Source: Bilabrum cf. latius
Taxonomy: Eukaryota
DNA length: 64,000 nucleotides
Reading direction: 5' to 3'
Assembly (NCBI GenBank): GCA_965178125.1
Contig: OZ237754.1
Coordinates: forward strand, 558,001-622,000
Shown here: positions 1 through 64,000 of the stretch, piece after piece
How positions within the stretch are numbered: position 1 is the first letter of the stretch
How the letters are laid out: each line of letters starts with the position of its first letter
The notes under the pieces: generated by a model
What the model was told of the DNA's origin: nothing
The model's database searches: none
Seen by the model: the letters and a program-made list of their open reading frames with translations, nothing else
Made by a program: the position numbers and the translations under genes

Positions 1-1
1 G

Positions 2-133
2 GGTAGGTGCGTGGCCAGCTGGGCACTGATAGGGACCAGCATTGCTGCCGCGATCATGTTCATCGTGGGCGCGCTGACGATCGTGTACTGCTTTTGTAGT
101 ACATTATTCTGCTGCTGTTCCAAGGAAGCATAA
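2..133 (+). CDS. Possible 3' end of a membrane protein gene (TM helix + Cys cluster), truncated by window start
   Basis: Frame reads GRCVASWALIGTSIAAAIMFIVGALTIVYCFCSTLFCCCSKEA then TAA (131-133); no recognisable family. Confidence 0.35.
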   Translation, partial: GRCVASWALIGTSIAAAIMFIVGALTIVYCFCSTLFCCCSKEA

Positions 134-683
134 CCTGCTCGGTGCGACTGGCTCGCTCAGGAGAGCAGACCCGCACAGCAACGCGGCGCAGCACGCCTCA
201 ATGGAACGGGGCGAGGGTAACTCCGTGGAATGTGAATTGCTAGTCACATTTATCAGTCAATTATCTGCCACGTGCTACAGGTCTACGTAATGCGAATGCA
301 CAGCCCTGATCCCTGGATTGAGTAGGCGAGGCAGATGCATCTGCATGCCCTGGCCCTGGCACATTGAGCTACACACGACTTATGATCCAGCTGGTTGGGC
401 CTCTACCTGCATTGTTTTTTGATCATGCCATCTTCATCGTGCTGAAGATGGTTGTACGGTCGATGCAGTTGTTGGTCCTCCTTCTCTTCCCGGCGACTAG
501 ACTCTGTTCTTGCGGCACTTATCACCGCAATGCAGCAAAATTCTGGCGATTAGACCAAATATTTAGAGAAAATGCCCCATAGTTAGTTAGACCCTGCAGT
601 TTTGTGGTCTCCATGACGATGTTTTCGCGATCGCCGATCCTAGTGAATCTCTTGCTGCTTGGTTCCCAATCCACGCAGCTGCA

Positions 684-3600
684 ATGGCATCAGTTATCCT
701 GTATCTTGGCCCATCAGACGGTATTGCTTTAGCATATTCATCCAAAGGTTTGTATTCCGGCCTTACTAGCCCAAAACTAGATGCTGTTTGGGTCCTCAGC
801 ACCGCTGTGGCGATGCGAGAATTGCCAATGCTTGGCATCACAGTCCCTCAGCCGGCAAATCCGTTGAAGGATAAATCATTGGATGAATATGTTGGTGTGG
901 CAGCTGGCATGCACTCATTATGCTGTGTGGATGCCTGCCTTGCTTTTCCATGCGTTTCGCTTGCTGCCGTTCCACAAGCTCCCCCAATGATCAATCAAGT
1001 TTCAGGCGTGGTAGGATACTCACTTGATAGACTTCACCATATCATGGATACACCTGTCAAGCTCCAAGACTCGAGCGAAACCATAGAGCCATCCAGTCTC
1101 CAGTCTGACCAATCCAGATACTATTCGTAGTACGATGTCACGCTGGCGGCAACCGGGATGATGGTGGCTGCTTAGTAGTTCTTTGAAGACGTCACTGAAA
1201 CAGACGACCCGCTGAAGGAGCTAGCTGCTGCATGCTTGCGGGAGCGTGCACGGGCAGGCAGCGCACAGGATGAGGACGAGGACGACATGCAGGCACAGCC
1301 AGCAGCCTCGGCAATACTCCGTCTCCCAGACGACGCCAGGTCCATAGTTTTCTCTAGCGATGAAGAGGCAAACGAGCGCGTGACAAGCGGGGTAGTTGCA
1401 TACTTGGATGGGTTCAAGCCAAACCTTCGCGACCGTGGCCAGACCGACCACTCAATGCTGGGCAGATACTCTGACAGCCTCGCCGACGCCGTCGGCAGCT
1501 CGCTTGCAACTCAAGACTTTGCCATGAGCATCAATTTAGAGGGCGACTCTGCAATTGGTCGCGCAAGGGTACCAGGTGGCAGGAATCGCGCGGGCCAGCC
1601 TGCAGGGGTCCCAGTTGCTAGAGAGGGGTCAACTCCAAGTAAGAACATGAAGAAACTGAACGTGCCCCACGTTACCAAGTCCACTACTGCAAGCGTGGGG
1701 CGCGTTCAGCGTCATAGCTCGCACTTCCCAGCTGGTACTAGCTTGACAGACATATGTCTTGTGGCCGATCAACCGCTCGAGGAGCACAGAAATGGCGCGA
1801 AGGTATCTCCTGCTGCATCCCGGAGTTCGCACTCGACCGCAAGTGCAGTCGAACTTGGCCGAGGTGCCGCCAGCACAGCAATAGAGGAGAGATGGCAGTA
1901 TCGGCGGGTTTCGTCTGCCATGCACACAATGCGATGGACGAGGATGGCCATTCGGATGCAAAGCGTCAAGAAGGTCTTATTGTTCCGTCTTGCGGAGTTT
2001 AGCCAGAAACGGTCGTCTGCCATGGAGCCCACGCCTCTTTTTAGGAACCCATGCTTGATCGAGTGCCCAAGCATGTGCTGCATGTGCTGCAAGGACTGCC
2101 CATCGGCCGATGTGCAGTGCATGTGTATTGGGGATTTGTGTCGAGTCACGGTACCGACTATCCTTTGGCTGGTGCTGGCGCTCCATGTTGTGTTAGCGCT
2201 ACTGCCGCTGTCGTGCGTGCAGGCAGGTTCTCGGCACTTTGCTGCAATGTAGGGTAACAAGAGCATTGAGGCTGCATTCGAGCAGAATGCGACTTTGGCA
2301 GCGGCTTCACTGCGGGAGTCCCTGGATTGGTGCGGCGTGGACGCTGGTGCGATTGATTGGCAGGTTGACCTGGACGACTCAATGGGCCTCCATGCTGCAG
2401 CTGAGCGTCTGGCCGGGCATCGTCTGTGGCCGGCAGCTAGTGGAGGGCTGGTATTAATCGTCATGTTCTACTTGTCACTGATTGCAACGTCTTGCTTCCT
2501 TGCTCGCGGGCAAGGTTCCGCATATGACGACGAATGGATGGACCAGAAAGACTACTGCTGTCTTGTGTACATCGTAGGATACAGGCCGCTAATGTTTGTG
2601 TCAATGATGATTCATGGAGAGCATACAGCTACGTTACTCTCGGCGGAGTCTGCATGCATTGCTTTGTTGTTCCACCTGTTTGCCGCATTTGGCCTGATGG
2701 CAAGCGTCACGTGGGACTCTTTTCTGTCTGGGGACATCGATGTCTCGCCTGTTCACGACAACGGGGGCTTGCCAGGATACTTGCCAGGATACTCGCTCAG
2801 TGAGTTGCAGCAGACAAGAGACACAGGTGCGGTTGTCATTGCCGCGGGTGCGTTGCTGCTGGTCGGTGCAACCTGTCTTTGCGCTTGCCAAGCCGTATTG
2901 GCAGTTTGCTGCGCAATGAAGTAGGAGAGAACGATGCTGCCCCTTATACCATGTATCGGCTGCAACACGGCTGCATCTAGTGCGATCGTTGGAACTATTG
3001 TTGCGGTGATTGCGATTGGCCACTGCATGATTACGGTTTAGGCAGCGGATTCGTTTGGTGAAGCCTTGCACAGCTGCATGATCAGATTCGTTTATGCAGC
3101 TGCTGTGATTGCTGTTGCAATGCAATCTGTAAAGATCTGCAGCAGGATCTGGGGCGTGCTCCTTTGGAGCCTGGCTGAAGACTTGGAGTACGTATATGAC
3201 GAATTGCTGCCGACTACTCGGATAGTTGGGTACGGGATCCTGTTGCCTTGCATGTCCGAGAAGAGTGCCCCCGAGGTGTCACTGCTGGTCTACCACAGCG
3301 TCTTGGTGGTTCCATTTGCGCTGATAGCTGCAGCAGCAAGCCAATCATAGGGTACGGACTTTTTGCTGGGTGCGAATCGACCGATGTCCTGGTCACTTGT
3401 GGCTGTGCTGTGCAGCCTTGCCGCAGTGCGAGTCTTCCTTGGCACCCCGCAGCTCTGGCGCCTTGTTCTGTGGCGGTTGCGTTATTGGATGGGTATCGGA
3501 CAGGATGCAAGCTGGTACTAGCGATAGCTTTTGGCGATGGAGCGATGTCGGGCATCGATTGCCGTGGCCATGGCATGGGTGGCGGCGACGGACAGAGGGG

Positions 3601-4280
3601 CAGGGCAATCTCAGCCAGTGCATATGCACGATCGAGTGCTTGCACTACTAAGCCGGCCCATTCGAAAGCGCGTGCTGGACACTTTGTGGCCGCAGGACAG
3701 AGAGGACGTGGGCGTGGAACCGTCGCATATTTCGCTGGATGAATGTGTGCAGAAGCACGAGCAATGGGTGCGTCACCGCGACTATAGGCAGCCACGCGAG
3801 CAATCAGAGCCGCCGCCCGAGCTGCAGCTAATATCCCGAGATGCTATCCACGATACGCTGCGCGACCAAGCGTCTGGCGTGTACACGCGTTGCCGCCAGC
3901 GCCTGGCAGCTTTGATTGGAGGAGAGCACCACCTGTTTCTGTTCTTCGAGGCGTTGCTAAATGCGATCTAGGCTAAGCTTGGTGCAGAGACGACGAGAGG
4001 AGGCAAGCTGACGCGCGAGGTGGACTGGTTGCGAGGTCAGCACGATGCTGCCGGTCCTGGGGTTGGCAAGTAGAGATTTGCTGCAGTTGAAAGCACTTGC
4101 AGTGACACCGACTGTAGGGGCATGCCTGCAGCGGTTGCTATGAGTGCTGCTGGCCCGGGAGGCTCTCCCTCTGAAGCACTTGATTCTGTTGCTGTGGGGT
4201 AGTTGGATTACGGCAGCTCGGAGCTTCTTTCGACCTACGGGGCTGCCATGCTCGCTCTCTTAGCCGAACGCTATCGCTGA
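684..4280 (+). CDS. Hypothetical Cys-rich multi-pass membrane protein, ~1198 aa with TAG=Gln; 5' end uncertain
   Basis: ORF-track pieces 684, 1236, 2295, 3066, 3531 are all in one frame, separated only by TAG (12 in total); first TGA at 4278-4280; many hydrophobic helices; frame is open upstream to 423. Confidence 0.75.
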
Positions 4281-4613
4281 GCTGGGTCAATGCGCGTCCG
4301 AAGCGGTCTGCATACGTACTGGCAGCGAGTTGTGGGTGGGATTCGGAGTCCAAAATTGGGGTTGCCCTAGTGGTCTATGGCGTGCCGTCAGGGCGGCTGT
4401 AGGGTACCGGAGGCAACCCATAACTTGTTTCGTTGACGGTACCTCCAGTCTTGGTTCGTTGATTTTGTGGGGGCTGTGACCAGTGGTGGTCACTGCCAGT
4501 CAGCCATGGCAGTGGCATGGGCGGAAAGCTGCGGCATGCCATCTTTGAGAGCAATCTAGCCTTGGATCGTACTTATAAACATGTACAGCAAAGCAATAAT
4601 TCTGGTTCGGGTC

Positions 4614-5635
4614 TCAAGTCAACGAGAGGTGGAGCATTGACGCTGGGCGAGCGCCTCCCCAGGCCACTACGCCTCTGTGCCAGGTGCGGTCCATGCTGGA
4701 ATCCGGATGAGGGACTCCAATAATAGCAGGACCGCACCCAGTGAGGCGAGTGGCGCTAGAGAAGAGCTTGCTAAGTGATGCACCACCGGCCCGAGCCAAC
4801 CCAACATAGCCTGCTGGCTCATTCACACAATTCGCCAGCCTCTGCGAATGGCCTGCGAATGGATCAAACAGCGGTGGCCTAGGTCGAGTCACACAGACTG
4901 GACCAATGGCTGTCGCTCCTGCTGCCGCCGGTGCAGCAGTGAGGTGGCTGCTCGAGTCGGCTTGGGTCATCAGGAGAGGGACCACATCCCGCTCGATCCA
5001 GAGCTTGATTGAATCCCTGACAGCGTGGAGCCGCTTCATCTGCTCCTCCTCGTCCTCGTCTGGGTCATGGTGGTCGGGGTCGGGGAACAGCCTGTGCACA
5101 TTTTTGGCGGCTTTCGGCGGGATAGGGCAGCTTGCATCGTCGCACAGCAGAAATGCAGTATCGAATAGGATGCCTTTCACCTCGGGGTCCCCCGTTCCCT
5201 TGGATCGCAGGCCCTCAGTGCCCACGCCGATCTCGCTGAGCGCCTTGAGCGCGAGAGGGTGGGGCTGGCTGGGCCTGCTACCAGCAGAGGGGTGGGTCGG
5301 TGCAGCCGCGCGTCTCCGTCGCTCTCCTGCACGGCATGCTTGAGCAGTGCTTCTGCCATGATGGCGCGGCAGCGGTTGGCGCCACACACGAACACAAGGC
5401 TTTGCGGGTGCTCTCCAGGCAGCTCGTTGTCCCTGTATCGCCACCTTGGCCGTATTCTCTCAGCTTTTGCTTGCAGGTCTTGGCCGACCTGCCAAGGGGC
5501 CCCTACAGCCAGGTTGGCAAAATCCTCCCGGTCCGCCCTTACGAGCGACCATTTGGCCTTCGCTGCAGCCCTCCTCGATCCCTTCGAGACGAAGTCGAGG
5601 ATCCTTGAGTGGTTCTGCATGGTCCGTGAGTTCAT
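4614..5635 (-). CDS. ArsC/LMW-PTP family protein (arsenate reductase-like) with a frameshift at ~5289-5302
   Basis: P-loop LVFVCGANRCRAIMAEALL in one frame; SAGSRP..HPLALKALSEIG..SK..FD..LLCDDASCP..FPDP..VRDSI in another frame; ends TGA. Could be an assembly indel or a pseudogene. Confidence 0.7.
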
Positions 5636-5903
5636 AGTGTGGTACACACGTTATTCTCCCCGAACATGCTGGTGCTAGGCGGCGACTGAGAAACGAGCCC
5701 GAGCCACAGAAGGCCATCACAAGAGATGCGCATTGGCCGGACGAGTCGAGACACGCCGCCCCTTCAAGTTGTCCCCCTAACCGGCAGAGAACTATGCACT
5801 AGAATTCCACTCTTGCTGGCAACCACAGAGATAAACATAAGTTTATTGAATAATTTCGTAGATAGAATCTAGCAAAGTAAAGCAAGTTCAATGGCCACTG
5901 AAT

Positions 5904-6587
5904 TCAGCCGAGCCTGATGCTGTCGCCGGTCATCACCCGTGGCGGGTACTGCACCGCGAAAGACTTGTCGCTCAAAGTTGTACCCTTCTTGAACATATCC
6001 TTTCGAGTCACGGCCCTCATCCTTGAGCGCCACTCGTGCACCATGAAGAAGACGATCACCGTGGCTTGCCCGCCTCGACGGCACTCGTCCAGCCGCTTCC
6101 GCTGGTACTCTGCGAATGTAGTGTCGCTGGCAAGAGCGGGCACATCATCACTGATCCTGTCCTTGCTGATGCGCTCCAGCGAATATTCCCAGCTCGAACC
6201 TACCTTTCGCAAGGAGATTATTGCTCGCTCATTCGACTTCGGGTACATTATCACCTTCGCCTCCGATTTGAGATGATTTATGAAGTCAAAAGGACTTGGG
6301 GCAAGACGACCGACGCGACCTTTCATCCGACCAGGCGCAGTGCTTGATTTCGACTTCACCCTTCCGGCCGCTGCCTCAGGAAAATGAGATAGCCTAGAAG
6401 GGCCGCAAGAAGACGATGGTTTCTATGCCCCCTCGCTCTCTGGTACAACAGATCTACCAGCTTCCTCCCATGCAGAGTGCCGGTCACTTGCGTACTTGCC
6501 TGGACACTTGGAGACATCATCAGAATGGGTAATGCCAGCCATTCCGGAAGCTGAGTGAAGTACACCGTGTTGCGATGCAACCGCCAT
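5904..6587 (-). CDS. Hypothetical protein (~227 aa, one in-frame TAG)
   Basis: ORF 5904-6359 extends through TAG (6423) to ATG at 6587; ends TGA; no recognisable domain; an upstream exon is possible. Confidence 0.45.
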
Positions 6588-7132
6588 GGATGCGTTTTGA
6601 ATATGATATACAAGAGGAACCTCGGCTTACGCGCCGAAAATTGGCGCCTTGTACGTAGCGATAAGTAATTGAAATGTGGAAAGTTTCCCCACCCGAAAGT
6701 TGTTTTCGGAATATCACGCTACAATTGAAGTCACGTGCAATTACTCGGACTGAAGTAGCCACCGAGTCACTGTGCACGATATTGGGCAGTATCGCCGTTA
6801 GTATGTCGTTTCAATCAAATGTCTTGTATTTTCAGTTTCGAAGCGCTGGCTTGTGGCGAAGACGGTGTCCAAATTGCTGTGTGCTTGACTGCTTTGCAAG
6901 CAGCGACCTGTTCCAGTCGCTCGTGGCAAAAATTGTATTTGTGCATGCCAGCTAGCGCCACAACCGGTCGTTCTTATAAGCCTTGATTGAGAGGCCCCAG
7001 CGCTAATCCACACGTCCTACCAGCGCACACAAGCCAAGTGAGCCCTGAAATATGGCACGACCCTGCTCTTCGTGTATAGTCGATGTATGATCGCCTTGCT
7101 CCATCCTTTTCAATGCCACACAGTAGGGAAAC

Positions 7133-10100
7133 ATGCAACATATTGCGGATGCCGCTCCATTCCTGTTTCCAGAAGAGCCCACCGACCGAGATCCTCAGAT
7201 TGCACACGTTGCCCGCCTGGATCCCAGCTACGTTACGACGGTGCTAGCACCGATTCGCTGGAACTGGTCGTGTCGTTGCATTACTTGCTGTCCTGGCTTC
7301 TGGTTTCCTATGTGGTCATGGTGTGAGCCAGTCATTGCCGAGAAAGATTCCAGTTGCGCTTCTCCAGAGTGCTGTTGCGATCCTTTCAAGAACAAGGCAT
7401 TCTGTGGCCTAGACTGCCCAGTGACGCGGGGACTCGGTCTGCTCTTAGTGTTTGCGTACCTTGTTGCTTCACCGAGCAATATTGAAAGGATCGGCGGTGC
7501 GTTGAGCGTGGAGGTGACTTGTAATGCAACAAATGCCGTGGATTTCGGTGGCTTGGACTCCATGGACGGGACGGGGAACGGCACGGCCGCTGCTTCAAGC
7601 GCAAATGTGGACACGATTTCTTGGGATGACTGGTATGGCCCAGTTGTTTTGCTCGGTGGCCTGTTTCTTGGGCTTGGCGTCCAACAGTTCGCAACCAGCG
7701 ATCGGGTGGAGGACCGCGTGGTTCAGAATGCCATATACACGGCTTGGTAGAATGACCATAGAGAGCGATGCGGTGCAAGCTGTCCTGGACCTGTGAGGCA
7801 CTTGCTGTTTTGGTTCTGCGCGAAGCCTGGCCATGTTCCATCGTGCTGTTGCTGCAGCTGCTACGGGACGTGGTGCAACTCTGCCACGCCGCTGTATTGC
7901 CACTGCTCTGTGGGTGCATGCTTTCGAGTCGTGTGGTGCTAGACGAGGCATAACAGGGACTCTCCAGACCCATCGTGCAACAATGCATGCGGGATGTGCC
8001 CAGCCTGCCAGCAGTACTGCCAGTGCACGGGTACCCCTGCTGAGCATTTCCAACGCTGCTGCGATGACTCATTTAAGGCATGCTGCGGTTGCTGCCTACC
8101 ATACCAAGATCCAGAGGACGTCACGGTTCCAGCGAACGATGCATGCCCGCGCTGCTGTGGATGCGGAGTGGAAGCAGGCTAGGCTCCGCAAGGCAACGGT
8201 ATGGAGGAGGTGCTCGTGCCAGCCATTCCGGGCGATGACTAGGGAGACCGATTGCCTGCCCGCAATTCAGGCAACAGCAGGGATGAGCCTGGTAGTCGTG
8301 CTGGTGCTAGTCAGGCTCAGCAGATCTTGGAGAAGGATGAGGTCGTGTCAGCCATTGGGAATGGATCAGTGGCAGAGGCAGGGTCAGAGGCATGGACAGC
8401 GGCACGGACAGAGGCACAGGCAAGGGCAGGGGCAGGGGCAGCGGCAGCGGCAGCGGCAGGGGCAGGGTCAGAGGCATGGGCAGCGGCAGAGGAACAGGCA
8501 GAGGCTGTGGCAAGGGCAGGGCCAGGGGTGGGGGCAGGGGCAGAGGCAGGGGCAGGGGCAGTGGCAGGTCGCAGCTCAGGCGATGGGCCACGTATAAGCA
8601 CAGGGACATAGGCCTAGTCTCTTCGGCAGCAACCTGACATGGCTACCCAGACGAGCGACGGCTCGGGGCTCAGCCCCGAGCGTAATGTACGTGTCTGCAT
8701 CGGGTCGCAGGGCAGTGAAGCAAATGGCGATTCTCTCACTACAGAGGACAGCCACGACGCAGACCAAATTGCTGCAGAAAAGCAGCTTCTGAATTCCCCT
8801 GATGGAGACGCTAGCCCTTACTTCGCCGTTGAGCAGGTGCTTCAACATGCTTCCATTGCTACTTCCGGGGCAGGACAACCGACTGAGGGGTACGCATCTG
8901 CTGCCCATGCAGACACAGGAGATGCCCATGGAGCACCGGCAGCTCGCGGCACGCCAGTGGCCATCAGTCCCCCATCTGGCCAGGGGCGGCAACCAGCTGA
9001 AGTACCAGCAGACACAGGAGATGCCCATGGAGCACCGGCAGCTCGCGGCACGCCAGTGGCCATCAGTCCCCCATCTGGCCAGGGGCGGCAACCAGCTGAA
9101 GTACCAGCAGACACAGGAGATGCCCATGGAGCACCGGCAGCTCGCGGCACGCCAGTGGCCATCAGTCCCCCATCTGGCCAGGGGCGGCAACCAGCTGAAG
9201 TACCAGCAGACACAGGAGATGCCCATGGAGCACCGGCAGCTTGGGACTTGGCAATGGCCGTCAGACCCCTTTCTAGCGTCAGCACGGAGAGCCTGCCTAG
9301 AAATGAGACGGACACAAGGCAGTAGCAGGTTCGTCCTGACGATTTTCCACCACCTGACCCCCAGTCTGGTCATCGCCCAACTAGCGGACGGCCCCGGCGA
9401 ATCTTTGCTCCTGGATCAGCTGAAGGCAGGCGGGAGGCTGACACAACTGGTTTTGCGCCAGTCGTAGGCCCTGCTGGTCAGGATCCACAGATCTTCGGTG
9501 CATTTGCACGGCGGGAAATCCGTCAAGGCCTTGATGGCGACGAAAGTGAAGGTGAAGAAAGTGAAGGCGACGCAGGTGAAGGCGATGAAGATGAGGGTGG
9601 CATTGTGGCGTGTCAGTGTCGTTCGCCGCAACAGTGCTGTCACTGCTGCTAGAAAGTCTGCGTCACGGAGCGACGCAGATTCAAGCATGTCAGGTTCACA
9701 TTTGCGCAACTCTTCTGCACCTGGACTGCAGCACTTCCCGGTGCTATCTTCCCTGCACTGCCGGCGCAGCCACTTGCTGTTCTTGGTGCTTTCAACTTGC
9801 TTTTCGGCGCAGCTCTGCTCATTCAGGCGTACTCTTACGGTGTCAATAGTCTTTCCAGCGGATGGGTGCTATCGTACACGAGCTTGTACATCGGCATGCA
9901 GTTTATGACTGCGCCCCTGTAGCATTCGCGCCTGACTCTGTTTATCAGCAAGGTGTGGGGCTCAGAGGTGCCGAGTGGCACGGTGACAGTGGCGCCAATC
10001 GAAGGCCGGCCCTCCGCGAGGGACTGGCCGCCTACTCCCTCCGACAGGCGAGACAGTGATGAGATTTCAACCGGCGCAGTGGCACCCGTTCCTGCTGCCA

Positions 10101-10423
10101 CTCCAACTGTCCGACAGGGAACTTTGGCTGCGATGCAAGCTGAAAGTCATACTGCTGCGACTTTAGAACAGATGCCAGAGGAAACAGTCTTTCGAAGCTT
10201 CAGAAATATAGAGGCAAGATTAGCAGAGGAAATACGATTCATGCACCGGGTACGGGATCAGGATCTGCAGAACTTTGCGCGGTTGACCTAGCGTAATCTG
10301 GACGTGATTTGTTATGCGCTGGACGCAGCGCGAGGCGCTGTTGGTGAAGCAATCGAAGGCGACGGGGACGACAGCGAAGAGCATGATCATGAAGAGAGTG
10401 GGAGTGATGCTGGCGAGGGATAA
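7133..10423 (+). CDS. Hypothetical Cys-rich membrane protein with internal repeats, ~1096 aa with TAG=Gln; ends in TAA; upstream exons possible
   Basis: Pieces 7133, 7994, 8252, 8639, 9953 share one frame joined by 10 TAGs; TM helices near both ends; acidic C-tail then TAA 10421-10423. Confidence 0.7.
8370..8570 (+). repeat. Low-complexity GCAGGG/GCAGCG hexamer repeat encoding an Ala/Gly/Glu tract
   Basis: Degenerate hexamer runs read AGAGAAAAAAAGAGSEAW... in the gene frame. Confidence 0.8.
8909..9241 (+). repeat. Coding tandem repeat, 99-bp unit, ~3.4 near-identical copies
   Basis: ADTGDAHGAPAARGTPVAISPPSGQGRQPAEVP units start at 8909, 9008, 9107, and a partial unit at 9206. Confidence 0.95.
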
Positions 10424-10821
10424 GCATGAACTTCGCGTGTTAGCTTGCAGGGGCCCTGCATAGGCGACTGAAAAGATCAGCGGAGTTTCCACGGAGGATT
10501 TTCGATGCATCCTGGAATACATCGGCACAGGCAGGGCAAAGGTGACCCCCTACTGTCGAACCTTGTGGCGACCCTCGATATGCAGATGCGGGATGCATGA
10601 GACACTGATTGTCAGCGCCGCTCTTCCACGGAGTCGTGCAACCCTGCTTGCGGAGCCCATGGCGTGAGCATACTGATCTGTGCGAGGACCTGCCCAGTGC
10701 GACCCCCTGTCGGTGTGGTCGCTGTGATTTGGTAGTGTGTGCTTTGAGTAGGATATGATCATTATTTTCTATTTGAATCTGGTCTGTAGAGCACCGAAGC
10801 AATTGTCGATGAAGCACTTGG

Positions 10822-11769
10822 ATGCCTCGATTTGGCTCACCACCGGCATCACCGACAGGAGGCCAGCCCGATTTGACGCCAAAGGGCTCCCCTCCTCTAT
10901 CTTCAGTCCTGCCGCAGGAACATGCCCCGGAACGGGTCCTTCCTTAGGACCATGGACCTACAGTTGCAGAATCTAAAGGGAGAAAACGAGGACTGCGAAA
11001 GCGGAGGGTTGCGCGCAAGCATGACAGGGGCAAACGGTCGAAAGGCGAAGTCGATCAGCAGGTGCTTGGGCCAAGCCCGCCATCCAGTGCGACTGGGGGA
11101 CCGATAGCCGCATTTGTTGGGTCATAGCTTACTCCTACTGATGGCAATCGTGAGGATGCAGGCAGCATGCACTTCCTTGTGGTGCAGTCGATCGGTCTTC
11201 CCACGGGCAATGGAACGACTCGAGCAGTCACGCCAGCACTCGCTGCTCGCGATGACAGCCCAGAATCTGTCGCATTGAGCCAGGCCTCCTCTACCCGTAG
11301 GGGCAGCCCGAGCACCAGTAGCCCCCGAGCTGGACCAGCCTCGCCGGAGGAGAGCCCAAGGACGTGGTGCTTGGTCGTGGACGATGCAGCCACCAACAGG
11401 GATTTTCTTGCGGGTTTCCTGGCGCGCCGAGGCCTCACCGTGAGCCAGGCAGAGAACGGCAAACTGGCTGTACAGGCGTGTCGGCAGCGAGCGCAGGAGC
11501 TGGATGCATTGTGCGATGGTTCTTCAACTGCGTTCCTTGGCCTGATCACGATGGACAGGTCGATGACAGTAATGGACGGTGTGGAGGCAACCCGCGCGAT
11601 CCGGTCCGAGTTTGAGAATCGTTTCGTGATAGTCGGGATTACAGGAGATGCGCTTGGAGACGACTTGCAGTCGTTCAAGGAGGCGGGGCTAGACGCAGTG
11701 CTGGGGAAGCCTGTGGCTGGGAAGCAGGTGCTGAGAACGCTACGTGAGCTTCGGGCAGGCTCGTTTTGA
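10822..11769 (+). CDS. Response regulator receiver-domain protein (~315 aa, 2 in-frame TAG)
   Basis: REC motifs LVVDD, ITMDRSMTVMDG (phospho-Asp), VGITG, LGKP; frame extends through TAG 11125 and 10945 to ATG 10822; ends TGA-TGA; basic stretch RKRGLRKRRVARK. Confidence 0.85.
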
Positions 11770-12403
11770 TGAGCGCGACTGCAGGCGATACTGCTTTGAT
11801 CCGGGATGTGACTGATGCCATCCCATTTATTTATGAGCACTGTGGTGCATTGGCGCACTCACCCCTGCGACCCCGCAAAACGCGAGGATGAAGATTATTG
11901 CGTAGCCAACCGTCACAATATTACAGATCAAGTATACTGCAGCGCAATCTCTTTTGAAATGGACGCTCCACCTGGAACTCTCTTCAAAATGCATAAAGTC
12001 GACGTGTCGGACCAAGGGTGAGAGACTACTATTCATTACAGCTCGAGAAAGCGTATCACAAGAATCGGGTCGATCGTGTATTTGTGGAGGTATTCGTTGC
12101 ATTGACGCACGCAGCTTACCGTATGACTACGAGTGCCAGCCAATATGGTTTCTGTACTTCGATGCCCCGTCTGGCTGCGTGCGCTCTGCCGGATTTCGTC
12201 GATCTGGGGGGCCCGCAGCAGCGTCGTCCATACTGCTCGGCACGGACTCTTTGGCATTCAGGGCATCCAAAGGCTCGCTTGGTAGCGACTGGTCAATCTT
12301 GTTCAATATTTGCAATATTTGCAGGATCGAAAGGTCCGCATCTAATCGGTGCTGCTTAGAGGTGCTTCTTGCTCCGCATTCAGCGGAGCGTCCAGGCAAG
12401 TTT

Positions 12404-15400
12404 ATGGCACAAGATCGGCCATCCTGGGCCCAGCTGTGCTTTAACGAGCTCGCTAAGTCAGGAAATGCGCTGGCAGCGGCGATTGGCGATGAAGCTGAAG
12501 CCGCAATCAGCGCTTTGCGCCATGCGCCCGCGCACAGGAGGCATGGCTCGTTCGCAGGCGACGACGAGCACGAGCACGAGGGAATCGAGGACAGCAGAGA
12601 GAGCGATGGCGCGCAAGGCCATAGTGGTAGCAGTTCATCTAGCGTGGCATCCGATGTGGCAAGGTTCCTTCCCAGTTTTGATGACAAGTCGTAGCTGCCG
12701 ACGTCGGCTCTATTTCCATTTGCTCTGCACTTTGCTGCCAGCGAACACGCAGATGCGTTCGTTTCGGCTATTCTGGCTATGCGACCTTCTGTGCAGCTTG
12801 CTAGTGAGAGCGTGTGCCCCTTGGGCGTGACTCGAACCCTGTTCCGAGCGATCGGACGGCTGGACTCTTCAGTGGAAGAGGCCTCGTTTGCCGGCATCCA
12901 GCACTGCTCGCTCGTCCTAGACACCGTGCATCGCTGCATGGAGGTATGGCGACCCGCTGAAGACGCAGCGCAAGAAGCAGCCGCGCGAAACTGGGCCAGG
13001 GAGGGGCTGGCAGAGGGCAGGGAACCGGCGGGCGCGGCCGCCGGGGCCGGGGCCGGCACAGCCGCTATTGCAGCCGACGGTGCTGGAGGTGGCTTCGTGG
13101 GAGAGGGCGGCATCCCTGCGGGTGAGAACAGGGGGGGCGACTGGTCTGGCATGGATGCTGCCAATGACGAGAGCATGCAGCCGTACCTTCTGCCCTATGG
13201 CAACAAGGCGCTGGCCAGCAAGCAAGCGGCCATCGCCCAGCGCGCAAGCACGATGACCGGCGATAGTGCCGTCGAGGATCCAGAGGCCTTGGCGGCAGGA
13301 AGTTCCTCGCAAACGGATACCACGCCTCTATTTCGCTACACGGCAGAGCGTCGCATGATTCATCGGCGAAGCGGCGCGATACCTTCGGATGGGGGAAGCA
13401 GAGCGGGCGGGCTTTCAAAGGGAACTGGCCCGCGCAGCAAGCGCAAATCGATGTCTGGAGCGCTGGCCCGCGAGAAGGCTCCCCTGAGGGGCAGCATGGA
13501 GCTGCAGTTCATTCGCACGGATCCCATCCGACCGGCGTGGCACATCGTGTCTCTTCCGCATGGCAGTAGCGGCCGACCGTCGCTCAAGATCCGAACGAGT
13601 GCCCCGCCATCTGCCAAGGTCGAGCTGCTGTTCCCGTCTGCCACAGTTCGGGCGCAGTTCCTCGCTAGGCTGTACGCGTGCATGCAGACCACCATGCCTA
13701 GGCCCATCATTCCCAAGCCGGCGGATCCAGAGCACCTGCTGGTGCCACCTGACGAGCTCAAGAAGACGGCCAGCCTGTCGACCCCGGAGCTCTTGCGTGT
13801 CGTAGCAGAGGGCCAGAAGATCGCGGCGAGGCTCCAAGCGCTGGATGACAAGAGGAAAGGGCTTTCAAGCGATCGTAAACGCGGATCAATTCTCTCACTA
13901 AGACCGTCGCTCGACACCAACATCGCACCCATCATGCTGGAGGCACCGGGCCAGGCTCCCTGGAACAGCACAGGCGAAGACGCTGGTGCTCAGGGTCCCA
14001 GTGTTGCCGCTAGGACCAAGCCGCTAGGTCCTGACACAGGAAGCCCTATGCGGACAATCCAAGAGTCGAAAAGCGGGGAGAAATCCAGCGCTGGTGTGGG
14101 TGGCCCCACGTCACCGATGACGTCATCGTCGTCACTGCGCCGCCGTACGCGGCGAGGTATGTCTGGTGATACTGCCGGGACTATCCCATTGCCAGGCTGG
14201 GCTGCTGCGAAAATCGCCTATTTGAATGCCTCCTCCCAGCAGCCGTTCAATGAGCGCGTCAGGCAGTACTTCCAGTCGCGGAACGGGCTCGGCCGTCGGC
14301 AAGGCACTGCCTCAAAGGAGGTCGTGGGATCTGTTAGCGGCAGCTCCAAAGGATTCGACTCAAGAACCCTGGCGCCTGACGTCGCTAGCTCGCGGACGGA
14401 ACACCCGTGGACGCCCATGATGGACGGTGTGCCGGTAAGGCTGTCCGTCGTCAACTGGAAGGTGGGCTGGCAGGCACCACCTGACAACCCCGACGAGCTA
14501 GCAAGGGCGATGGCACCGGAGGCAGCTGACCTGTACGTAATTCATCTGCAGGACGTGGCCTTCACCCATCGCAAGGAATGGATCAAGGCAGTGGAGAGCT
14601 TGCTGAGCAGCTGCCCTGCGAGGCCCGATGCCAGCGTGGTACCTTGGGGACGCGCGCCTGAAGGGGTAGGAGGCGGGGGAGGAATCTATTCCCAATCTGC
14701 GATCGCAGACGCGATGCATTCCGGCACGAAGCAGACTGAAGCTGGTGCGACCTCTTCTACTAGCCACAGGGCTTCAGCGCGGGGTCGCGACAAGCGAGGA
14801 GATGACGCAGACGGAGCTTCAGTTCGGAGTGAAGGCTCCAAGGATGGCTTGATTAGTGGAGCAATGGGCGAAGACAGCAACAGTGACTGGAGCGGGGTAG
14901 AAGCAGACAAAGTGCCCCGAGGTCTGTTGCAGCTTGCTGTCGATGCGATACGAAACGACGACCCGACGCTCGCCAGAGCAACTCGTGAGGACGTCGCTGG
15001 TCTTCGCCTGCTTGCTCAGCTAGGCGACCGTGGAGCCGCGATGGTCCTCGATCGGCGAAGAGGCAAGAGTAGGCGAGGAAGCATGGCCAGTGTGTCTTCA
15101 GCTTCCCGCATGGAGGGTCGCAGTAGCCCTGGCCCCGGTAGGTCTCACGCAGCACCCGCATCCGGCACGGACAGCGCCGTTGTTGCGGGTGCCAGGGGAC
15201 TGAAGAATCTCCATGGTTCATTCGGCTCGCTCCTTGAGCTGTTAGAGGAGCAGGCAGGGACAACTGGGGACGATACGACTGGGGGCTAGGACTCTGAAAC
15301 CGCGGGCTGGTTCTTTGAGGACAAGAGCGGTGGGCAGGCGTTGCAATCGGGTAGGGCAGACGCTCGGAATGGGGCGTCTGCAACGGCGCTGATTGCCAGT

Positions 15401-18400
15401 CAAGGCGATGATGCATTCCAGGCCATGTAGGAGGGAATGGGGTCGCAAGCCTTTGCGTAGACCGTGGTGAGGTGCTTGGAGCGCCTTGGTGCAGCTCCGC
15501 GCCTCACTCGGCTGGCCCAGCGGGCTGCGCGAAGCCTGGAGAAACAGACTCTAGAGCTCGTAGCAGCCGAGTCCAGGGATGCTAGGATGGGTGCGGTCGA
15601 GCGGAGCAGGAAAGTGGCCCTTGCTAAACTCCGTCAGATCGTGCAGCGTGCCTTCCGATCTCGATCGAGAGCCAGCGACCGTGGCGGGCCTGCCTCTGGT
15701 GGCGTCGGCAGCGCCGCTGGTTCTGAGGCTGGTGGTGGTGCCGCCGGGCAGGAGTTCTCCTCACCAGAGGAAGCCTACGCGATTCTGCTTTCTGGGAAGG
15801 ACAAGAAGACGAGTCTTTTTGCAATGGCCGGGGGCAGGCAGGAGGGTGGAGTGTGGCAGTACAACCAAGGCTTGATCGCTGATCGCACGAGGGCACGCGC
15901 AACACGGATGTCTTCGTAGTAGGCCAATGGCGCAGAAGGCGACAGCGACGGCGACATCGATGGAATGGGCTACACGTAGCAGAAGGCCTCTCAACCCGTT
16001 GGAACCCAGTCGGCTTGGCGTAGACCGGAGCCTAGCGAGGAGGCATCGAGCCGGTACAGGACAATTCGCACCGTGCAGTATCAGGGCCTCATGTCGCTTG
16101 TAGTAGTACGTGCAGAGCTGGTCCCAAGGGTGACAAAGGTTAACGTCAGCGTTGCACACGGTGCTCGCAGCCCATCCAAGTGCAGGGGCCACGGGAGTCC
16201 GACGGGTAGGGGGCAACGAGGAAAGGCGGTGCGTGCGTCCATGTTCGCTGGCCAACAACAGGCCCCCATCTACCACGGTGCAGAACATGCCGAGCACAGG
16301 CAGCACGTGCCACCGATAACACCAAAAGCTGAAGCTTCTCTGGCTGCTCTATCGTCGACTGCGAGTCGCTAGAGCTTCACCATGGGCAGCAGAAGACCAA
16401 CCCTTCACTCGCTTGGGGCAGCTGCAGTGCATGAAGCCACCGACCAAAGCGGAGCCGTTCAGCTGCCCCGTGCAGGTCTGTACGCCCACCCATCGGCAAT
16501 TGGGTGTTTAATGAAGGATGCCTTCGACAGCGACGATACGGATGCTGACACCGGAGAGAGTGCGACAGATGGGGAGTACCCCACGAGCGTGCTGCCCGCC
16601 GCCGACTGCGTGCACATGTACGCGCAGCATGGCTCATCCCCCTCCAAGGTATGTGATGTTGACGCGGAGGAAGCCGTGAGAATCTTCGCGACGGACCACA
16701 AGAAGCTTCAGCAGACGCTGCCGCGGGTGCACCCGCTGGCCCCTCCAGCGGACGTTGATGATGCCTACAAGAGCGTCGTAGTGAGCCATCGGATGCTCCG
16801 GCACAGCAAGCGAAGATGCCCGGCGAGCATTGCTATCGCGTTTGAGCTGTTCGAAGGACCCTCGCTATGTTTTGTCAACGTGCAGCTGGACGCCGGTCCG
16901 GAGCAGGAGGGGCGCAGGCACAGGCAGCTAGGCAGAATTCTGCGCCGTCTTGCGCGCAGCATGGGCAACGACGCCTTTGCTTCGTATTGCAGGGCCACGC
17001 ACACCGTCGAATGGCCGCAGCTTGGAACCAGTTTGCACCACGTTTTTGATGACGTCGTTGTTGCAGGCGATATGGGCTTCGGCCAGGGGCCCTCACAAGC
17101 GCTGGCTTATCCAGCGGCGCGCACGCCGTTGCCCCTCGGTATCAAAGAAGCCATCGCGGTCACAGACACGGATGCCGATCCGGAGCTTGAGCCCACGCTT
17201 CAGAGGCTCTGGGCAGCGGCAGTGGCCGGAATCCGCGTGGAGCTGACACGGTCCGTGAGTGTACGACGACCACGATGGGCAAGGTGGATCGGGCCTGGTG
17301 CTGCGTACGATCTTGAGCTCTTTGTGATGCGAGCTAGCAAGCAACCGGGCAGGCGGATGTCTCGCCTAAGAAGCAGCGGGAGCAAGGCAGGATTAGTTAT
17401 GTCTGATCACGATTTAGATCTAGCGGTGGGCCTCGCTCAGCCGATGAGCCCATCGGGCAGCTCTAGCAGCAGCAGCAACAAGGGCCAGCGGCTGTCCTTT
17501 GCACCACCCCACGCTAGAGGGCGGGACGACTCGAGGAGGTCAAAGCGATGGGAAGAGAGGCGCAAGAAGCTACAGCTGCTGAAAGAAAAAATGAATAGGA
17601 AGGTGGGCCGCAGTGGCCCCGAGGAATCGGACGGCGTGTCTTCCACACCTGACAATGCAAGCCCCCGCAGTAGCAGGGGCTTGTCAAGGCTGACTAGCTA
17701 CCAGTCAGCCAAATCAAATGCATCGGGCAGCCAGACGCCTAAACTTAAGACTCTCCGGCGTGGGAAAACTTCGTTCATGGCATCGTCTAGAAACAGGAGG
17801 GCAAGCGACATTGCTGCTATTCTTCGAGAGCGAGGCAGAGCGGCAGGCGCACCGGTTGTGTCATCATCCGACAGCTCCGATGATGACGAGGTTCGCGAGG
17901 TCGATATCGTGATACCTGACTACATGCGACCACCCGCGATGGGTAGGCGCGGCTCGACTGGAACACCTCCTAAGCCGCAAAGGGCAAAGTCGATGTTCGA
18001 ACGGATTGCGGGGGGCTTCACCGCCGCCACGCGCTACTTGAACAGGACGAAGACTGTGCAGGAAGAGCATGAGGATGAGATGGCCGCGGCTGAGTACCAG
18101 GCAGGCATGGCGGCCGCAGCGGCCGAGGGCGTCGACGGCAGCCAGGCCGACGTGAAGCTCTACGAAATCACAGTGTCCGTACCCATGGCTATGCTGCGGC
18201 TCGCCAGATCCAAGCCCACCAACGCGACAAAGTTCCTCCACATGTTGCTTGAGAGCGAGGCGAACGAGCAGCAGCGATCAATGCGCACTTGGAGGGTGAG
18301 ACGGTCCCTGTTTGAGTTCCACTGCCTGCACCGGCTGCTCCGGGCCAGCTCCAACGCTGAGCTGCCGCGGTTCCCTCTCCTGAAGCAGCGGCGCTCCGGC

Positions 18401-21400
18401 GCCCTCTTTGTTGAGAAGAGGCGGGTGTCTCTAGAGAGATACATCGTGCAGCTGGCCAGGATTCCCGCCGTGTGGCGCGTGCCTCACCTGGCCACGTTCT
18501 TGGATTCGCCAAGCGAGCCAGTGCTTAGGACGTCGGTGCTTAAGGCATGGGAGGACGCCCTCGCTCGAGACAAGGGAATTCCGTCCGATGCCCTTGATGT
18601 GGGATTCCCGAGCACTTCGGACCGAGTCGGGCTTAGAGATGGGGAAGTGCTGCCGGAGTTCACCGCCCCAGCGGAGTCGGGCGCTGGAGGCATGGGAGGC
18701 ACAAGTCCCAATTCCATCGAACGACGGTTGTGGCTGGCCGGCCGGCGATCCTTGTTTGGACCAATGGGGCTTGTTGTTCCCACGACAGCCTAGATAGTGT
18801 TCCGATTGAAGACCAAGGCGGCTGCGGTGCACTCAGTGGACGTTGCTGGCGCGGCTGATGGGCACGAATCGGACGACTCGGCCCAAGTTCGATTGCCGGG
18901 CACTGCCAACAGCATACCGTGCTTTCGGCCGGTGATTGACCTGGCGGCTGGCACCAGCAGCGAGCTCCACTCCGTAGCGTTGAAAGAAATCTAGACACAG
19001 TGCATGCTGCTTGAGCTCGCGTGCAGACCTGCACATGCTACCGCGCCGGCCTGGGCTAGGTCCTCAGCATTGCGACAGGCCGCTCGACTGGAGGACATGG
19101 TGGTGCAGCCGGACAAGGTGCTCGCAGGGCTGCTGCTTCGGAACCGAGGCACACTGGCAGTGCAAGAGCTGTTCAAGCGCAGCATGTTTGATGCTCGCGC
19201 CAGCAGCAGTGTCTCCAGTGCCGGGAACATTATCGCAGGTCGATCGTTGCTTGGCTTCCTTGGCAGCAAGGTCCAGGCAAAACATGAGGCTGGCAGCCGT
19301 GGGCGCGCAGGGAGACCCGCGGATGACTAGAGCGAGCCGACACCGCAGCAGCAGCTGCAGCATCGCAAGTTTGTGATGGCAGCAGCCATGTCCACAGGCT
19401 TGTACTCGTTCGCGAGCGACGGGCACTCCGCCGACGCTTCTGTGCGCCTGGACGAGGGAGGTTCTGTGATCGTGCGTCTGCTCGACCTCGAGTTTCTCCC
19501 ATGCCTGCCCCAACGAAATGTTCTTGATGGGACGAGCGCTGATGCAATCGCGCCAGCGGGACTTGCCGCTGGTTCCACCACAGCGAGCGCGGTGTCGACT
19601 GCTGCAGGGAGCCAAGCCACAGGCACAGGAGCGGCAGGCAAGCTGGACGACGAGGCTGATGCGGATGAGATTGACGGCGATTCAATCGACCATAGCATCT
19701 GGACCAAGCTCGCTCATGGGCACGAAAAGACAGGGCTTAGCCTCTCTGCAGCTATCCACTCCAAGAGCGCCTAGGGAGTTGCCACTGCACCCATGATAGG
19801 CGCCTACGCAATCGAGCAACGCGAACAAATTTCCATGTTTCGGTAGATTAGACGAGCAGCAAAGTCCTCTAGCATTTGCAGGGGCAAGGTCCCTAACGAA
19901 CCGCAAGCGAGCGGCCCATTGTCCGTACCAGAGTGCAGATTTAAGTGGAGCGAGTCTGTCATCCCAGCCATCGTGCTGCAAGACCCGAACCAGTTCCAGC
20001 ATGGCCCAGAGGAGGAGCTGGTTGTTGTGCTTAGGTCTCGGTACGACAAGCTGCTGTCGCGTCGGGATGCATTCGTAGGCACCGCGACGATCAAACTGGG
20101 CACGGCTGCCAGCTAGACGAACCCCGTGGCGGGTCCCCCTCGCCCTGACGAGCCTCCGGGCTGGAGATCCCCACCTGCGTCCGTCGAGTCCAGCGTCATT
20201 GGAACTGCGATTGGGGGCAGGCACCCAGCGGCGTCAAAGTACGTTGAGGATGAAACTGTGCGCATCGCTAGCTTGGGTGAGCCGCCAACCCCCCACCCCG
20301 AGTCGTGGTCCATTGACGATTTCTCCGCAGAAGCGGGCTCAGATGACGACTCCGATGACTCGGACGGCGTGGGTGACGGCGTGCGCGACGAGGAAATGGG
20401 TGTCGGTGGAGGGGCCCCATCTGTGGCTTGGTCTGATCGGAACGACGGCAGCATGATTGCTGGCGGAGGTGGCGTGCATGGAGAGGTACTTAGAGGCATG
20501 TGCCGGTCCCGGCTGGTGAGTGACTCGCCAGACGCACACCGGCTTGGTGTGAAAGGCAATAACGGGGCATTTTTCGTGCCCGTGTATGCACCCGGTGGAC
20601 ATCGTGTGGCCGGTTGGCTGCATGGCAGAGTTGCAGTCATCGTGCGAGAGTCGCCGGCACAGGAGGCTGCACGAGCTGTCATGCTGCGACGGGAAACTCT
20701 CAGAAGGCAAGCGCTCGCCAGCCCGCAGCTGCGATCGTTCTTCGTGCCTCTTGCCGCCAGCGGTTTCTCGAGAGACACGGCAGGGGGCAAGGGCCAGAGC
20801 GGTTCGGACCGGGACTCGGATCTGTCCGGGGACGAGTCTGAGGGATCGGAAGACTATGACTACGCAATCGTGGTGATGCCTGGCGGTCTCATCTCCAAGG
20901 AGAAGGGTCTTCGCAGCCCAGGCATCCGCATTCCACACCCGGTGCAATGGTCTCAGGCGCAATTAAAGACCTTCCGCGACCAGGTGAAGGACTTTGTGAG
21001 GCACTCGAGCATTTAGGACGCGGGTGGGCGCCAGACCTCCCTCAAACTTACTCGCTCGTTGCACATGCGGTGCGGGAATTCAGTCCGTTTGCACGACGAA
21101 CAGGGAGTGTACGTTGGATACCCGATCCAGTTGGAGTTTGTGGGGCTTGAGTGGACGGTGATACGCAGGTATCGCCAATTCGTAGCTCTCGATGCAGCAC
21201 TACGGGCACACGCCGTTGCGTTGCGAACTGCCGTGGAACTGCAAGCGAAGCAGGTGGCTGCCGAGAAACAGGCTCTAAGGGAAAAAATGGATTCAGACGC
21301 TGCGACGCACGAATGGCGGCTAGGAATCGGTCCCGCACATTCTTCTGACGTCAACGAGAAGCTGCAAAGACGGTTTGGAGCCGCTGTGGGGTCCATGCAT

Positions 21401-24400
21401 CACAGCAAGGGACGGAGCGAATCGCTAGACGGGCCGGAGAGCTTCTCTGGCCACAGCATTGATGGAAACGATGCGGAGGACGCGGAGGCTCAGGCGCTCG
21501 GGGACAAGGAGGCATTCCTTCGGGCCATGTCGCGACAGCTCGGGATCGAGCAGCTGCCTAACGTGCCCAGCAAGTTTCATCTCGCAAGCGCTCTGGGCAA
21601 CCGGCTGGCGGAATCTCGGCGGGAGGCTTTCCAGGACTATCTCAGGGACCTTGCCAAGCTGCCGTTTGTGTGGCAGCACCCTGCGTTCATTCGGTTCCTC
21701 GACAGCCCTAGCAAGATCATCTACCGATCGCAGTCGTACCTTAGAGCCCTAGCCCTGCTCCGCGGGTAGCCTGCCTTCGCGTCCGAAGTAGCCGACTCGC
21801 TCAGCCCGGCTGCAGGGTCCATTGCCTCGGTGACAGACTCGCTTGCAATGATGGGAAGTATGGGCTTAAGCACAGCCCTCACCATTCCAAGACCGCCACC
21901 GACCGGCCGACACGACACGAGCGCTTCGGCAGTTGCCGCCGGTATGGTGCAGCTGTTTGGGCGTGAGTGCGCCGCGAGGGCCTGGGGCGGGGCCAGTTCT
22001 GTCCGTGAGAGACTGCTTGGTGTCCGGCGGGCCACGATGTCAGAGGCAACTCGGATCGTGCGAGCCTCCTTCGGGAACGGGATAGCGGTACCAGCCTGGG
22101 CCGCAATGATCCACGCGTTGAGGGTTCAGCTCATGTCGCAAGCGGCTGCCAGTAGCGTGTCTGGCTCCCAGTCCGTCGCTGGTGATGAGGCAGCTGCAGT
22201 CGACGCGCTTGATATGGCCCGGGCTGCACCGCGCATTCCGATGCGGCGGTCATCATTTGCCGGACTGCTGGGCGCAGCAGCGCGCCTTGGAACTCGCGCG
22301 GGGGGACAGCCGCTCGAGGTTGATTACTCGCCGAAGGTGTTCCAGAGATCCACGTATCTTGCCAAGTTCGACGACGGCAGCACGTTCCAGGAGGCTGCAC
22401 TGCACGTGCAATCCAGCCCCTACATGCGCCCACCAGGCATGCTGTCTCCGGAAGCCATCGAGCTGAGGCATTTCCCGGCATAGGTGGGTAGAGTGAAAGA
22501 CCCCGTCCCGATGCTTCAGCTGGACCAACTGGAGGAACAGGAAGCGACCGTCGACCGCGAGCTGGACGGTGATGCCAGCGCTTCTCCACCTCTTGATCCT
22601 GCCAACCCGGCTATAGAGACAGGGGCAGACAATCAATAGACACCCGCCATGAACCTGCCTGCCTTTGTGGCGCCAAGCAGCTCAGGAGGTGCATCTTCTC
22701 CTACTCACCAGCGATGGTCATCGCACCTGAAGGAAAGGTAGGGCGAGGAAAACGACTCGTATGGACCCAACCCCGCGGGCAAAAGTAGGGCCGGGTCTAG
22801 CCAGCAGCACGAAGCGAAGAGTAAGCATCCATCGCTGCTTGACAGCGAGAACAGGTTTGGACCGCTTGCGGTGCATTCCACCCACCTTCCGCCGGCAGAC
22901 GGGCACCGGAACGACGGCAACGAATCAGATGCCACCGAGCTTGTGGAACAAGATGGTGGCCTCACTGACAACGACGACGGTGATACGGGGACTGGGTTGG
23001 GAACGGAGTCTGCTGCAGACGAGCACGACTAGGCAGAAGAAACGATCGAGAGGGAGGCAAAAGCAATCGCTTTGGCGAGACGTACTTCCTTTAAGCCAGA
23101 CCCAGCCGAAATCAACCAGGATGCTGGCCAGCACGAAGGCAAGCAGCTCGCTCGGAAGCTGACAGGGGAGCAGCGTGACATGCGTGCCCATGCTTCCATG
23201 CCGACCAACCCGCTCTTCCCCACCGATCTCGGGAAAGCAAAGCAGCTTCTCGCCAGCCACCGCAGCCAGCGATCCGTGTCAACAAAGGCGACGCTTACCG
23301 CGGAACAGCTGGCCCACGCTGCCGAGCTGGCTCGCACAACGTCATCGCGGGCCCGGCAGCAGCCTCGAACAGATCGAGAAACCACTTCGCAGCAGCTGAT
23401 GCCTATCCACTCAATGCCCAGTGTGTCGACCGTGGGGAGTGGCAGCAGATACCTGGAGTCTGCAGAGGAGGAGAGAGAGCAAACAGAACGGGAGTACAAA
23501 CTGGCGCAGGAGCTCGGTGTAGCGAGGCCGAGCGCTTCTCAAGGCAACAAGCGGGACCGCGGGCGATCACGCAGCAGATCGCCGCCGCTGGGTAGCGGCC
23601 GACACAGCCGATCTCCGTCCCCTGTTGATGGGCTGAAACGATTCTCCAGATCACAAGATCGATCCTCTCCCACCAGCGACCGCACCACCAAGCGCACAAA
23701 GTATTCGCCTCAAATGCCGTGGGAAAGCCAGCGCGAGTCGATGCGCAGGCGGGGACACAGATCAGGGACTAGCGATTTGGGGACGATGGCTACGGTGTTC
23801 CTGGGCTCCATGCAGGATCACCTTGCCGGTGAAATCGACGACTCACCAGGGGCGCACAAAGCCTCTCGTCGGGGAGACCTGCAGCACAGCGGCCGAGTGC
23901 TGACCGTCACGAGGTCAGCTTCAGTGCCTACCACGAGCTCTGGCGGTGGAGCAGCACCTTTCAGTCCTTTGAATGCCAGTACAAAATCGACGTGGAGGGT
24001 TCGACAGCCGAAGCGGGATGCTGTCGCGGCTGAATCCAGGCGTAAGGTCGCCCAGGAGGCTTACGATCGAACACTCCGGAAGCGCGTGCAATCAAGTCTG
24101 CCAGTTTCGGGGGCGGGTGCGCCTGCGCCGTCGGCATCTACGCCACCGTACCATGCTGCAAACTACGTCGACGACCATGATCTGGAGGCCATTGACATGC
24201 TTAGCGAGTCTTCTGACGACGACCAGAAGGAGGCTGCTACTCTGCGGGCCCAGACCAAGATGCTGCAAGAAGCAAGGGGCAAGCTGAAGGTGGAGGTTTC
24301 TCCCGATCTCGAGGGCAAGCTGAGGCTGGTACCAAGGCAAAGCAAGTACCGGGGGGACGCATCGCTGGATCGAATGGAGTTTGCTCACCACACCATCAAG

Positions 24401-26218
24401 GCGCGCAGGAAGTTGATCGATGACGTCATTTTGCGGAGCAAAGAGCTGCTCCGAAGCATGGGGAAGGGGTCTCCCGCCAGCTCGTAGGCTCTCAAGAGCC
24501 AGGATGGTGATGGCATGGGCGAGGACAGCTTCAGAGACGAAGACGATTTGACAGCAAGCGTTGCATCGACTTCGAAGGCCTCAAGCATTGAGCTGAGTGC
24601 TCTGCACGTAAAGCCGCTTCCCTCCGCCAAGAAGGGTTTGCCTGCAGCTAGGCCACCTGTGACATCTGGGACATCGACCATCGCAGAGCTTCGGGCCGCC
24701 GGCCTGGCTCAGAGCAGTCTCCGGGGACTCTCCCCGCGCTCATCGATCGAAGACGTCGACACACCGCGCAAGACCGCCCTTCGCAAGGAGTCGGAGCACT
24801 CCGCGCGGCGTGGCAAGGGGAAAGCGGTGCGATTCGGACCGCCATCGAGTCGAGGCAAGGGCAGTGCAGAAGCTTCAGCAGGCCAAACGGAGGTCAATGG
24901 CAGTCCCAAGTAGCCGCGCGTCTAGGCTGTCGATTCAATCGCCCCACCCTAGCCACCAGCCGTGTCAGGGCACAAGGCGGAGGGGGGGCACATTCCGGCC
25001 GTGCCAGGCAGCTCTGCAGCGGCACAGCAAAAGAATGCGCGCGGTGATACGTCCGAGTCGAAGAACGATGGGGCGGACTCAGGAGGTGGTGGTGCAGGTG
25101 GTCCCATCGAGGATTTTGGCGAGTCTCTCCTCCTGGATGTGCAGCCGTACGAAGCTGGGTTAGTTGACGAGGAGGGCATCCCGCTTGGGACAGCAGTCGG
25201 CACCAATCGTAGCAACGAGGGCAGCGCCAGCAGTAGCAACGGAGCTGACCGTGAGAAAAGTAGCAGTAGTGCAAGCTCCAAGAAATCGTCATCCGTTGGT
25301 GGCGCGCCCAAGATTGGGATTCGTGCTCCACAACCTGAGGGACTGGACTCGGGCCCCAGCTTTGCCTCGAGTGTTGAAACGCCGCGGATCCATTTTGACT
25401 CGGACGAGAGTGTGGACGAAGCAGCGCTCATCCGGCAGGCCGTCAACAAGAAAGCAATGAGAGCTGAGAGGAAGAGCCAGAGATAGGAAGCAAAGGCCTT
25501 TGCGTACGGTGGAAGCCCCTCTGCCGAGGCCGAGCCAGCACAGTTGTCGTCGCTAGCACCGCCTACTGGTGTATCCGTGGCGTAGGGCTCGCCTGCTGGA
25601 ATTTCTAGTGGTACTGGCGCAGCGTCGCGGGGAGGGTCCGCTGCCGAGAGCTCCGCAGAAGCACAGCCGCAATCGACAGGCTCAACTGCCCCTGGCGCAA
25701 ACGCTGAGTCTGCACCTGCACCTGCTGCTGGCAGTACAACACAGGCAAATGTGGACAAGCCGCAGGCAAGCAGTGCAGATGGCAAGGCGGGAGGCAAGCC
25801 TAAGCGAACCGTGTCGGTTAAGCACCAGGACGTCCTCGATCAGGCACGTGTGGAGCGGAGGAGCGGGGTTGCCTCATCGGCTAGGCCCCGCAGACCGAAG
25901 CGGGCAGCACCCAAGCCGAGCGTGCTCGTGGGCAGTATGGTGGGTGCAGGCAGGCCATTCCGTGGACGGGAAGGCATGCCTGACGACGCACTGCCCTACC
26001 CAGCGGCAGGAGTAGGACCTGAGGCGCTGCTACTCACAGGCGGTCTCCCTTTCCCCGAGGCTGGTTTCGGAGACCGGGTCATGGTGGACGGCTTCAGCTT
26101 CGAGGCGGCCGAGGTGCTGGCCAGGGAGGGCCCGAAGGGGTTGCGCAGGCTGGAGACCGAGAAAGAGATTCGGCTGGTGCGGAGGGGGATGGAGCTAGCG
26201 GGATTGCACGAGTCGTGA
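12404..26218 (+). CDS. Giant intronless phosphoinositide-related protein (~4604 aa): PH-like, degenerate inositol polyphosphate 5-phosphatase, PX, C2-like, PX, long disordered tail
   Basis: 16 ORF-track pieces in one frame; gaps checked by hand contain 26 TAG and no TAA/TGA until TGA 26216. 5-phosphatase-like segments RLSVVNWKVG..DLYVIHLQDV, SLCFVNVQLDAG, VVVAGDMGF; PX motifs WRVRRSLFEF..LPRFP..EKRRVSLERYI..FLD and WTVIRRYRQF..LPNVPSK..ESRREAFQDYL..FLD. Confidence 0.85.
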
Positions 26219-26395
26219 ATTTTGCGATAAGATGACGTTTCTGTTTGTTGCAGCGCATCTGGAGCTTCGCTGTCGAGCCAGATGCGTCGGCTCCGGGTCG
26301 ATCGGATCAACGACACAACACATTGCTTGGAAGGGGAAACCACAAGCTCAGAAATATACAGAAAAGCAAACAGTTCATTGATTTTCAAGCGTTTT

Positions 26396-28096
26396 ATGAC
26401 GCAGTTGGCAGCTGTCCTCCAATTCGCCACAGTTTTGACCCTAGTTGCACCCGGAAGGGTCACGGCAGGACAGGTATCATGCAAGTAGGGGCGGTATGCC
26501 TCAAGCACTGCTGTTGTTGAATCGCCTTAGAATGATGCAAATAGTACGCTTTGGCACGGATTCGATCCCAGTAGCATGCGCCGATTCGGGGAAGTCAATG
26601 GATCATCAAGCACACTTGCCGTTGGTTTGCTCGGCGGCCAATCGCACTACTTTGCTGTGGGATCGCAGCAGGCACCCACCTCGAATATTGCAGAGTGCTA
26701 GCTACCGAATCCTTCAGGGCACATGCATGGCTCAATTCTAGACCCAAGCAATTCGACATACCCCAGGAACGGAGAAGGCAGCATGGTTGCGCTGAGCGGA
26801 CCTCTTGGTCTATCCACAGGTAGTATTTTGTTTTTCTACGCTAAACAAACACAGTCTTAGGATGTTGGCAAGTCTTCAGTCTTCCTGCGAAGGTCCAGCG
26901 ATGGTGGATCAACGTGGATGTCTCCAGTCGAGTTTGCGGCATCCAATGGGTCATCGAGAGGATTGATCAGCACAGCTCGAGCTAGCAATGGCACATTAGT
27001 GGTTGCCTACATGCTAGGCGAGTCCAAATCTGCGGCTGTCAAGGTATTCCGCACATCAACAGACGGAGGCAAGTCGTGGTCCGTGGAGCGGCCGCTGTCC
27101 GACGGCATTCGCCCGTACATGTCTGGTGCGATGGATAGGATGAGGCGTCTCTCATCCGGAAGGATCCTGATCCCAATCCATGCCAAGCTGCCGCTTCCCA
27201 GCGATGGTACATTCGGTGTCGCAGGCGCAACGAAGCAGCTGCTTGGCACATACGTCTACCACAGCCCCCCCGCGAGCAACGGCATGCAGTTTCTCAGGGC
27301 AACCAAAGACCCCATCACGGTCCCTTCGAATCCATTCAACAATCCCGACGCGGGATTCTGGGAGGCTGCCTTGGCAGAGTGGGCCCCCGGCCACGTCATC
27401 ATGGTGGCCCGCACCGCGACCGGGAGGCTGTGGGCCAGTTTCTCAGAGGACGATGGCCTTTCATGGACGGTGGCGATGCCCACGGACATTCGGAACCCGC
27501 TGTGCCCCCCACAGCTGTACGCGCTCCGACCAGTAGATGGGTGGAGTGGGAACGCCCCTACTGGCCCGTCGACCACATCAGCCACGTCAGCAACGGGCTG
27601 GCCGGTGGTACTGCTTAACGACCCCCACACCAACACGAGTGCCGAGGGCCCAGAGGCGTGGGCCATGGGCCAGAGGCTGATCCTGGGCATGAGGACGCTA
27701 TCTTCGGATTCCATGCGTGTAGCGGAGCAAACTGCCTTGTCGTATACGAGGCAGGTGATCAAGGGGAGCAACAGCATGCTGTCGTCAATTGATCTAGATC
27801 CGCCGGAAGTAAAGCTCGCGTGGCAAGCGTCTTCCTATCGCACGATCGAGTACGACGGCAACAACTGGTACTCGTACCCGAGTGTGATCCGAGTGGCCAA
27901 ACTGAAGCATGGCTTCGGACATCTATCCGATGGCGGTGAATCATCGCCACAGCCGCGGGCGGCTGGGCCAAGTGCAGGCTCCAATGCGTCCAGCCTGCTC
28001 CTGAGCTACTACGCCTCGCCTGGAGGACCAGCTGCCCGGTCCCTGGTAATCCAGAACGTGCCAGTGGAAAAGGACCCACTGCCCAGTCCCTGGTGA
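26396..28096 (+). CDS. Secreted sialidase-like BNR/Asp-box beta-propeller protein (~566 aa, 4 in-frame TAG)
   Basis: Signal-like MTQLAAVLQFATVLTLVAPG; YPRNGEG; Asp-boxes SSDGGSTW, STDGGKSW, SEDDGLSW; YSYPSV; ends TGA. Confidence 0.85.
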
Positions 28097-28275
28097 TCCA
28101 GAGTCTGGATCGTGCCAGTGCGTGACAATCGTGGTGGAAGCTGCGGAGTCCCTGAGAACCTGAGGACAGCCGTCTAATTAGTTGCGTAACTGTGATCTGT
28201 AGGTCAATCAATCAAAGGCTCCCAATTGACAGCCGGCAGTTATGATATCAGTAACATGCACTCTCCTGTTCCCTG

Positions 28276-31200
28276 TCAGCATCCGGGATCCGGAGATGCA
28301 CCCCCTAACGTGGCACCAGCCATTCCGTCCATGTACCTGTGAGCCTCTGCCGTTCTGCCCGCATCCAACAGGAGCGCCACCAGCTCCTGCACCGTGGCCC
28401 TGTACTCCTGGCTCTGCTTGCCCTTCTGCAGGGTCAGGGCCTCCACTAGGTGAGACAGTGTCTTGACTTTATCCGTAAATGACGAATGTGTAATCATGGT
28501 GCGCATTCTCTTCAAGACTTGAAGATAGGCAGGATGCAGCTTGCTCAGCGCGGTCTCCAATATCTACCTGCATTGCTCCAAAAGACTCATGGCCTCCAAA
28601 CACTTGCCCTGCGAGCGCATGCCTACTGCCATGCTGTTGAGCGTACGGGCGTACTCGGGAGGCTTCTTGCCTAGTGCGGTCTCCAGTATCTACCTGCATT
28701 GCTCCAAGAGATTCATGGCCTCCAAAAACTTGCCCTGCAAGTGCAGACACGAGACCATGCTGTTGAGTGTACGGGCGTACTCGGGATGCATCTTGCCTAG
28801 CGTCGTCTCCTAAATCTACCTGCATTGCTCCAAAAGATCCATGGCCTCCACATGCTTGCCCTGCGACTTGAGACATAAGGCCATGCTGTTGAGCACGGTG
28901 GCATAGTTGGGATGCAGCTTGCCCAGTGCAGTCTCCATGATCTGCTTGCATTGCTCCAGGATCTCCAATGCCTTAGGCTACTTGCCCTGTGATTGCAGAC
29001 ACGAGGCCATGTTGTTGAGCGTACTGGCGTACTCGGGATGCATCTTGCCTAGCGTTGTCTCCTAAATCTTCCTGCATTGCTCTAAAAGCACCAATGACTC
29101 CGCATACTTGCCCTGTGAGTCCAGGCACGAGGCCATGTTATTTAGCGTAGTGGCGTAGTCAGGATGGTCCTTGCCCAGTGCGGTCTCCATGATCTGCATG
29201 CATTGCTCATACAGCTTCAATGCCTCCGCATACTTGCCCTGTGGGACAAGACATGAGGCCATGTTGTTGAGCGTGGTGGCGTAGTCAGGATGGTCCTTGC
29301 CCAGGGCGGTCTCCCGTATCTGCCTGCATTGCTCATACAGCTTCAATGCCTCCGCATACTTGCCCTGCGACTGCAGGCACAGGGCAATGTTGTTGAGCGT
29401 GGTGGCGTAGTTCGGATGCAGCTTGCCTAGCGCTATCTCCCGTATCTGCCTGCATTGTTCATGCAGCTTCAATGCCTCCGCATACTTGCCCTGCGACTGC
29501 AGGCACGAGGCAATGTTATTGAGCGTACGGGCGTAGTTCGGATGCATCTTGCCTAGCGCTATCTCCCGTATCTGCCTGCATTGCTCATACAGCTTCAATG
29601 CCTCCGCATACTTGCCCTGCGACTGCAGACATGAGGCCATGTTGCTGAGCGTACGGGCGTAGTCAGGATGCATCTTGCCTAGCGCTATCTCCCGTATCTG
29701 CCTGCATTGCTCATACAGCACCATGGCATCCTGACGGTCTATGACTAGGCATGACGCTATGTCATGCAGCGTTGTAGCAAGCCTCAGGGTGTCGCGTGAT
29801 ACACCAGGCTTGGCCATAAGGTCGGCAATGCAAGTAGCAGCGGCACGCCGAGTATGTTCCAGACCAGAGGACTTTGCCGATAGATTGCTCAGTGCATCCA
29901 ATACACCGGCTTGGTCTGACCCTTCGACTCGCTACGTGTGCGCCAGCTCTTGCACCAAGCTGATTGCACCCTCTATTGCATCCATTCGATGTATACCCCC
30001 AGCTGCTGCAAGGCTGGTCCCTGCACAGTTTGCGCATGAGGTGTGCACGACACTTTGCATGCCGATGCTGGGTCGAGTCGTAGCCTGTGCCAGATCAACA
30101 GTAGTGTCGACCCCAGTTGATGCGAACAGCTGTGCCGGTAGCTACCAATCTATGGAGCGTTTAGCTGTTTCATCCGAAAGGTCCAATCGGCGGCCATCTA
30201 TAGTTCCAAAGATTGAGTGGTTGCCATTCACCTGTCCATGCAGCAGAGCCGCACCAACAAGGCCCCTCTCCCCCTCGTCCTCCAGCTGATCCACAAGCAG
30301 ACGGACATGCCTGAGACCCAGACCAAACGAGTGCATCAACCGCTTCAGCACGACACGATGCACCGCTGGATCTGCCTATACATCCACTGTGCGGTAAAGA
30401 GCCAGCACCTCGGCGCTAGCCTTGGCATACAGCTTACCGATACACTGCCGGGCTCGTGACCTAGCTCTTGCATCTCCTCTCATGATCAAGTCCGGGCTCA
30501 GGCCCTCGAATGCATCATCGCCCTCCAGCTCCCGCAGCCGATGCGCAGCCTCGGGAGGCAGCAAACAGGTCATAGCCGCATTACCAGAGTAGTACCATCG
30601 TGGACATGCCACGATCGCCACCATGATCACCTTGCCGCTGCTGTCCTTGGCGCAAGCACTAATGCAGCCTGAGTCAACGTGGCGCTGCATGCCACCTGAC
30701 TTGAAGGTGACGCCTGCCATCACTCCAGTCGAATCACACCATTTCTGCAGGGCAGCGCGCACCAGCTCAATCGAGACAGATTGTGGACGACCAGACATGC
30801 AAAATGAGTCCAGCTGCCCACGGTGCAGTATTGGCATACCGCCCGGCTCTAATCCAGCGGTTCTCGTGTCAATTGCCCACACACGCGGCTTGGCCTCATC
30901 GGACCTCATCCAGTCCATCCACGGCACATCAGGCATCAGCAGCCGGTGTGTATCCAGTATCATCCTCTACCCGCTCGGCAGCTGGTGCACCTCCACATCG
31001 AATGGAAGATGCATGTTGACCTCAACATCGCCCAGCTGCTCACACACATGCTCCACATTGGGCACAGGCTTTCTGTAGTCTAAACGCGCGCCTGATGACT
31101 CAATTGCAGCGAACACAGCCCGGGCCAGCTCCTGCTCCTGCGGTGTGAGTCTCTTCTCGTCCTCCGCCGTCAGCCGCATGCACCCATGATCCAGTGCCCC

Positions 31201-32808
31201 CCTGACACGCTTCACGCAATCAGGGTCCATGCCACGCTCTTGCAGCACATCGAGAAATGTAGTGGAAGTGGAAGTACTGGTACCACCAGTGTCTGATGCA
31301 ATGTATTTGTGCTGCACTGCCTTGAAACCGCGGGCCACATACTCCGCGATACCAAAGTGCCGCGCAAGAGGCTTCACCACGTCCTCCAGCTGCTCCTCGT
31401 CCTGGTGCATAGATGTCCCTCCATCTGAAGACCCCACTCGCAGCGTCGTATCACGAACCGATGTTGCGAAGGCAGTTTCGAAGGCTCCAGCATCAGGCTC
31501 TTGCCCACCGTGTTGCGATTCATGCGACTTACGGAATGCTGCCTCATCCCATGCCATGCACCCTCGCACATCCACTCGAGCAAATGCCTGCACACGGATC
31601 GAGTAGTGCCCACCTCCCACCAGACCCGCACACACATCCACGCACTCCAGCAGAGGTGTCGACACGTGCACACTGTCCATAGCGTGCACCCAACGACTCG
31701 CTGCCGCCTCCCGTTTGGCCGCCTTGGCTGCCATGCGTGTGCTGCCGTAGAAGCCCAGGTGGTCGAACGCGAACTTCAGAAACAGGCCCAGACCCTCATG
31801 CACTGCCTTGATGCCCCCGGCCATGCCACCTGCATCGATGAATGTGAGACCCAGGGCCTTCTCGATCTTGGCCTTGTCACCATCGGTGAAGCCCACGGGG
31901 TCCAGCGACCTGTCACCGTGCCTCCATTTCAGCTCCATCTCGGGAAAACCCTCCAGCGCTTTGCGCACGTCCTGCCTGAAGAGCACCCCGATGCGGTCTA
32001 GCCTTTGCTTGCGATCCTGCTGCTCGTGCGGCCACAGGGCCAAGGTGCGCTTGGCGGCCTCGAATGCAGGCTGCCTGCCCTTGGGGGAAGGAGCTTCATC
32101 GTTGCTATCGTCAGCAGTCTTCTTCGTCCTTGCATCTAATAATGGACTCATTACTGCGTGTCCCGCGCTGGCCCGCCCATCTCCGGCCTCATTGCCACCC
32201 ACAGACACAGGCCCATACGATGGCATGGGTACCTGCCCTGCCCCGGCCCGCCCATCTCCGGCCTCAATGCCACCCACAGACACAGGCCCATACGATGGCA
32301 CCGGCAGGTCCCCTTTGCTGTTGTGCCCGATAATTCTCTCAGACTTCTATTCGACAGCCTCAGATTTTCCTATCGTGCCCGCTTCACCTCCGCCCCCCAC
32401 TTTCAGTGCCCTCCCGTCACTGGATTCCGCTACCTCGTACGGCAGTCGGACAGCAGATGACTAGTCCGCCCCAGCACAGGATGCAGCATGCGAAAGCACA
32501 CGAGTTTTGGTCATTGTCAAGTCCGCAGACATTTCGGAGTCGGCATGTACTTGGGGCGATGCTGGGGGCCTGACCGATTCTGTTGGCGGCTCAATCCCCG
32601 ATTCATGCTGGCCGGGGTCTCCGCCAAAACTTCCATCTAAATCATCGTTTATTTGTTGTACTAAAGTCGTGGTTGATCTATGTACACCGCTGGGATCTGT
32701 CGTTTCATTGCGCGAGCAGCAAGCCGCCGCTTCGCCCTCGGGACCTATATGCACTTGTAGCGGGCAGCTACCAGAGGCAAGAGGCTTATCTAGTTGTTTG
32801 TCTGACAT
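28276..32808 (-). CDS. Clu-domain protein with C-terminal kinesin-light-chain-type TPR array (~1510 aa, 12 in-frame TAG)
   Basis: Six ORF pieces in one frame joined only by TAG; Clu-like motifs GGMAGGIK..FLKFAFD..FYG..AAKAAKRE, VGSSDGG, PFDVEVH..ILDTHRL, HSFGLGLRH; 42-aa TPR units; ends TGA. Confidence 0.85.
28545..29725 (-). repeat. 126-bp (42-aa) TPR tandem array, ~9.5-10 units
   Basis: EQCx[Q]I motif recurs exactly every 126 bp from 28564 to 29698. Confidence 0.95.
32160..32301 (-). repeat. 72-bp coding duplication (PSYGPVSVGGxEAGDGRAxAG)
   Basis: Two near-identical copies in the N-terminal region of the Clu-TPR gene. Confidence 0.85.
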
Positions 32809-33144
32809 TCTGTGTAGGGCAAAACAACTGTCCGGATTCCCTTACAATTCCTGGAAGCAGAAGGCCGCTATGTAGTAGACAGCTGGGATTGAGCTGCCAG
32901 TGGTAGGGATCGATGTCGCAGTGCGAATCAAGAATGGTTTGTTGGCCGCGGCAGGAATCATTAAAAAGTTGTAGAGAGCCGATGTACGTATCACGACTCC
33001 GTTTTATTGTGAAAACGGCTGGGACACAAGACGTTGCAACCGCCTGCAGTGCCAAAACGCCGTGTACCTCCCTCCATACCCCCAGAGCTGAGGCACTGCG
33101 CTGCTATTCTAACTCTGTGCTAGTAATGCACATCGTCAATCGCA

Positions 33145-34552
33145 TCAGAAGTACGACTGTAGCAGCTTCTCGAGTGTCACGCCTTCCGCCGTTTCGCCCG
33201 AGCAGGCGAACCCCTCAGGCCCCTTCTTCCACCCGCTGGAGCCCTGCCCGTCGCAGCCCCACACCACGAATGCTCGGTTCGGACCCCCCTTCTGGGGCGC
33301 CGCCCCCCCCCAACTCTCGCAGCAAAAGTCCACGTCATTCGACGCGATGTCCCATTTGGAGCGGAAGGGGAAGGAGAGGCTGGCGTTCCCATTCTCTAGG
33401 TTCTGGGCGGCTGGCCGCATGAACTCGCTGGCAACGCGCGTGTCGTTCTGGGACGGCTCGACGAACGCCAGCTTCGCCTGCTCCCAGTGGAGCAGGTCTT
33501 TGGACCGCTGCAGGACGATCTTGCGCCCGCCCGAGCCCGTGTAGTAAAAACCATCAGAAGGCAGATACCTCACGCTGGGGCACGCCTCCACGCCCCCTTT
33601 CGCCTGGCTTGGTGGCAGCGTGACCCACCCGGATCGCAGGTCCCCGTTCTCGTTGTTGTTCACGATCCAGGCATCGCCCGACTCGGTAGCCATCACGTAG
33701 CGGTGCGGAGGAAGGTTCCCCGGCAGGTTCGCTGCCGCGGGTTGCTGTTGTTCTGCACCACTGGCACTGGCATCAGGCAGTTGCTTCTGCTGCCTCTACT
33801 GCTGCTCGCCAGGCCCGTACACCCTCCCAATGTCGGTGTTGGGGCCGCTCCACGTGATACCGTCGGCAAGCGAGCGCTCCCATGTCACCAGATCGCTAGA
33901 GTTGAACACGTACACGCCGCACTCCCAGTGCCCGCAGAACTTGTGGGGAGGGCCAAAGGGCCGCTTGGCCGTCTTGTTGGCGCCTCGCTCGTTCGGCGTG
34001 GCGGATACCCACAGCATTCCGTGGTCATAGTCCACGAATGCCGCCCCAAATCCGAATCCGATGCTATGCGACACGTTCTGAATTACCTGCCCCGTTTCTT
34101 TGTCTCGGATTCTGAAGTAAGAATGTCCGAGGTAGGTCGAGTTCCACAGCTCCTCTACGCCATGCAGGCGAAAATGAAAGCACGATACTATGACGTATAT
34201 GACAAGAAAACAATTCATACAGGCGTACAAGTACATCAGTGTCTCACCATGTCCCCAGTAGGCCCCATATGGGTCCCCCCAACCCGGAATGTCCAGCGGG
34301 CCTCGGCATACGTTTTCAAGAAGGTACATCTTGTCTGCAAAAATTCTCGAGGTCAAGTACTTTGTATTACCAAGTAGAGTTTCACTCAGAGGCGTCAATC
34401 AGTCAATCATCCGTACTCTTACTGTCTTTTGGCCAGAAAAACGGGGTGGTCTCGCACATGGTGGCGTCATACGATCCCAACGTGGCAAAATTCCCGTCGA
34501 GAAAAGCAGTTGCACCTGCAATCATATTGATGTAAACATGCAACAAGCGCAT
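33145..34552 (-). CDS. Secreted glycoside-hydrolase-like beta-propeller (GH43/GH32-like fold), 3 exons
   Basis: Signal-like MRLLHVYINMIAGATA; CETTPFFW, SSDLVTW, EACPSVRY, RSKDLLHW; GT-AG introns 34335-34422 and 34155-34247; TAG 33796 inside EQQ*RQQKQ; ends TGA. Confidence 0.7.
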
Positions 34553-34691
34553 ATCTGTGAATACTCCGTAGACTGCGGTAGGAAGGAGGAAAACTCTCAA
34601 GTTCTAATGAACCTGGACAGAACGTTCGCGCATTTGCAGTCCGTTCCCGTCCGGCCGAGAAATTTAGTGATTCCCGCAGAACTAAGACAAG
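34553..34691. promoter_or_regulatory. Putative bidirectional promoter (139 bp between divergent start codons)
   Basis: Inferred only from head-to-head gene models. Confidence 0.35.
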
Positions 34692-35755
34692 ATGCCGAGC
34701 AAGCTTAACCCTAATGCAAAGAAGAGTACTGTTAAGACACCTTCATAGCGTCTCTCAAAAGATATGATAGAAGATAGGGCAGGATAGTCGATATCACACC
34801 TTCGAGAAGCGCGCTAGATCTGCAAGTGAGGCCTCTTGCAGATTTCATGTCAATTATCAACTATGTTCTCCGATATCATCCTAAACAGTATAATGTTTGT
34901 AAATTTGATGACCACGAACGCCTGTATCTGTTTCGAGCGGGTCTACAAGCTACTAATGGTACTGCCAAGTTCTTTGCGCTATCCTCTGAGCGCAGATATA
35001 GGTCGCCATCTGACCCGCCGCTGGGGACAGTGGCTCTATCTAGGTAGTAGATAGCTTTGGCTCGTGATCAGGCGCGCTGTTCTGAGGACGGCAGCTTGAG
35101 CATGCGTACCGGAACGCAGCTCGAGTGGTCCAGCGCGGCGCCCAGGCAGCTTGCGATCGCCGGTCCAATGCTTGGCCCTCGCGTCACAAAGCACTCTGGT
35201 GTACACATTCATGGTAGCGATAGGAGCGCAGGATCTGCCGCCTCGGGTCCAGGGGCCCGCAAAGCGAGCAAGATGTCTAGGAGCAAGGAGCGGTTGCGAG
35301 AGCTCGTCGTCGAGGAGGAACGAGATGCATCGCACGGTGGTGCACTGAGGCCCATGGCAGATGATGCACCTACTACTGAACCAACTATGAAGTCATCTGG
35401 ATCTCCAAAGGGGGCTCATCTGCCGAGCAGCAGGCGCGCAGTGCCCTCGATTCGAACGCCGCTGTCTCCTCTGCTCTCGCCCCTGCGACCCCAGGGCGCG
35501 ATGAAGGGCGCATCGGGTGGACAAGCAAGCAGCTATATGCTAGACAAGACTAGGGTCAGAAGTTTTGCTTCCGCTGCTGCCGTTCCTGGCTCTTCAGCGC
35601 CCGGATCATCCAGCCCGTCGGTGGCGGTTTCGAAATCAGGCACTGGCGCATCAGTGGTCGGCAGGCTGCGGAGCCCCTCTGGTCTCCGGAGCCCGACGGG
35701 CATGAGGAGTCCGATCCGCGGGGGTGGGGGAAGATCGAGCGGGATGCGGCTGTGA
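34692..35755 (+). CDS. Hypothetical basic Ser/Pro-rich protein, 2 exons (5 in-frame TAG)
   Basis: Exon 1 MPSKLNPNAKK..; phase-2 intron GTGAGG 34826 to CGCAG 34995 joins into the 35057-35755 frame; ends TGA; model tentative. Confidence 0.5.
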
Positions 35756-36035
35756 TCGAAGCATGGATTATGCGATTCGATGGCCGAGAGTGCTCTTCTG
35801 CGGATTCTTGTGGCTTCAGCTTGACTGCGCAGCGCAGGAGCGGGATATTTGGATACAAGCCCTTTTGCGACTATTTTAAACTGGTGATACGTCTCGAATA
35901 AGACCAGCACGGAGCAATTCAACAACTTGTCACATGATGGTGGGGGTTGCGACCAGTCCGCGCGACTGCCAACGGAACCACGAGCGAAGCGCAGCAGCCG
36001 GTTTTGTGCAGTACGAAGGCTGACTGCGTTACTAA

Positions 36036-36806
36036 ATGGGATTATGTGCAAGTTCATAGGTATGTTCCAACTCTGTTTTGTGAAAAATGCTTCAGCCAAC
36101 GATCTAGAAGCACTGTAGCGAGTTCTTTCCATCGAAGTGTTGCCACGCGCCGCAGGTTGAACCTCACCCAGCGAAGCCATACACTCGTAAAAAGGAAGAG
36201 GAGTTCCAAAGAGAGCAAGCTGAGGTCGACGAGGTGCACCCTGACGACGATGTGGCCAAGCAGCCGGGAGACCTTAGTGCTCGATAGGCTTCTGAAAGCA
36301 TAGAAGGCGACGATGCAGATCGTAGGATAAAGAAGAAGTTCGTGAAAAGCAGAGATAGCATGGTTGTGAACCAGGAGAAGGTTACAAAAAGCAGGCGGGA
36401 CTTATTTGCGCACCCCAAGGAGAGCGTTCCGAAACGAGATCCGGCGAAGCCCGAGACGGCTGACGTGCCCGTGCCACCGAAACCAAATTTCCAGGGGCAC
36501 AAGCCGTTCGGAGGCGAATCTAGACGCAACTTGAGCGCGCGGGGATCCTCTGGAAGCTCAGGCACGGCCACCGCTGCCTTAGGCTCTGCACGGGACCGTT
36601 CCAGAGAGCAGACGGCCAGCACGAGCTCTCACGGGCACCCGGGGAAGGCGTCGCCAACCGCTGGGGATGGTCGAAAGCTTGCAGTGGCCGACGCATCGTC
36701 CGGATCGAGGCAGGCAGCAGTTGTTGCCGGGACAGGGGGTTCGGCTGACAGCGCGGCTGAGGCACCGGACGGACAGGCCGCCTCGTTGCCGGGCACAGCA
36801 GATTGA
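36036..36806 (+). CDS. Small protein with N-myristoylation/palmitoylation motif MGLCASSQ, 2 exons
   Basis: Exon 1 ATG GGA TTA TGT GCA AGT TCA TAG|GTATGT; intron 36060-36155 ending CGCAG; exon 2 open to TGA 36804. Confidence 0.7.
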
Positions 36807-37000
36807 TTGATGCCGGCCGGTCAATTTGGCACACGATGGCTCTTTAATGCCATCGATTAAGTGTTCGTGGGTGGCTATAGCGCTGGCCAAGATAAATTTC
36901 TGCTGATGATGCGATTGTTGCGTATAGTTTGCTGCTGCAAAAAAATAATTTCTGTTTCGCGCTCCTATGCTCAACTGCTATTCAGTTAGCTCGCACAGTC

Positions 37001-39121
37001 ATGCGCAACGCTGAATTCGTCCATTCGAATCCCGATATTGAGTCTGGTACAAGCGCATAGAAACCTTCGGGAAAACCGGCCGATGGCGAAACCAAGCGGG
37101 AGGCAAAGAAAAAGGGTTGCTTTGGCTTGGGGTTCGGATGCGGTGGAATCGTTGGTGTTACTCTCCTGCTTCTGATCATCGGGGTGGTTTTTATTGCCGT
37201 TCGATCATCAGAGGACGACGAAACCACAGATGAGCCTGCAGAGGTGGTAGCAAGGGCGCGAGTTGCCTCCTTGCTCTCGGAGAACTGCAACAACGCGTCG
37301 CTGTCGCAATCAGAGGCAGAATCTGCGGGGCTATCGCATTCTGTGTCCGTATCAATGGACATTTAGTTTGAAAACGTCACAGCTCCTGGCTGCTCCGACG
37401 TTTCTGGTCTTGTGGGGCCGCTTGCGAGCCTCGCTCAGGTTCCAGCTAACCGCGTGCTAGTTTCCACAACTCCCGCTGCCCCTGGTACCGGCGGCGGCGC
37501 CGCAAGTCTGGCGACTGTTGACGTGGCATTCCTGGCAATTTCGGTAGAAACAGGAAGAGAGCTGATTTCCACGATTTCGACAGCACTCCAAGCAACTCCG
37601 ACCGACGACGACTCGCCTGACGGTGGCGCTGCCCAGGGGCTCGCGACCTGGATCGAGCAGCAGCTCCCGGCTGCCACCGTGACTGCTGCCCCGGCAACCG
37701 GCAGGACATTCGTTGTCGCAGACATCGATTACAGCTCTGCGACCCCAGCCCCTGGCCAGCCATCCCCCTCTCCCTCACCCGCTGCGGGTGGCGGCGGGGC
37801 CTCGCCGACACCGAGCGCTTCTCCCGCCGCCCAGCTGCACCCAGACCAGGTGGACACCGTGAACATCCCAGACCCAATTTCCGTGTTCAACATCCTCGGG
37901 GCGCACGGAAGCGGCGAGGTGCTCCTGTGGGCAGGAGACACCGCACACGGTAGGGAGCTATTCAAGGTGGGGCAGACAGGCGGCGTGGAGCTGATCGAAG
38001 ACACCAACGCGGGGACGGGAATGACGTACTATGAAAGCCCTCGTAGGGGGTATGGGCCCATGCAGGTGGCAAGCAAGACGTGCGTGTCACCAATCGGACT
38101 AGTGGTGTGCTACGACGGCACCACGCTAGAGAGCATTGCCAGCGGCATTTCTTCGGACTACGACGAGTGGATCACGGACGGAACCACGGTGTACTACGTG
38201 AGCACTCGGAACCACCCCACCCATGGACCACAGCAGATGATCTTCATATATGACGGAACCAGCAGTCCCACCGAGATGCCCATGCCGACAGAGGCGCTCC
38301 AGGCAGCCATGTACCCTGGCGTGCCCGCGCTCCACGATGGCAAGGTTTACTTCAAGACTCACACTGCTGACTTCGGCGTGGAGCTGACTGTGTACGACGG
38401 CACGTCTTCCACATTGCTGGATCTCCGCAGTGGGGCGCGACAAGGTCTCTACCCCAAGAACATGATCTCGTTCGGAGGCAAGCTGTATTTCATGGGGGAA
38501 GAATCCAGCGCTGTGGGCTACGAGCTCATGACGTACACGGACGGCGCGACCACTGCCGAGAGGGTCTCAGCGACGGAGATGGTTGCTGGAGCTGATGATC
38601 CCAACGCTGCAAGCTTCACCGTTCTGGACGCCACTCGCATGATCTTCGTGGCCACCACACCGGCAGAGGGCACCGAGCTCTGGTCCGTGACCACTGCCGG
38701 CAGCCTTGGCATTGTGCTGGATATCAACCCGGGCACTGACTCAAGCCAGATCAGCTCCTTCTCCATTCTCAACAACGTGGCGTATTTCGCGGCCAACGAT
38801 GGGACGCATGGCCATGAGCTGTGGAGCTACGACGGCTCCACCACGCCTGCCATGCTGCACGAGTTCAACCCGGGCGCTGCCAACGGGCTCAACCCGTCGA
38901 GCCTGTTCTAGAACACCGGCAGCAGGCTCTTCATGCAGGCCGACAGCTCCGAGGGCTGGAACCCCTGGCACTACAACGGGCAGGGCACCCCGGAGCGCCT
39001 CATTGACCTCCCCAGGAACACCACGACCTTGCGCTTGCAGATGCTCGCGCAAGGCACCAAGCTGTTCGTGCGGGCCTCCGAAGGGCAGGAAACTGCCCTG
39101 TACCGGATCGACCAGCCCTGA
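37001..39121 (+). CDS. Type II membrane-anchored ELWxxDGT-repeat beta-propeller protein (~706 aa, 3 in-frame TAG)
   Basis: N-terminal TM GIVGVTLLLLIIGVVFIAV; SPSPSP linker; repeats HGRELF, FGVELTVYDGT, GYELMTYTDG, GTELWSV, HGHELWSYDGS, DINPG; ends TGA. Confidence 0.85.
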
Positions 39122-39357
39122 GCTGAATCATGCTTTCCTGTACTACACAGGAGGCAGAGCAGCAGTGCGTCCTGGCACTCGCGATGCAACTGCTGAGACT
39201 GCTGTGAGGACGGCAGACGCTGTAGCCTGACGCTAGGCTTGCACCATCGTGATGCACGCATTGAAAGCCACAGTACAACATTTTAATTCCCGCAATACTT
39301 CAATGTGCGCACTGAGCTTGTGCGGGCTATGCGCTTACACACTGCTGCTACTTGCCT

Positions 39358-40368
39358 TCAGGTGCCTCTATCGCCCCCTTCGGACACCGTGCTCTGCTGC
39401 TCGAGCAGACTCATGCTCACCCCGCTCGCTCCATCGTCGTCCTCAAGGGAGGCAGCCCGGGGCTCCTTCTACCCGCCATCCTGATGACCATCTTCGCTGG
39501 CGACTGATGCGTGATCCACCGCGTCGGCAGGCTCTTCCTCCGACGAGGACTGTGGCGTGGATCCACATTCGCCCTTGTCCGATACGACACAAGGCACCCC
39601 GTCTAGCCAGCTGGCGTCGCGCACAGCGCTATCTGCCAGCATGTAACCAACAATGAACAAAGGCTCGAGAGCGTTGCTGCCGAAGAACAGCGCCGAGCTG
39701 CCACCTGCAGCAAGGGCCGCTTGCCCAATAAACCCAACGAGGTGCGCGACGAACGCATACCAAGCTCCGGTGTGCCACCACACGCAGCCACATGCAGCAA
39801 CAGCGTAGGCTCCTGCTATACCGGGCAGGATTCCTCCTAGAGCAGTGAACTCCGGAGCGACAACGAGGCCTGCTGTCGCGAATCCGCTCTCGTCGGATCG
39901 CTTAATGGTGCCCAGGCCTGTCGTCCACGATAACAAACCGAGAGATGCAAGCGACCCTGCCAATACGTACGACCCGTACCAAACGATGCCACTAAGACAT
40001 GATGAATTGCTAGATTGACGCTTTGTCGTTGAGGCGCCTGCATCAGCAACGGACACTCCGACGCAGACAGTCATGGGGACCACCACCAGGTGTGCTAGCT
40101 CCAACAAATACGTCAGCCATATTGCCGAAGACGGCACCCCACTGCCACTTGCAGACCAGAATGCTCCAGCGAGTCGTCTAATGTTGTCAAGTGACGTTCC
40201 AATAGCAGTAAGCATGAGAAGATAGAGCGAGAAATACCGAGCCTGTCTCTTCCATCCTCGGGGCTATGTCTCTGTCTTTAGAACGCGCCAAACGCATATA
40301 ATGGCTAAAAATACCTCAAATACAGCAATAAGAGTGAAAAGTGCAGACCCTAAGCTTCGGGAAATCAT
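39358..40368 (-). CDS. Hypothetical multi-pass membrane protein (~336 aa, 2 in-frame TAG)
   Basis: ORF 39469-40215 extends through TAG 40264 to ATG 40368 and through TAG 39469 to TGA 39358; about 6 hydrophobic helices. Confidence 0.7.
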
Positions 40369-40416
40369 CTCAATGGCAAAGATCAGCGTGATGAGGCAGC
40401 GAGCCGCTCCGAGTTG

Positions 40417-43400
40417 TCACTGGCCGAACACCCTGGTGATCCTGCCAATCCCCCTGATGGCCCCGTCCCGAAGCAAAACCGGAGCACCTGGCGTGATAAA
40501 CTCGGCATGGTTCCTGAAGCTAAAGACTACCTCTCGCGTGTCGCCGCCACCCATGCTCGCCCGCCCCTCCCCTGCCAGTGCGAGCACCCACGGCACGGCA
40601 GCCCCACCCCGATTCCCTGAGAGTCGCCGTCTCCTCCTCGACTCCCGCCGGATCGCCCTGTCCTCCCGCTTCTTCTGCCTCATATCTATCGTTTCGGAGC
40701 CCTGGTCGGCCCCCGCTCTTATTGCTTCTTCAGTCCGGGCTGCTGGCCTGTGGCCTTCGGCTGATGCATCACCGGCCTCACCGGCATCGCCGGCACTCGA
40801 AACACCCGGGCCATCCGAAGAACCCGGCAGCGCAGGCGGCGGAACCTTCGCTTTGTCACTCGTCACATCACTGGCCACAATCTCATCCTGATCGGCCGCG
40901 CGGAACAATGACACGGCCTCCGCCTGCGCCGCCGCGCCTGCAGCCAGACCAGCCAGCTGGTCCCCATCCGAAGCACGCCTGGGAGCTCGCCTTCTTCCGC
41001 CTCGCCTGCCAGCAGCAAGACCCCCGTGCTACTAATACTCCTCCATTCCTTCTCCTGCCACGCCGAGTCGCTTGAAACCAGGACCGTCTCCCCGAAGGCG
41101 ACGGCCGCCATTTCCACTTTGCTGGCCCGCACCGACGCCTCTTGCACCTGACCCGGCCCCTGCCCCCGAGGCAGGCAGGATGGCGTCCACTCTCGCAGGC
41201 CTCCTGAGCGTCCTGACATTCAGCATCACCACCGCCCCCACCCTGAGTCGCGAGGGGTGCTGCAGCAAAAGGAGCTGCACGGAGAAAGTCCTCGAAGCGG
41301 AGGGCCGCAGCCACGGCGACACTAGCACCATCCCTCGCCTAAAGGCAGTCTTCGGCAGCGGCTTTGCTCCATCGAACTCGGAAGCGGCACGGGTCGCCTC
41401 ATCAGGGATCTCGCCGGGCCCGGACCGCGCGGGCTCGCCCTCACTTGGGACAACAACCGAATCATTCCCGCCCTGGCTAGCACCGCTAGCAGCCCCTTTC
41501 GCAGCATCGTCCGCAGTGCTCCCCTTATTCGGTCCTTCTGAGGCAGCGGGACCAGCTGCTGTCGCAGCACCTCTCCCCGCAGCCGTCCCACTAGTCACGA
41601 TCGCTGCTTCCGTACCAACCAGAGCCTTTGCACCCACGTCGTCATCCCGGATCAGGATTGTTCTCGACTTGGACAGGCCCCGGTAAATGGACGGCAGCTC
41701 TTCTTTCGTTGCCTTGACGAGCGCGAAAGAGGCAGATTGACCGGTCGTGACACGCCGCACGGGCAGCCTGAGCGATTGCACAGAGACGCACCGCACGGGC
41801 CGGAAGCAGCCCAGCCCATCTGGCCCAAGGAGTAGCACGTCTCCCGCGTGGACAGACCCGGCATGCAGCACTCCAGACACCACGAGCCCACCCGCCCTGG
41901 GCACGTAGAACACCTCGTGCAGAGAGCCCAGCGATGGTGCCCTGCGGATGCGGGTGGGGGGATTGGGCCTAGGCACGGAGGCCAAGAACGCGTACATGGC
42001 CCGTATGCCGCGCCCAGTCACGCAGCTCGTCAGCACAACGGGAACTACCCTCTCCTCGCCACCGAGCGCCAATGCTGCTGTTTCTGCTCCCTTGGTAGAG
42101 CTTCCCGCATCGCCGCCATCACCCGGTTGAACCTGCTGGCCGAGTCCATCCTTGGCATCATCGACAACGACCACGTGTCTGTGAGACCGGTGCTGCTGCA
42201 GCACGGCCTCAATCTCTCGCACACGCGCCCTGAGTGCCTTAGGCTCGGCCGCCTCCCCGTCGACCTTGTTGAGCACCACAAAGGGCAGCAATCGGAGAGC
42301 GATGGCAATGCCGAGGTACTCTTTCGCTACCCTGGTGAGCCCCTTGGATGCGTCGATCACCAGCATGCAGTATGATGGGTCGTGGCCCAGGAGCCCCATG
42401 GTTGTCGTCTTGGCGTAGCGCTCCGCACCGGCCGTGTCGAGAAACAGGATGGCCCGCTTCGACTGCTTGATGATCTCTTTCCAGGAAAGAGGCACTCCGT
42501 CGAGCGTCTCCACGCTGCCGCTCACGATGGGAGCCAGCTTGTCGCGGCCGTAGCCACCTGGAGGTGCCGCGTGCAGCGCCCTTCCATCGCCTTGGACACC
42601 ACCACCGCCACCTCCACCAGAGTCGCTATCACCGCCCATCATGTCGCCAAAACCGCCATCATCACCGCCCGAACCAGCACTGTCATCGCCAAGCAGATCA
42701 CCAAACCCGCCATCGTCGTCTTCGCCATCTTCGCTCCCCCCACCCACTGCCATCCCACCTGCTCCTGCATTCGTCTCCCCCTGTGCAGCTCCATCGCCGT
42801 CACTCCCCCCCGCTGCAGCCTTGCCATCCACGGGAGGCGCAGCCGTGTACCCAAACAGCTGCGTCGAGACGCTGCTGGTCCGGCCCTGCTCAAACTCGTG
42901 CCCGTGACGAAAGACCTCCAACCGCTTCAGACCGTCCCCGTCATCCAGCCCGCCCTGCGTCAGCACCGCGATCAGGGTCGATTTCCCGCAGCCCTCCTCG
43001 CCCACCACCGCCACCCGCAGCTCCTCCACCTCATCCCTGCTCTCAACCTCCTCCCGCAGCCTCACACCGACCTCGCACGCGTAGAGCGAAGCCTTGGATC
43101 CCGTGCTGCTGCCGCGGCCTGGCTGCGGGGGAGCAGCCGTGGCCGCGCTGGGATCCGCAGCTCCGGCAGCAGCGCCGCTGCTGTGCTGGCGCCTTCCCTT
43201 GCGCTTCCGTCGCCTCACACCGACTCCAAGAAACACCTTGTGGACGAAAATGTCGGCGTTATTCTCTTGTGCGATGCTGTCCAGAACAGCAAGCGACGTC
43301 CGCATCAGCGGCTCTTTGACCCCGCGAGGGTGACCCCCATCCTCGTACCCGACCTGGTACGTGGCCCGCCCGTCCCCTTCTTCGAGCCTCCAGCGCATCT

Positions 43401-45798
43401 GAGTGACCAGCTGCATGTACCGCTCCCGTGTGCTAGGAGCGAGCTTCAGCTTGTACTCCGTCCCGCCCTCCTCCACCTCGCTAGCCAGCGGAGTGGCCAC
43501 CGCAAGAGCCTTTGCAACGAGGTCCGTGGCGCCAAGTCCCTTGCTCGTGTCAAACTTCTGCCAGTAGGCTGGTACACGATCCACAACGGAGCGAGGGTAG
43601 TACCTGCCTGCCGCTTTGGGCCTGCCTCGGCCAGAAGGCAGCTTCATTGATTGCGCCATTGCATCGTCCGGGTCGTTCACGTGGTCAATCTCGTCGTCTC
43701 TCTCGCCCTCCCGCTTCTTCTTATTCTTTCGCTTGCCCTGCCTCCCCCCTTTCTTCACCTTACCGCCCTTCGCGCCCCTGTCTTTCTGCTGCCTCGCCTT
43801 CCTCGCCTCTCTGCGTTCCTGCTGAAGCTGCTCACGAAGGCCTGCATCTCCTGGAGGACCACCAGAGCGACCGCCACTGCTCCCTGCCATGCCCTCGCCT
43901 GCCATGCCGGGCAAGCTAGCGTCTGCAGATGCACTGGCTCCAACGAATCGGGTGTAACGCGGCCCAGAGCCCTCGGCGTCGTCGGCAACAGGCCCGGTTG
44001 CTGAGGTGCTGTCGCGCCCGCCTGTTCCACCTCTCGATGCAGTGGATGGTTCCGCTTCCGGAGCCTTAGTACCCGCAGGATGATTAGCACCACTGGCAGC
44101 AGCTGTGCCTGTGCCCTGAGACAGCTGCCCGGGCTCTTCCGTCACCTCTGTGATCGTGCTGTCTGCCGCATCCCTGCCGGATACGCTCGTGGCGCTCATC
44201 CCCGTGGTCTGCCTTGCAACACTCCCTGGTGCTAAAGAGGGGCCGCTTCCCGAAGTGGACCGACCCACGCTAGAACCGCCGGATGAAGTGCCCCTTGCCA
44301 TGCCAGACGCACCAAGTGCGATCCTCCGGCCGCTCTTGCTCCTCGTGCCGTCAGCGGCATCATCCTCGTCCTCTTCCTCTCTGATTATAGGCGTCAGCAC
44401 GGAACCACCACCGCCTAGTCCAGTCTATACGTTTGAGATGCTGCTGGGCGCCATGCCGTAGCTGCTGTGCCCGCCGAATGCCGTACCATTCGAGTCCTCG
44501 CCCTCGCCCACGGGAGTACCAAAGGCAGTTTGCGCAGCGAGTCGGTGTGCTTCCGTGGACGATGGAGACCCGCTACTGGTGCCCTCCCCCAGCTCTGGCG
44601 GATCAGTACTATCGGTGACCTACCCCATTTCGCCAGACACTGGGGGGCTGCCGCTCGCTGACGCGCTCCCCTGACCAGACCCGGGTCGATTGCTCAGCAC
44701 TCCAGAATCAGGGCTGCCCCGGTCGCTGCCTACCCAGTCGCCCCCCCCCATCCCCGATGGACTACCCCTTCCGCTATCCCTTGCCCACCGCCCGCTGGCT
44801 GCCCCGGCAGATCGCACCGACCCCGAGCCCGACCCTGCGCCTCCGCCGGCACCAAGCCCGCGCATGTGCTTTGGTAGCGCTCCAGCCCCAGCCCCGCTAC
44901 CGCCCATGCTATCGCTGTCTAGGCCAGCCGGAGGCCTCCAGCCCACGGCCTGGTCCTGATCAACTTCTCCGGTTGCGCTCCCGTCCAAGTCGTCGCCCAA
45001 AGCGAGTCCCACTGGCACGCTTCCGCTGCCAGTGGTACCCAGCCCCGCACCCCCCCCGAATCGAGGGTGAGGGCCGGGGAGGGCAGGGCTGCCGATCGTG
45101 AAGCCGTTGCCGGCATCACTGGCTCCCACTCCCCCCCTACCACCCGAGTAATATCCAGCAGGAGAACCAAAGGGCCCCCACATGCCGCTCGCACCGCCCG
45201 CGCTGCTGTACCCGGACTGGCTGTCGCCATCCGTGCTCGACCAATCGTCCGATCCGGCGCCGCCGTCGTGCCTTATGTCCTCCTCATCGGCAGAATCCCC
45301 GGTCTCATTCAAAGGTGGCTCATCAGCAAAGACTCCTAGGCCGTCTGTTTTGCTTGCCGTGCCTGGCGCGTCGTTCGTGGTCGCACTATTGTGCAAATTC
45401 AAAAGCATGGCAGCGGCGCCATCAGTTAGGGACGCATCTCGCAGCATAGAAGGTGGCAAATTTAAGGATCCCACGCCAATACCCCCTCTACCGCGGACGC
45501 CAGCCGCAGCTGCAGCGCCTAGGCTTTGAGGCCCGCCGATCCCAAGAGATTCCAGAGTGTCGCTGCTACGATTTCGCCTACCTCGAACGCGCTCATGTCG
45601 TCCATACCGACCGTCTAGTATGTGCTATCTCTCATGTGGGCGCCCTCTGTGCCTGTCTAGGAGTCTCGACGAGGCTGTTGGGGCCTCCAGTACGGAATGC
45701 CCCACCCCAACTGCCTGGGTCAAGTCGCTCAGCGAGGAGGCCCGCTCACGCAAGAATACGAAGTCCCCTCCCTCCGTGCCCTAATTTGAGCCAGACAT
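40417..45798 (-). CDS. GTPBP1/GTPBP2-family translational GTPase with large low-complexity insertions (~1793 aa, 6 in-frame TAG)
   Basis: EVEEGGTEYKLKL..QLVTQMRWRLEEGDG, GEEGCGKSTL, FRHGHEFEQGRTSS, DTAG, NKVD, SCVTG, beta-barrel domains, C-terminal FRNHAEFITPG..LLRDG..GIGRIT; ends TGA. Confidence 0.9.
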
Positions 45799-46124
45799 TA
45801 GACGAAAATTCACGAATAAGATAAACTTATCGTGCTAAGGCCGAGAAAAGTTGCTTGATACTCGTGTGATATACCCGCCAATGTTGCGAGCGTTTATGTT
45901 CAGGCTGCGCCCCCGGCCCGACCCCGCCCGCTACGGGCCTGCACTAATGTAGGCGCGCGGCGCTACCGGCCACGAACCATCTGGTGCCACGCTGGCCTGG
46001 ACAATGAGCCAGAAATTGGGCAGGCAGAAGCGCGACCGGACGGCAAGGTGCCGTCTTCGTGGTCATACGCAGGCTGGCGTGCGCATGCGCCAACAGGTAT
46101 GGCCAGAGGGGTACCCGTGCGGGG

Positions 46125-46211
46125 TATCTCGAGTCACAGGGCAAGTACGACGAAGCTGTGGAGCTGCACGAGCAGTACAGGCAAATCCAAGAGACGCGAT
46201 CGAGCACATAA
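46125..46211 (+). pseudogene. Orphan partial TPR unit related to the Clu-TPR array
   Basis: YLESQGKYDEAVELHEQYRQIQET vs array unit CLQSQGKYAEALKLHEQCRQIREI; followed by TAA; no supporting flanking ORF. Confidence 0.65.
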
Positions 46212-46720
46212 GGAATCTCACCTGCCACAGGTCCAGTGGATCCACTGGTCTGAATGCGGCATGCTCTAACGCAACGAAGGGACCCGTTGTCGCTCCCCCC
46301 CCCGACTCCCGCGATAGTTCGCCCTAGTGTCCTTCTTGGCTGCTCTCCGCGCCATCGCATCATCTCAGCCTCCACGCACAGGTCCTGGCCGCTCTGCCAT
46401 GCGTCCCTATACGTGCTCACCCCCGCGCGGCGGCCAAGGACCAGGCAGCTGGTCCTCTTCCACTAGCACGTGCCGCCACAGGATAGGTGGCCTATAGTCG
46501 GCGTTAGTTTTGTGCGGTTAGTATCTTTGCAATAAACTTCACAACTTTGATGAAATTGGCTGCTTGCGGAAGGAACCGGAGCAGAATACTCGAAGCAGCG
46601 CGTGGATCGGGTAGCGTGCCCTCTACCAGTACTCATCGCGCGCCCCGGGCTCTAAATGATTTAATGAGTACCAAATAATAGCTGGATACTGTTGCGGATC
46701 CCTATTGTGGAAGCATAATT

Positions 46721-49700
46721 ATGGTAGACTCCGGAGTTGCACTTCGGGAAGAACCCAGGCAGGTTACACTTAGCGAGATTCTGCCGGTACTTCGCAGCAA
46801 GCATGCGGCCGTAAAGTTAGCTGGGCTTCCCCATGTCCTGAGAATGGTGCACAGGTCGCCATCATCCTCGCCCGACCGGTAGCAAGTCTTAAATGCAGTC
46901 GGAAGGCCATTTTTGTTCTCCTTACTTCATCGATCTCGCGGCGAATAGCTTGCCTCAGCACTTACGACTGCAAGAAGTATAGTCTTGCAGCTGTGCTAGG
47001 AGCTTGCGCAAGACCCTGTGTGCTCTCGAAAGCTTCGCGGGGCTGTGCCATTGCTTCTTTCGAGCATTCGAAAAGCCACCGACCCAAGGGATATTTCAGC
47101 AGCAGCGCGGTGCTTTGGAAATATTATCTAGAGTGTTAGTACATTGTCAGGATTGGGGGGGCATCGCACAGTATGGTCGATCTGCGAAGCTATCTGCCGC
47201 CTTGCAAGCCAAAGATGGGACACTGCACCAGGCACCATTTCGAGCAGCAGCAGCACCGACACTAGCCAGGAAGCTATGCTTTGGTGCATGGAAGCACTCC
47301 GTACGTGCTTTCTGGCCGAGTCGCAAGGTAGGTTGCGAGCAGTCGATGCCGGAAAGGAGGTTGGTGCAAGCATGGCAGCTGCTGCCGTGTCGCATGGCGG
47401 TATGGAGACTCTGTCGGCGTTCTTGAGCCATCCCAACGGATCCATTGCTATTGCAGCAGCGTCTTCCATTGATGCTGCCATGGCTGCCATGATGGTAGCG
47501 CACCAGTCGAGCGAGAATGCACCGGGGAGCACCTGGCCGGCATGGGCGAGCGAGCAAGGTGCGAAGCAGCTGCCCGGCGCTCCCAAGACCGGGCGCAACG
47601 AACCGCACCACATTCATCCTGCACCTGCTTTCCTCGGCGCTATTTCTGCACTGTATGAAACCAAAAGTGTGGTAGGAAAATTGGACGAGGGTGAAGAAGA
47701 GACCGGGCGCAGTTCAGGCCAAGCTGAGTATGCTCGGCCCCTGCCCCGAGCCGAGAGCGAGGTGGCCGGTGCCATCCGCAAGTCGGCTGGAGCAGGTAAA
47801 TTTGATATGCCTGGTTCGTCAGACTCCAATCCTGTCTCAGAGAACGCGGAGTAGGAAGAGAAAGCCGGCGACAGAGACGACGGTTCTGCGGTGGCCGGGC
47901 CGGCTTGGTCGTTGGCAGACTTGCAGTGCTCGCCAGAGCAACTGCTTAGTCCTACCGGCGTACTCGTCCCCAGATGGCTGCACGCCCTCAGGCAGGGTCT
48001 GTTGGCCGGGCTGGTGGTTGCAACCGATAGGCAGCACATCCAGTGGCTCCTGCGAGTGTCGTTTTCTGCGATGACCTGCTTTGGCCAGGCGTGGATGACG
48101 GGCCCTGCAATGGGTGGTGAAGACGATGGCGCCTCGGGCGTTGGAAGCGCCCTCGATGGGGATCCTAGACACACGGATGGAAGTGGGTACAAGAGTAATG
48201 GGCGGGATGCCAAAGGATCTAAGGGTGGATCAAGGGCCAGTGCCGCACATGCAAGAACCGCTAGTAGTGGTGAGGCGGACAAGCCGTCCAAGCAGTCTGG
48301 TGACACGGCATCCAATGGTCCAAGCCGGGGCGCTCTTGTGGTGATGCTGGCTCGAATAGCTGCAACAGAGGCTGTGACGTGCATCGATAGCCTTCAGCAA
48401 AGCCTCGTGGATAAAGACTCTGTCGGGGCCGTGGTGCCTTCAACCGCGTCACCTGCTTCAGCTGCGCAAACGCAGAGCGAACCATCGCACTCGCCACATA
48501 CAAGCAAGACAGCACCTAGTGACGAGCCAATGCAAGCCAGCGTTACCCATGATAGTATGCATTCGGCCTCCGAACGTCTTGCAGACCCCGAGGCGCCCAC
48601 AGAAGCTGCCGGCGAAGACGTGCATGGCGGTGACGCTGATGACGATGACGGCGACATACCCCCACCCCTGGAGCCTGCATCAACTCCAATTCAACCGTCG
48701 CCGCAGCAGAGCTCCAGCCCTACTCGAAGCGACTCTGCTGCAGCTGCAGAGCCAGCCTCTCCTGGCACCGCGGACTCAAAGCTTGGGGACGCCCAGTCCT
48801 CCAAGCACCCCCTTTCCAAAACAGAGCCCGACACTGCAATCGCCGCGCTGACGAGACAGCAACGCGCCTACAAAGCTAGGACCGAGATAAGTTGGGCTTG
48901 CCGGGGGCTCGATCTGGCCCTTGCAGTGGTGGGGCATCTCCTGCACTCGCTGCGTGCTGGATTTCGTGAGCAGGGTGACGATGGTGACGAGCTTGTTGGC
49001 GATAGCATCTAGCAAGGATATGAAGGACATGGAACGTATGGACAGCGAATGCGGGCATCGCAACGCCTTGGTCTAGTGGTTTGGCCAACCGATGACTTCA
49101 ACAGTGCAAGCATCCCAACACAAAACAGCTCGCAAGCCGGCAAGCACTCTGCCGATTCAGCTGCTTAGGGCACAGATGTAGGCACAGGCAGCGGGAAAAG
49201 TGTCGACGCAGAGGATTAGACAGTGATGCTGGATGCCTTCGCTCTGCGTTCAGACCGGCTATCTGTAAGCTCTCTTCCCCCCGATGCGTTGCTCGGCATG
49301 AGGAAGGTCTTCTAGGAGACCACCGACCTCGTGTGCTCCTTCGTGCGTGACGTGGGCATGAGCCAGCTTGGCCCTCTCCTGCTCTCGCCGCTGTCTACTG
49401 CACACACGAAGGAGTTTCAGCGCGCGGTCGTTGACGCGTGTGCCGAGGTCGGTCTACGCCGTGGGGTGTCCACTGAGTCCCCCGGTGATGGCGCCGATCA
49501 GCAGCCTGTGGACCTATTCGCCACCCTGGGAGGCCGGGCAGCCGCAGCGTGCTCGCCAGTGATGATGTGCTTGCTATGGATTGCCACTGTGCTCGCCGAG
49601 GAGCCAGACTTGGGTGGTGACTGTCCCAAGTCACTGCGACCCGCGATGGCGGTTTTGGCGCGATGGGCACTCCCTGCAGTGGTGGTCACTGACTTGACAA

Positions 49701-51166
49701 AAGACTGCGAGCAGGAACTTGCTCGCTAGGCGACAATGTCTAGTGCATAGACTGGAGGCGGCGAGTCAAGGGTTTCGTTGGAAGCTGCAGCGAGTAGTTC
49801 AGATAGAGCTGAGAGACTGCTTCGCAGAATTCTCAGCTCTCACAGAAAGACGGGACGGGCTGGAGCTCGGCGTCCCGAGCTATTGCCTTGCCTGCTCCCA
49901 GTTGTGGTCGAGGCTGCGTGTGCCCCCGGTGAGAATGAGTAGGTGCCCCGCAGCATTCGGAGGGCAGGCGTGCTGGCTGCCACTGTGGACGCATGCAGCG
50001 CCGCAGCCTGGGCAGTTGTAGTGCAGCTGAGCGAGCTGCAAGCAGCCGTGTCAGCGGGCCAGTTTGATGGCCTGGAGTCCATGGTGCAGTCGCTTCTCTC
50101 CCGTTGTCTGTCCCTCGATCACGTGGCCCAATCGTGCACACCGCTAGCTCTTGCCACTATTGGCTGGGTGGACAGACCAAGCCCTGATGCCGTGAGGCAC
50201 GATCCCGAGCCAGGGCTTGCTCCATCGCGCGGTTCACCAAGCAAAACAGACAGCACTGATGCAGCGAGCGTCAGCGACGTCACGCTGCGCCAGGAAGGAA
50301 AGCTACAAGTTTCGCGAGTGCTCAGAGCTTTGGATGCCCTTGCGGCTTGCGCAGAGGTTTGCTCCAACGGTTCCCTTGACGCCGTGCTAGAGGCAGCCCG
50401 AGTGCTCGAAGGCAGGGCGAAGATTCTCACGGGCGGCAGCGGCTCATCGCACCCGGTTGGTGCGAGCCCTGGGGCAGCGCAGAGCTCCATATTGCAAGAA
50501 ATTGACAGCCGGGTGGCAGGGGCAAGACAGGGCGGGGATCCACAGGATGGGTTCTCCCTATAGCAGCAGTGGGCTCTCATCGCGTCGATCGCGCCACACG
50601 TGGCTGGACTGCCTGCGGCCGCTCATCCCAGGGCTACAACATAGTGGGATACGTATGTGCACGTTAGTGCAGTGCAGCTGCAGGCGCAGGAATTGCTGGG
50701 GGCGGCGGGTGCAGCCTCGGCGATTCTGCTCGCCTGCTTGCTGCGCTCCTTCGCTGGCCTTGCCGTCCCCATGCCTAGGAGGGTCGGGGCTGGAGGAGCT
50801 GCCGGTGACCCAGAACAACGAGGACACGAAAGCGGTATGGCCTCGCTTGAAAAGAGATCGGAGAAATGGGTGAGGGCGGTGCTAGGCTACGTGGCATCGC
50901 AGAGGGCGGAATCGACCCACACCACACCAGGTACGTCAGGGGATGCGGGCGGGGCTCTGGCGCAGACTGTCCTGGAACACACTGCCCCCGTGCTCCGGAC
51001 AACTCTGCGCGGGGTCGCAATGGAAGCAGGTGAGTCCTCCGAGCCGTCACTCGTAACCCTTGGTGAGCTGTGCAGCGCCGCGGGCAGGAACCTTCGCGAA
51101 CACCTGTCAAGGGCCGGCCATCCGTTGGAGCAAGTGCTCCGAGAGGTGCTCGATTCCGGGCGATGA
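46721..51166 (+). CDS. Neurochondrin-like ARM-fold protein with insertions (~1481 aa, 14 in-frame TAG)
   Basis: N-terminus TLSEILPVLRSKHAAVKLAGL..QVLNAVGRPFLFSLL resembles the neurochondrin start; five ORF pieces in one frame joined only by TAG; ends TGA. Confidence 0.7.
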
Positions 51167-51319
51167 TCGCGCCACCTGGGCAGTATGGCATAGAATACGT
51201 AAACCATAAATGGTGCTCATTTCTCCGCATTTGGTATTGACATTCAGGCAATCCGGGTAATTAAGGCAATAAGAATTCGACACATACCACTGTTTGCGGT
51301 CCAGGGAACCGTGCTCCAG

Positions 51320-52023
51320 TCACGAAATCGAGCAGCAAGGCTTCGTCTTTGCAGCCGATGTAGCGAATCTCTTCGAAGATTCTGACAGGTCGTCTGAAGC
51401 CGCAACCAAGTCGTCGAGCTTCTCCCCTCGTTTCAGCATGTCATCGATCGTCTGCGTGAGCACGCCCTTCGTCTCGTCCAGTTTGCTATGAATCTTGGAA
51501 ATTGTATCCACCTGAGTTGGGTCCTACCACTTCTCAATTGCCGTGCGAATCTCGGGCGTCTCGCATTGCAAGTCCTTCGAGCACGATGCCCACACAGCCG
51601 GCTTGTGCCGCTGCTCGAAAGCCTCAAGCATCTTCTTGTTTAACGCAGTGGCAACACGCAATGGGTACGTTTCATCATGAACAACTGTACATCGCAAGCC
51701 GTTGTCCAGGGCATAGTTTGTGCATCGGTACCCATTGTACTCAACCTGCGTTACTCCAGCCACCACTCGCTTCGATACGATCCTAACTCCAAACTTCACA
51801 GACTCTGCAGCGCTGCGATATTTAAGTTAGATTCAATGGCTGATTGGAGCTTGAGAGCTGCATTGCTGGTGTTCTACAACGAACGACATAGAATCTCCTG
51901 TTGTTGCACTTACCTACCACGTGTCAGAAAAGAGAATTCCGACAAATCAGTGACCATATCCAAGATAACTGGTTCAGAGGTATCCTCGTTCCAGCGGGTG
52001 ATGGCAATTGCGGTGATTTTCAT
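51320..52023 (-). CDS. YKT6: R-SNARE YKT6 (longin + SNARE + CCxx prenylation motif), 2 exons
   Basis: MKITAI..DLSEFSFLTRGS, YPLRVA, KW*DPTQVD, LDETK..RGEKLDDLV..S..LS..SK.F, CCSIS-TGA; intron 51813-51913 (GTAAGT..CTAAC..CGCAG). Confidence 0.95.
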
Positions 52024-52655
52024 TGCTAAATTCCGTCGTTTATGTGTCTAGCACATCTGCAATCTTGCGGAACCTGCGGGAACGGCGCCGCGCGAAACGC
52101 ACCGGGAAACTTCGGCAGAACGTGCGCAGAGAAACACGCCTGATCGTAGAGCACTTGGAGACAGAGCAGGCATCGTTAGGTGGCAGAGCGTGTGAGTAAA
52201 CTATGAGCGAGCAGGCGTCGATTATTTGGTGGCCTGCCAGTGGTCGAGATTCGCCTGCCATTGGCAGAACCAGTAGTAAGTGGTCACCAAGCGGCTCAAG
52301 CGCGTGCGCGATTGAAACTGCGGTGCTGGCTTCAGAGGCAATGCCAAAGGGGAGGAACATTGTGGCCCGTGTGCCTCTCCCTGTGAGCCAGATGGTTGCA
52401 CATCAGCCACACTGGTATCATGGTGCTAGTCTGGCCGCACGCCGACCCGCCCCCCGAGTACTAGTAAGGCATTTCACTGCATCCCCAATGCAGGTGAGAG
52501 TGAGCGCCCGCGTGCAACTTAGGACTGATCAACAACTTTGATTGTGCGGTCATAATACAAGGTAAGCGTTCCTAAGCAACGGCTATGGGTGCCAGTGGAT
52601 GAGCTGTGCATCGCAAACGATGTCGAGAGTCTATTTCCAACAGCAAGCACTGCGT

Positions 52656-53380
52656 TCAGTCCGCGCCATCTCCCTCATCACCCTCGTCCTCTTCCTTTGC
52701 GTGGGCTTTGTGCACAAGAACCAGTGTACATGTTGCGCCCGGAGCGATCACCAGCTCCTTATCGTTCGTTCGGAGCCGCAACCATCGCAATCTCAACTCT
52801 TCCGCTGTCTGCGAGATGTGATCGGGAGCATAGATAGCTGAAGCGGTGCGCCCAGGCCTATAATGATTCGTAATTAAGCTCGTGAGCTAGACTTACGGGC
52901 CCTGTTGCATGAGTGTTGCAGAAATCCTATGCCTTCACTACCAAATCCTTAATCAAACAAGCATAATGCGTAATCTATCGTGGAATAACGAGGCCACTGC
53001 TCGGCGGATTGGGGTCAAATCCAGATGCAGACCATTTGATAGGGATCCCTGCGGCGAGAAGTTAACCAGACTGCCAGTGAAGGACCAAGTTGCACCTGTG
53101 GAGGTTGCGAAGCACTCAATCTCAATCCCTGGGCATGACACTCACCCGCCTCGTTCACAATAAAATATCCAACCACCCCAGGCGATTCGAGAAGGGGTTT
53201 CATAGTGGAATCAATATCAGCTGGTCCCTCGTCCTGCAATGGAATCGAACACAGGGCAAGGGTGTGAAACATGCTACTCTGCAACAATGCAGCTTCACAA
53301 CTCGGCGAGATACATGACAAGCGACTAACTTCTGCTCCTCCATCAGCTCCGCTTGCAGCTTTTCTTCCTGCCGCTGCCAT
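52656..53380 (-). CDS. Dynein light chain roadblock/LC7 family, 4 exons (2 in-frame TAG)
   Basis: PGVVGYFIVNEAGIPIK, HYACLIKDLVVKA, LRWLRLRTNDKELVIAP; introns 53234-53329, 53049-53145, 52809-52896; ends TGA. Confidence 0.85.
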
Positions 53381-53482
53381 GATAGGATTTGTCTTGATCG
53401 CGTTCCGTTGGAATAATATATCATTTTCTCTCAGGCTGCGAAAACTGCACGTCTCAATTCAGGGCTTGCAACTCTCACAATT
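53381..53482. promoter_or_regulatory. Putative bidirectional promoter (102 bp) shared by roadblock and V-ATPase G genes
   Basis: AT-richer spacer between divergent ATGs at 53380 and 53483. Confidence 0.5.
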
Positions 53483-54121
53483 ATGGCTGGGTATGGCGGT
53501 GGGCAAGAAATTTAGGCACTGAGATCTGCCGAAGAATCAGCAAAGCGGGAACTACAAGCTGCAGCCGAAGGTGAGATTCTGCTGCGGCGTTAGGAGTGCA
53601 CGGATTCGCACGATACACTCCATATCTTCAGTGTGTGTCTTAAGCTAGCGCAGAATCAAAGCGGTAGAGATAGCAAGTTGAGCAGTAGGCAAAAGATTTG
53701 GCAATGCAAGACCACGAACGAATCCGTGAACAGATGCTCCGGGATATCAGTACTGTGAGCAAAGTCGGAGCAATCCAGCACAGGTATTTTCTCTATTCCT
53801 GCGTCAGCAGGATGCCGTGTTGGAATTCATTTTTATTCGTTCTTGCAGCAAAAAGAAATTGACCAGTTGAAAGTGGAACTCGACAAAGAAGCAGACTCGT
53901 TCGTATCGAAGCTTGAGTAAGTGGTTCTTTTTGTGGTACTTGTAGTTGCAGTAGAATCGGTAATCACTTCAAGAAATGTACCGATCGATTGCGTTTCTAT
54001 TTCACATCGCAGTGGTCATGCACAGGAGACGCTGCCGCGTCTGGCAAGACTTGTGACGTGGATGGTACAGCAAACCGATGACATAGGCCACGCTGCAGCA
54101 GATCCTGATAGCAAGTCCTAA
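53483..54121 (+). CDS. V-type ATPase subunit G-like protein (~121 aa), 4 exons, 4 in-frame TAG, TAA stop
   Basis: MAGYGGGQEI*ALRSAEESAKREL matches the subunit G start (GIQQLLxAE..A); introns 53571-53653, 53755-53848, 53917-54012; spliced length 366 nt. Confidence 0.7.
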
Positions 54122-54316
54122 TCGCTGATCCGTGCCTGAGTAGCATAGAACAGTACAGTAATAATACTCAGTGTGGCATACCATTCCATGCATTCTTCGC
54201 TCCAGGAGTCCCGAAATGAGCTGAGGATGGAAACCCCAGCAACGCACAATGAAGCACCAGCAGGGCAGAGTGCCAAATGTGCTTTCAAGGCCAGGCCGTG
54301 GCACTGAAAGACTGGG

Positions 54317-55201
54317 TCAAGTCTCAAGGGCACTGCGCTTCTGCCGCCGGCCACGCCTACCAGACCCCCGAGACCCGGGCCCTGTCCTGGTGGGGCTGCG
54401 GGCCGCCGACCCAGGGGACGCTTCCGCTTCAGAAACCTGCGCTGACGCAACCTCGGGGCCCCGCCCGGCAGAAGCACCCGCCGGACCGGTAGACTCCGCT
54501 TCCTTAGCAGGCGCGCGATCACTCGCTGCAGACGACTCCTGCCCGCTGCGTGGCGCTTCAGGCGCTGATGGCTGTACCGGAGCGGCAAGAGCAGCCTGCT
54601 CTGCCTTCTCCCGAGCATCGGCCTGGGCCTTCTCTCGCGCTGCCGCCTCCTCTGCCTTGCGCCGGGCCTCTTGCTCCCGCTTGTCCTGCTCTGCCTTCTC
54701 CCGAGCATCGGCCTGGGCCTTCTCTCGCGCTGCCGCCTCCTCTGCCTTGCGCCGGGCCTCTTGCTCCCGCTTGTCCTGCTCTGCCTTCTCCCGAGCATCA
54801 GCCTGGGCCTTCTCTCGCGCTGCCGCCTCCTCTGCCTTGCGCCGGGCCTCTTGCTCCCGCTTGTCCTGCTCTGCCTTCTCCCGAGCATCAGCCTGGGCCT
54901 TCTCTCGCGCTGCCGCCTCCTCTGCCTTGCGCCGGGCCTCTTGCTCCCGCTTGTCCTGGTCTGCCTTCTCCCGAGCATCGGCCTGGGCCTTCTCCCGCGC
55001 TGCCGCCTCCTCTGCCTTGCGCCGGGCCTCTTGCTCCCGCTTGTCCTGCTCTGCCTTCTCCCGAGCATCGGCCTGGGCCTTCTCCCGCGCTGCCGCCTGC
55101 TCTGCCTTGCGCCGGGCCTCTTGCTACCGCTTATCCTTTCTCTTCTTGGCCTCAGCCTCAGCTGCTTCTTCCGCTGCTTTCTCCTGCACCTTTTTCAGAT
55201 C

Positions 55202-55243
<42 letters not shown>

Positions 55244-56744
55244 GGCTGCAGGTGCCTGCGCAATGATTCCATCTTCGTCCTCGTCCTCTTCCTCGTCCTC
55301 TTCAACGGCGGGTACATTGCCTTGAGATTGCTATCGGCTGGATGCAGAAGCATCAGATGCGATATCCTTCCCACCCCTACCGTTACCTCGCTCCTTATTC
55401 CAGGCCTCGCTCTCACCCTCACCCTCACCCTTGCCCTCGCCGTCTTGCTTGACTACCTCCGCGGGGCTGCCGTCCTCCAGGGCGCGCACCACGCCGCATG
55501 CTCGGTTCGCCGCAGCTGCTGACTCCGGGCCCTTCCAGTGCTTCATGAAGGTTCCTTTGTCGGCCACCCAAGCGCGACCGCCGTAGTAGTCCCTCGGCTG
55601 CAGGGCCGAAATGATCTGATCCCTAGAAAGGTCCGACAACGCGGATACAACCGCTCGCTTGAACAGAGATTCGCCCTCGTCCCCCTTGGGGAAGTTGCTC
55701 CTGCCGACCTGCTTCCTCACTTCCCCAATCTCGATGGGCTTGTGCACGGTGATAACGACCTCTTCGTGTCCTATCTCGGGCACCCCCCTGAGGGGCCAGT
55801 TGGCTCGCATCCCAGACAGGGTGATAGGCAGGACTGCAGTGTCTGTGTCGTTGGCAGCGATGAAGGCGCCGGGCTTGAAGGGACCAAGCGGTCCATCCAG
55901 CAGGTTTATGTAACGAGTTCCCTCGGGAAAGAATAGAAAAGACAGTTTCCCGTCAGTGATGTACTTCTTCGAGTCCTCGAGCGCCTTGTGACGCGCTGCC
56001 TTGCCCTTGTCGTCAGACCGAGTTCGCTCGATGGCAACATGACGCGCAAAGTAGAAAAGCTGCCCCATGATGGGATAGTACAAGATTTCCTGCTTGATCA
56101 TCGCCCGGAAATTGATGACTGGAAGCAAAGAGAGAACAAAGGCGTCCAGTGTGCTCTGGTGGTTGAGTGCAATGACCACCGGCCGGTCCTTCGGGATGTT
56201 CTCGACGCCCTCCAGGCGGTACTTCAGAAACGGAAAGATTGCCATTCGAGTTAATACGCAATTCGTACTGCGATACGGAACACTTGCCAAGCGCAGCGCG
56301 GAACATTCTTGATCAGGCTAGCTGAGCAGCCCCGGCAAAATGAGGTGCCGGCGGAATACCTCCTGTAAGAGGGAACATAGTTGATGCACGGACTGGCAAG
56401 ACAACCATATATATTAAGGTGCTCACTACTATGCAAGGTTGCCGTACGGGTCAACAAAGATGGAGATGGGCCACGCAATGATGTACAGTAGTACAGCAAT
56501 GGTGCCGAACAGCATCTGCAGGCCTAAGAGCCCGAACACCCGTGCACTGCGGTACGCACAGCTCAAGAAATTGAGTACTCAAATGGAACCAGGCGCTGCA
56601 TAGATGATTCGTGAAAGTGCGGTTAAACCAAGCTATGTGGGATTGGGTCAGAGCCACGGCCGACAAAACTTACCGCAGCAACCAGCTACCTGGGTTGGAC
56701 TTCTTGGGTACATAAACGCCGTCATCACCCCGTCGTTTTCCCAT
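54317..56744 (-). CDS. 1-acyl-sn-glycerol-3-phosphate acyltransferase (PlsC/LPAAT) with long charged repeat tail; N-terminal exons tentative
   Basis: NHQSTLD and FFPEGTR motifs, PFKPGAF, VLPITL; read-through of TAG 55331 and 55124 to TGA 54317; putative introns 56596-56673, 56516-56555, 56268-56426. Confidence 0.85.
54597..55136 (-). repeat. 90-bp coding tandem repeat x6 (EQDKREQEARRKAEEAAAREKAQADAREKA)
   Basis: Units at 54601, 54691, 54781, 54871, 54961, 55051 are near-identical. Confidence 0.95.
55202..55243 (-). repeat. (GCTCAG)n microsatellite encoding (AQ)n
   Basis: CCTGAG x6-7 on the + strand. Confidence 0.9.
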
Positions 56745-56971
56745 ATTACAATTAATAGCACTCTTTTCGCCCGTTTACACGAAGAATACCTTGCAATGGG
56801 CCGGTGACAACGAGCGAATCCAGAGCCTGAAGTTGCAACCGCTACTGGCGAAAGGTTGCAACCGGGCAAGCACCACCACCCTTTCTCGTATCTGCAAACA
56901 ATCGAAGAATAACACAATACAACAGTTTGTTAACATCACAACATAATATGCAACCATCCTATTCTCTTGCA

Positions 56972-59900
56972 TCAGTACCCCGGTAGCCGCGCCGCCTGTG
57001 GACTTACCGACCGAGACAGGGCCTGAAGCCCTCGCATGTGACGAGTGTCCTGGCTCAACGGACGGGTGTCCGTCACGTACCTTGGTGACACGCCGAGCGA
57101 TGCCGCCACTCGCTGCACCGCCTCAGTCGCTCCTAGCCCCCCGGCACCAGGGTCAGCCCCTCTCCCGATGCCACGCCAAGAGGGAGCGCCGCCGCCGCCA
57201 AACAGCCCCGAGCCACTCTCAGCGGCTCCAAATCCACTCGTCACACCAGTACCCGCGTAGGCCCTGGTCGGCTGCTCGTAGCTCTGCCGAGAGTGGTACG
57301 AGCTGGACGAGCGGCCTGGGCTTGCGCGTATTTGCCTGCCGGCACCACCACCGTGCGATGCAGTTCGCGCGACCATGGCTGGTGCTGCCCACACGCCACC
57401 AGCCCCGACGGAACCAGACCGCGCCGAGCGCGAGGGTGAGGTGGTGCCACCGTGCAATGCACCCCCGAAGGAGCTTGACCGGTGGAGCCGCTGCTGCTGC
57501 CCCATCGACGGAGCAGGAGCAGGACGCAGCCCGCTGCTGCCGCTGGATTCACCCGCCGCACCCATCCTTACCGGGGCCCTGGACGGCGATTCCTGCGTCC
57601 CGGCCACGGAGCTCACGCTCCCCCGTCGCCTGCCGCCCCGCGTGTAGCCGGGCAGCTGCGACATGGACCGAGTGTGCTGCAGCTGCGCTGCGGCCTGGAC
57701 TTGGGACCTGGGCTGGTAGGAGTAAATGGAGCTGGGCTGCTGGTCTGTCTGCATGGGCGCCGTCGCAGTAGCAGCGGCAGCAGCGGCAGAGGGCGGGGTT
57801 TGATCCAGGACAGGCCCTGGGGCCCGGCGTCTGGCCAGTAGCTTTTCCTGGAAATGGGGAGTGCGCTGTGGCGCACCACCATGTGATGCACCCAGGCTCG
57901 CCTGCAAGCTTCCACCCAGCACATACGTCCTGGATCCACCTCTCGTACTTGATACTGACCTGCCAGATATCGATCTGCCAGATACGGATCCTGCATCTGC
58001 ACCCGCACCACTCGCCGTGCGACTCTGAAAGCCAGCCAACCCGAGTGCCCCACTACCCCTGCCTGATTGGACCGCAGGCCAGTCGTCTCCCCTGCCCCCG
58101 AGGTCTTCGCTCGTGGCGCGGCTGTCACCAAAGCGAGAAAACCGACCGACACTTGCAGACCTGCCTCCCAATGGACTGCCGCTGCCGCCGCCGCCGCCGC
58201 TAGCGATGGAAGCCCTCTCGGATGCCTCGCGATGGGCCCGACGAACCAGCTCCGGGTCATATCCAGCGCTTGCCCTGGTATTCGCACCCGTGTGTCGGGT
58301 TGGGGAGGGCGCACCCCGCCCATCCCTTCCTTCATCGGGAGACTGCAAGTCAACGCGCGAGCCAACATGCCTCGAACTGCCTTGCCTTGGCGAAGAGGCC
58401 GAACGCTGCGAAGGACCGATGCATGGCGCGTTGTTCCCTGTCGAGACGGCTTCATTTGCCCATGTCGGGCGAGATCGTGGGGCAACATCGCGCCCCCGTG
58501 CCGACGATACAGCCGTCGGGCTTGGAGCAAACCCGGCACGGTCACGACCTGGATTGCCTGAGGGCTGCTAGCCGGCCGCACCATTTGCCGCTGCTGCACG
58601 GAGTAGATCAAGCAGGGCGGGCGGCACGCCCGCGGGATCAGCACTCTTCAAGCTTCCTGGCGTCGCACTGTCTTGACCTCGGACTGCATGCGGGGTGCCA
58701 GCCCCGCTTTGCGCCTAGGCAGTGCTCGCCGGCTCCCCCGGCTGGCCACCTGCTCTGGTAGAGATGACCGAGTGCAGCAGCCGATCCATGCGGTCCACGG
58801 CGTCTTTGAATCCCCGGAGGTACTCCTGTTGCTGAGGCGCGGGCGGTTGGCCCGACTACGACTGCTCCTGCTGCTCATGCTGCGCTATGGTGTGTGGTGC
58901 AGCAGCAGGCTACCCGTCTGGCGACGGAGAAGCAACGTCTGCTTGATGGCAAGAACCGTTCGTAGAGCCAGCGCTGCTGCTAGTGGGTTGTTGCGAGGCG
59001 ACAGTGCGGGATACAGTCGGGCCGGTGCTATTGCTTGCAGCAGCACTTGCAGCAGCACTTGCAGCAGCACTTGCTCGCGGGCTAACTAGGCCGGTGACCG
59101 CCTGCACCCAAGCCGAAATGGCGTGGTCGGCCTCGCTTGCAGTCGCTCCGGAGGCAAAGCTGGCGGGGACATAACCCAGCGGCAATTTGCGGGGCTTCCC
59201 AGGGATAAGGGCAACGGAAGGCGGTCTGGTTGGGTCGTAGAGGCACCACGCCAGCATCCAGCCATCAGGTGCCTTGCTCTGGTCCGGGCATCGGATGATC
59301 ACCGTGCCCTTGGAAGCACTCAGCTCGCCCTGGCCCTGCGCCTCGAAGGGATACCGCATTGCCATGCGCTGCCCTTTTGGCAGGCGATCCACCAGTGCCC
59401 TCGGGTCGGCTCGCACCACAGGGGCGACCTCATCTGCAGTGATGGGTGCCAGCCGCGGGCTGCTTTTCTTCGGTTGCGGCTTGATTGAAGACACAGTTGC
59501 TGTAGAGCCCTGCGCAGGCGTGGCAGCGGTGACAGCTGCTCGATCCGCGGTTGTCTTTCCGTGCTCGGAGTTGCCTTCGTCCTTGTCTGCGTGAGTTCCA
59601 CCTGCAGAAGCCCACGAGCCAGGCGTGGTATGCACTCCAGTCGGGCCCACCGCACTGGCTGTTGTTGCCGCAGCAAGTATCCGACTCGAGCGCGCATCCG
59701 TGCCGATGTGCTCTTCACCTGATGTACTCGAGGACAAAGACGATGATGCCTCGCCGCTGGCAGTCTCACGAGACTCCGCGGCGGCTCCTTGCTCTTGTCC
59801 GGGGGTACCTGGCCTTGAAGACACCTCGATGTCATCAGGCTGCACCTCCTCCCGTCTACTGCCAGCTCCATTCGGGACGTTGAGTTCGGTGCCAGCTGGA

Positions 59901-61735
59901 GCTGCCTGCTGCGCGCTAGTCCCCTCGCTGTTCTTGGAGCCACGACCGTCGTGGGGCTGTGAGGCACGGGTGGCTGATTCACCTGATGCCAGGCCATGAG
60001 TCGAACCAACCGGTTCTCGTGCACCCGGGTTTACTGCCTGTTCCTCACTAGCAACTGAAACTCCTAAGCGAGTCTTTTGATGCTCTATGGCAGTCCAGGC
60101 GTCCCCATCAAATGCCTGCTCGCCCACACTTGCAGCCGCCGTGGGGTCGCCTACGATGACCTGGTCCAAGCCAAACACCTCCCCATCGCTGCCCCTTTCT
60201 GTCAGCTAGGGGCGCGCAGGGGGGGGCGTTGGTTCCTCGCCGTTCGGAATATCAACAGACTTCGCTGGAGCTGCATCCGTCGAAGCAGCTGCATCCGTCG
60301 ATGCAGCTGCGGCTAAAGCAGCTGAATCTCCACTTGTGCCATTCGCTTCTTTGTACAAGTCGCTGGTCGCGCCAAGGGCTGCATCGATGGAAGCGTCCAC
60401 GCTAGCTGGCTCTGCACCGATGGGGTCTATAGTGCCTTTTCCAGTGTTGGATGCTGCGCCGGAAGCTCCTGCACCTGCACCTGCGCCAGCCCCAGCAATT
60501 GGCCTTGACCGGGGCCGGACCCTCCGAAGCAGCGGGCTCGTGGGCAACCTCTGCTTTCCAGCGGCTCGCAATGGCCGAAGATACGCCTGTGGTACGTACC
60601 CTTGAGTCACCTCTTGCCCTTCCAGCGTGGGTACCCGCAACACGAATGTCCATCCCTCGGGTTCGGCCGGCCGTGAGTCGATGAGGGAGAGCTTGGGGTT
60701 GGTGGACGGGAGCACCACGTCCCCTGACGCGACCGTGAGCTCGGTGGGATCCTCCGCTCTAAAGTCGTGCTGCACCACCATGGCGTCAGCGAACATTCGG
60801 CGAGGGTTCACCCGAAGTCCTTGCTCTCCTGCAGACGCCCCCGCCGTGTGCAACCCCCTGCTGGGCGAAGACCACTTGCCATGGGCCTGCCCCGCATCTG
60901 TATACTTTCTAGAGGGACTTGTTCTGCGACTTATCGAGTCTGAATACGAGTATGCGGACGATTGCGACGGCATGGGGCGAGCACTTGCCCCTGTGCGAGC
61001 ATCCCGTGCTGTGGCGTCCGGCTGCATGTGAAGCTCGTTCAGGAACGTGAGAGCTCGCTTTGGGCCAGCCAGTGCCAGCGAAGATGGACTACTCGGTGAT
61101 ACATATGAAGATGCGTCGCCTCGCGGCGTTGATGCCGCAAGGGACTGGAACAACCGTCTCCCATGGTGCTGACGATGCAAACGAGCAAGAGGTACCCGAG
61201 GGGACTGCAGCAAGCTTCCGGGCTCTGCTTCGTCTGCAAGGCTAGATGATCCTACTCCATTCACATGAACAACCTCAATGTCATTCGGCTGAACGCGAAA
61301 CGCGGCTACACCGGAGAGGTACGTGCTTCCATGCTTGGCTGGGCTCGACCTCTCAGTAGGCACCCCGTCCCGCCCAACTTCGACCTCATACACTACATCT
61401 CTCGTTGTGCAAAAGTAAGCTAGAAAGTCTGGCCATGTTACGCTTCGGACTGGCGAAGAACCGTGCGAGGGGTGTGCACGCTGGTAGACATCAGTCATGA
61501 CTTCTTCCACCACGGCACGCATTGCCTCCTGTCCGGCGCCAAGTTTATCCTGTAGCCCCAGCATGTTGCCGATCCAAGAATGTTTTCGAAGTGCCTTGAT
61601 TAATTCTCGTTTATCGATTGCACCGTCCTGCTTACCATCGATTGTTGAGAAAGCCTTCCGTACCTAGCGAAGGTCGACCTGTAGACGAGGAATGCCTATG
61701 CTGGCAGGAGTTCGTGGAGAAGTTGGGAGCGACAT
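56972..61735 (-). CDS. EF-hand + two SH3 domain scaffold protein (~1587 aa, 6 in-frame TAG)
   Basis: EF-hand VRKAFSTIDGKQDGAIDKRELIKAL; SH3 HDFRAEDPTELTV..GD..EGW..GYVPQAYL and YPFEAQGQGELS..KG..DGW..GYVPASF; single frame; ends TGA; start tentative. Confidence 0.8.
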
Positions 61736-62131
61736 TCGTTGCAATGGTGAGCACAAAATTCCCGCGGTACCTCCTCTTGGGCAACACTTCCCGGGCAGCA
61801 CAGCTACTCTGCCGACTCGCCGATTTCGCGCTGCAGCACCGGTTGCAACCACTGATCCGCACAGCGACCTGCGCAGCAGCATGACACGCGGCATAACAAT
61901 GAGACCAGGCCACAAGAGTGGGCTCGATTGATCGATATGCTGGCATGCCCTACGGTCTTGCGTGTCTCGCCGCCTGCTGGCCAACTACATTGAAGCGATG
62001 TGGGCCCCTGTCATGCCACGCGGCACAGGGGGTGGGTGGCACACAGCGAGTCTGCATGCGTGGCCGTGTTGAGCAGATGAATACATGATGCGTAGCAAAC
62101 ACAGACTCAACAGGTATTAGCGCGTTTCAAA

Positions 62132-62974
62132 TCACAGCACGTTCCACTTGCCGGTGCGGCGGTATATGCCGAGCACCTTGTGCGCCTATCGCCTGATGGC
62201 CTTGTCCGAGTCGCGGTTGAACACCGACTCGAGCGTGTCAATCACTCTGCTCTCCAAGCGAGGAGGGGAACCGTCGCAGATGATGTGCAACACCCTGGAA
62301 CGAATGGACGAGTCGTCGTCCTCGGCCAGGTCGAACACAGCGTCCCAGAACTCGGGCACGTCAAGCTTCACCTGGCAGGGGCACATGAGGTCCAAGGCCT
62401 TGAGCCTCACCCGAGCATCCTTGCTCTTCGTCAGTGTGACGAGTGCGGACACGTCGCCGCACGACGTGGCCTCACCGATGGCATCCTTGGCCAGCCTGAA
62501 CTTGTCAGTGAGGCGCATGGAGGTGGCCGCCGGGTCGTCGGGGGCGAGCATGAGATCGGCCATCCGGTCGGCGGGTGTCATGGGCTCGGCGGCAGCCTCG
62601 AGCTTTGCCCTTCGCTTAGAGCGGACGGACTTGCCGCCACCCTTTGCCTCCTTACGCTTGGCTAGCCTGGCTCTGGCCTTGGCGCGAAGCATGGCCTTCT
62701 CTCTCCTGACCTCTGGCTTGGCGGTGGCGAGAGCCTCAGCGGCAGCCTACTTCTCCTCAGAGGCGGTAGGTGCCAACTTCAAAGATGCCATCACGGCAGC
62801 TTCCTTCAAAGAAGCATCATCAACCACAGAAATAGCCGGCGAGGCGTGAGGCGATCCACTCAAGTCAACAGAATCGATCAAAACCGTCCCATCAGTGTCT
62901 GCTATTCTGTCGTCCTCTTTCCTGCTAACGACAGACATACCAGAAATCACGGAAGAAGTGCAAGGGATCTCCAT
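62132..62974 (-). CDS. HEAT-repeat-like protein (~280 aa, 2 in-frame TAG)
   Basis: SKDARVRLKALDLMCPCQVK..DDDSSIRSRVLHIICDGSP..DSDKAIRR*AHKVLGIYRRTGKWNVL-TGA. Confidence 0.75.
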
Positions 62975-63451
62975 ATTGTTATGTGTTGGTTGAACGCCTG
63001 AACAAGCCTAGCCTTTCCTCCTACTGGTGCTTGTTTGTGATTTCCTATCGTTCCCGTCGTGCCGTGCGTCCCGCAAACCGGAACACCCGCGACGTTTTCC
63101 GGTTTTGTGGTTTCCGCGTTCCTGGTGGGCATCTGCGAAAAGCTCACCCATGCAGCCACTCATGGATGCACTAAACGTTACGGAGACACGAGTATGCCCT
63201 TGTGCAGTCACCGAAGGACAGATTGTCGGCACACGATGCAGTGTTCCTGATGCACCGCCCTTGCCGTTGGAACCTGCCTTAGCTACTGTCCAGCCGCCAA
63301 TACACCCATGATGTGTGCCAGGCGTACGTGGGCCAATCGGGTCTCAGCAAAGCCAGGACAACAATTGTAACGGGAAAAAGAAGCAATTTACTGCAAGCTA
63401 AAGGCTAAGGCGTGTCATGCTCAGTCAAACGAGCCGCGGTGCCCCTGTTCC

Positions 63452-64000
63452 TCAGGACCCCCCGCTCCCCCAATACATGCCCCCACCAACACCGCCGTCT
63501 CCTTCCCTCCCCCTCCCGACCGCCACATCGCCATAACTTTCCCTGCCACCCGCACCGGCATGTACCCTGGCCCCTGCCGAGTGCTAAATCGGACCCCCCG
63601 CCCCCGCCCCGCTAGAGGGCCCCCCCATGCCCCTGCCCACGCCCCTGCCCTCCTCCTCATCATCATACATGTGCCCCCCGTGCACACGCTCCCCCTCGTC
63701 CCCGTGCGGATCGTACGCGCCATCTCCCCCGTCACCGTATCCACCGTACTACCCATATTCATCACCGCCCACGCCCCCTGCACCGTCCCCATCAAACCGC
63801 TCGCCGTCACCTCCACCCCGCGCGGCATCGATCGCCCTCTGCCTTGCCAGGTCGGCATCCGCCTCCAACGCGCCCACGTCCATGGCCACCATCTCGTGAG
63901 TTGCCCTCCCCAGCCTGTACCCCTGGCCCCCGCGCCCGCGCCCGTGCCCGTGCCCGTGCATGCCCGCTTCGCTGTCGTCGTCCTCGCTGTCTCCGTTGAT
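63452..64000 (-). CDS. 3' part of a Gly/Asp-rich protein, truncated by window end
   Basis: Frame of ORF 63749-63961 continues through two TAG to TGA 63452. Confidence 0.55.

What the first reader, a model, noticed from the sequence alone, without database searches (positions are those of the whole stretch)
684..64000. Non-standard nuclear genetic code: UAG reassigned to a sense codon (Gln) in a GC-rich eukaryote
Seen: nearly every gene is split in the standard ORF track, but the pieces stay in one frame and are separated only by TAG (about 120 in-frame TAGs by manual count). About 20 genes terminate at TGA. Domains run straight across the TAGs. Known: UAG-only nuclear reassignment is rare (e.g. 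Iotanema spirale UAG=Gln, a rhizarian UAG=Leu, some phyllopharyngean ciliates). Most variant codes change UAA and UAG together and occur in AT-rich genomes. Inference: this GC-rich protist lineage may be an independent, undescribed origin, equivalent to translation table 15.
Basis: partly seen in the sequence, partly recalled or inferred. Interest (0 to 1): 0.97.

Follow-up and report, generated by a model that had tools for sequence, protein, structure and literature searches.

The report
Protist genome reads TAG as glutamine
This GC-rich single-celled eukaryote uses the stop codon TAG as an ordinary amino-acid codon, most likely glutamine, and ends nearly all its genes with TGA, a rare kind of genetic-code change outside ciliates.

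Summary
With TAG read as sense, the window (59% GC) resolves into about 20 long genes. These hold 116-124 in-frame TAGs in about 18,400-19,000 codons and no in-frame TGA or TAA. Of 19 curated genes, 18 end in TGA and 1 in TAA.

It is eukaryotic nuclear DNA. It encodes PX, SH3, SNARE and TPR/CLU domains. Contigs of two other public runs are spliced at five short GT..AG introns. Those spliced contigs carry the TAGs unchanged: 30 of 32 TAG codons in the laid stretch. This rules out editing, splicing-out and assembly error.

Glutamine is the best reading but is not proven.
- In YKT6, one TAG sits on the Q of the YQ(N/D)P motif in the 4 printed PDB alignments (human, rat, yeast).
- In a TPR repeat column, TAG occurs 3 times beside CAG 6 times.
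- Close relatives show Q, E and K once each at other TAG sites. Leu, Ser, Tyr and Trp fit poorly.

Relatives' protein fragments end exactly at this genome's TAG sites, so the code is probably shared across a clade.

No tRNA or eRF1 gene lies in the window. The lineage is unplaced, with a weak Cafeteria-like hint.

The parts
510..4280 (+). 1256-aa membrane-like ORF with 14 in-frame TAG; ends in TGA
   Evidence: Fragments of a relative (80-87% identity to this gene) show K at TAG 805 and E at TAG 844. They end exactly before TAG 947 and TAG 1154.
7133..10423 (+). 1096-aa ORF with 10 in-frame TAG. It is the only curated gene ending in TAA, and a TGA follows two codons later (10427-10429).
10822..11769 (+). 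315-aa response-regulator-domain gene with 2 TAG; ends in TGA
11888..26218 (+). 4776-aa ORF with two PX domains and 27 in-frame TAG. No TAA or TGA occurs in 4793 codons. Ends in TGA.
26282..28096 (+). 604-aa BNR_2 (sialidase-like repeat) gene with 4 TAG, one inside the domain match
28276..32808 (-). 1510-aa CLU/TPR gene with 12 TAG, six of them inside the 42-residue TPR repeats
28526..29719 (-). 126-bp TPR repeat array. Column 7 reads CAG x6, AAG x1 and TAG x3.
33145..34398 (-). 417-aa ORF with 1 TAG. Its 5' part is cut by two introns, 34155-34247 and 34335-34422.
34826..34995 (+). 170-nt GT..AG intron of the + strand gene that ends at 35755
   Evidence: joints in X5 and X7, none in X1.
36058..36153 (+). 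96-nt intron (GT..AG with the cut 2 places to the right) of the gene that ends at 36806
36929..39121 (+). 730-aa ORF with 3 TAG. One X5 contig piece (36992-39751) covers it without any difference.
39358..40368 (-). 336-aa membrane-like ORF with 2 TAG; ends in TGA
40417..45990 (-). GTPBP1-like GTPase with long low-complexity inserts. It has 8 TAG, but the first two may lie upstream of the true start.
46721..51166 (+). 1481-aa helical-repeat gene with 14 TAG. X5 contig 46633-50893 matches it without difference. Database fragments of this genome and of relatives break at its TAGs.
51320..51811 (-). Exon 2 of a highly expressed YKT6 SNARE gene. It ends in CCSIS followed by TGA.
51524..51526 (-). 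In-frame TAG that aligns with the Q of YQ(N/D)P in solved YKT6 proteins. It is kept in a spliced contig.
51813..51913 (-). 101-nt GT..AG intron of the YKT6 gene
54317..56404 (-). 695-aa acyltransferase gene with a 90-bp x6 repeat and 3 TAG. One TAG stands where sister repeats have GAG.
56972..62110 (-). 1712-aa SH3/EF-hand gene with 7 TAG; ends in TGA
62132..63232 (-). 366-aa HEAT-repeat gene with 3 TAG, one inside the HEAT_2 match

Best explanation
The window is nuclear DNA of a GC-rich, gene-dense, intron-poor protist. In its cytoplasmic translation UAG is an ordinary sense codon, most likely glutamine. UGA is the working stop codon and UAA a rare second one, which matches the NCBI table 15 pattern.

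Shown:
- TAG lies in frame in 18 of 19 genes.
- TAG is kept in spliced transcripts.
- TAG is conserved at the same sites in related organisms.

Inferred, not shown:
- Decoding is by a tRNA with anticodon CUA, expected to be a mutated tRNA-Gln.
- There is an eRF1 that no longer recognises UAG.
- Because single proteins carry up to 27 TAGs, read-through at each site must be close to complete. This is therefore a true reassignment and not leaky suppression.
For: Sense reading. There are 116-124 in-frame TAG and no in-frame TAA or TGA in about 18,400-19,000 codons. ORF lengths collapse only when TAG is taken as a stop. Pfam and PDB matches span TAGs.

Real DNA, unedited RNA. One X1 contig matches the whole 19.5-kb stretch with 0 differences. 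Runs X5 and X7 come from other studies. Their contigs are spliced at five GT..AG introns and are otherwise identical. The listed pieces cover 30 of 32 TAG codons, including the YKT6 TAG in a spliced contig.

Glutamine.
- The YKT6 TAG aligns with Q in the 4 printed PDB alignments, covering human, rat and yeast.
- TPR column 7 reads CAG x6, AAG x1, TAG x3.
- A relative has Q at TAG 54 of gene 46721.
- Q has the top summed BLOSUM62 score over 19 TAG sites: 30, against K 18 and E 17. With each repeat column counted once it is 19 against 14 and 13.

Shared code. Four of 4 C-termini of close-relative fragments fall exactly before our TAGs.

Stops. Eighteen genes end in TGA and 1 in TAA. The homology-defined end of YKT6 is a TGA.
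Against: - The amino acid rests on few informative columns.
- Close relatives show E at TAG 844 and K at TAG 805 of gene 510.
- The TAG in the 90-bp repeat stands where sister units have GAG.
- Without the TPR columns, Q, E and K score 14, 13 and 13.
- Mid-distance relatives show T, K, P, N, N, D, R, A and S at nine TAG columns. None is Q.
- No tRNA gene and no eRF1 gene is in the window, and no genome is held. The mechanism is therefore an inference.
- That X5 and X7 are RNA is inferred from their spliced contigs. The tool lists X7 as 'RNA?' and X5 as 'RNA? (probably DNA)'.
- There is no peptide evidence.
Confidence: 0.7

Rival explanations
1. TAG is a sense codon but encodes glutamate or lysine rather than glutamine. 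UAG=Glu is known in the ciliate PL0344, and UAR=Glu in Blastocrithidia.
For: - A close relative has E at TAG 844 and K at TAG 805.
- The TAG in the 90-bp repeat stands where sister units have GAG.
- Without the TPR columns, E, K and Q score 13, 13 and 14.
- From recall, not tested here: the position matching TPR column 7 is usually E in kinesin-light-chain-type TPRs.
Against: - The YKT6 TAG aligns with Q in the 4 printed PDB alignments.
- Inside this protein, TPR column 7 is CAG in 6 of the 7 repeats without TAG.
- A close relative has Q at TAG 54.
- Q scores highest in all three tallies.
Confidence: 0.2
2. TAG has a context-dependent dual meaning: sense inside genes and stop near some 3' ends, as in Condylostoma or Blastocrithidia.
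For: In four genes the last TAG lies only 17-43 codons before the TGA or TAA. A TAG stop followed by a chance open tail cannot be excluded there.
Against: - The HEAT_2 match runs across the TAG that lies 17 codons from the end of gene 62132-63232.
- TAGs are spread evenly along genes (KS p=0.24).
- Every gene has a TGA or TAA end.
- The homology-defined end of YKT6 is a TGA.
Confidence: 0.06
3. The in-frame TAGs are not translated. They would be assembly or sequencing errors, sites edited to CAG or spliced out of the mRNA, or marks of pseudogenes.
For: None was found. In principle a single assembly could carry systematic errors.
Against: - Contigs from four studies agree letter for letter.
- Spliced contigs keep the TAGs.
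- In the tables, the one other-letter row (C>T at 39011 in X7) and all six joints lie away from every TAG codon.
- The frames carry no TGA or TAA over thousands of codons.
- TAG sites are conserved in relatives.
Confidence: 0.01
4. The DNA is from a bacterium or phage that uses code 15, not from a eukaryote.
For: TAG=Gln is known in some phages (abstracts in the listing).
Against: - There are five GT..AG introns, removed in contigs of two runs.
- The domains are eukaryotic: PX, SH3, YKT6 SNARE, CLU and a GTPBP1-like GTPase.
- The window holds 1500-4800-aa low-complexity proteins.
Confidence: 0.005

Closest known systems
Iotanema spirale (Fornicata) nuclear code: UAG=Gln with UAA and UGA as stops (PMC5304391; passages read)
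   Same: Only UAG is reassigned. UAA stays out of coding frames. Gln is the assigned or favoured residue. UAG is not seen as a terminator.
   Different: - Iotanema ends genes mostly with UAA (104 UAA against 15 UGA). Here it is 18 TGA against 1 TAA.
- This genome is 59% GC.
- The one placeable protein groups with a stramenopile, not a metamonad (weak).
- The eRF1 change reported for Iotanema (T32G) could not be checked here.
Ciliates with UAG-only reassignment to Gln: Protocruzia tuzeti and two phyllopharyngean lineages (PMC11687900; passages read)
   Same: UAG alone is reassigned, to Gln, and in-frame UAG occurs in most genes.
   Different: - Those ciliates use UAA as the main stop and UGA least. 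Their GC content is 27-54%.
- Here TGA dominates and GC is 59%.
- No feature specific to ciliates was seen, and none was searched for.
Rhizarian exLh (UAG=Leu) and the green alga Scotinosphaera (UAG=Ser)
   Same: UAG is uncoupled from UAA in a nuclear genome outside the ciliates.
   Different: Leu and Ser fit the TAG columns poorly. The summed BLOSUM62 scores over the 19 TAG sites are L -40 and S +2, against Q +30. No L or S was seen at the TAG sites compared with close relatives.
NCBI translation table 15
   Same: The table is the same: TAG=Q, with TAA and TGA as stops.
   Different: According to PMC5304391, the table was first attached to Blepharisma in error. Membership here is by pattern only.

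Membership tests
UAG-only stop-to-sense nuclear code (table 15 pattern) | In-frame UAG occurs in the coding sequence of most genes | tested here: met
   Eighteen of 19 genes hold TAG, 116 TAG in 18,365 codons. Domain matches span TAGs.
UAG-only stop-to-sense nuclear code (table 15 pattern) | UAG is present in mature mRNA, neither edited nor spliced out | tested here: met
   Thirty of 32 TAG codons lie in the listed pieces of the runs with spliced contigs, X5 and X7; none of the differences or joints that tabulates falls on a TAG. These are contigs, not raw reads, so rare variants would not show.
UAG-only stop-to-sense nuclear code (table 15 pattern) | UAA is kept as a stop and not reassigned together with UAG | tested here: met
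   No TAA occurs in frame inside any main gene. TAAs lie only upstream of starts or at a gene end. One gene ends in TAA.
UAG-only stop-to-sense nuclear code (table 15 pattern) | UGA is kept as a stop | tested here: met
   Eighteen of 19 genes end in TGA. YKT6 ends at its homology-defined C-terminus with a TGA.
UAG-only stop-to-sense nuclear code (table 15 pattern) | UAG is never used as a terminator | tested here: inconclusive
   No gene needs a TAG end. In four genes, however, the last TAG lies 17-43 codons from the stop.
UAG=Gln | UAG sits at conserved Gln columns of protein alignments | tested here: inconclusive
   For Gln: the YKT6 column is Q in the 4 printed alignments, TPR column 7 is mostly CAG, and a relative has Q at one site. 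Against: relatives show E and K at two other sites. There are too few conserved columns in one window.
UAG=Gln | A tRNA-Gln gene with anticodon CUA | not testable with these tools
   No tRNA gene is in the window and no genome is held.
UAG=Gln | eRF1 with changes in its stop-codon recognition motifs | not testable with these tools
   No eRF1 gene was found among the window's ORFs (Pfam). No genome is held.
UAR=Gln (table 6 pattern: ciliates, diplomonads, some green algae, aphelids) | Both UAA and UAG occur in frame | tested here: not met
   There are 0 in-frame TAA against 115 TAG in 18,202 codons. CAA occurs 204 times, so A-ending codons are not avoided.
UAG=Leu (rhizarian exLh type) | UAG sits at conserved Leu columns | tested here: not met
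   The aligned residues are polar (Q, E, K, R, N, S, T, D). L scores -40, against Q +30.

The most novel reading that the evidence does not exclude
This is an undescribed, independently evolved UAG-to-Gln nuclear code in a GC-rich protist clade outside the ciliates, possibly related to bicosoecid stramenopiles. It would be shared by at least two or three related species already present in public data. UGA has become almost the only stop codon. To my recollection it would be the first nuclear code change in stramenopiles. It would also be a counter-example to the idea that stop-codon capture goes with AT-rich genomes.
Probability: 0.4. Interest if true: 0.85.

Novelty: new member of a known kind. 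Interest (0 to 1): 0.72.

Why it matters
UAG and UAA almost always change meaning together. Only a handful of nuclear lineages are reported to have uncoupled them.

This case differs from those. It lies in a GC-rich genome where TAG should not be rare, and TGA serves as nearly the sole stop. It therefore tests the 'codon capture under AT pressure' explanation. It also offers a system for asking how eRF1 can lose UAG while keeping UAA and UGA.

There is a practical consequence. Gene callers using the standard code cut this organism's proteins into pieces. The database already holds such pieces ending at TAG sites. Its proteome, and that of its relatives, is therefore misannotated wherever it has been deposited.

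Tried and rejected
Tools that gave nothing
- The whole genome is not held.
- Supplementary files of papers were not asked for.
- There are no tRNA genes and no Rfam matches in the window.
- A word-based homologue search of the CLU-like region found nothing.
I left that step out, so no Atlas taxa were obtained.
- Metagenome scan: alignment A1 was too divergent. A2 matched 116 pattern stretches but none was confirmed. The YKT6 query did not complete. Earlier tries found the machine busy.
- No RNA holder is listed for the stretch. That X5 and X7 are RNA is inferred only from their spliced contigs.

Tests that did not separate Q from E or K
- A neighbour-residue likelihood test and adjacency counts.
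- Composition of the +-5-residue windows around TAG.
- The base following TAG.

Other dead ends
- The ORF around exon 2 of a putative roadblock-like gene gave no PDB hit. Its three exon pieces gave no significant Pfam hit.
- The contig joint 37695 to 50074, seen in X1, X5 and X7, has only 22 letters on each side with 36 other letters between. I take it for another locus, not a rearrangement.
- The GTPBP1-like tree is a quick tree with long branches and narrow sampling (fungi, one green alga, Cafeteria, unnamed proteins). It is a hint, not a placement.


Full report
**What the sequence shows**

The window is 59.1% GC. Under the standard code the longest stop-to-stop frame is 1130 aa. With TAG read through it is 4793 aa. 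Making TAA sense changes nothing. Making TGA sense leaves the longest frame at 1130 aa.

A greedy set of non-overlapping frames bounded only by TAA and TGA gives 21 ORFs. They cover 57,127 of 64,000 bases and hold 19,055 codons with 124 in-frame TAG. Eighteen end in TGA, two in TAA, and one runs off the window.

In a curated set of 19 genes I count 116 TAG in 18,365 codons. Eighteen of the 19 genes hold TAG. The ends are 18 TGA and 1 TAA.

The frame 11837-26218 has 27 TAG, 0 TAA and 0 TGA in 4793 codons. Its two other frames carry 35/11/64 and 56/19/114 TAG/TAA/TGA. TAGs are spread evenly along the genes (KS p=0.24).

**It is eukaryotic nuclear DNA**

Pfam finds these domains:
- PX (twice), SH3 and EF-hand;
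- a CLU domain followed by a TPR_10/TPR_12 array;
- a GTPBP1-like GTPase and an acyltransferase;
- BNR_2, a HEAT repeat and a response-regulator domain.

Several matches run across TAGs:
- the TPR array, with six TAGs inside it;
- HEAT_2, residues 263-354, with TAG at 349;
- BNR_2, residues 187-538, with TAG at 193.

**The TAGs are real and stay in the RNA**

Nine listed public runs from four studies hold the stretch 40417-50416 or part of it. I laid four runs on 33000-52500.
- One contig of X1 matches the whole stretch with no difference. It may be the source assembly.
- X5 and X7 come from other studies and are filed under other organism labels.
- Their contigs skip five short segments with GT..AG ends on the strand of the gene: 34155-34247, 34335-34422, 34826-34995, 36058-36153 and 51813-51913.
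- X1 shows none of these joints. X5's depth varies from 2.5 to 321 between bins, while X1 is flat at about 12.5.

I take X5 and X7 to be transcript assemblies. The tool itself only guesses their kind ('RNA?', and for X5 'RNA? (probably DNA)').

The listed pieces of X5 and X7 cover 30 of the 32 in-frame TAG codons of the stretch. The tables list one other letter (C>T at 39011 in X7, not at a TAG), no inserted or deleted letters, and six joints, none at a TAG. The YKT6 TAG lies in a contig that is itself spliced.

Editing to CAG, splicing-out and assembly error are therefore excluded as the main form. Because these are contigs, rare variants would not show.

**TAA and TGA**

No TAA lies in frame inside any main gene. 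When only TGA is taken as a stop, the added TAAs all lie upstream of the starts or at the gene end 10421. The same codons include 204 CAA and 49 TTA, so A-ending codons are not avoided. TAA is not a sense codon here.

One gene ends in TAA, with a TGA two codons on. YKT6 ends at its homology-defined C-terminus (CCSIS) with a TGA.

**Which amino acid**

The best single datum came from the introns. The most highly expressed locus of the laid stretch is a two-exon YKT6 SNARE gene on the minus strand. I sent exon 2 by reference with TAG as X. It matches solved YKT6 proteins (E 2.5e-22). The TAG aligns with the Q of YQNP in the three printed human and rat alignments and with the Q of YQDP in yeast. 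That is Q in all four alignments printed.

The second datum is internal. In the ten 42-residue TPR repeats of gene 28276-32808:
- column 7 reads CAG x6, AAG x1 and TAG x3;
- column 9 reads CGG x4, ATG x2, TAG x2, CTG and TTG;
- column 37 reads TAT x5, TAG, CAT, TTT, TGT and ACG.

Third, relatives. The full HMMER search with gene 46721 gave 9 hits. Three are this genome's own fragments, each bounded by TAGs. The others are 76-85% and 39-50% identical.
- At TAG 54 a close relative has Q.
- Mid-distance relatives show T, K, P, N, N, D, R, A and S at nine TAG columns, and gaps at three.
- For gene 510, relatives (about 80% identity over the aligned 337 residues) have K at TAG 805 and E at TAG 844.
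- One TAG in the 90-bp repeat of gene 54317 stands where sister units read E.

Summed BLOSUM62 scores over the 19 sites put Q first: 30, against K 18, E 17 and R 17. With each repeat column counted once the scores are Q 19, K 14 and E 13. Without the TPR sites they are Q 14, E 13 and K 13. L scores -40, W -49 and Y -25.

So Leu, Tyr and Trp are out, and Ser fits poorly (+2 against Q +30). Gln is favoured, mainly by YKT6 and the TPR column. Glu or Lys is not excluded. Context statistics did not help.

**The code is shared**

All four C-termini of close-relative fragments fall immediately before one of our TAGs: TAG 76 and TAG 378 of gene 46721, and TAG 947 and TAG 1154 of gene 510. The relatives therefore carry a standard-code stop at the same sites. 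The mid-distance fragments are also much shorter than their contigs. This is only suggestive.

**Who it is**

Neither rRNA nor any other Rfam family is in the window.

The GTPBP1-like protein shares its unusual long-insert architecture with a Cafeteria roenbergensis protein and with two unnamed metagenome proteins. It groups with them in a quick tree (SH-aLRT 95). That tree has long branches and narrow sampling. This is a weak hint of a bicosoecid-like stramenopile and nothing more.

**Mechanism**

Proteins with up to 27 TAGs need near-complete decoding at each site. By analogy with the cases discussed in PMC5304391 (passages read), I infer a tRNA with anticodon CUA and an eRF1 with weakened UAG recognition. 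Neither gene is in the window.

**Comparison with what is known**

The passages read list these UAG-only nuclear changes:
- rhizarian exLh (Leu);
- Iotanema spirale (Gln; ends 104 UAA and 15 UGA);
- Scotinosphaera (Ser);
- Protocruzia and two phyllopharyngean lineages (Gln), with Leu also reported in phyllopharyngeans;
- a ciliate with UAA=Lys and UAG=Glu.

The ciliates use UAA most and UGA least. The present case has the same table as Iotanema, but it has 59% GC and 18 TGA ends against 1 TAA end.

Five full-text searches listed no paper describing such an organism. The library is incomplete, so this is not proof that none exists.

**Verdict**

This is a genuine stop-to-sense reassignment of TAG. 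It is most likely Gln (about 0.7). It is a new member of a known kind of code change. It becomes a notable one if the lineage proves to be an independent origin outside the ciliates.

Noticed in passing
window 52656-53200, minus strand: This looks like a small three-exon gene. The exon junctions read GTGAGT...CAG and GTAAGT...CAG. From recall, its pieces resemble a dynein light chain of the roadblock/LC7 type. The middle exon carries two in-frame TAGs. Neither Pfam nor PDB confirmed the pieces.
   Followed up: partly
window 222-223 of gene 510-4280; 1344-1345 of gene 11888-26218; 74-75 of ORF 34826-35755; 1653-1654 of gene 40417-45990 (residue numbers): There are four TAG-TAG doublets where 0.73 are expected from the TAG frequency (Poisson P=0.007). 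This is unexplained. It may reflect CAG-CAG runs.
   Followed up: partly
window 8909-9241 and 54595-55137: Two in-frame coding tandem repeats: a perfect 99-bp x3.4 repeat in gene 7133-10423, and a 98%-identical 90-bp x6 repeat in the acyltransferase gene.
   Followed up: no
window 10421-10429: The only TAA terminator is followed two codons later by an in-frame TGA, a tandem stop.
   Followed up: no
window 37674-37695 and 50074-50097: Contigs in X1, X5 and X7 match 22 letters at each of these two places, with the same 36 other letters between them. This is probably a third locus sharing short motifs.
   Followed up: no
window 39011: There is a C>T difference in one X7 contig of depth 4.4. It is probably a strain difference.
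   Followed up: no
window 40417-50416: Near-identical DNA is held by runs filed under four different coded organism labels from four studies. The organism may live with, or contaminate, other organisms' samples. I did not trace this.
   Followed up: no
window 4614-5444, minus strand: This is the only curated gene without any TAG. From recall, its middle resembles the C-terminal half of an ArsC or low-molecular-weight phosphatase. Pfam gave no match.
   Followed up: no
window 31229-33091 (+) and other long antisense frames: Long open frames lie opposite real genes, for example a 620-aa frame opposite the TPR gene. This is the usual by-product of high GC and not evidence of genes.
   Followed up: no

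Follow-up and report, generated by a model that had tools for sequence, protein, structure and literature searches.

In-frame TAG codons probably stand for glutamine in a GC-rich, intron-poor eukaryotic genome region

Introduction

The genetic code in which UAG alone has changed from a stop to a glutamine codon is NCBI translation table 15. Reports of it in nuclear genomes concern the fornicate Iotanema spirale (PMC5304391) and three ciliates, Hartmannula sinica, Trochilia petrani and Protocruzia tuzeti (PMC11687900). In these described cases UAA is the main stop codon and the ciliates have a GC content of 27-54%. The code in which UAR as a whole stands for glutamine (table 6) occurs in many ciliates, in Dasycladales, Cladophorales, Hexamita, Streblomastix and in Amoeboaphelidium protococcarum (PMC5304391, PMC11687900). 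TAG-to-Gln recoding (code 15) is also on record for crAss-like and other gut phages (PMC9523058).

The stretch of DNA analysed here (64,000 nt at full length, referred to as the window) has the known UAG-to-Gln-only pattern. It shares with it the frequent sense TAG that faces glutamine in relatives, and the absence of TAA and TGA in frame, both being used as terminators. However, the GC content is about 59% and TGA ends nine of ten genes, which sets the window apart from the described cases. Its genes also differ from ciliate macronuclear genes, being long and poor in introns, with much low-complexity sequence of Ala/Gly/Ser. With the UAR-to-Gln code it has in common that glutamine captures a stop codon, likely via a mutated tRNA-Gln, but here TAA does not serve as sense, and ORFs of relatives end in TAA. 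Codon meaning is the same as in the TAG-to-Gln phages, from which the window differs by spliceosomal GT-AG introns with spliced contigs and by eukaryotic domains.

Reading frames and stop codons

When TAG is read as sense, the longest ORF of the window grows from 1130 codons (standard code) to 4793 codons. This comparison took in ORFs from 300 codons upwards; with TAG as sense the top lengths are 4793, 1881, 1714, 1521, 1495, 1285 and 1110 codons, and reading TAA as sense brings no gain. Ten long ORFs, delimited by TAA and TGA and tallied from the first ATG to the terminator, comprise 15,510 codons with 97 in-frame TAG, 0 TAA and 0 TGA; the off-frame counts in the same ORFs are 40 and 58 for TAA and 221 and 354 for TGA. 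About 41 in-frame TAA would be expected if this codon were sense at the CAA:CAG ratio. On average, a TAG occurs about every 160 codons. The terminator, TGA in nine genes and TAA in one, follows 25 to 531 codons after the last TAG. In the window and in the 29 metagenome loci described below, TAA and TGA are terminators and not sense codons. The genes discussed in the text are:

11837..26218, plus strand: gene C, with PX domains; its frame of 4793 codons includes 27 in-frame TAG and is closed by TGA
28276..32841, minus strand: gene E, 1521 codons from stop to stop with TAG read through, 12 in-frame TAG
32806-32808, minus strand: first ATG of gene E (codon 12)
28276-28278, minus strand: TGA terminator of gene E
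46679..51166, plus strand: gene H, frame of 1495 codons that includes 15 TAG and is closed by TGA

Introns and origin of the DNA

Introns were located at the following positions:

34155..34247, minus strand: 93-nt intron (plus-strand CT..AC, equal to GT..AG), skipped in contigs of sequencing runs X5, X7 and X8
34335-34422, minus strand: second intron
34826-34995 and 36058-36153, plus strand: introns

The sequencing runs that carry the stretch are labelled with four different organism codes, and none of those listed is recorded as RNA; spliced contigs are present in runs X5, X7 and X8. The spliced introns show that the window comes from a eukaryotic nucleus and that its DNA is transcribed. Over TAG sites, the contigs of these three runs, which may derive from RNA, have no other letter (e.g. 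47733-49367, 37187-38625, 39922-44749). Runs X5-X8 are 100% identical to the stretch over most of its length, so that they offer no strain divergence from which to derive CAG/TAG rates; only the covered parts were considered.

The domains found in the window are eukaryotic (PX, SH3, EF-hand, CLU and TPR of the kinesin light chain type). A tRNA scan of the window and of 26 of the 29 loci detected none, an Rfam scan of the window returned nothing, and eRF1 is not among the genes of the window. Family look-ups returned two families, an acyltransferase and a Tr-type GTPase; the labelled neighbours of the latter are mostly Nucleocytoviricota.

An origin from a giant virus was considered and rejected on account of the spliced introns and the cellular domains; nor was any relative of the gene E family found in the viral contig collection. 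No relatives of this family were found in prokaryote genomes. As to candidate organisms and codes, the UAR-to-Gln code is ruled out by the TAA read-through, which gains no ORF, and by the in-frame TAA count of zero. Amoeboaphelidium is rejected because it is reported to read UAR and not UAG alone (PMC5304391), and Amoebophrya sp. ex K. veneficum because it is described as AT-rich with all three stops ambiguous (PMC12005148).

Gene E and its domains

Gene E encodes a protein whose N-terminus is disordered; its middle part is CLU-like and ten TPR units lie at the C-terminal end. Pfam domains are found on either side of TAGs. The TPR part is matched by TPR_10 (E=1e-87, 7 stretches) and TPR_12 (E=3.7e-80) and has the characteristics of kinesin-light-chain-type TPRs; its best match among solved structures is kinesin light chain 2 (KLC2, E=8.1e-56). 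Two features lie in the middle part:

31288..31788, minus strand: CLU (clustered mitochondria) domain, residues 352-518, a weak match (PF13236, E=6.9e-6; 26.5 bits, the cut-off being 24)
30967..30969, minus strand: TAG codon 625, within the most conserved motif of the family, LPFDVEVHQLPSG-q-RM(V/I)LDTHRLL.PD

Proteins of the CLU/CLUH type carry CLU_N and eIF3_p135 beside the CLU domain. Neither was matched by Pfam in gene E at E<=0.001, and for this reason we call gene E CLU-like and do not consider it a CLUH orthologue. The homologue P0009 has been assigned to the same precomputed CLU family. Gene E resembles CLU/CLUH and kinesin light chain in having a CLU match followed by C-terminal TPR_10/TPR_12 units of 42 residues; it differs from them in the weakness of the CLU match and in its ten TPR units. 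The family differs further in being multi-copy (paralogue contigs and 29 metagenome loci) and in having a conserved motif of its own, FDVEVHQLPSGQRM.LD.HRLL.PD.

A homologue search with the middle part gave no match among proteins of similar length and 32 fragments among shorter proteins. Opposite the TAG at codon 625, Q is found in 10 of 14 homologous protein fragments, and a glutamine codon in 17 of 21 metagenome ORFs (CAG in 13, CAA in 4). Paralogue contigs have a G at 30969, which turns codon 625 into CAG.

The TPR array

In the preliminary description, CAG and TAG were reported to alternate at one position of ten repeat units spaced by 126 bp. This holds: the ten codons, read on the minus strand with the triplets reverse-complemented, fall into one column as six CAG, three TAG and one AAG, each in the context E-Q-C-x-[Q]-I. 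The coordinates given for them were plus-strand positions, the codons themselves being on the minus strand. The spacing is borne out by Tandem Repeats Finder, which reports a single array at 28526-29719 with a period of 126 (9.5 copies, 82% matches, no indels). Three more TAGs of the array (28810, 28978 and 29062) had gone unmentioned. The array has these features:

28528..29787, minus strand: ten 42-codon TPR units of the kinesin light chain type, from U1 (29662-29787) to U10 (28528-28653)
28564..28566, minus strand: TAG in repeat column 30 of U10, context E-Q-C-R-q-I
28690..28692, minus strand: TAG in column 30 of U9
28816..28818, minus strand: TAG in column 30 of U8
28942..29700, minus strand: span of the non-TAG codons of column 30, with CAG at 28942, 29194, 29320, 29446, 29572 and 29698 and AAG at 29068
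28810..28812, minus strand: second TAG of U8, in column 32
29062..29064, minus strand: TAG of U6, in column 32
28978..28980, minus strand: TAG of U7, in column 18

At 29062 the frame meets its first TAG within the array; from there, 262 further codons follow without TAA or TGA until the TGA at 28276, and the TPR register is retained. Off-frame, TAA and TGA together have a density of about 2.2 per 100 codons in the genes of the window, so that an open run of this length would be expected in about 3 of 1000 cases. The open TPR frame beyond TAG is more than chance.

Alignment of the units codon by codon confirms that TAG pairs with CAG in column 30, but the two other TAG columns pair with residues other than Q. 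In column 32 the remaining units have R (4), M (2) and L (2), encoded by CGG, ATG, CTG and TTG; in column 18 they have Y (5), H, F, C and R, encoded by TAT, CAT, TTT, TGT and CGT. Units U9 and U10 form one cluster and U8 and U6 another, with 81% identity in each. The column-30 TAGs are thus confined to adjoining and related C-terminal units (U8-U10) and represent one or two events rather than three independent ones. The assertion that the array points to glutamine without need of an outside homologue was therefore too strong, as only one of three TAG columns favours Q and the TAGs of this column go back to one or two events. The wider TPR family is uninformative on the residue, since column 30 is E or A in solved kinesin light chain TPRs.

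Residues opposite TAG in relatives

Support for the conclusion of the preliminary description that TAG stands for glutamine comes chiefly from outside the array. In protein fragments of close relatives (85-95% identical), Q occurs at six of six TAG columns of the window. Five of these belong to gene C (12692, 15917, 15920, 15977 and 21014; Q in 5/5), where the fragments P0033-P0035 are 94-95% identical, and one to gene H (46880; Q in 1/1 in the 85% identical relative P0043). In the gene E family, Q is found in 12 of 18 cells that face TAG, compared with 60 of 136 for CAG and 7 of 25 for CAA. For GAG, AAG, TAT, TAC, TGG, TTG and TCG, all of them one step from TAG, the share is 0-6%; Q never occurs in the GAG, AAG, TAT, TAC, TGG and TCG columns and once in 19 for TTG.

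The ends of database proteins also coincide with TAG. The gene C fragment P0033, a standard-code call, terminates precisely at the window TAG at 21767, and two standard-code calls that are about 100% identical to gene H (P0036, P0038) terminate precisely at window TAGs. Fragments of relatives called in the same way (P0040, P0043, P0032) end just ahead of window TAGs, and 5 of 16 ends of gene E homologue fragments fall on Q positions of the window, compared with a background of 4.2%. Homology to gene E is continuous across TAGs, two of which are spanned by P0001 and three by P0002.

At larger distance the residues are mixed. In homologues of gene H with 35-46% identity, Q occurs at none of nine aligned TAG columns (T, K, P, N, N, D, R, A, S) and at 10 of 22 CAG columns. 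In a GH3 gene located beside the family gene of a relative, one TAG aligns with a P that is conserved in five of five solved xylosidases shown, which are distant; two other TAG columns in these PDB alignments have S/S/N/N/T and Q/Q/K/K/K, and at the fourth TAG, where two chains are aligned, both have S. At this distance the columns carry little information.

Metagenome loci of the gene E family

The family was found at 29 metagenome loci from four data sets, with a GC content of 52-60%. Its ORFs reach 2178 codons, have 2-28 in-frame TAG each, and end in TAA (4) or TGA (4) where the end lies inside the contig. The motif FDVEVHQL has an invariant Q, for which TAG is found in L026 and in a single gene recorded three times (L018/L019/L020). 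Among conserved family columns, Q is the majority residue in 5 of 18 with TAG versus 3 of 327 that are TAG-free (binomial P = 5e-7). The other 13 TAG-bearing columns have a different majority residue (D in 3, R in 2, L in 2, and V, S, E, G, W and Y); about four of them stem from wrongly aligned ORF edges or from stretches of poor alignment, while W (19/21) and Y (15/16) look real. In a Codetta-like log-odds score over 214 TAG codons from 22 family members, Q ranks first, 51 nats above R and 56 above E. Near-identical records from different samples (11 pairs) have no TAG differences and keep every TAG, but diverge too little to yield CAG/TAG rates, and diverged relatives are available as protein only.

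Alternative readings

Glu, Tyr, Lys, Leu and Ser, each one base from TAG, are known or conceivable meanings of a reassigned UAG. Leu, Glu and Ser are described for UAG in other eukaryotes (PMC11687900), and a TAG that is sense but encodes such a residue would fit column 18 of the array with its five TAT, column 32 with CTG and TTG, an E-majority family column (723) with two TAGs, and the single TAGs in W- and Y-conserved columns. We consider this very improbable, as close relatives have Q at all six TAG columns, Q is never found at GAG, AAG, TAT, TAC, TGG or TCG columns in the same alignments, the log-odds score separates Q clearly from R and E, and two distinct relatives carry TAG for the invariant Q of FDVEVHQL. 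The TAGs could also be true stops, either in a decaying pseudogene or mutated repeat array, or removed by U to C editing of the mRNA. Gene E does fall into 13 pieces under the standard code and repeat arrays mutate readily. Yet it is TAG alone that interrupts the frames (97 versus no TAA and no TGA in 15,510 codons), without frameshifts and in ten unrelated genes; homology crosses the TAGs, which are conserved between records of different samples, and no C occurs at TAG sites in contigs of runs that hold spliced cDNA. Mixed stops, frameshifts and downstream decay, as expected for pseudogenes, are not seen, and TPR register and consensus are kept past the TAGs. True stops are scarcely credible on this evidence.

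A third reading gives TAG a dual meaning, as glutamine inside genes and as a context-dependent stop of some genes, like the codes that lack a dedicated stop. Context-dependent stop codes exist (Swart et al. 2016, PMC4967479; Amoebophrya, PMC12005148). With ORFs bounded by TAA and TGA, a terminating TAG near the 3' end would escape notice, and in gene A the last TAG lies only 25 codons ahead of TGA. Over the ten genes, however, the distance of the last TAG from the terminator extends up to 531 codons without clustering at 3' ends, conserved TPR sequence goes on beyond the last TAG of gene E, and the complete absence of in-frame TAA and TGA shows that dedicated stops exist. We thus leave a dual meaning a small chance.

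Proposed explanation and significance

The analysis shows that TAG is a sense codon standing for glutamine, with TAA and TGA unused in frame. Very probably the window derives from a GC-rich (about 59%), intron-poor microbial eukaryote in which UAG is read as glutamine and UAA and UGA terminate, UGA being the usual stop. Gene E would then be an ordinary gene of a multi-copy family in a TAG=Gln genome. With CAG and TAG synonymous, first-position C-to-T transitions may drift freely and produce a mixture of CAG and TAG at one repeat column; we attribute the mixture among the repeat units to this synonymy.

By analogy with established knowledge of such codes, UAG would be decoded by a tRNA-Gln with the anticodon CUA, and eRF1 would lack recognition of UAG (PMC5304391). 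The anticodon CUA pairs with UAG and not with UAA (Panek et al. 2017, PMC5304391).

Under the standard code, gene callers cut the genes of this organism at every TAG, and what public protein collections contain of its proteins is fragments ending at TAG. Annotation, binning and homology work on the organism and its metagenomic relatives therefore needs a table with TAG=Q.

In the openly accessible article texts that were searched, no description of a GC-rich eukaryote with UAG-only glutamine was found. We suggest, tentatively and as somewhat less than an even chance, that an undescribed or unrecognised clade, with a GC-rich genome and UGA as the main stop, has independently turned UAG alone into a glutamine codon, given 29 loci from four data sets and runs with four organism codes. 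If true, this would be the first UAG-only glutamine code beyond ciliates and one fornicate, and codon capture by AT pressure could not account for UAG having ceased to be a stop. Nuclear codes that give different meanings to UAG and UAA are rare, and a GC-rich clade with UGA as its main stop would provide an independent data point on whether codons are reassigned by capture under mutational pressure or through an ambiguous intermediate.

Use of TAG as a sense codon

No ORF in the window exceeds 1130 codons when the standard code is applied. When TAG is read as sense, the longest ORFs extend to 4793, 1881, 1714, 1521, 1495, 1285 and 1110 codons; reading TAA as sense lengthens no ORF in the window. 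Ten long ORFs, which comprise 15,510 codons from the first ATG onwards, contain 97 TAGs in frame and neither TAA nor TGA, while off-frame counts are 40 and 58 for TAA and 221 and 354 for TGA. If TAA coded for Gln at the CAA:CAG ratio, about 41 in-frame TAAs would be expected in these ORFs. TAG makes up 14% of their Gln-type codons, and the ten genes are terminated by TGA (nine) or TAA (one). The GC content is 55-63% across the window, and Pfam detects eukaryotic domains among the products (PX, SH3, EF-hand, EF-Tu-type GTPase, acyltransferase and BNR). UAG is a sense codon for glutamine, with UAA and UGA absent in frame. On sequence comparison the assignment of TAG to Gln, which was also the conclusion of the preliminary description, is very probably correct, as close relatives, the gene E family and metagenome loci agree.

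The longest of these frames is

11837-26218 (+): gene C, 4793 uninterrupted codons with TAG as sense, 27 TAGs, ending with TGA

It codes for two PX stretches and has a weak endonuclease/exonuclease/phosphatase match; it is mostly low-complexity and rich in Ala, Gly and Ser.

The repeat array of gene E

With TAG read through, gene E is a frame of 1521 open codons (28276-32841, minus strand) that contains 12 TAGs and is terminated by TGA; codon 12 is the first ATG. According to Pfam, its array matches TPR_10 (E=1e-87) and TPR_12 (E=3.7e-80), and residues 352-518 match the CLU domain weakly (26.5 bits versus a cut-off of 24). Tandem Repeats Finder reports one array at 28526-29719 (period 126, 9.5 copies, 82% matches, no indels). 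The middle of the gene alone (30455-32073) is covered by many sequencing-run contigs that are 85-95% alike and have joints skipping 83-230 bases, which indicates several paralogues of gene E in the same organism or sample.

It had been claimed that the alternation of CAG, TAG and AAG at one TPR column acts as an internal Rosetta stone which identifies TAG as Gln without an outside homologue. The gene is on the minus strand, and the reverse complement of the plus-strand triplets matches the ten listed codons exactly, all in the context E-Q-C-x-[Q]-I. When the ten 42-codon units (U1-U10) were aligned codon by codon, as had been proposed, the column was confirmed (column 30) and three further TAGs emerged that had not been listed.

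Codons of the array, from the unit alignment
28564, 28690, 28816 (-): TAG, column 30
28942, 29194, 29320, 29446, 29572, 29698 (-): CAG, column 30
29068 (-): AAG, column 30
28810, 29062 (-): further TAGs, in a column otherwise R (4), M (2) and L (2)
28978 (-): further TAG, in a column otherwise Y (5), H, F, C and R

The TAGs of column 30 are confined to the three C-terminal units, U8-U10. Of these, U9 and U10 are mutual closest relatives and U8 is nearest to U6, the unit with AAG, so that one or two mutations account for all three TAGs. The two other TAG columns, taken alone, would point to Tyr or to Leu/Arg/Met. Thus the pattern is genuine and its direction is right, but as an internal proof it is thin. 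The array aligns with solved kinesin light chain TPR domains (E=8.1e-56); column 30 holds E or A there, which makes the wider family uninformative on the residue at TAG. Support for Gln comes chiefly from outside homologues and not from the repeat alone.

The residue at TAG in homologues

In public protein collections, the organism and its relatives are represented solely by fragments, which were predicted with the standard code. A relative with 94-95% identity to gene C (11888-26215) has three such fragments, which cover five window TAGs and show Q at each of them. The end of one fragment coincides exactly with a window TAG, and that of another with a CAG of the window. A homologue search with gene H gave nine matches. 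Two fragments of about 100% identity stop precisely at window TAGs. In an 85% relative, one TAG is matched by Q and the fragment ends just before the next TAG; a 76% relative ends just before another. In the close-relative alignments, 25 of 27 CAG columns hold Q for gene C and 24 of 25 for gene H, and across both genes Q is absent from GAG, AAG, TAT, TAC, TGG and TCG columns and occurs once in 19 TTG columns. Distant gene H homologues (35-46% identity) have Q at none of nine TAG columns.

A search among shorter proteins with gene E residues 257-1040 yielded 32 family fragments (34-92% identity); no relative was found in viral or prokaryote collections. The codon-625 TAG lies in the motif LPFDVEVHQLPSG-q-RM; of 14 homologues aligned there, 10 have Q, two E, one H and one R, and one family fragment stops directly before this column. 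Q is also found in two of three homologues at the codon-822 TAG, and A in the sole homologue at codon 900. Five of 16 fragment ends are at window-Q positions, against a background of 4.2%. In paralogue contigs of the runs, position 30969 is G, which converts the codon-625 TAG to CAG.

Scanning metagenome contigs with family motifs gave 29 loci (GC 52-60%). The longest of their family ORFs has 2178 codons when TAG is taken as sense, and the ORFs contain 2-28 TAGs; those closing inside the contig end with TAA (four) or TGA (four). The codon-625 column is CAG or CAA in 17 of 21 motif-bearing ORFs, and TAG occupies the invariant Q of FDVEVHQL in locus L026 and in a single gene present in three records (L018/L019/L020). 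Near-identical records (11 pairs) share all their TAGs, with no TAG difference, and run contigs match the window without any mismatch over most of the stretch compared. The genes flanking the family genes are typical eukaryotic ones:

L014:168-3113 (-): WSC+GH3 xylosidase-like gene, 9 TAGs
L012:3-1556 (+): Pan3 pseudokinase gene, 5 TAGs
L027:917-1918 (+): malate/lactate dehydrogenase gene, no TAG

TAG use in the relatives therefore reaches unrelated genes.

In an alignment of 22 non-redundant members, five of the 18 conserved columns that hold TAG have a Q majority (16 TAG codons), compared with 3 of 327 conserved columns without TAG (P = 5e-7). Over 214 TAG codons, a Codetta-like score ranks Q first, with R 51 nats behind. 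The other 13 columns have a non-Q majority. About four of these reflect misalignment at ORF edges or stretches of poor alignment, but the TAGs of L026 at a W column (19/21) and of L021 at a Y column (15/16) look real. Also, one TAG of the flanking GH3 gene is opposite a Pro conserved in 5/5 solved xylosidases among the matches listed. We read the discordant columns, those of the distant gene H homologues included, as changes to Gln where the site tolerates it or where the copy has diverged. None of the other residues recurs, and the closest relatives all agree on Q.

Introns and RNA editing

Contigs of four public runs were aligned over 29750-49749. On the gene strand, contigs of X5, X7 and X8 skip GT..AG-ended stretches of 93, 88, 170 and 96 bases, the last in X5 and X8 only, and the frames remain open once the introns are removed. 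The window is thus nuclear DNA that is transcribed, from a eukaryote whose introns are few and short. Two intron-containing genes are located between large intronless ones:

33145-34423 (-): gene for a weakly GH43-like protein, introns of 93 and 88 nt
34677-36950 (+): gene whose product starts with MGLCASS, possibly an N-terminal acylation signal; introns of 170 and 96 nt

RNA editing of the in-frame TAGs would be an alternative to a changed code. Arguing against it, aligned contigs from X5, X7 and X8, the runs with spliced contigs, show no other letter at the TAG sites they cover, although those contigs may not derive from RNA.

Other features of the window

Two tandem repeats in coding sequence, both in frame and nearly perfect, are much younger than the TPR array with its 82% identity:

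8909-9241: gene B, 99 bp x 3.4, 100% identity
54595-55137: C-terminal tail of the acyltransferase gene, 90 bp x 6.0, 98%; the unit is Glu/Ala/Arg/Lys-rich and coiled-coil-like

The stretch 40417-46062 occurs at word shares of 0.46-1.00 in runs under four organism labels from four studies, and the contigs aligned there show no difference from the window. One possibility is that the organism is a eukaryote present as a co-culture, symbiont or contaminant; another is that the labels are environmental. For the EF-Tu-type GTPase domain (41263-43065, minus strand) of gene G, which has 1881 codons, the nearest ESM Atlas clusters are GTPase families with labelled members largely from Nucleocytoviricota (scores 0.96). 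We regard this affinity as a lead only; the rest of the window looks cellular. The largest apparent gene-free stretch, about 3 kb (51166-54317), has no frame above about 180 codons with TAG read through and no Rfam or tRNA match. No tRNA genes were found in the window or in the metagenome loci scanned.

Relation to known genetic codes

UAG-only glutamine has been reported in Iotanema spirale, Protocruzia tuzeti, Hartmannula sinica and Trochilia petrani (PMC5304391; PMC11687900), and the window has the same code pattern. In Iotanema and the phyllopharyngean ciliates the main stop is UAA (PMC5304391; PMC11687900); the window, in contrast, is GC-rich, with TGA as terminator of nine of ten genes, and its genes are long, intron-poor and of low complexity. 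The absence of in-frame TAA rules out the UAR = Gln pattern of table 6, which is found in Amoeboaphelidium among others. By analogy with the tRNA/eRF1 reasoning given for the Iotanema code (Panek et al. 2017, PMC5304391), a tRNA-Gln with anticodon CUA would decode UAG but not UAA; it would probably derive from tRNA-Gln(CUG) by one anticodon change, and UAG recognition by eRF1 would be weakened.

A literature search, with most subscription journals and supplements outside its scope, found no GC-rich eukaryote with UAG-only glutamine. There is a substantial chance that this code represents an independent, undescribed origin of UAG = Gln. The assignment is of immediate use for annotating the organism and its metagenomic relatives, and it bears on the evolution of the genetic code.

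What the first reader, a model, noticed from the sequence alone, without database searches (positions are those of the whole stretch)
51320..54121. TAG falls on conserved Gln positions of housekeeping genes (YKT6, V-ATPase G)
YKT6 reads KW-TAG-DPTQVD (51524) where the family has (Y/F)Q(D/N)P. A stop there would remove the SNARE helix and the CCxx tail, both of which are intact downstream. The V-ATPase G-like gene reads EI-TAG-AL where the family has GIQQL. This argues against pseudogenisation and for Gln.
Basis: partly seen in the sequence, partly recalled or inferred. Interest (0 to 1): 0.75.

Follow-up and report, generated by a model that had tools for sequence, protein, structure and literature searches.

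The report
Eukaryote that reads TAG as glutamine
This stretch of DNA comes from a microbial eukaryote whose genes are full of in-frame TAG "stop" codons that are evidently read as the amino acid glutamine, a rare but already known kind of genetic-code change.

Summary
The YKT6 half of the finding is confirmed; the V-ATPase G half is not. A two-exon, 200-codon YKT6 gene on the minus strand has one in-frame TAG (51524-51526). In an alignment with the 150 best of 1835 homologues, that column is Gln in 136. The SNARE motif and the CC tail lie downstream and are intact.

The effect is window-wide. The longest stop-to-stop frame is 1130 codons under standard stops and 4793 when TAG alone is read through. 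Freeing TAA or TGA does not do this. Twelve long frames hold 109 in-frame TAG codons in 16,430, and no TAA or TGA.

Environmental relatives (71-87% identical fragments) have Gln at 2 of 2 of our TAG positions that they span. Their predicted proteins end exactly at 3 other TAG positions of ours.

TAG therefore most likely means Gln, with TGA as the main terminator and TAA a rare one. The "V-ATPase G" gene is a plausible four-exon gene with four in-frame TAGs, but no tool supports that family assignment.

This code is known from Iotanema spirale and some ciliates. The lineage here is unresolved.

The parts
51320..52023 (-). YKT6 gene: exon 1 52023-51914, intron 51913-51813 (101 nt, GTAAGT..GCAG), exon 2 51812-51323, stop TGA 51322-51320
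   Evidence: Spliced model of 200 codons. Aligns end to end with full-length YKT6. PDB Ykt6 E=1.9e-22. Pfam Synaptobrevin 49.5 bits; Longin 21.5 bits, below its cut-off.
51524..51526 (-). In-frame TAG, codon 133 of YKT6, at the conserved Gln of the (Y/F/W)-Q-(D/N)-P motif between the longin domain and the SNARE motif
   Evidence: Column is Q in 136 of 150 aligned homologues and Q in human, rat and yeast Ykt6. Relative P0051 has Q there. Relative P0016 ends exactly before it.
52656..53380 (-). Four-exon, 147-codon gene, possibly a dynein light chain roadblock/LC7 type, with two in-frame TAGs (52977-52975, 52929-52927); ends in TGA
   Evidence: In-frame spliced model with GT..AG introns of 96, 97 and 88 nt. 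The only family support is a weak PDB hit of exon 4 to 'Dynein light chain roadblock', E=0.91. Exon 3 gave no hit.
53483..54121 (+). In-frame TAGs at 53513-15, 53665-67, 53671-73 and 53686-88
   Evidence: In-frame model. Best codon-usage frame in 4 of 4 exons. No Pfam or PDB match to V-ATPase G.
11837..26218 (+). 4793-codon frame free of TAA and TGA, with 27 in-frame TAGs; two PX domain stretches
   Evidence: The off-frames of the same stretch hold 11 and 19 TAA and 64 and 114 TGA.
28276..32841 (-). 1521-codon TPR (TPR_10/TPR_12) protein with 12 in-frame TAGs. In ten 42-residue repeat units one column reads CAG x6, AAG x1 and TAG x3 (TAGs at 28816-18, 28690-92, 28564-66)
46679..51166 (+). 1495-codon frame with 15 in-frame TAGs. 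At the TAG at 46880-82 a relative has Gln. At the TAGs at 46946-48 and 47852-54 relatives' predicted proteins end
423..4280 (+). 1285-codon frame with 15 in-frame TAGs (multi-pass membrane-like, no Pfam family)
7091..10423 (+). 1110-codon frame with 11 in-frame TAGs; the only long frame ending in TAA (a TGA follows one codon later)
40417..46062 (-). 1881-codon frame with a GTP_EFTU-type GTPase domain and 8 in-frame TAGs
54317..56413 (-). 698-codon acyltransferase (PF01553) with 3 in-frame TAGs. The TAG at 55126-55124 lines up with GAG (Glu) in five later repeat units
56972..62116 (-). 1714-codon frame (weak EF-hand and SH3 matches) with 7 in-frame TAGs

Best explanation
The window is nuclear DNA of a GC-rich (about 59%), intron-bearing microbial eukaryote whose genetic code reads UAG as a sense codon, most likely glutamine. 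UGA is the usual terminator. UAA is not a sense codon and is probably a rare terminator. YKT6 and the other genes are therefore intact.

Shown here: TAG is in frame in every long gene. It sits on a nearly invariant Gln of YKT6. It is matched by Gln in close relatives. TAA and TGA are absent from coding frames.

Inferred from established knowledge of such codes: a tRNA-Gln with anticodon CUA, one base away from the CUG anticodon that reads CAG, decodes UAG but not UAA. The release factor eRF1 has lost its grip on UAG while keeping UAA and UGA.
For: (1) Frame lengths. The longest frames are 1130, 864 and 806 codons with the three standard stops. With TAG freed they are 4793, 1881, 1714, 1521, 1495, 1285 and 1110. 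Freeing TAA or TGA leaves the maximum at 1130.

(2) Twelve long frames hold 109 TAG in 16,430 codons, against CAG 444 and CAA 191, with 0 TAA and 0 TGA. The off-frames of the same stretches hold 47 and 65 TAA (summed).

(3) Pfam domains lie on both sides of TAGs in single frames. In YKT6 the longin domain lies before the TAG and the SNARE motif after it. The TPR array is another case.

(4) The YKT6 column is Q in 136 of 150, with E 2, A 4, five other residues once each and 3 gaps. It is Q in 3 of 3 solved Ykt6 orthologues shown full-length.

(5) Close environmental relatives. Of the fragments that span one of our TAGs, 2 of 2 have Q: P0051 at 71% identity and P0173 at 84%. Of the fragments whose C-terminus falls inside our genes, 3 of 3 end exactly at one of our TAGs: P0016, P0173 and P0172.

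(6) In the TPR repeats, 'TGC AGG CAG ATA' alternates with 'TGC AGG TAG ATA/ATT'.

(7) Terminators of 18 frames or gene models: 16 TGA, 2 TAA. Both TAAs lie within six codons of a following TGA, at the very end of the frame.

(8) Mechanism. tRNA-Gln(CUA) reads UAG but not UAA, and eRF1 is altered in the GTS motif in Iotanema spirale (passages of PMC5304391, and PMC9161772).
Against: The amino acid rests on few independent columns: one family column and two close-relative residues, one of which is the same YKT6 column.

Repeat comparisons inside the window are mixed. One TAG lines up with GAG (Glu) in 5 of 5 sister units of the acyltransferase repeat. One lines up with TAT (Tyr) in 5 of 9 sister TPR units. 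Two sit in a column of Arg, Met and Leu.

Scoring the TPR region against Pfam with TAG set to each of the 20 residues did not favour Gln. Arg summed best and Gln was mid-field.

No tRNA gene and no eRF1 gene lies in the window, so the mechanism is untested. The relatives' DNA could not be fetched, so it is inferred, not seen, that their fragments end at TAG. The family of the G-like gene is unverified.
Confidence: 0.87

Rival explanations
1. TAG is a sense codon but stands for another residue. Glu is the main candidate (as UAR does in peritrich ciliates), or Tyr, Leu, Ser or Lys.
For: The acyltransferase repeat has 'AAG CGG TAG CAA GAG' against 'AAG CGG GAG CAA GAG' in 5 of 5 sister units. One TPR TAG lies opposite TAT in 5 of 9 sister units. 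The Pfam score scan did not single out Gln.
Against: The YKT6 column has Q 136, E 2, K 1, S 1, and Y and L 0, out of 150. Close relatives have Q at 2 of 2 spanned TAGs. A TPR column reads CAG x6 against TAG x3 with identical flanking codons. The diverged acyltransferase unit that carries the TAG also has a plain GAG-to-CAG (Glu to Gln) change a few codons on, so a Glu/Gln difference there is unremarkable.
Confidence: 0.06
2. The code is wider or ambiguous. Either both TAA and TAG mean Gln (as in NCBI table 6) with TAA merely rare in a GC-rich genome, or TAG is both sense and stop depending on context.
For: Two frames end in TAA with a TGA 1 and 5 codons later, so on those alone TAA could be read through. 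TGA dominates as terminator.
Against: There are 0 internal TAA in 16,430 codons. About 47 would be expected if TAA tracked TAG as CAA tracks CAG (191:444), and the off-frames hold 47 and 65. The only two in-frame TAAs sit at the extreme ends of frames, where a terminator would be. No gene model needs TAG as its terminator. YKT6 runs to the conserved tail and stops at TGA.
Confidence: 0.05
3. The TAGs are real stops: pseudogenes, relics of a dead genome region, or sequencing or assembly errors.
For: Under the standard code every long gene is broken. Public protein sets hold this locus only as split fragments (P0171, P0174, P0175).
Against: Only one of the three stop triplets intrudes: 109 TAG against 0 TAA and 0 TGA in 16,430 codons. 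Frames stay open for up to 4793 codons. Domains are intact after the TAGs. TAG positions are shared with relatives 16-28% diverged in protein sequence.
Confidence: 0.01
4. The DNA says TAG, but the mRNA is edited (U to C) to CAG before translation under a standard code.
For: It would also yield Gln at these positions. DNA alone cannot exclude it.
Against: It would need over a hundred specific sites in 64 kb of nuclear genes, restricted to TAG, and I recall no precedent for that. Stop reassignment, by contrast, is documented repeatedly (passages of PMC11687900).
Confidence: 0.01

Closest known systems
Nuclear code of the fornicate Iotanema spirale (UAG = Gln, UAA kept as stop)
   Same: Only UAG is reassigned, and to Gln. 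UAA is not a sense codon. The inferred mechanism is the same: tRNA-Gln(CUA) plus an eRF1 that spares UAG (passages of PMC5304391; PMC9161772).
   Different: There UAA is described as the dominant stop. Here TGA ends 16 of 18 frames. Iotanema is known from a transcriptome. This is 64 kb of GC-rich genomic DNA with 83-101-nt introns. Kinship is untested: the named YKT6 hits include the fornicate Carpediemonas at only 37% identity, among hits from several supergroups.
UAG = Gln (UAA stop) in the ciliates Protocruzia tuzeti and two phyllopharyngean lineages; NCBI table 15 has the same reading
   Same: The same codon takes the same new meaning, with UAA and UAG decoupled (passages of PMC11687900).
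   Different: Those taxa use UAA as the preferred stop, and GC in Phyllopharyngea spans 27.4-53.6%. This window is 55-63% GC by 4-kb bins and carries more than a dozen genes on one 64-kb stretch. That gene-sized chromosomes are typical of such ciliates is my recall.
UAR = Gln code (NCBI table 6: many ciliates, hexamitin diplomonads, some ulvophyte green algae, aphelids)
   Same: A stop codon becomes Gln through a tRNA-Gln anticodon change.
   Different: In that code both UAA and UAG are sense. Here there is no internal TAA in 16,430 codons.
UAG-only reassignments to other residues: Rhizaria sp. exLh (Leu), Scotinosphaera (Ser)
   Same: UAG is sense and UAA is retained.
   Different: The residue differs. 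Here the conserved YKT6 column has L 0 and S 1 of 150.

Membership tests
Nuclear code with UAG = Gln and UAA/UGA as stops (as in Iotanema spirale; NCBI table 15 reading) | In-frame TAG inside conserved, otherwise intact protein genes | tested here: met
   YKT6 codon 133. 109 TAG in 12 long frames. Frames lengthen only when TAG is freed.
Nuclear code with UAG = Gln and UAA/UGA as stops (as in Iotanema spirale; NCBI table 15 reading) | TAG lines up with Gln in orthologues | tested here: met
   Q in 136 of 150. Q in 2 of 2 close relatives that span a TAG. Only three ortholog observations, two of them on the same YKT6 column. Repeat comparisons inside the window are mixed.
Nuclear code with UAG = Gln and UAA/UGA as stops (as in Iotanema spirale; NCBI table 15 reading) | TAA and TGA are not sense codons | tested here: met
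   0 TAA and 0 TGA inside 16,430 codons, against 47 and 65 TAA in the off-frames. 16 TGA and 2 TAA at frame ends.
Nuclear code with UAG = Gln and UAA/UGA as stops (as in Iotanema spirale; NCBI table 15 reading) | A tRNA-Gln with anticodon CUA | not testable with these tools
   No tRNA gene in the window (ARAGORN; Rfam). The rest of the genome is not available.
Nuclear code with UAG = Gln and UAA/UGA as stops (as in Iotanema spirale; NCBI table 15 reading) | eRF1 with altered stop-codon recognition motifs | not testable with these tools
   No eRF1 domain among the Pfam hits of the window's frames.
YKT6 (longin R-SNARE) | N-terminal longin domain, SNARE motif and C-terminal CC-x-x-x lipidation tail, about 200 residues | tested here: met
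   Synaptobrevin 49.5 bits. Longin 21.5 bits on exon 2 alone, below the 26.2 cut-off. PDB Ykt6 E=1.9e-22 with the tail aligned. Full-length alignment 1-199.
V-ATPase subunit G | Significant sequence match to the V-ATPase_G family | tested here: not met
   No Pfam match on the exon pieces at E<=1 or E<=10. 0 PDB hits at E<=10 for exons 1 and 2. The pieces are 23-43 residues, so the test is weak, and the spliced protein could not be handed to any search tool.
Dynein light chain roadblock / LC7 | Significant match to the family | tested here: inconclusive
   The only PDB hit of exon 4 is 'Dynein light chain roadblock', at E=0.91. Exon 3 gave none. There was no Robl_LC7 Pfam hit.

The most novel reading that the evidence does not exclude
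The window and its environmental relatives may represent an undescribed, non-ciliate, GC-rich eukaryotic lineage that independently reassigned UAG alone to glutamine. It would differ from the described UAG-only cases in using UGA rather than UAA as its main terminator. The TAG positions shared across relatives 16-28% diverged in protein sequence suggest that the code is old within that lineage.
Probability: 0.4. Interest if true: 0.7.

Novelty: new member of a known kind. Interest (0 to 1): 0.6.

Why it matters
Codes in which UAG and UAA have different meanings are rare. The passages I read name about eight lineages in all. They bear on how release factor and suppressor tRNA co-evolve (PMC11687900; PMC5304391). 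A further case with genomic DNA, and with UGA rather than UAA as the main terminator, would be a useful comparison point.

There is also a practical side. Under the standard code every long gene here is chopped into fragments, and that is how this locus and its relatives already sit in public protein sets (P0171, P0174, P0175, P0011, P0016). Annotation of this organism has to use TAG = Gln.

Tried and rejected
(a) The word-index homologue search with YKT6 exon 2 found nothing at near lengths. The exhaustive search then found 1835 hits.

(b) A second search for relatives' fragments, on residues 825-1330 of the 1495-codon frame, returned only two fragments of the locus itself.

(c) I scored the TPR region against Pfam with TAG set to each of 20 residues and to X. 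The differences were small and unsystematic. Summed over TPR_12, TPR_10 and TPR_NPHP3, Arg scored about 833, Gln about 815 and Glu about 806. I treat this as uninformative.

(d) V-ATPase G: Pfam and PDB searches on the exon pieces gave nothing.

(e) tRNA and Rfam scans of the window gave 0 hits.

(f) A scan of bacterial and archaeal genome contigs for YKT6 relatives gave none.

(g) Lineage from YKT6: the named best hits are scattered. They are Platysulcus, Aphanomyces, Paraphysoderma, Carpediemonas, Acrasis, a nematode and Fusarium, all at 36-43% identity, so I claim no lineage.

(i) I considered pyrrolysine and selenocysteine-type recoding and dropped them: the conserved column is Gln and TGA is never in frame.
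Full report
WHAT IS THERE

The window is GC-rich, 55-63% in 4-kb bins. It carries eukaryote-type genes with short GT..AG introns.

In the finding's interval the minus strand encodes YKT6. Exon 1 (52023-51914) and exon 2 (51812-51320) are joined across a 101-nt GTAAGT..GCAG intron. This gives 200 codons ending in TGA. The only standard stop inside is a TAG at 51526-51524, codon 133, in the text KW-TAG-DPTQVD.

The spliced protein aligns over residues 1-199 with full-length YKT6 proteins. Exon 2 alone matches solved human, rat and yeast Ykt6 (E=1.9e-22 for the best), and all of these have Gln opposite the TAG. The Pfam Synaptobrevin domain (49.5 bits) lies entirely downstream of the TAG. The C-terminal double-Cys tail aligns with that of the solved chains.

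HOW CONSERVED IS THE COLUMN

An exhaustive HMMER search of 1.84 billion representative proteins gave 1835 hits at E<=0.001. I aligned the best 150. Opposite the TAG they hold:
- Q in 136
- A in 4
- E in 2
- V, K, S, T and R once each
- a gap in 3

The neighbouring columns are Y/F/W (105, 23, 12), D/N (89, 36) and P (143).

CLOSE RELATIVES

Three short hits are far closer than any full-length one. All come from unnamed metagenome-derived sets.
- P0016 (61 aa, 72% identical) ends exactly at the W before our TAG.
- P0011 (63 aa, 87%) begins five residues after it.
- P0051 (66 aa, 71%) runs through the position and has Gln.

The 1495-codon frame at 46679-51166 shows the same pattern.
- P0173 (84%) has Gln opposite our TAG at 46880 and ends exactly before our TAG at 46946.
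- P0172 (76%) ends exactly before our TAG at 47852.

So 2 of 2 relatives' fragments that span one of our TAGs show Gln. And 3 of 3 fragment ends that fall inside our genes coincide with our TAGs. That they end at TAG is therefore inferred from gene callers having stopped there.

THE EFFECT IS WINDOW-WIDE

With the three standard stops the longest stop-to-stop frames are 1130, 864 and 806 codons. With TAG freed they are 4793, 1881, 1714, 1521, 1495, 1285 and 1110. Freeing TAA or TGA instead leaves the maximum at 1130.

Twelve long frames hold 109 TAG in 16,430 codons, beside 444 CAG and 191 CAA. They hold no TAA or TGA, while the two off-frames of the same DNA hold 47 and 65 TAA and several hundred TGA.

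These frames carry real domains: PX, BNR_2, TPR_10/TPR_12, GTP_EFTU and Acyltransferase. Smaller frames with Response_reg, LMWPc and GH43-like matches also carry TAGs or lie beside them.

If TAA were a Gln codon used as CAA is relative to CAG, about 47 would be expected. None is internal.

Of 18 frames or gene models, 16 end in TGA and 2 in TAA. Both TAAs are followed by a TGA within six codons. TAG is thus a sense codon and TGA the main terminator. TAA is at most a rare terminator and is not sense.

WHICH AMINO ACID

The ortholog evidence says Gln: the YKT6 family column, plus Gln in two close relatives.

Evidence from repeats inside the window is mixed, and I report it in full.
- In ten TPR units one column reads CAG six times, AAG once and TAG three times, with identical flanking codons. 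This fits Gln.
- Another TPR TAG lies opposite TAT in five of nine sister units.
- Two TPR TAGs lie in an Arg/Met/Leu column.
- The TAG at 55126 in the acyltransferase tail lies opposite GAG in all five sister units.

CAG, GAG and TAT are each one base from TAG, as expected for new TAG codons arising by point mutation. The acyltransferase unit concerned is the most diverged one and also carries a plain Glu-to-Gln change nearby.

A Pfam score scan with TAG set to each residue was uninformative.

Weighing these, I put Gln at roughly 0.9 given that TAG is sense. Glu is the main alternative.

THE V-ATPASE G HALF OF THE FINDING

The TAG at 53513-53515 is real. It is in frame in a four-exon, 121-codon model with exons 53483-53570, 53654-53754, 53849-53916 and 54013-54118, ending in TAA. 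The introns are GT..AG, of 83, 94 and 96 nt. The model has four in-frame TAGs and no other stop. The proposed frame is the best codon-usage frame in 4 of 4 exons.

No tool supports the family name. Pfam gave no V-ATPase_G match on the pieces. phmmer against the PDB gave none at E<=10.

The pieces are only 23-43 residues long, and the tools do not accept spliced proteins, so this is a weak negative. By eye and from recall, the heptad pattern and the length do resemble subunit G. That is a lead, not a test.

A THIRD GENE IN THE INTERVAL

Between the two genes, on the minus strand (53380-52656), lies a four-exon, 147-codon gene with two more in-frame TAGs. Its last exon has a single weak PDB hit, to a dynein light chain roadblock (E=0.91).

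MECHANISM (INFERRED)

UAA is excluded as a sense codon, so the decoder must be a tRNA with anticodon CUA. For Gln this is one base from the CUG anticodon. eRF1 must spare UAG. This reasoning, and the precedent of an altered GTS motif in Iotanema eRF1, come from passages of PMC5304391 and PMC9161772. Neither gene is in the window.

COMPARISON WITH WHAT IS KNOWN

Passages of PMC11687900 list UAG-to-Gln with UAA retained in Iotanema spirale, Protocruzia tuzeti and two phyllopharyngean ciliate lineages. They list UAG to Leu in an uncultured rhizarian and UAG to Ser in Scotinosphaera.

The present case has the same reading as the first group. It differs in that TGA, not UAA, is the main terminator, and in GC content and genome layout.

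Three literature searches showed no paper describing a GC-rich non-ciliate genome with this code. They cover open-access text only, and I did not read supplements.

The lineage is unresolved. The named YKT6 best hits come from several supergroups at 36-43% identity.

VERDICT

The interpretation, a sense codon for Gln and not pseudogenes, is supported.

The kind of code is known. Whether this organism is a new instance of it cannot be told from 64 kb.

Noticed in passing
window 52656-53380 (-): A four-exon, 147-codon gene between YKT6 and the G-like gene, with two in-frame TAGs. It is possibly a dynein light chain roadblock/LC7 type: the only PDB hit of its last exon has E=0.91.
   Followed up: partly
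window 46679-51166 and public proteins P0171, P0174, P0175; also P0011, P0016: Public protein sets already hold pieces of this very locus and of its relatives' genes as separate short 'proteins' cut at TAG. These organisms have evidently been gene-called under the standard or bacterial code.
   Followed up: partly
window 11837-26218 (+): One uninterrupted 4793-codon frame with two PX-domain stretches and a weak endonuclease/exonuclease/phosphatase match. Most of it is low-complexity Ala/Gly/Ser-rich sequence with no family.
   Followed up: no
window 54317-55300 (-) and 8900-9300 (+): Near-perfect tandem protein repeats. There are five 30-residue Glu/Ala/Lys-rich units in the tail of the acyltransferase, and three to four units of about 33 residues in the 1110-codon frame. 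Long open frames on the opposite strand here (for example 54225-55208) look like by-products of GC-rich repeats.
   Followed up: partly
window 7091-10423 (+) and 54119-54139 (+): The only two in-frame TAA codons seen sit at the very ends of frames, each followed by TGA within six codons (tandem stops). TGA ends the other 16 frames. Whether TAA terminates efficiently here is open.
   Followed up: partly
window 10813-11766 (+): A frame with a response-regulator receiver domain (PF00072, 48 bits) in a eukaryotic context. Its two TAGs lie upstream of the domain.
   Followed up: no
window 28276-32841 (-): A TPR protein combining a weak CLU-domain match with ten nearly identical 42-residue TPR_10/TPR_12 units. 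The last five units are the diverged ones and hold all six TAGs of the array.
   Followed up: partly
window 4617-5650 (-): An exon-sized match to low-molecular-weight phosphotyrosine phosphatase (PF01451, 24.7 bits) suggests another small multi-exon gene. It was not modelled.
   Followed up: no
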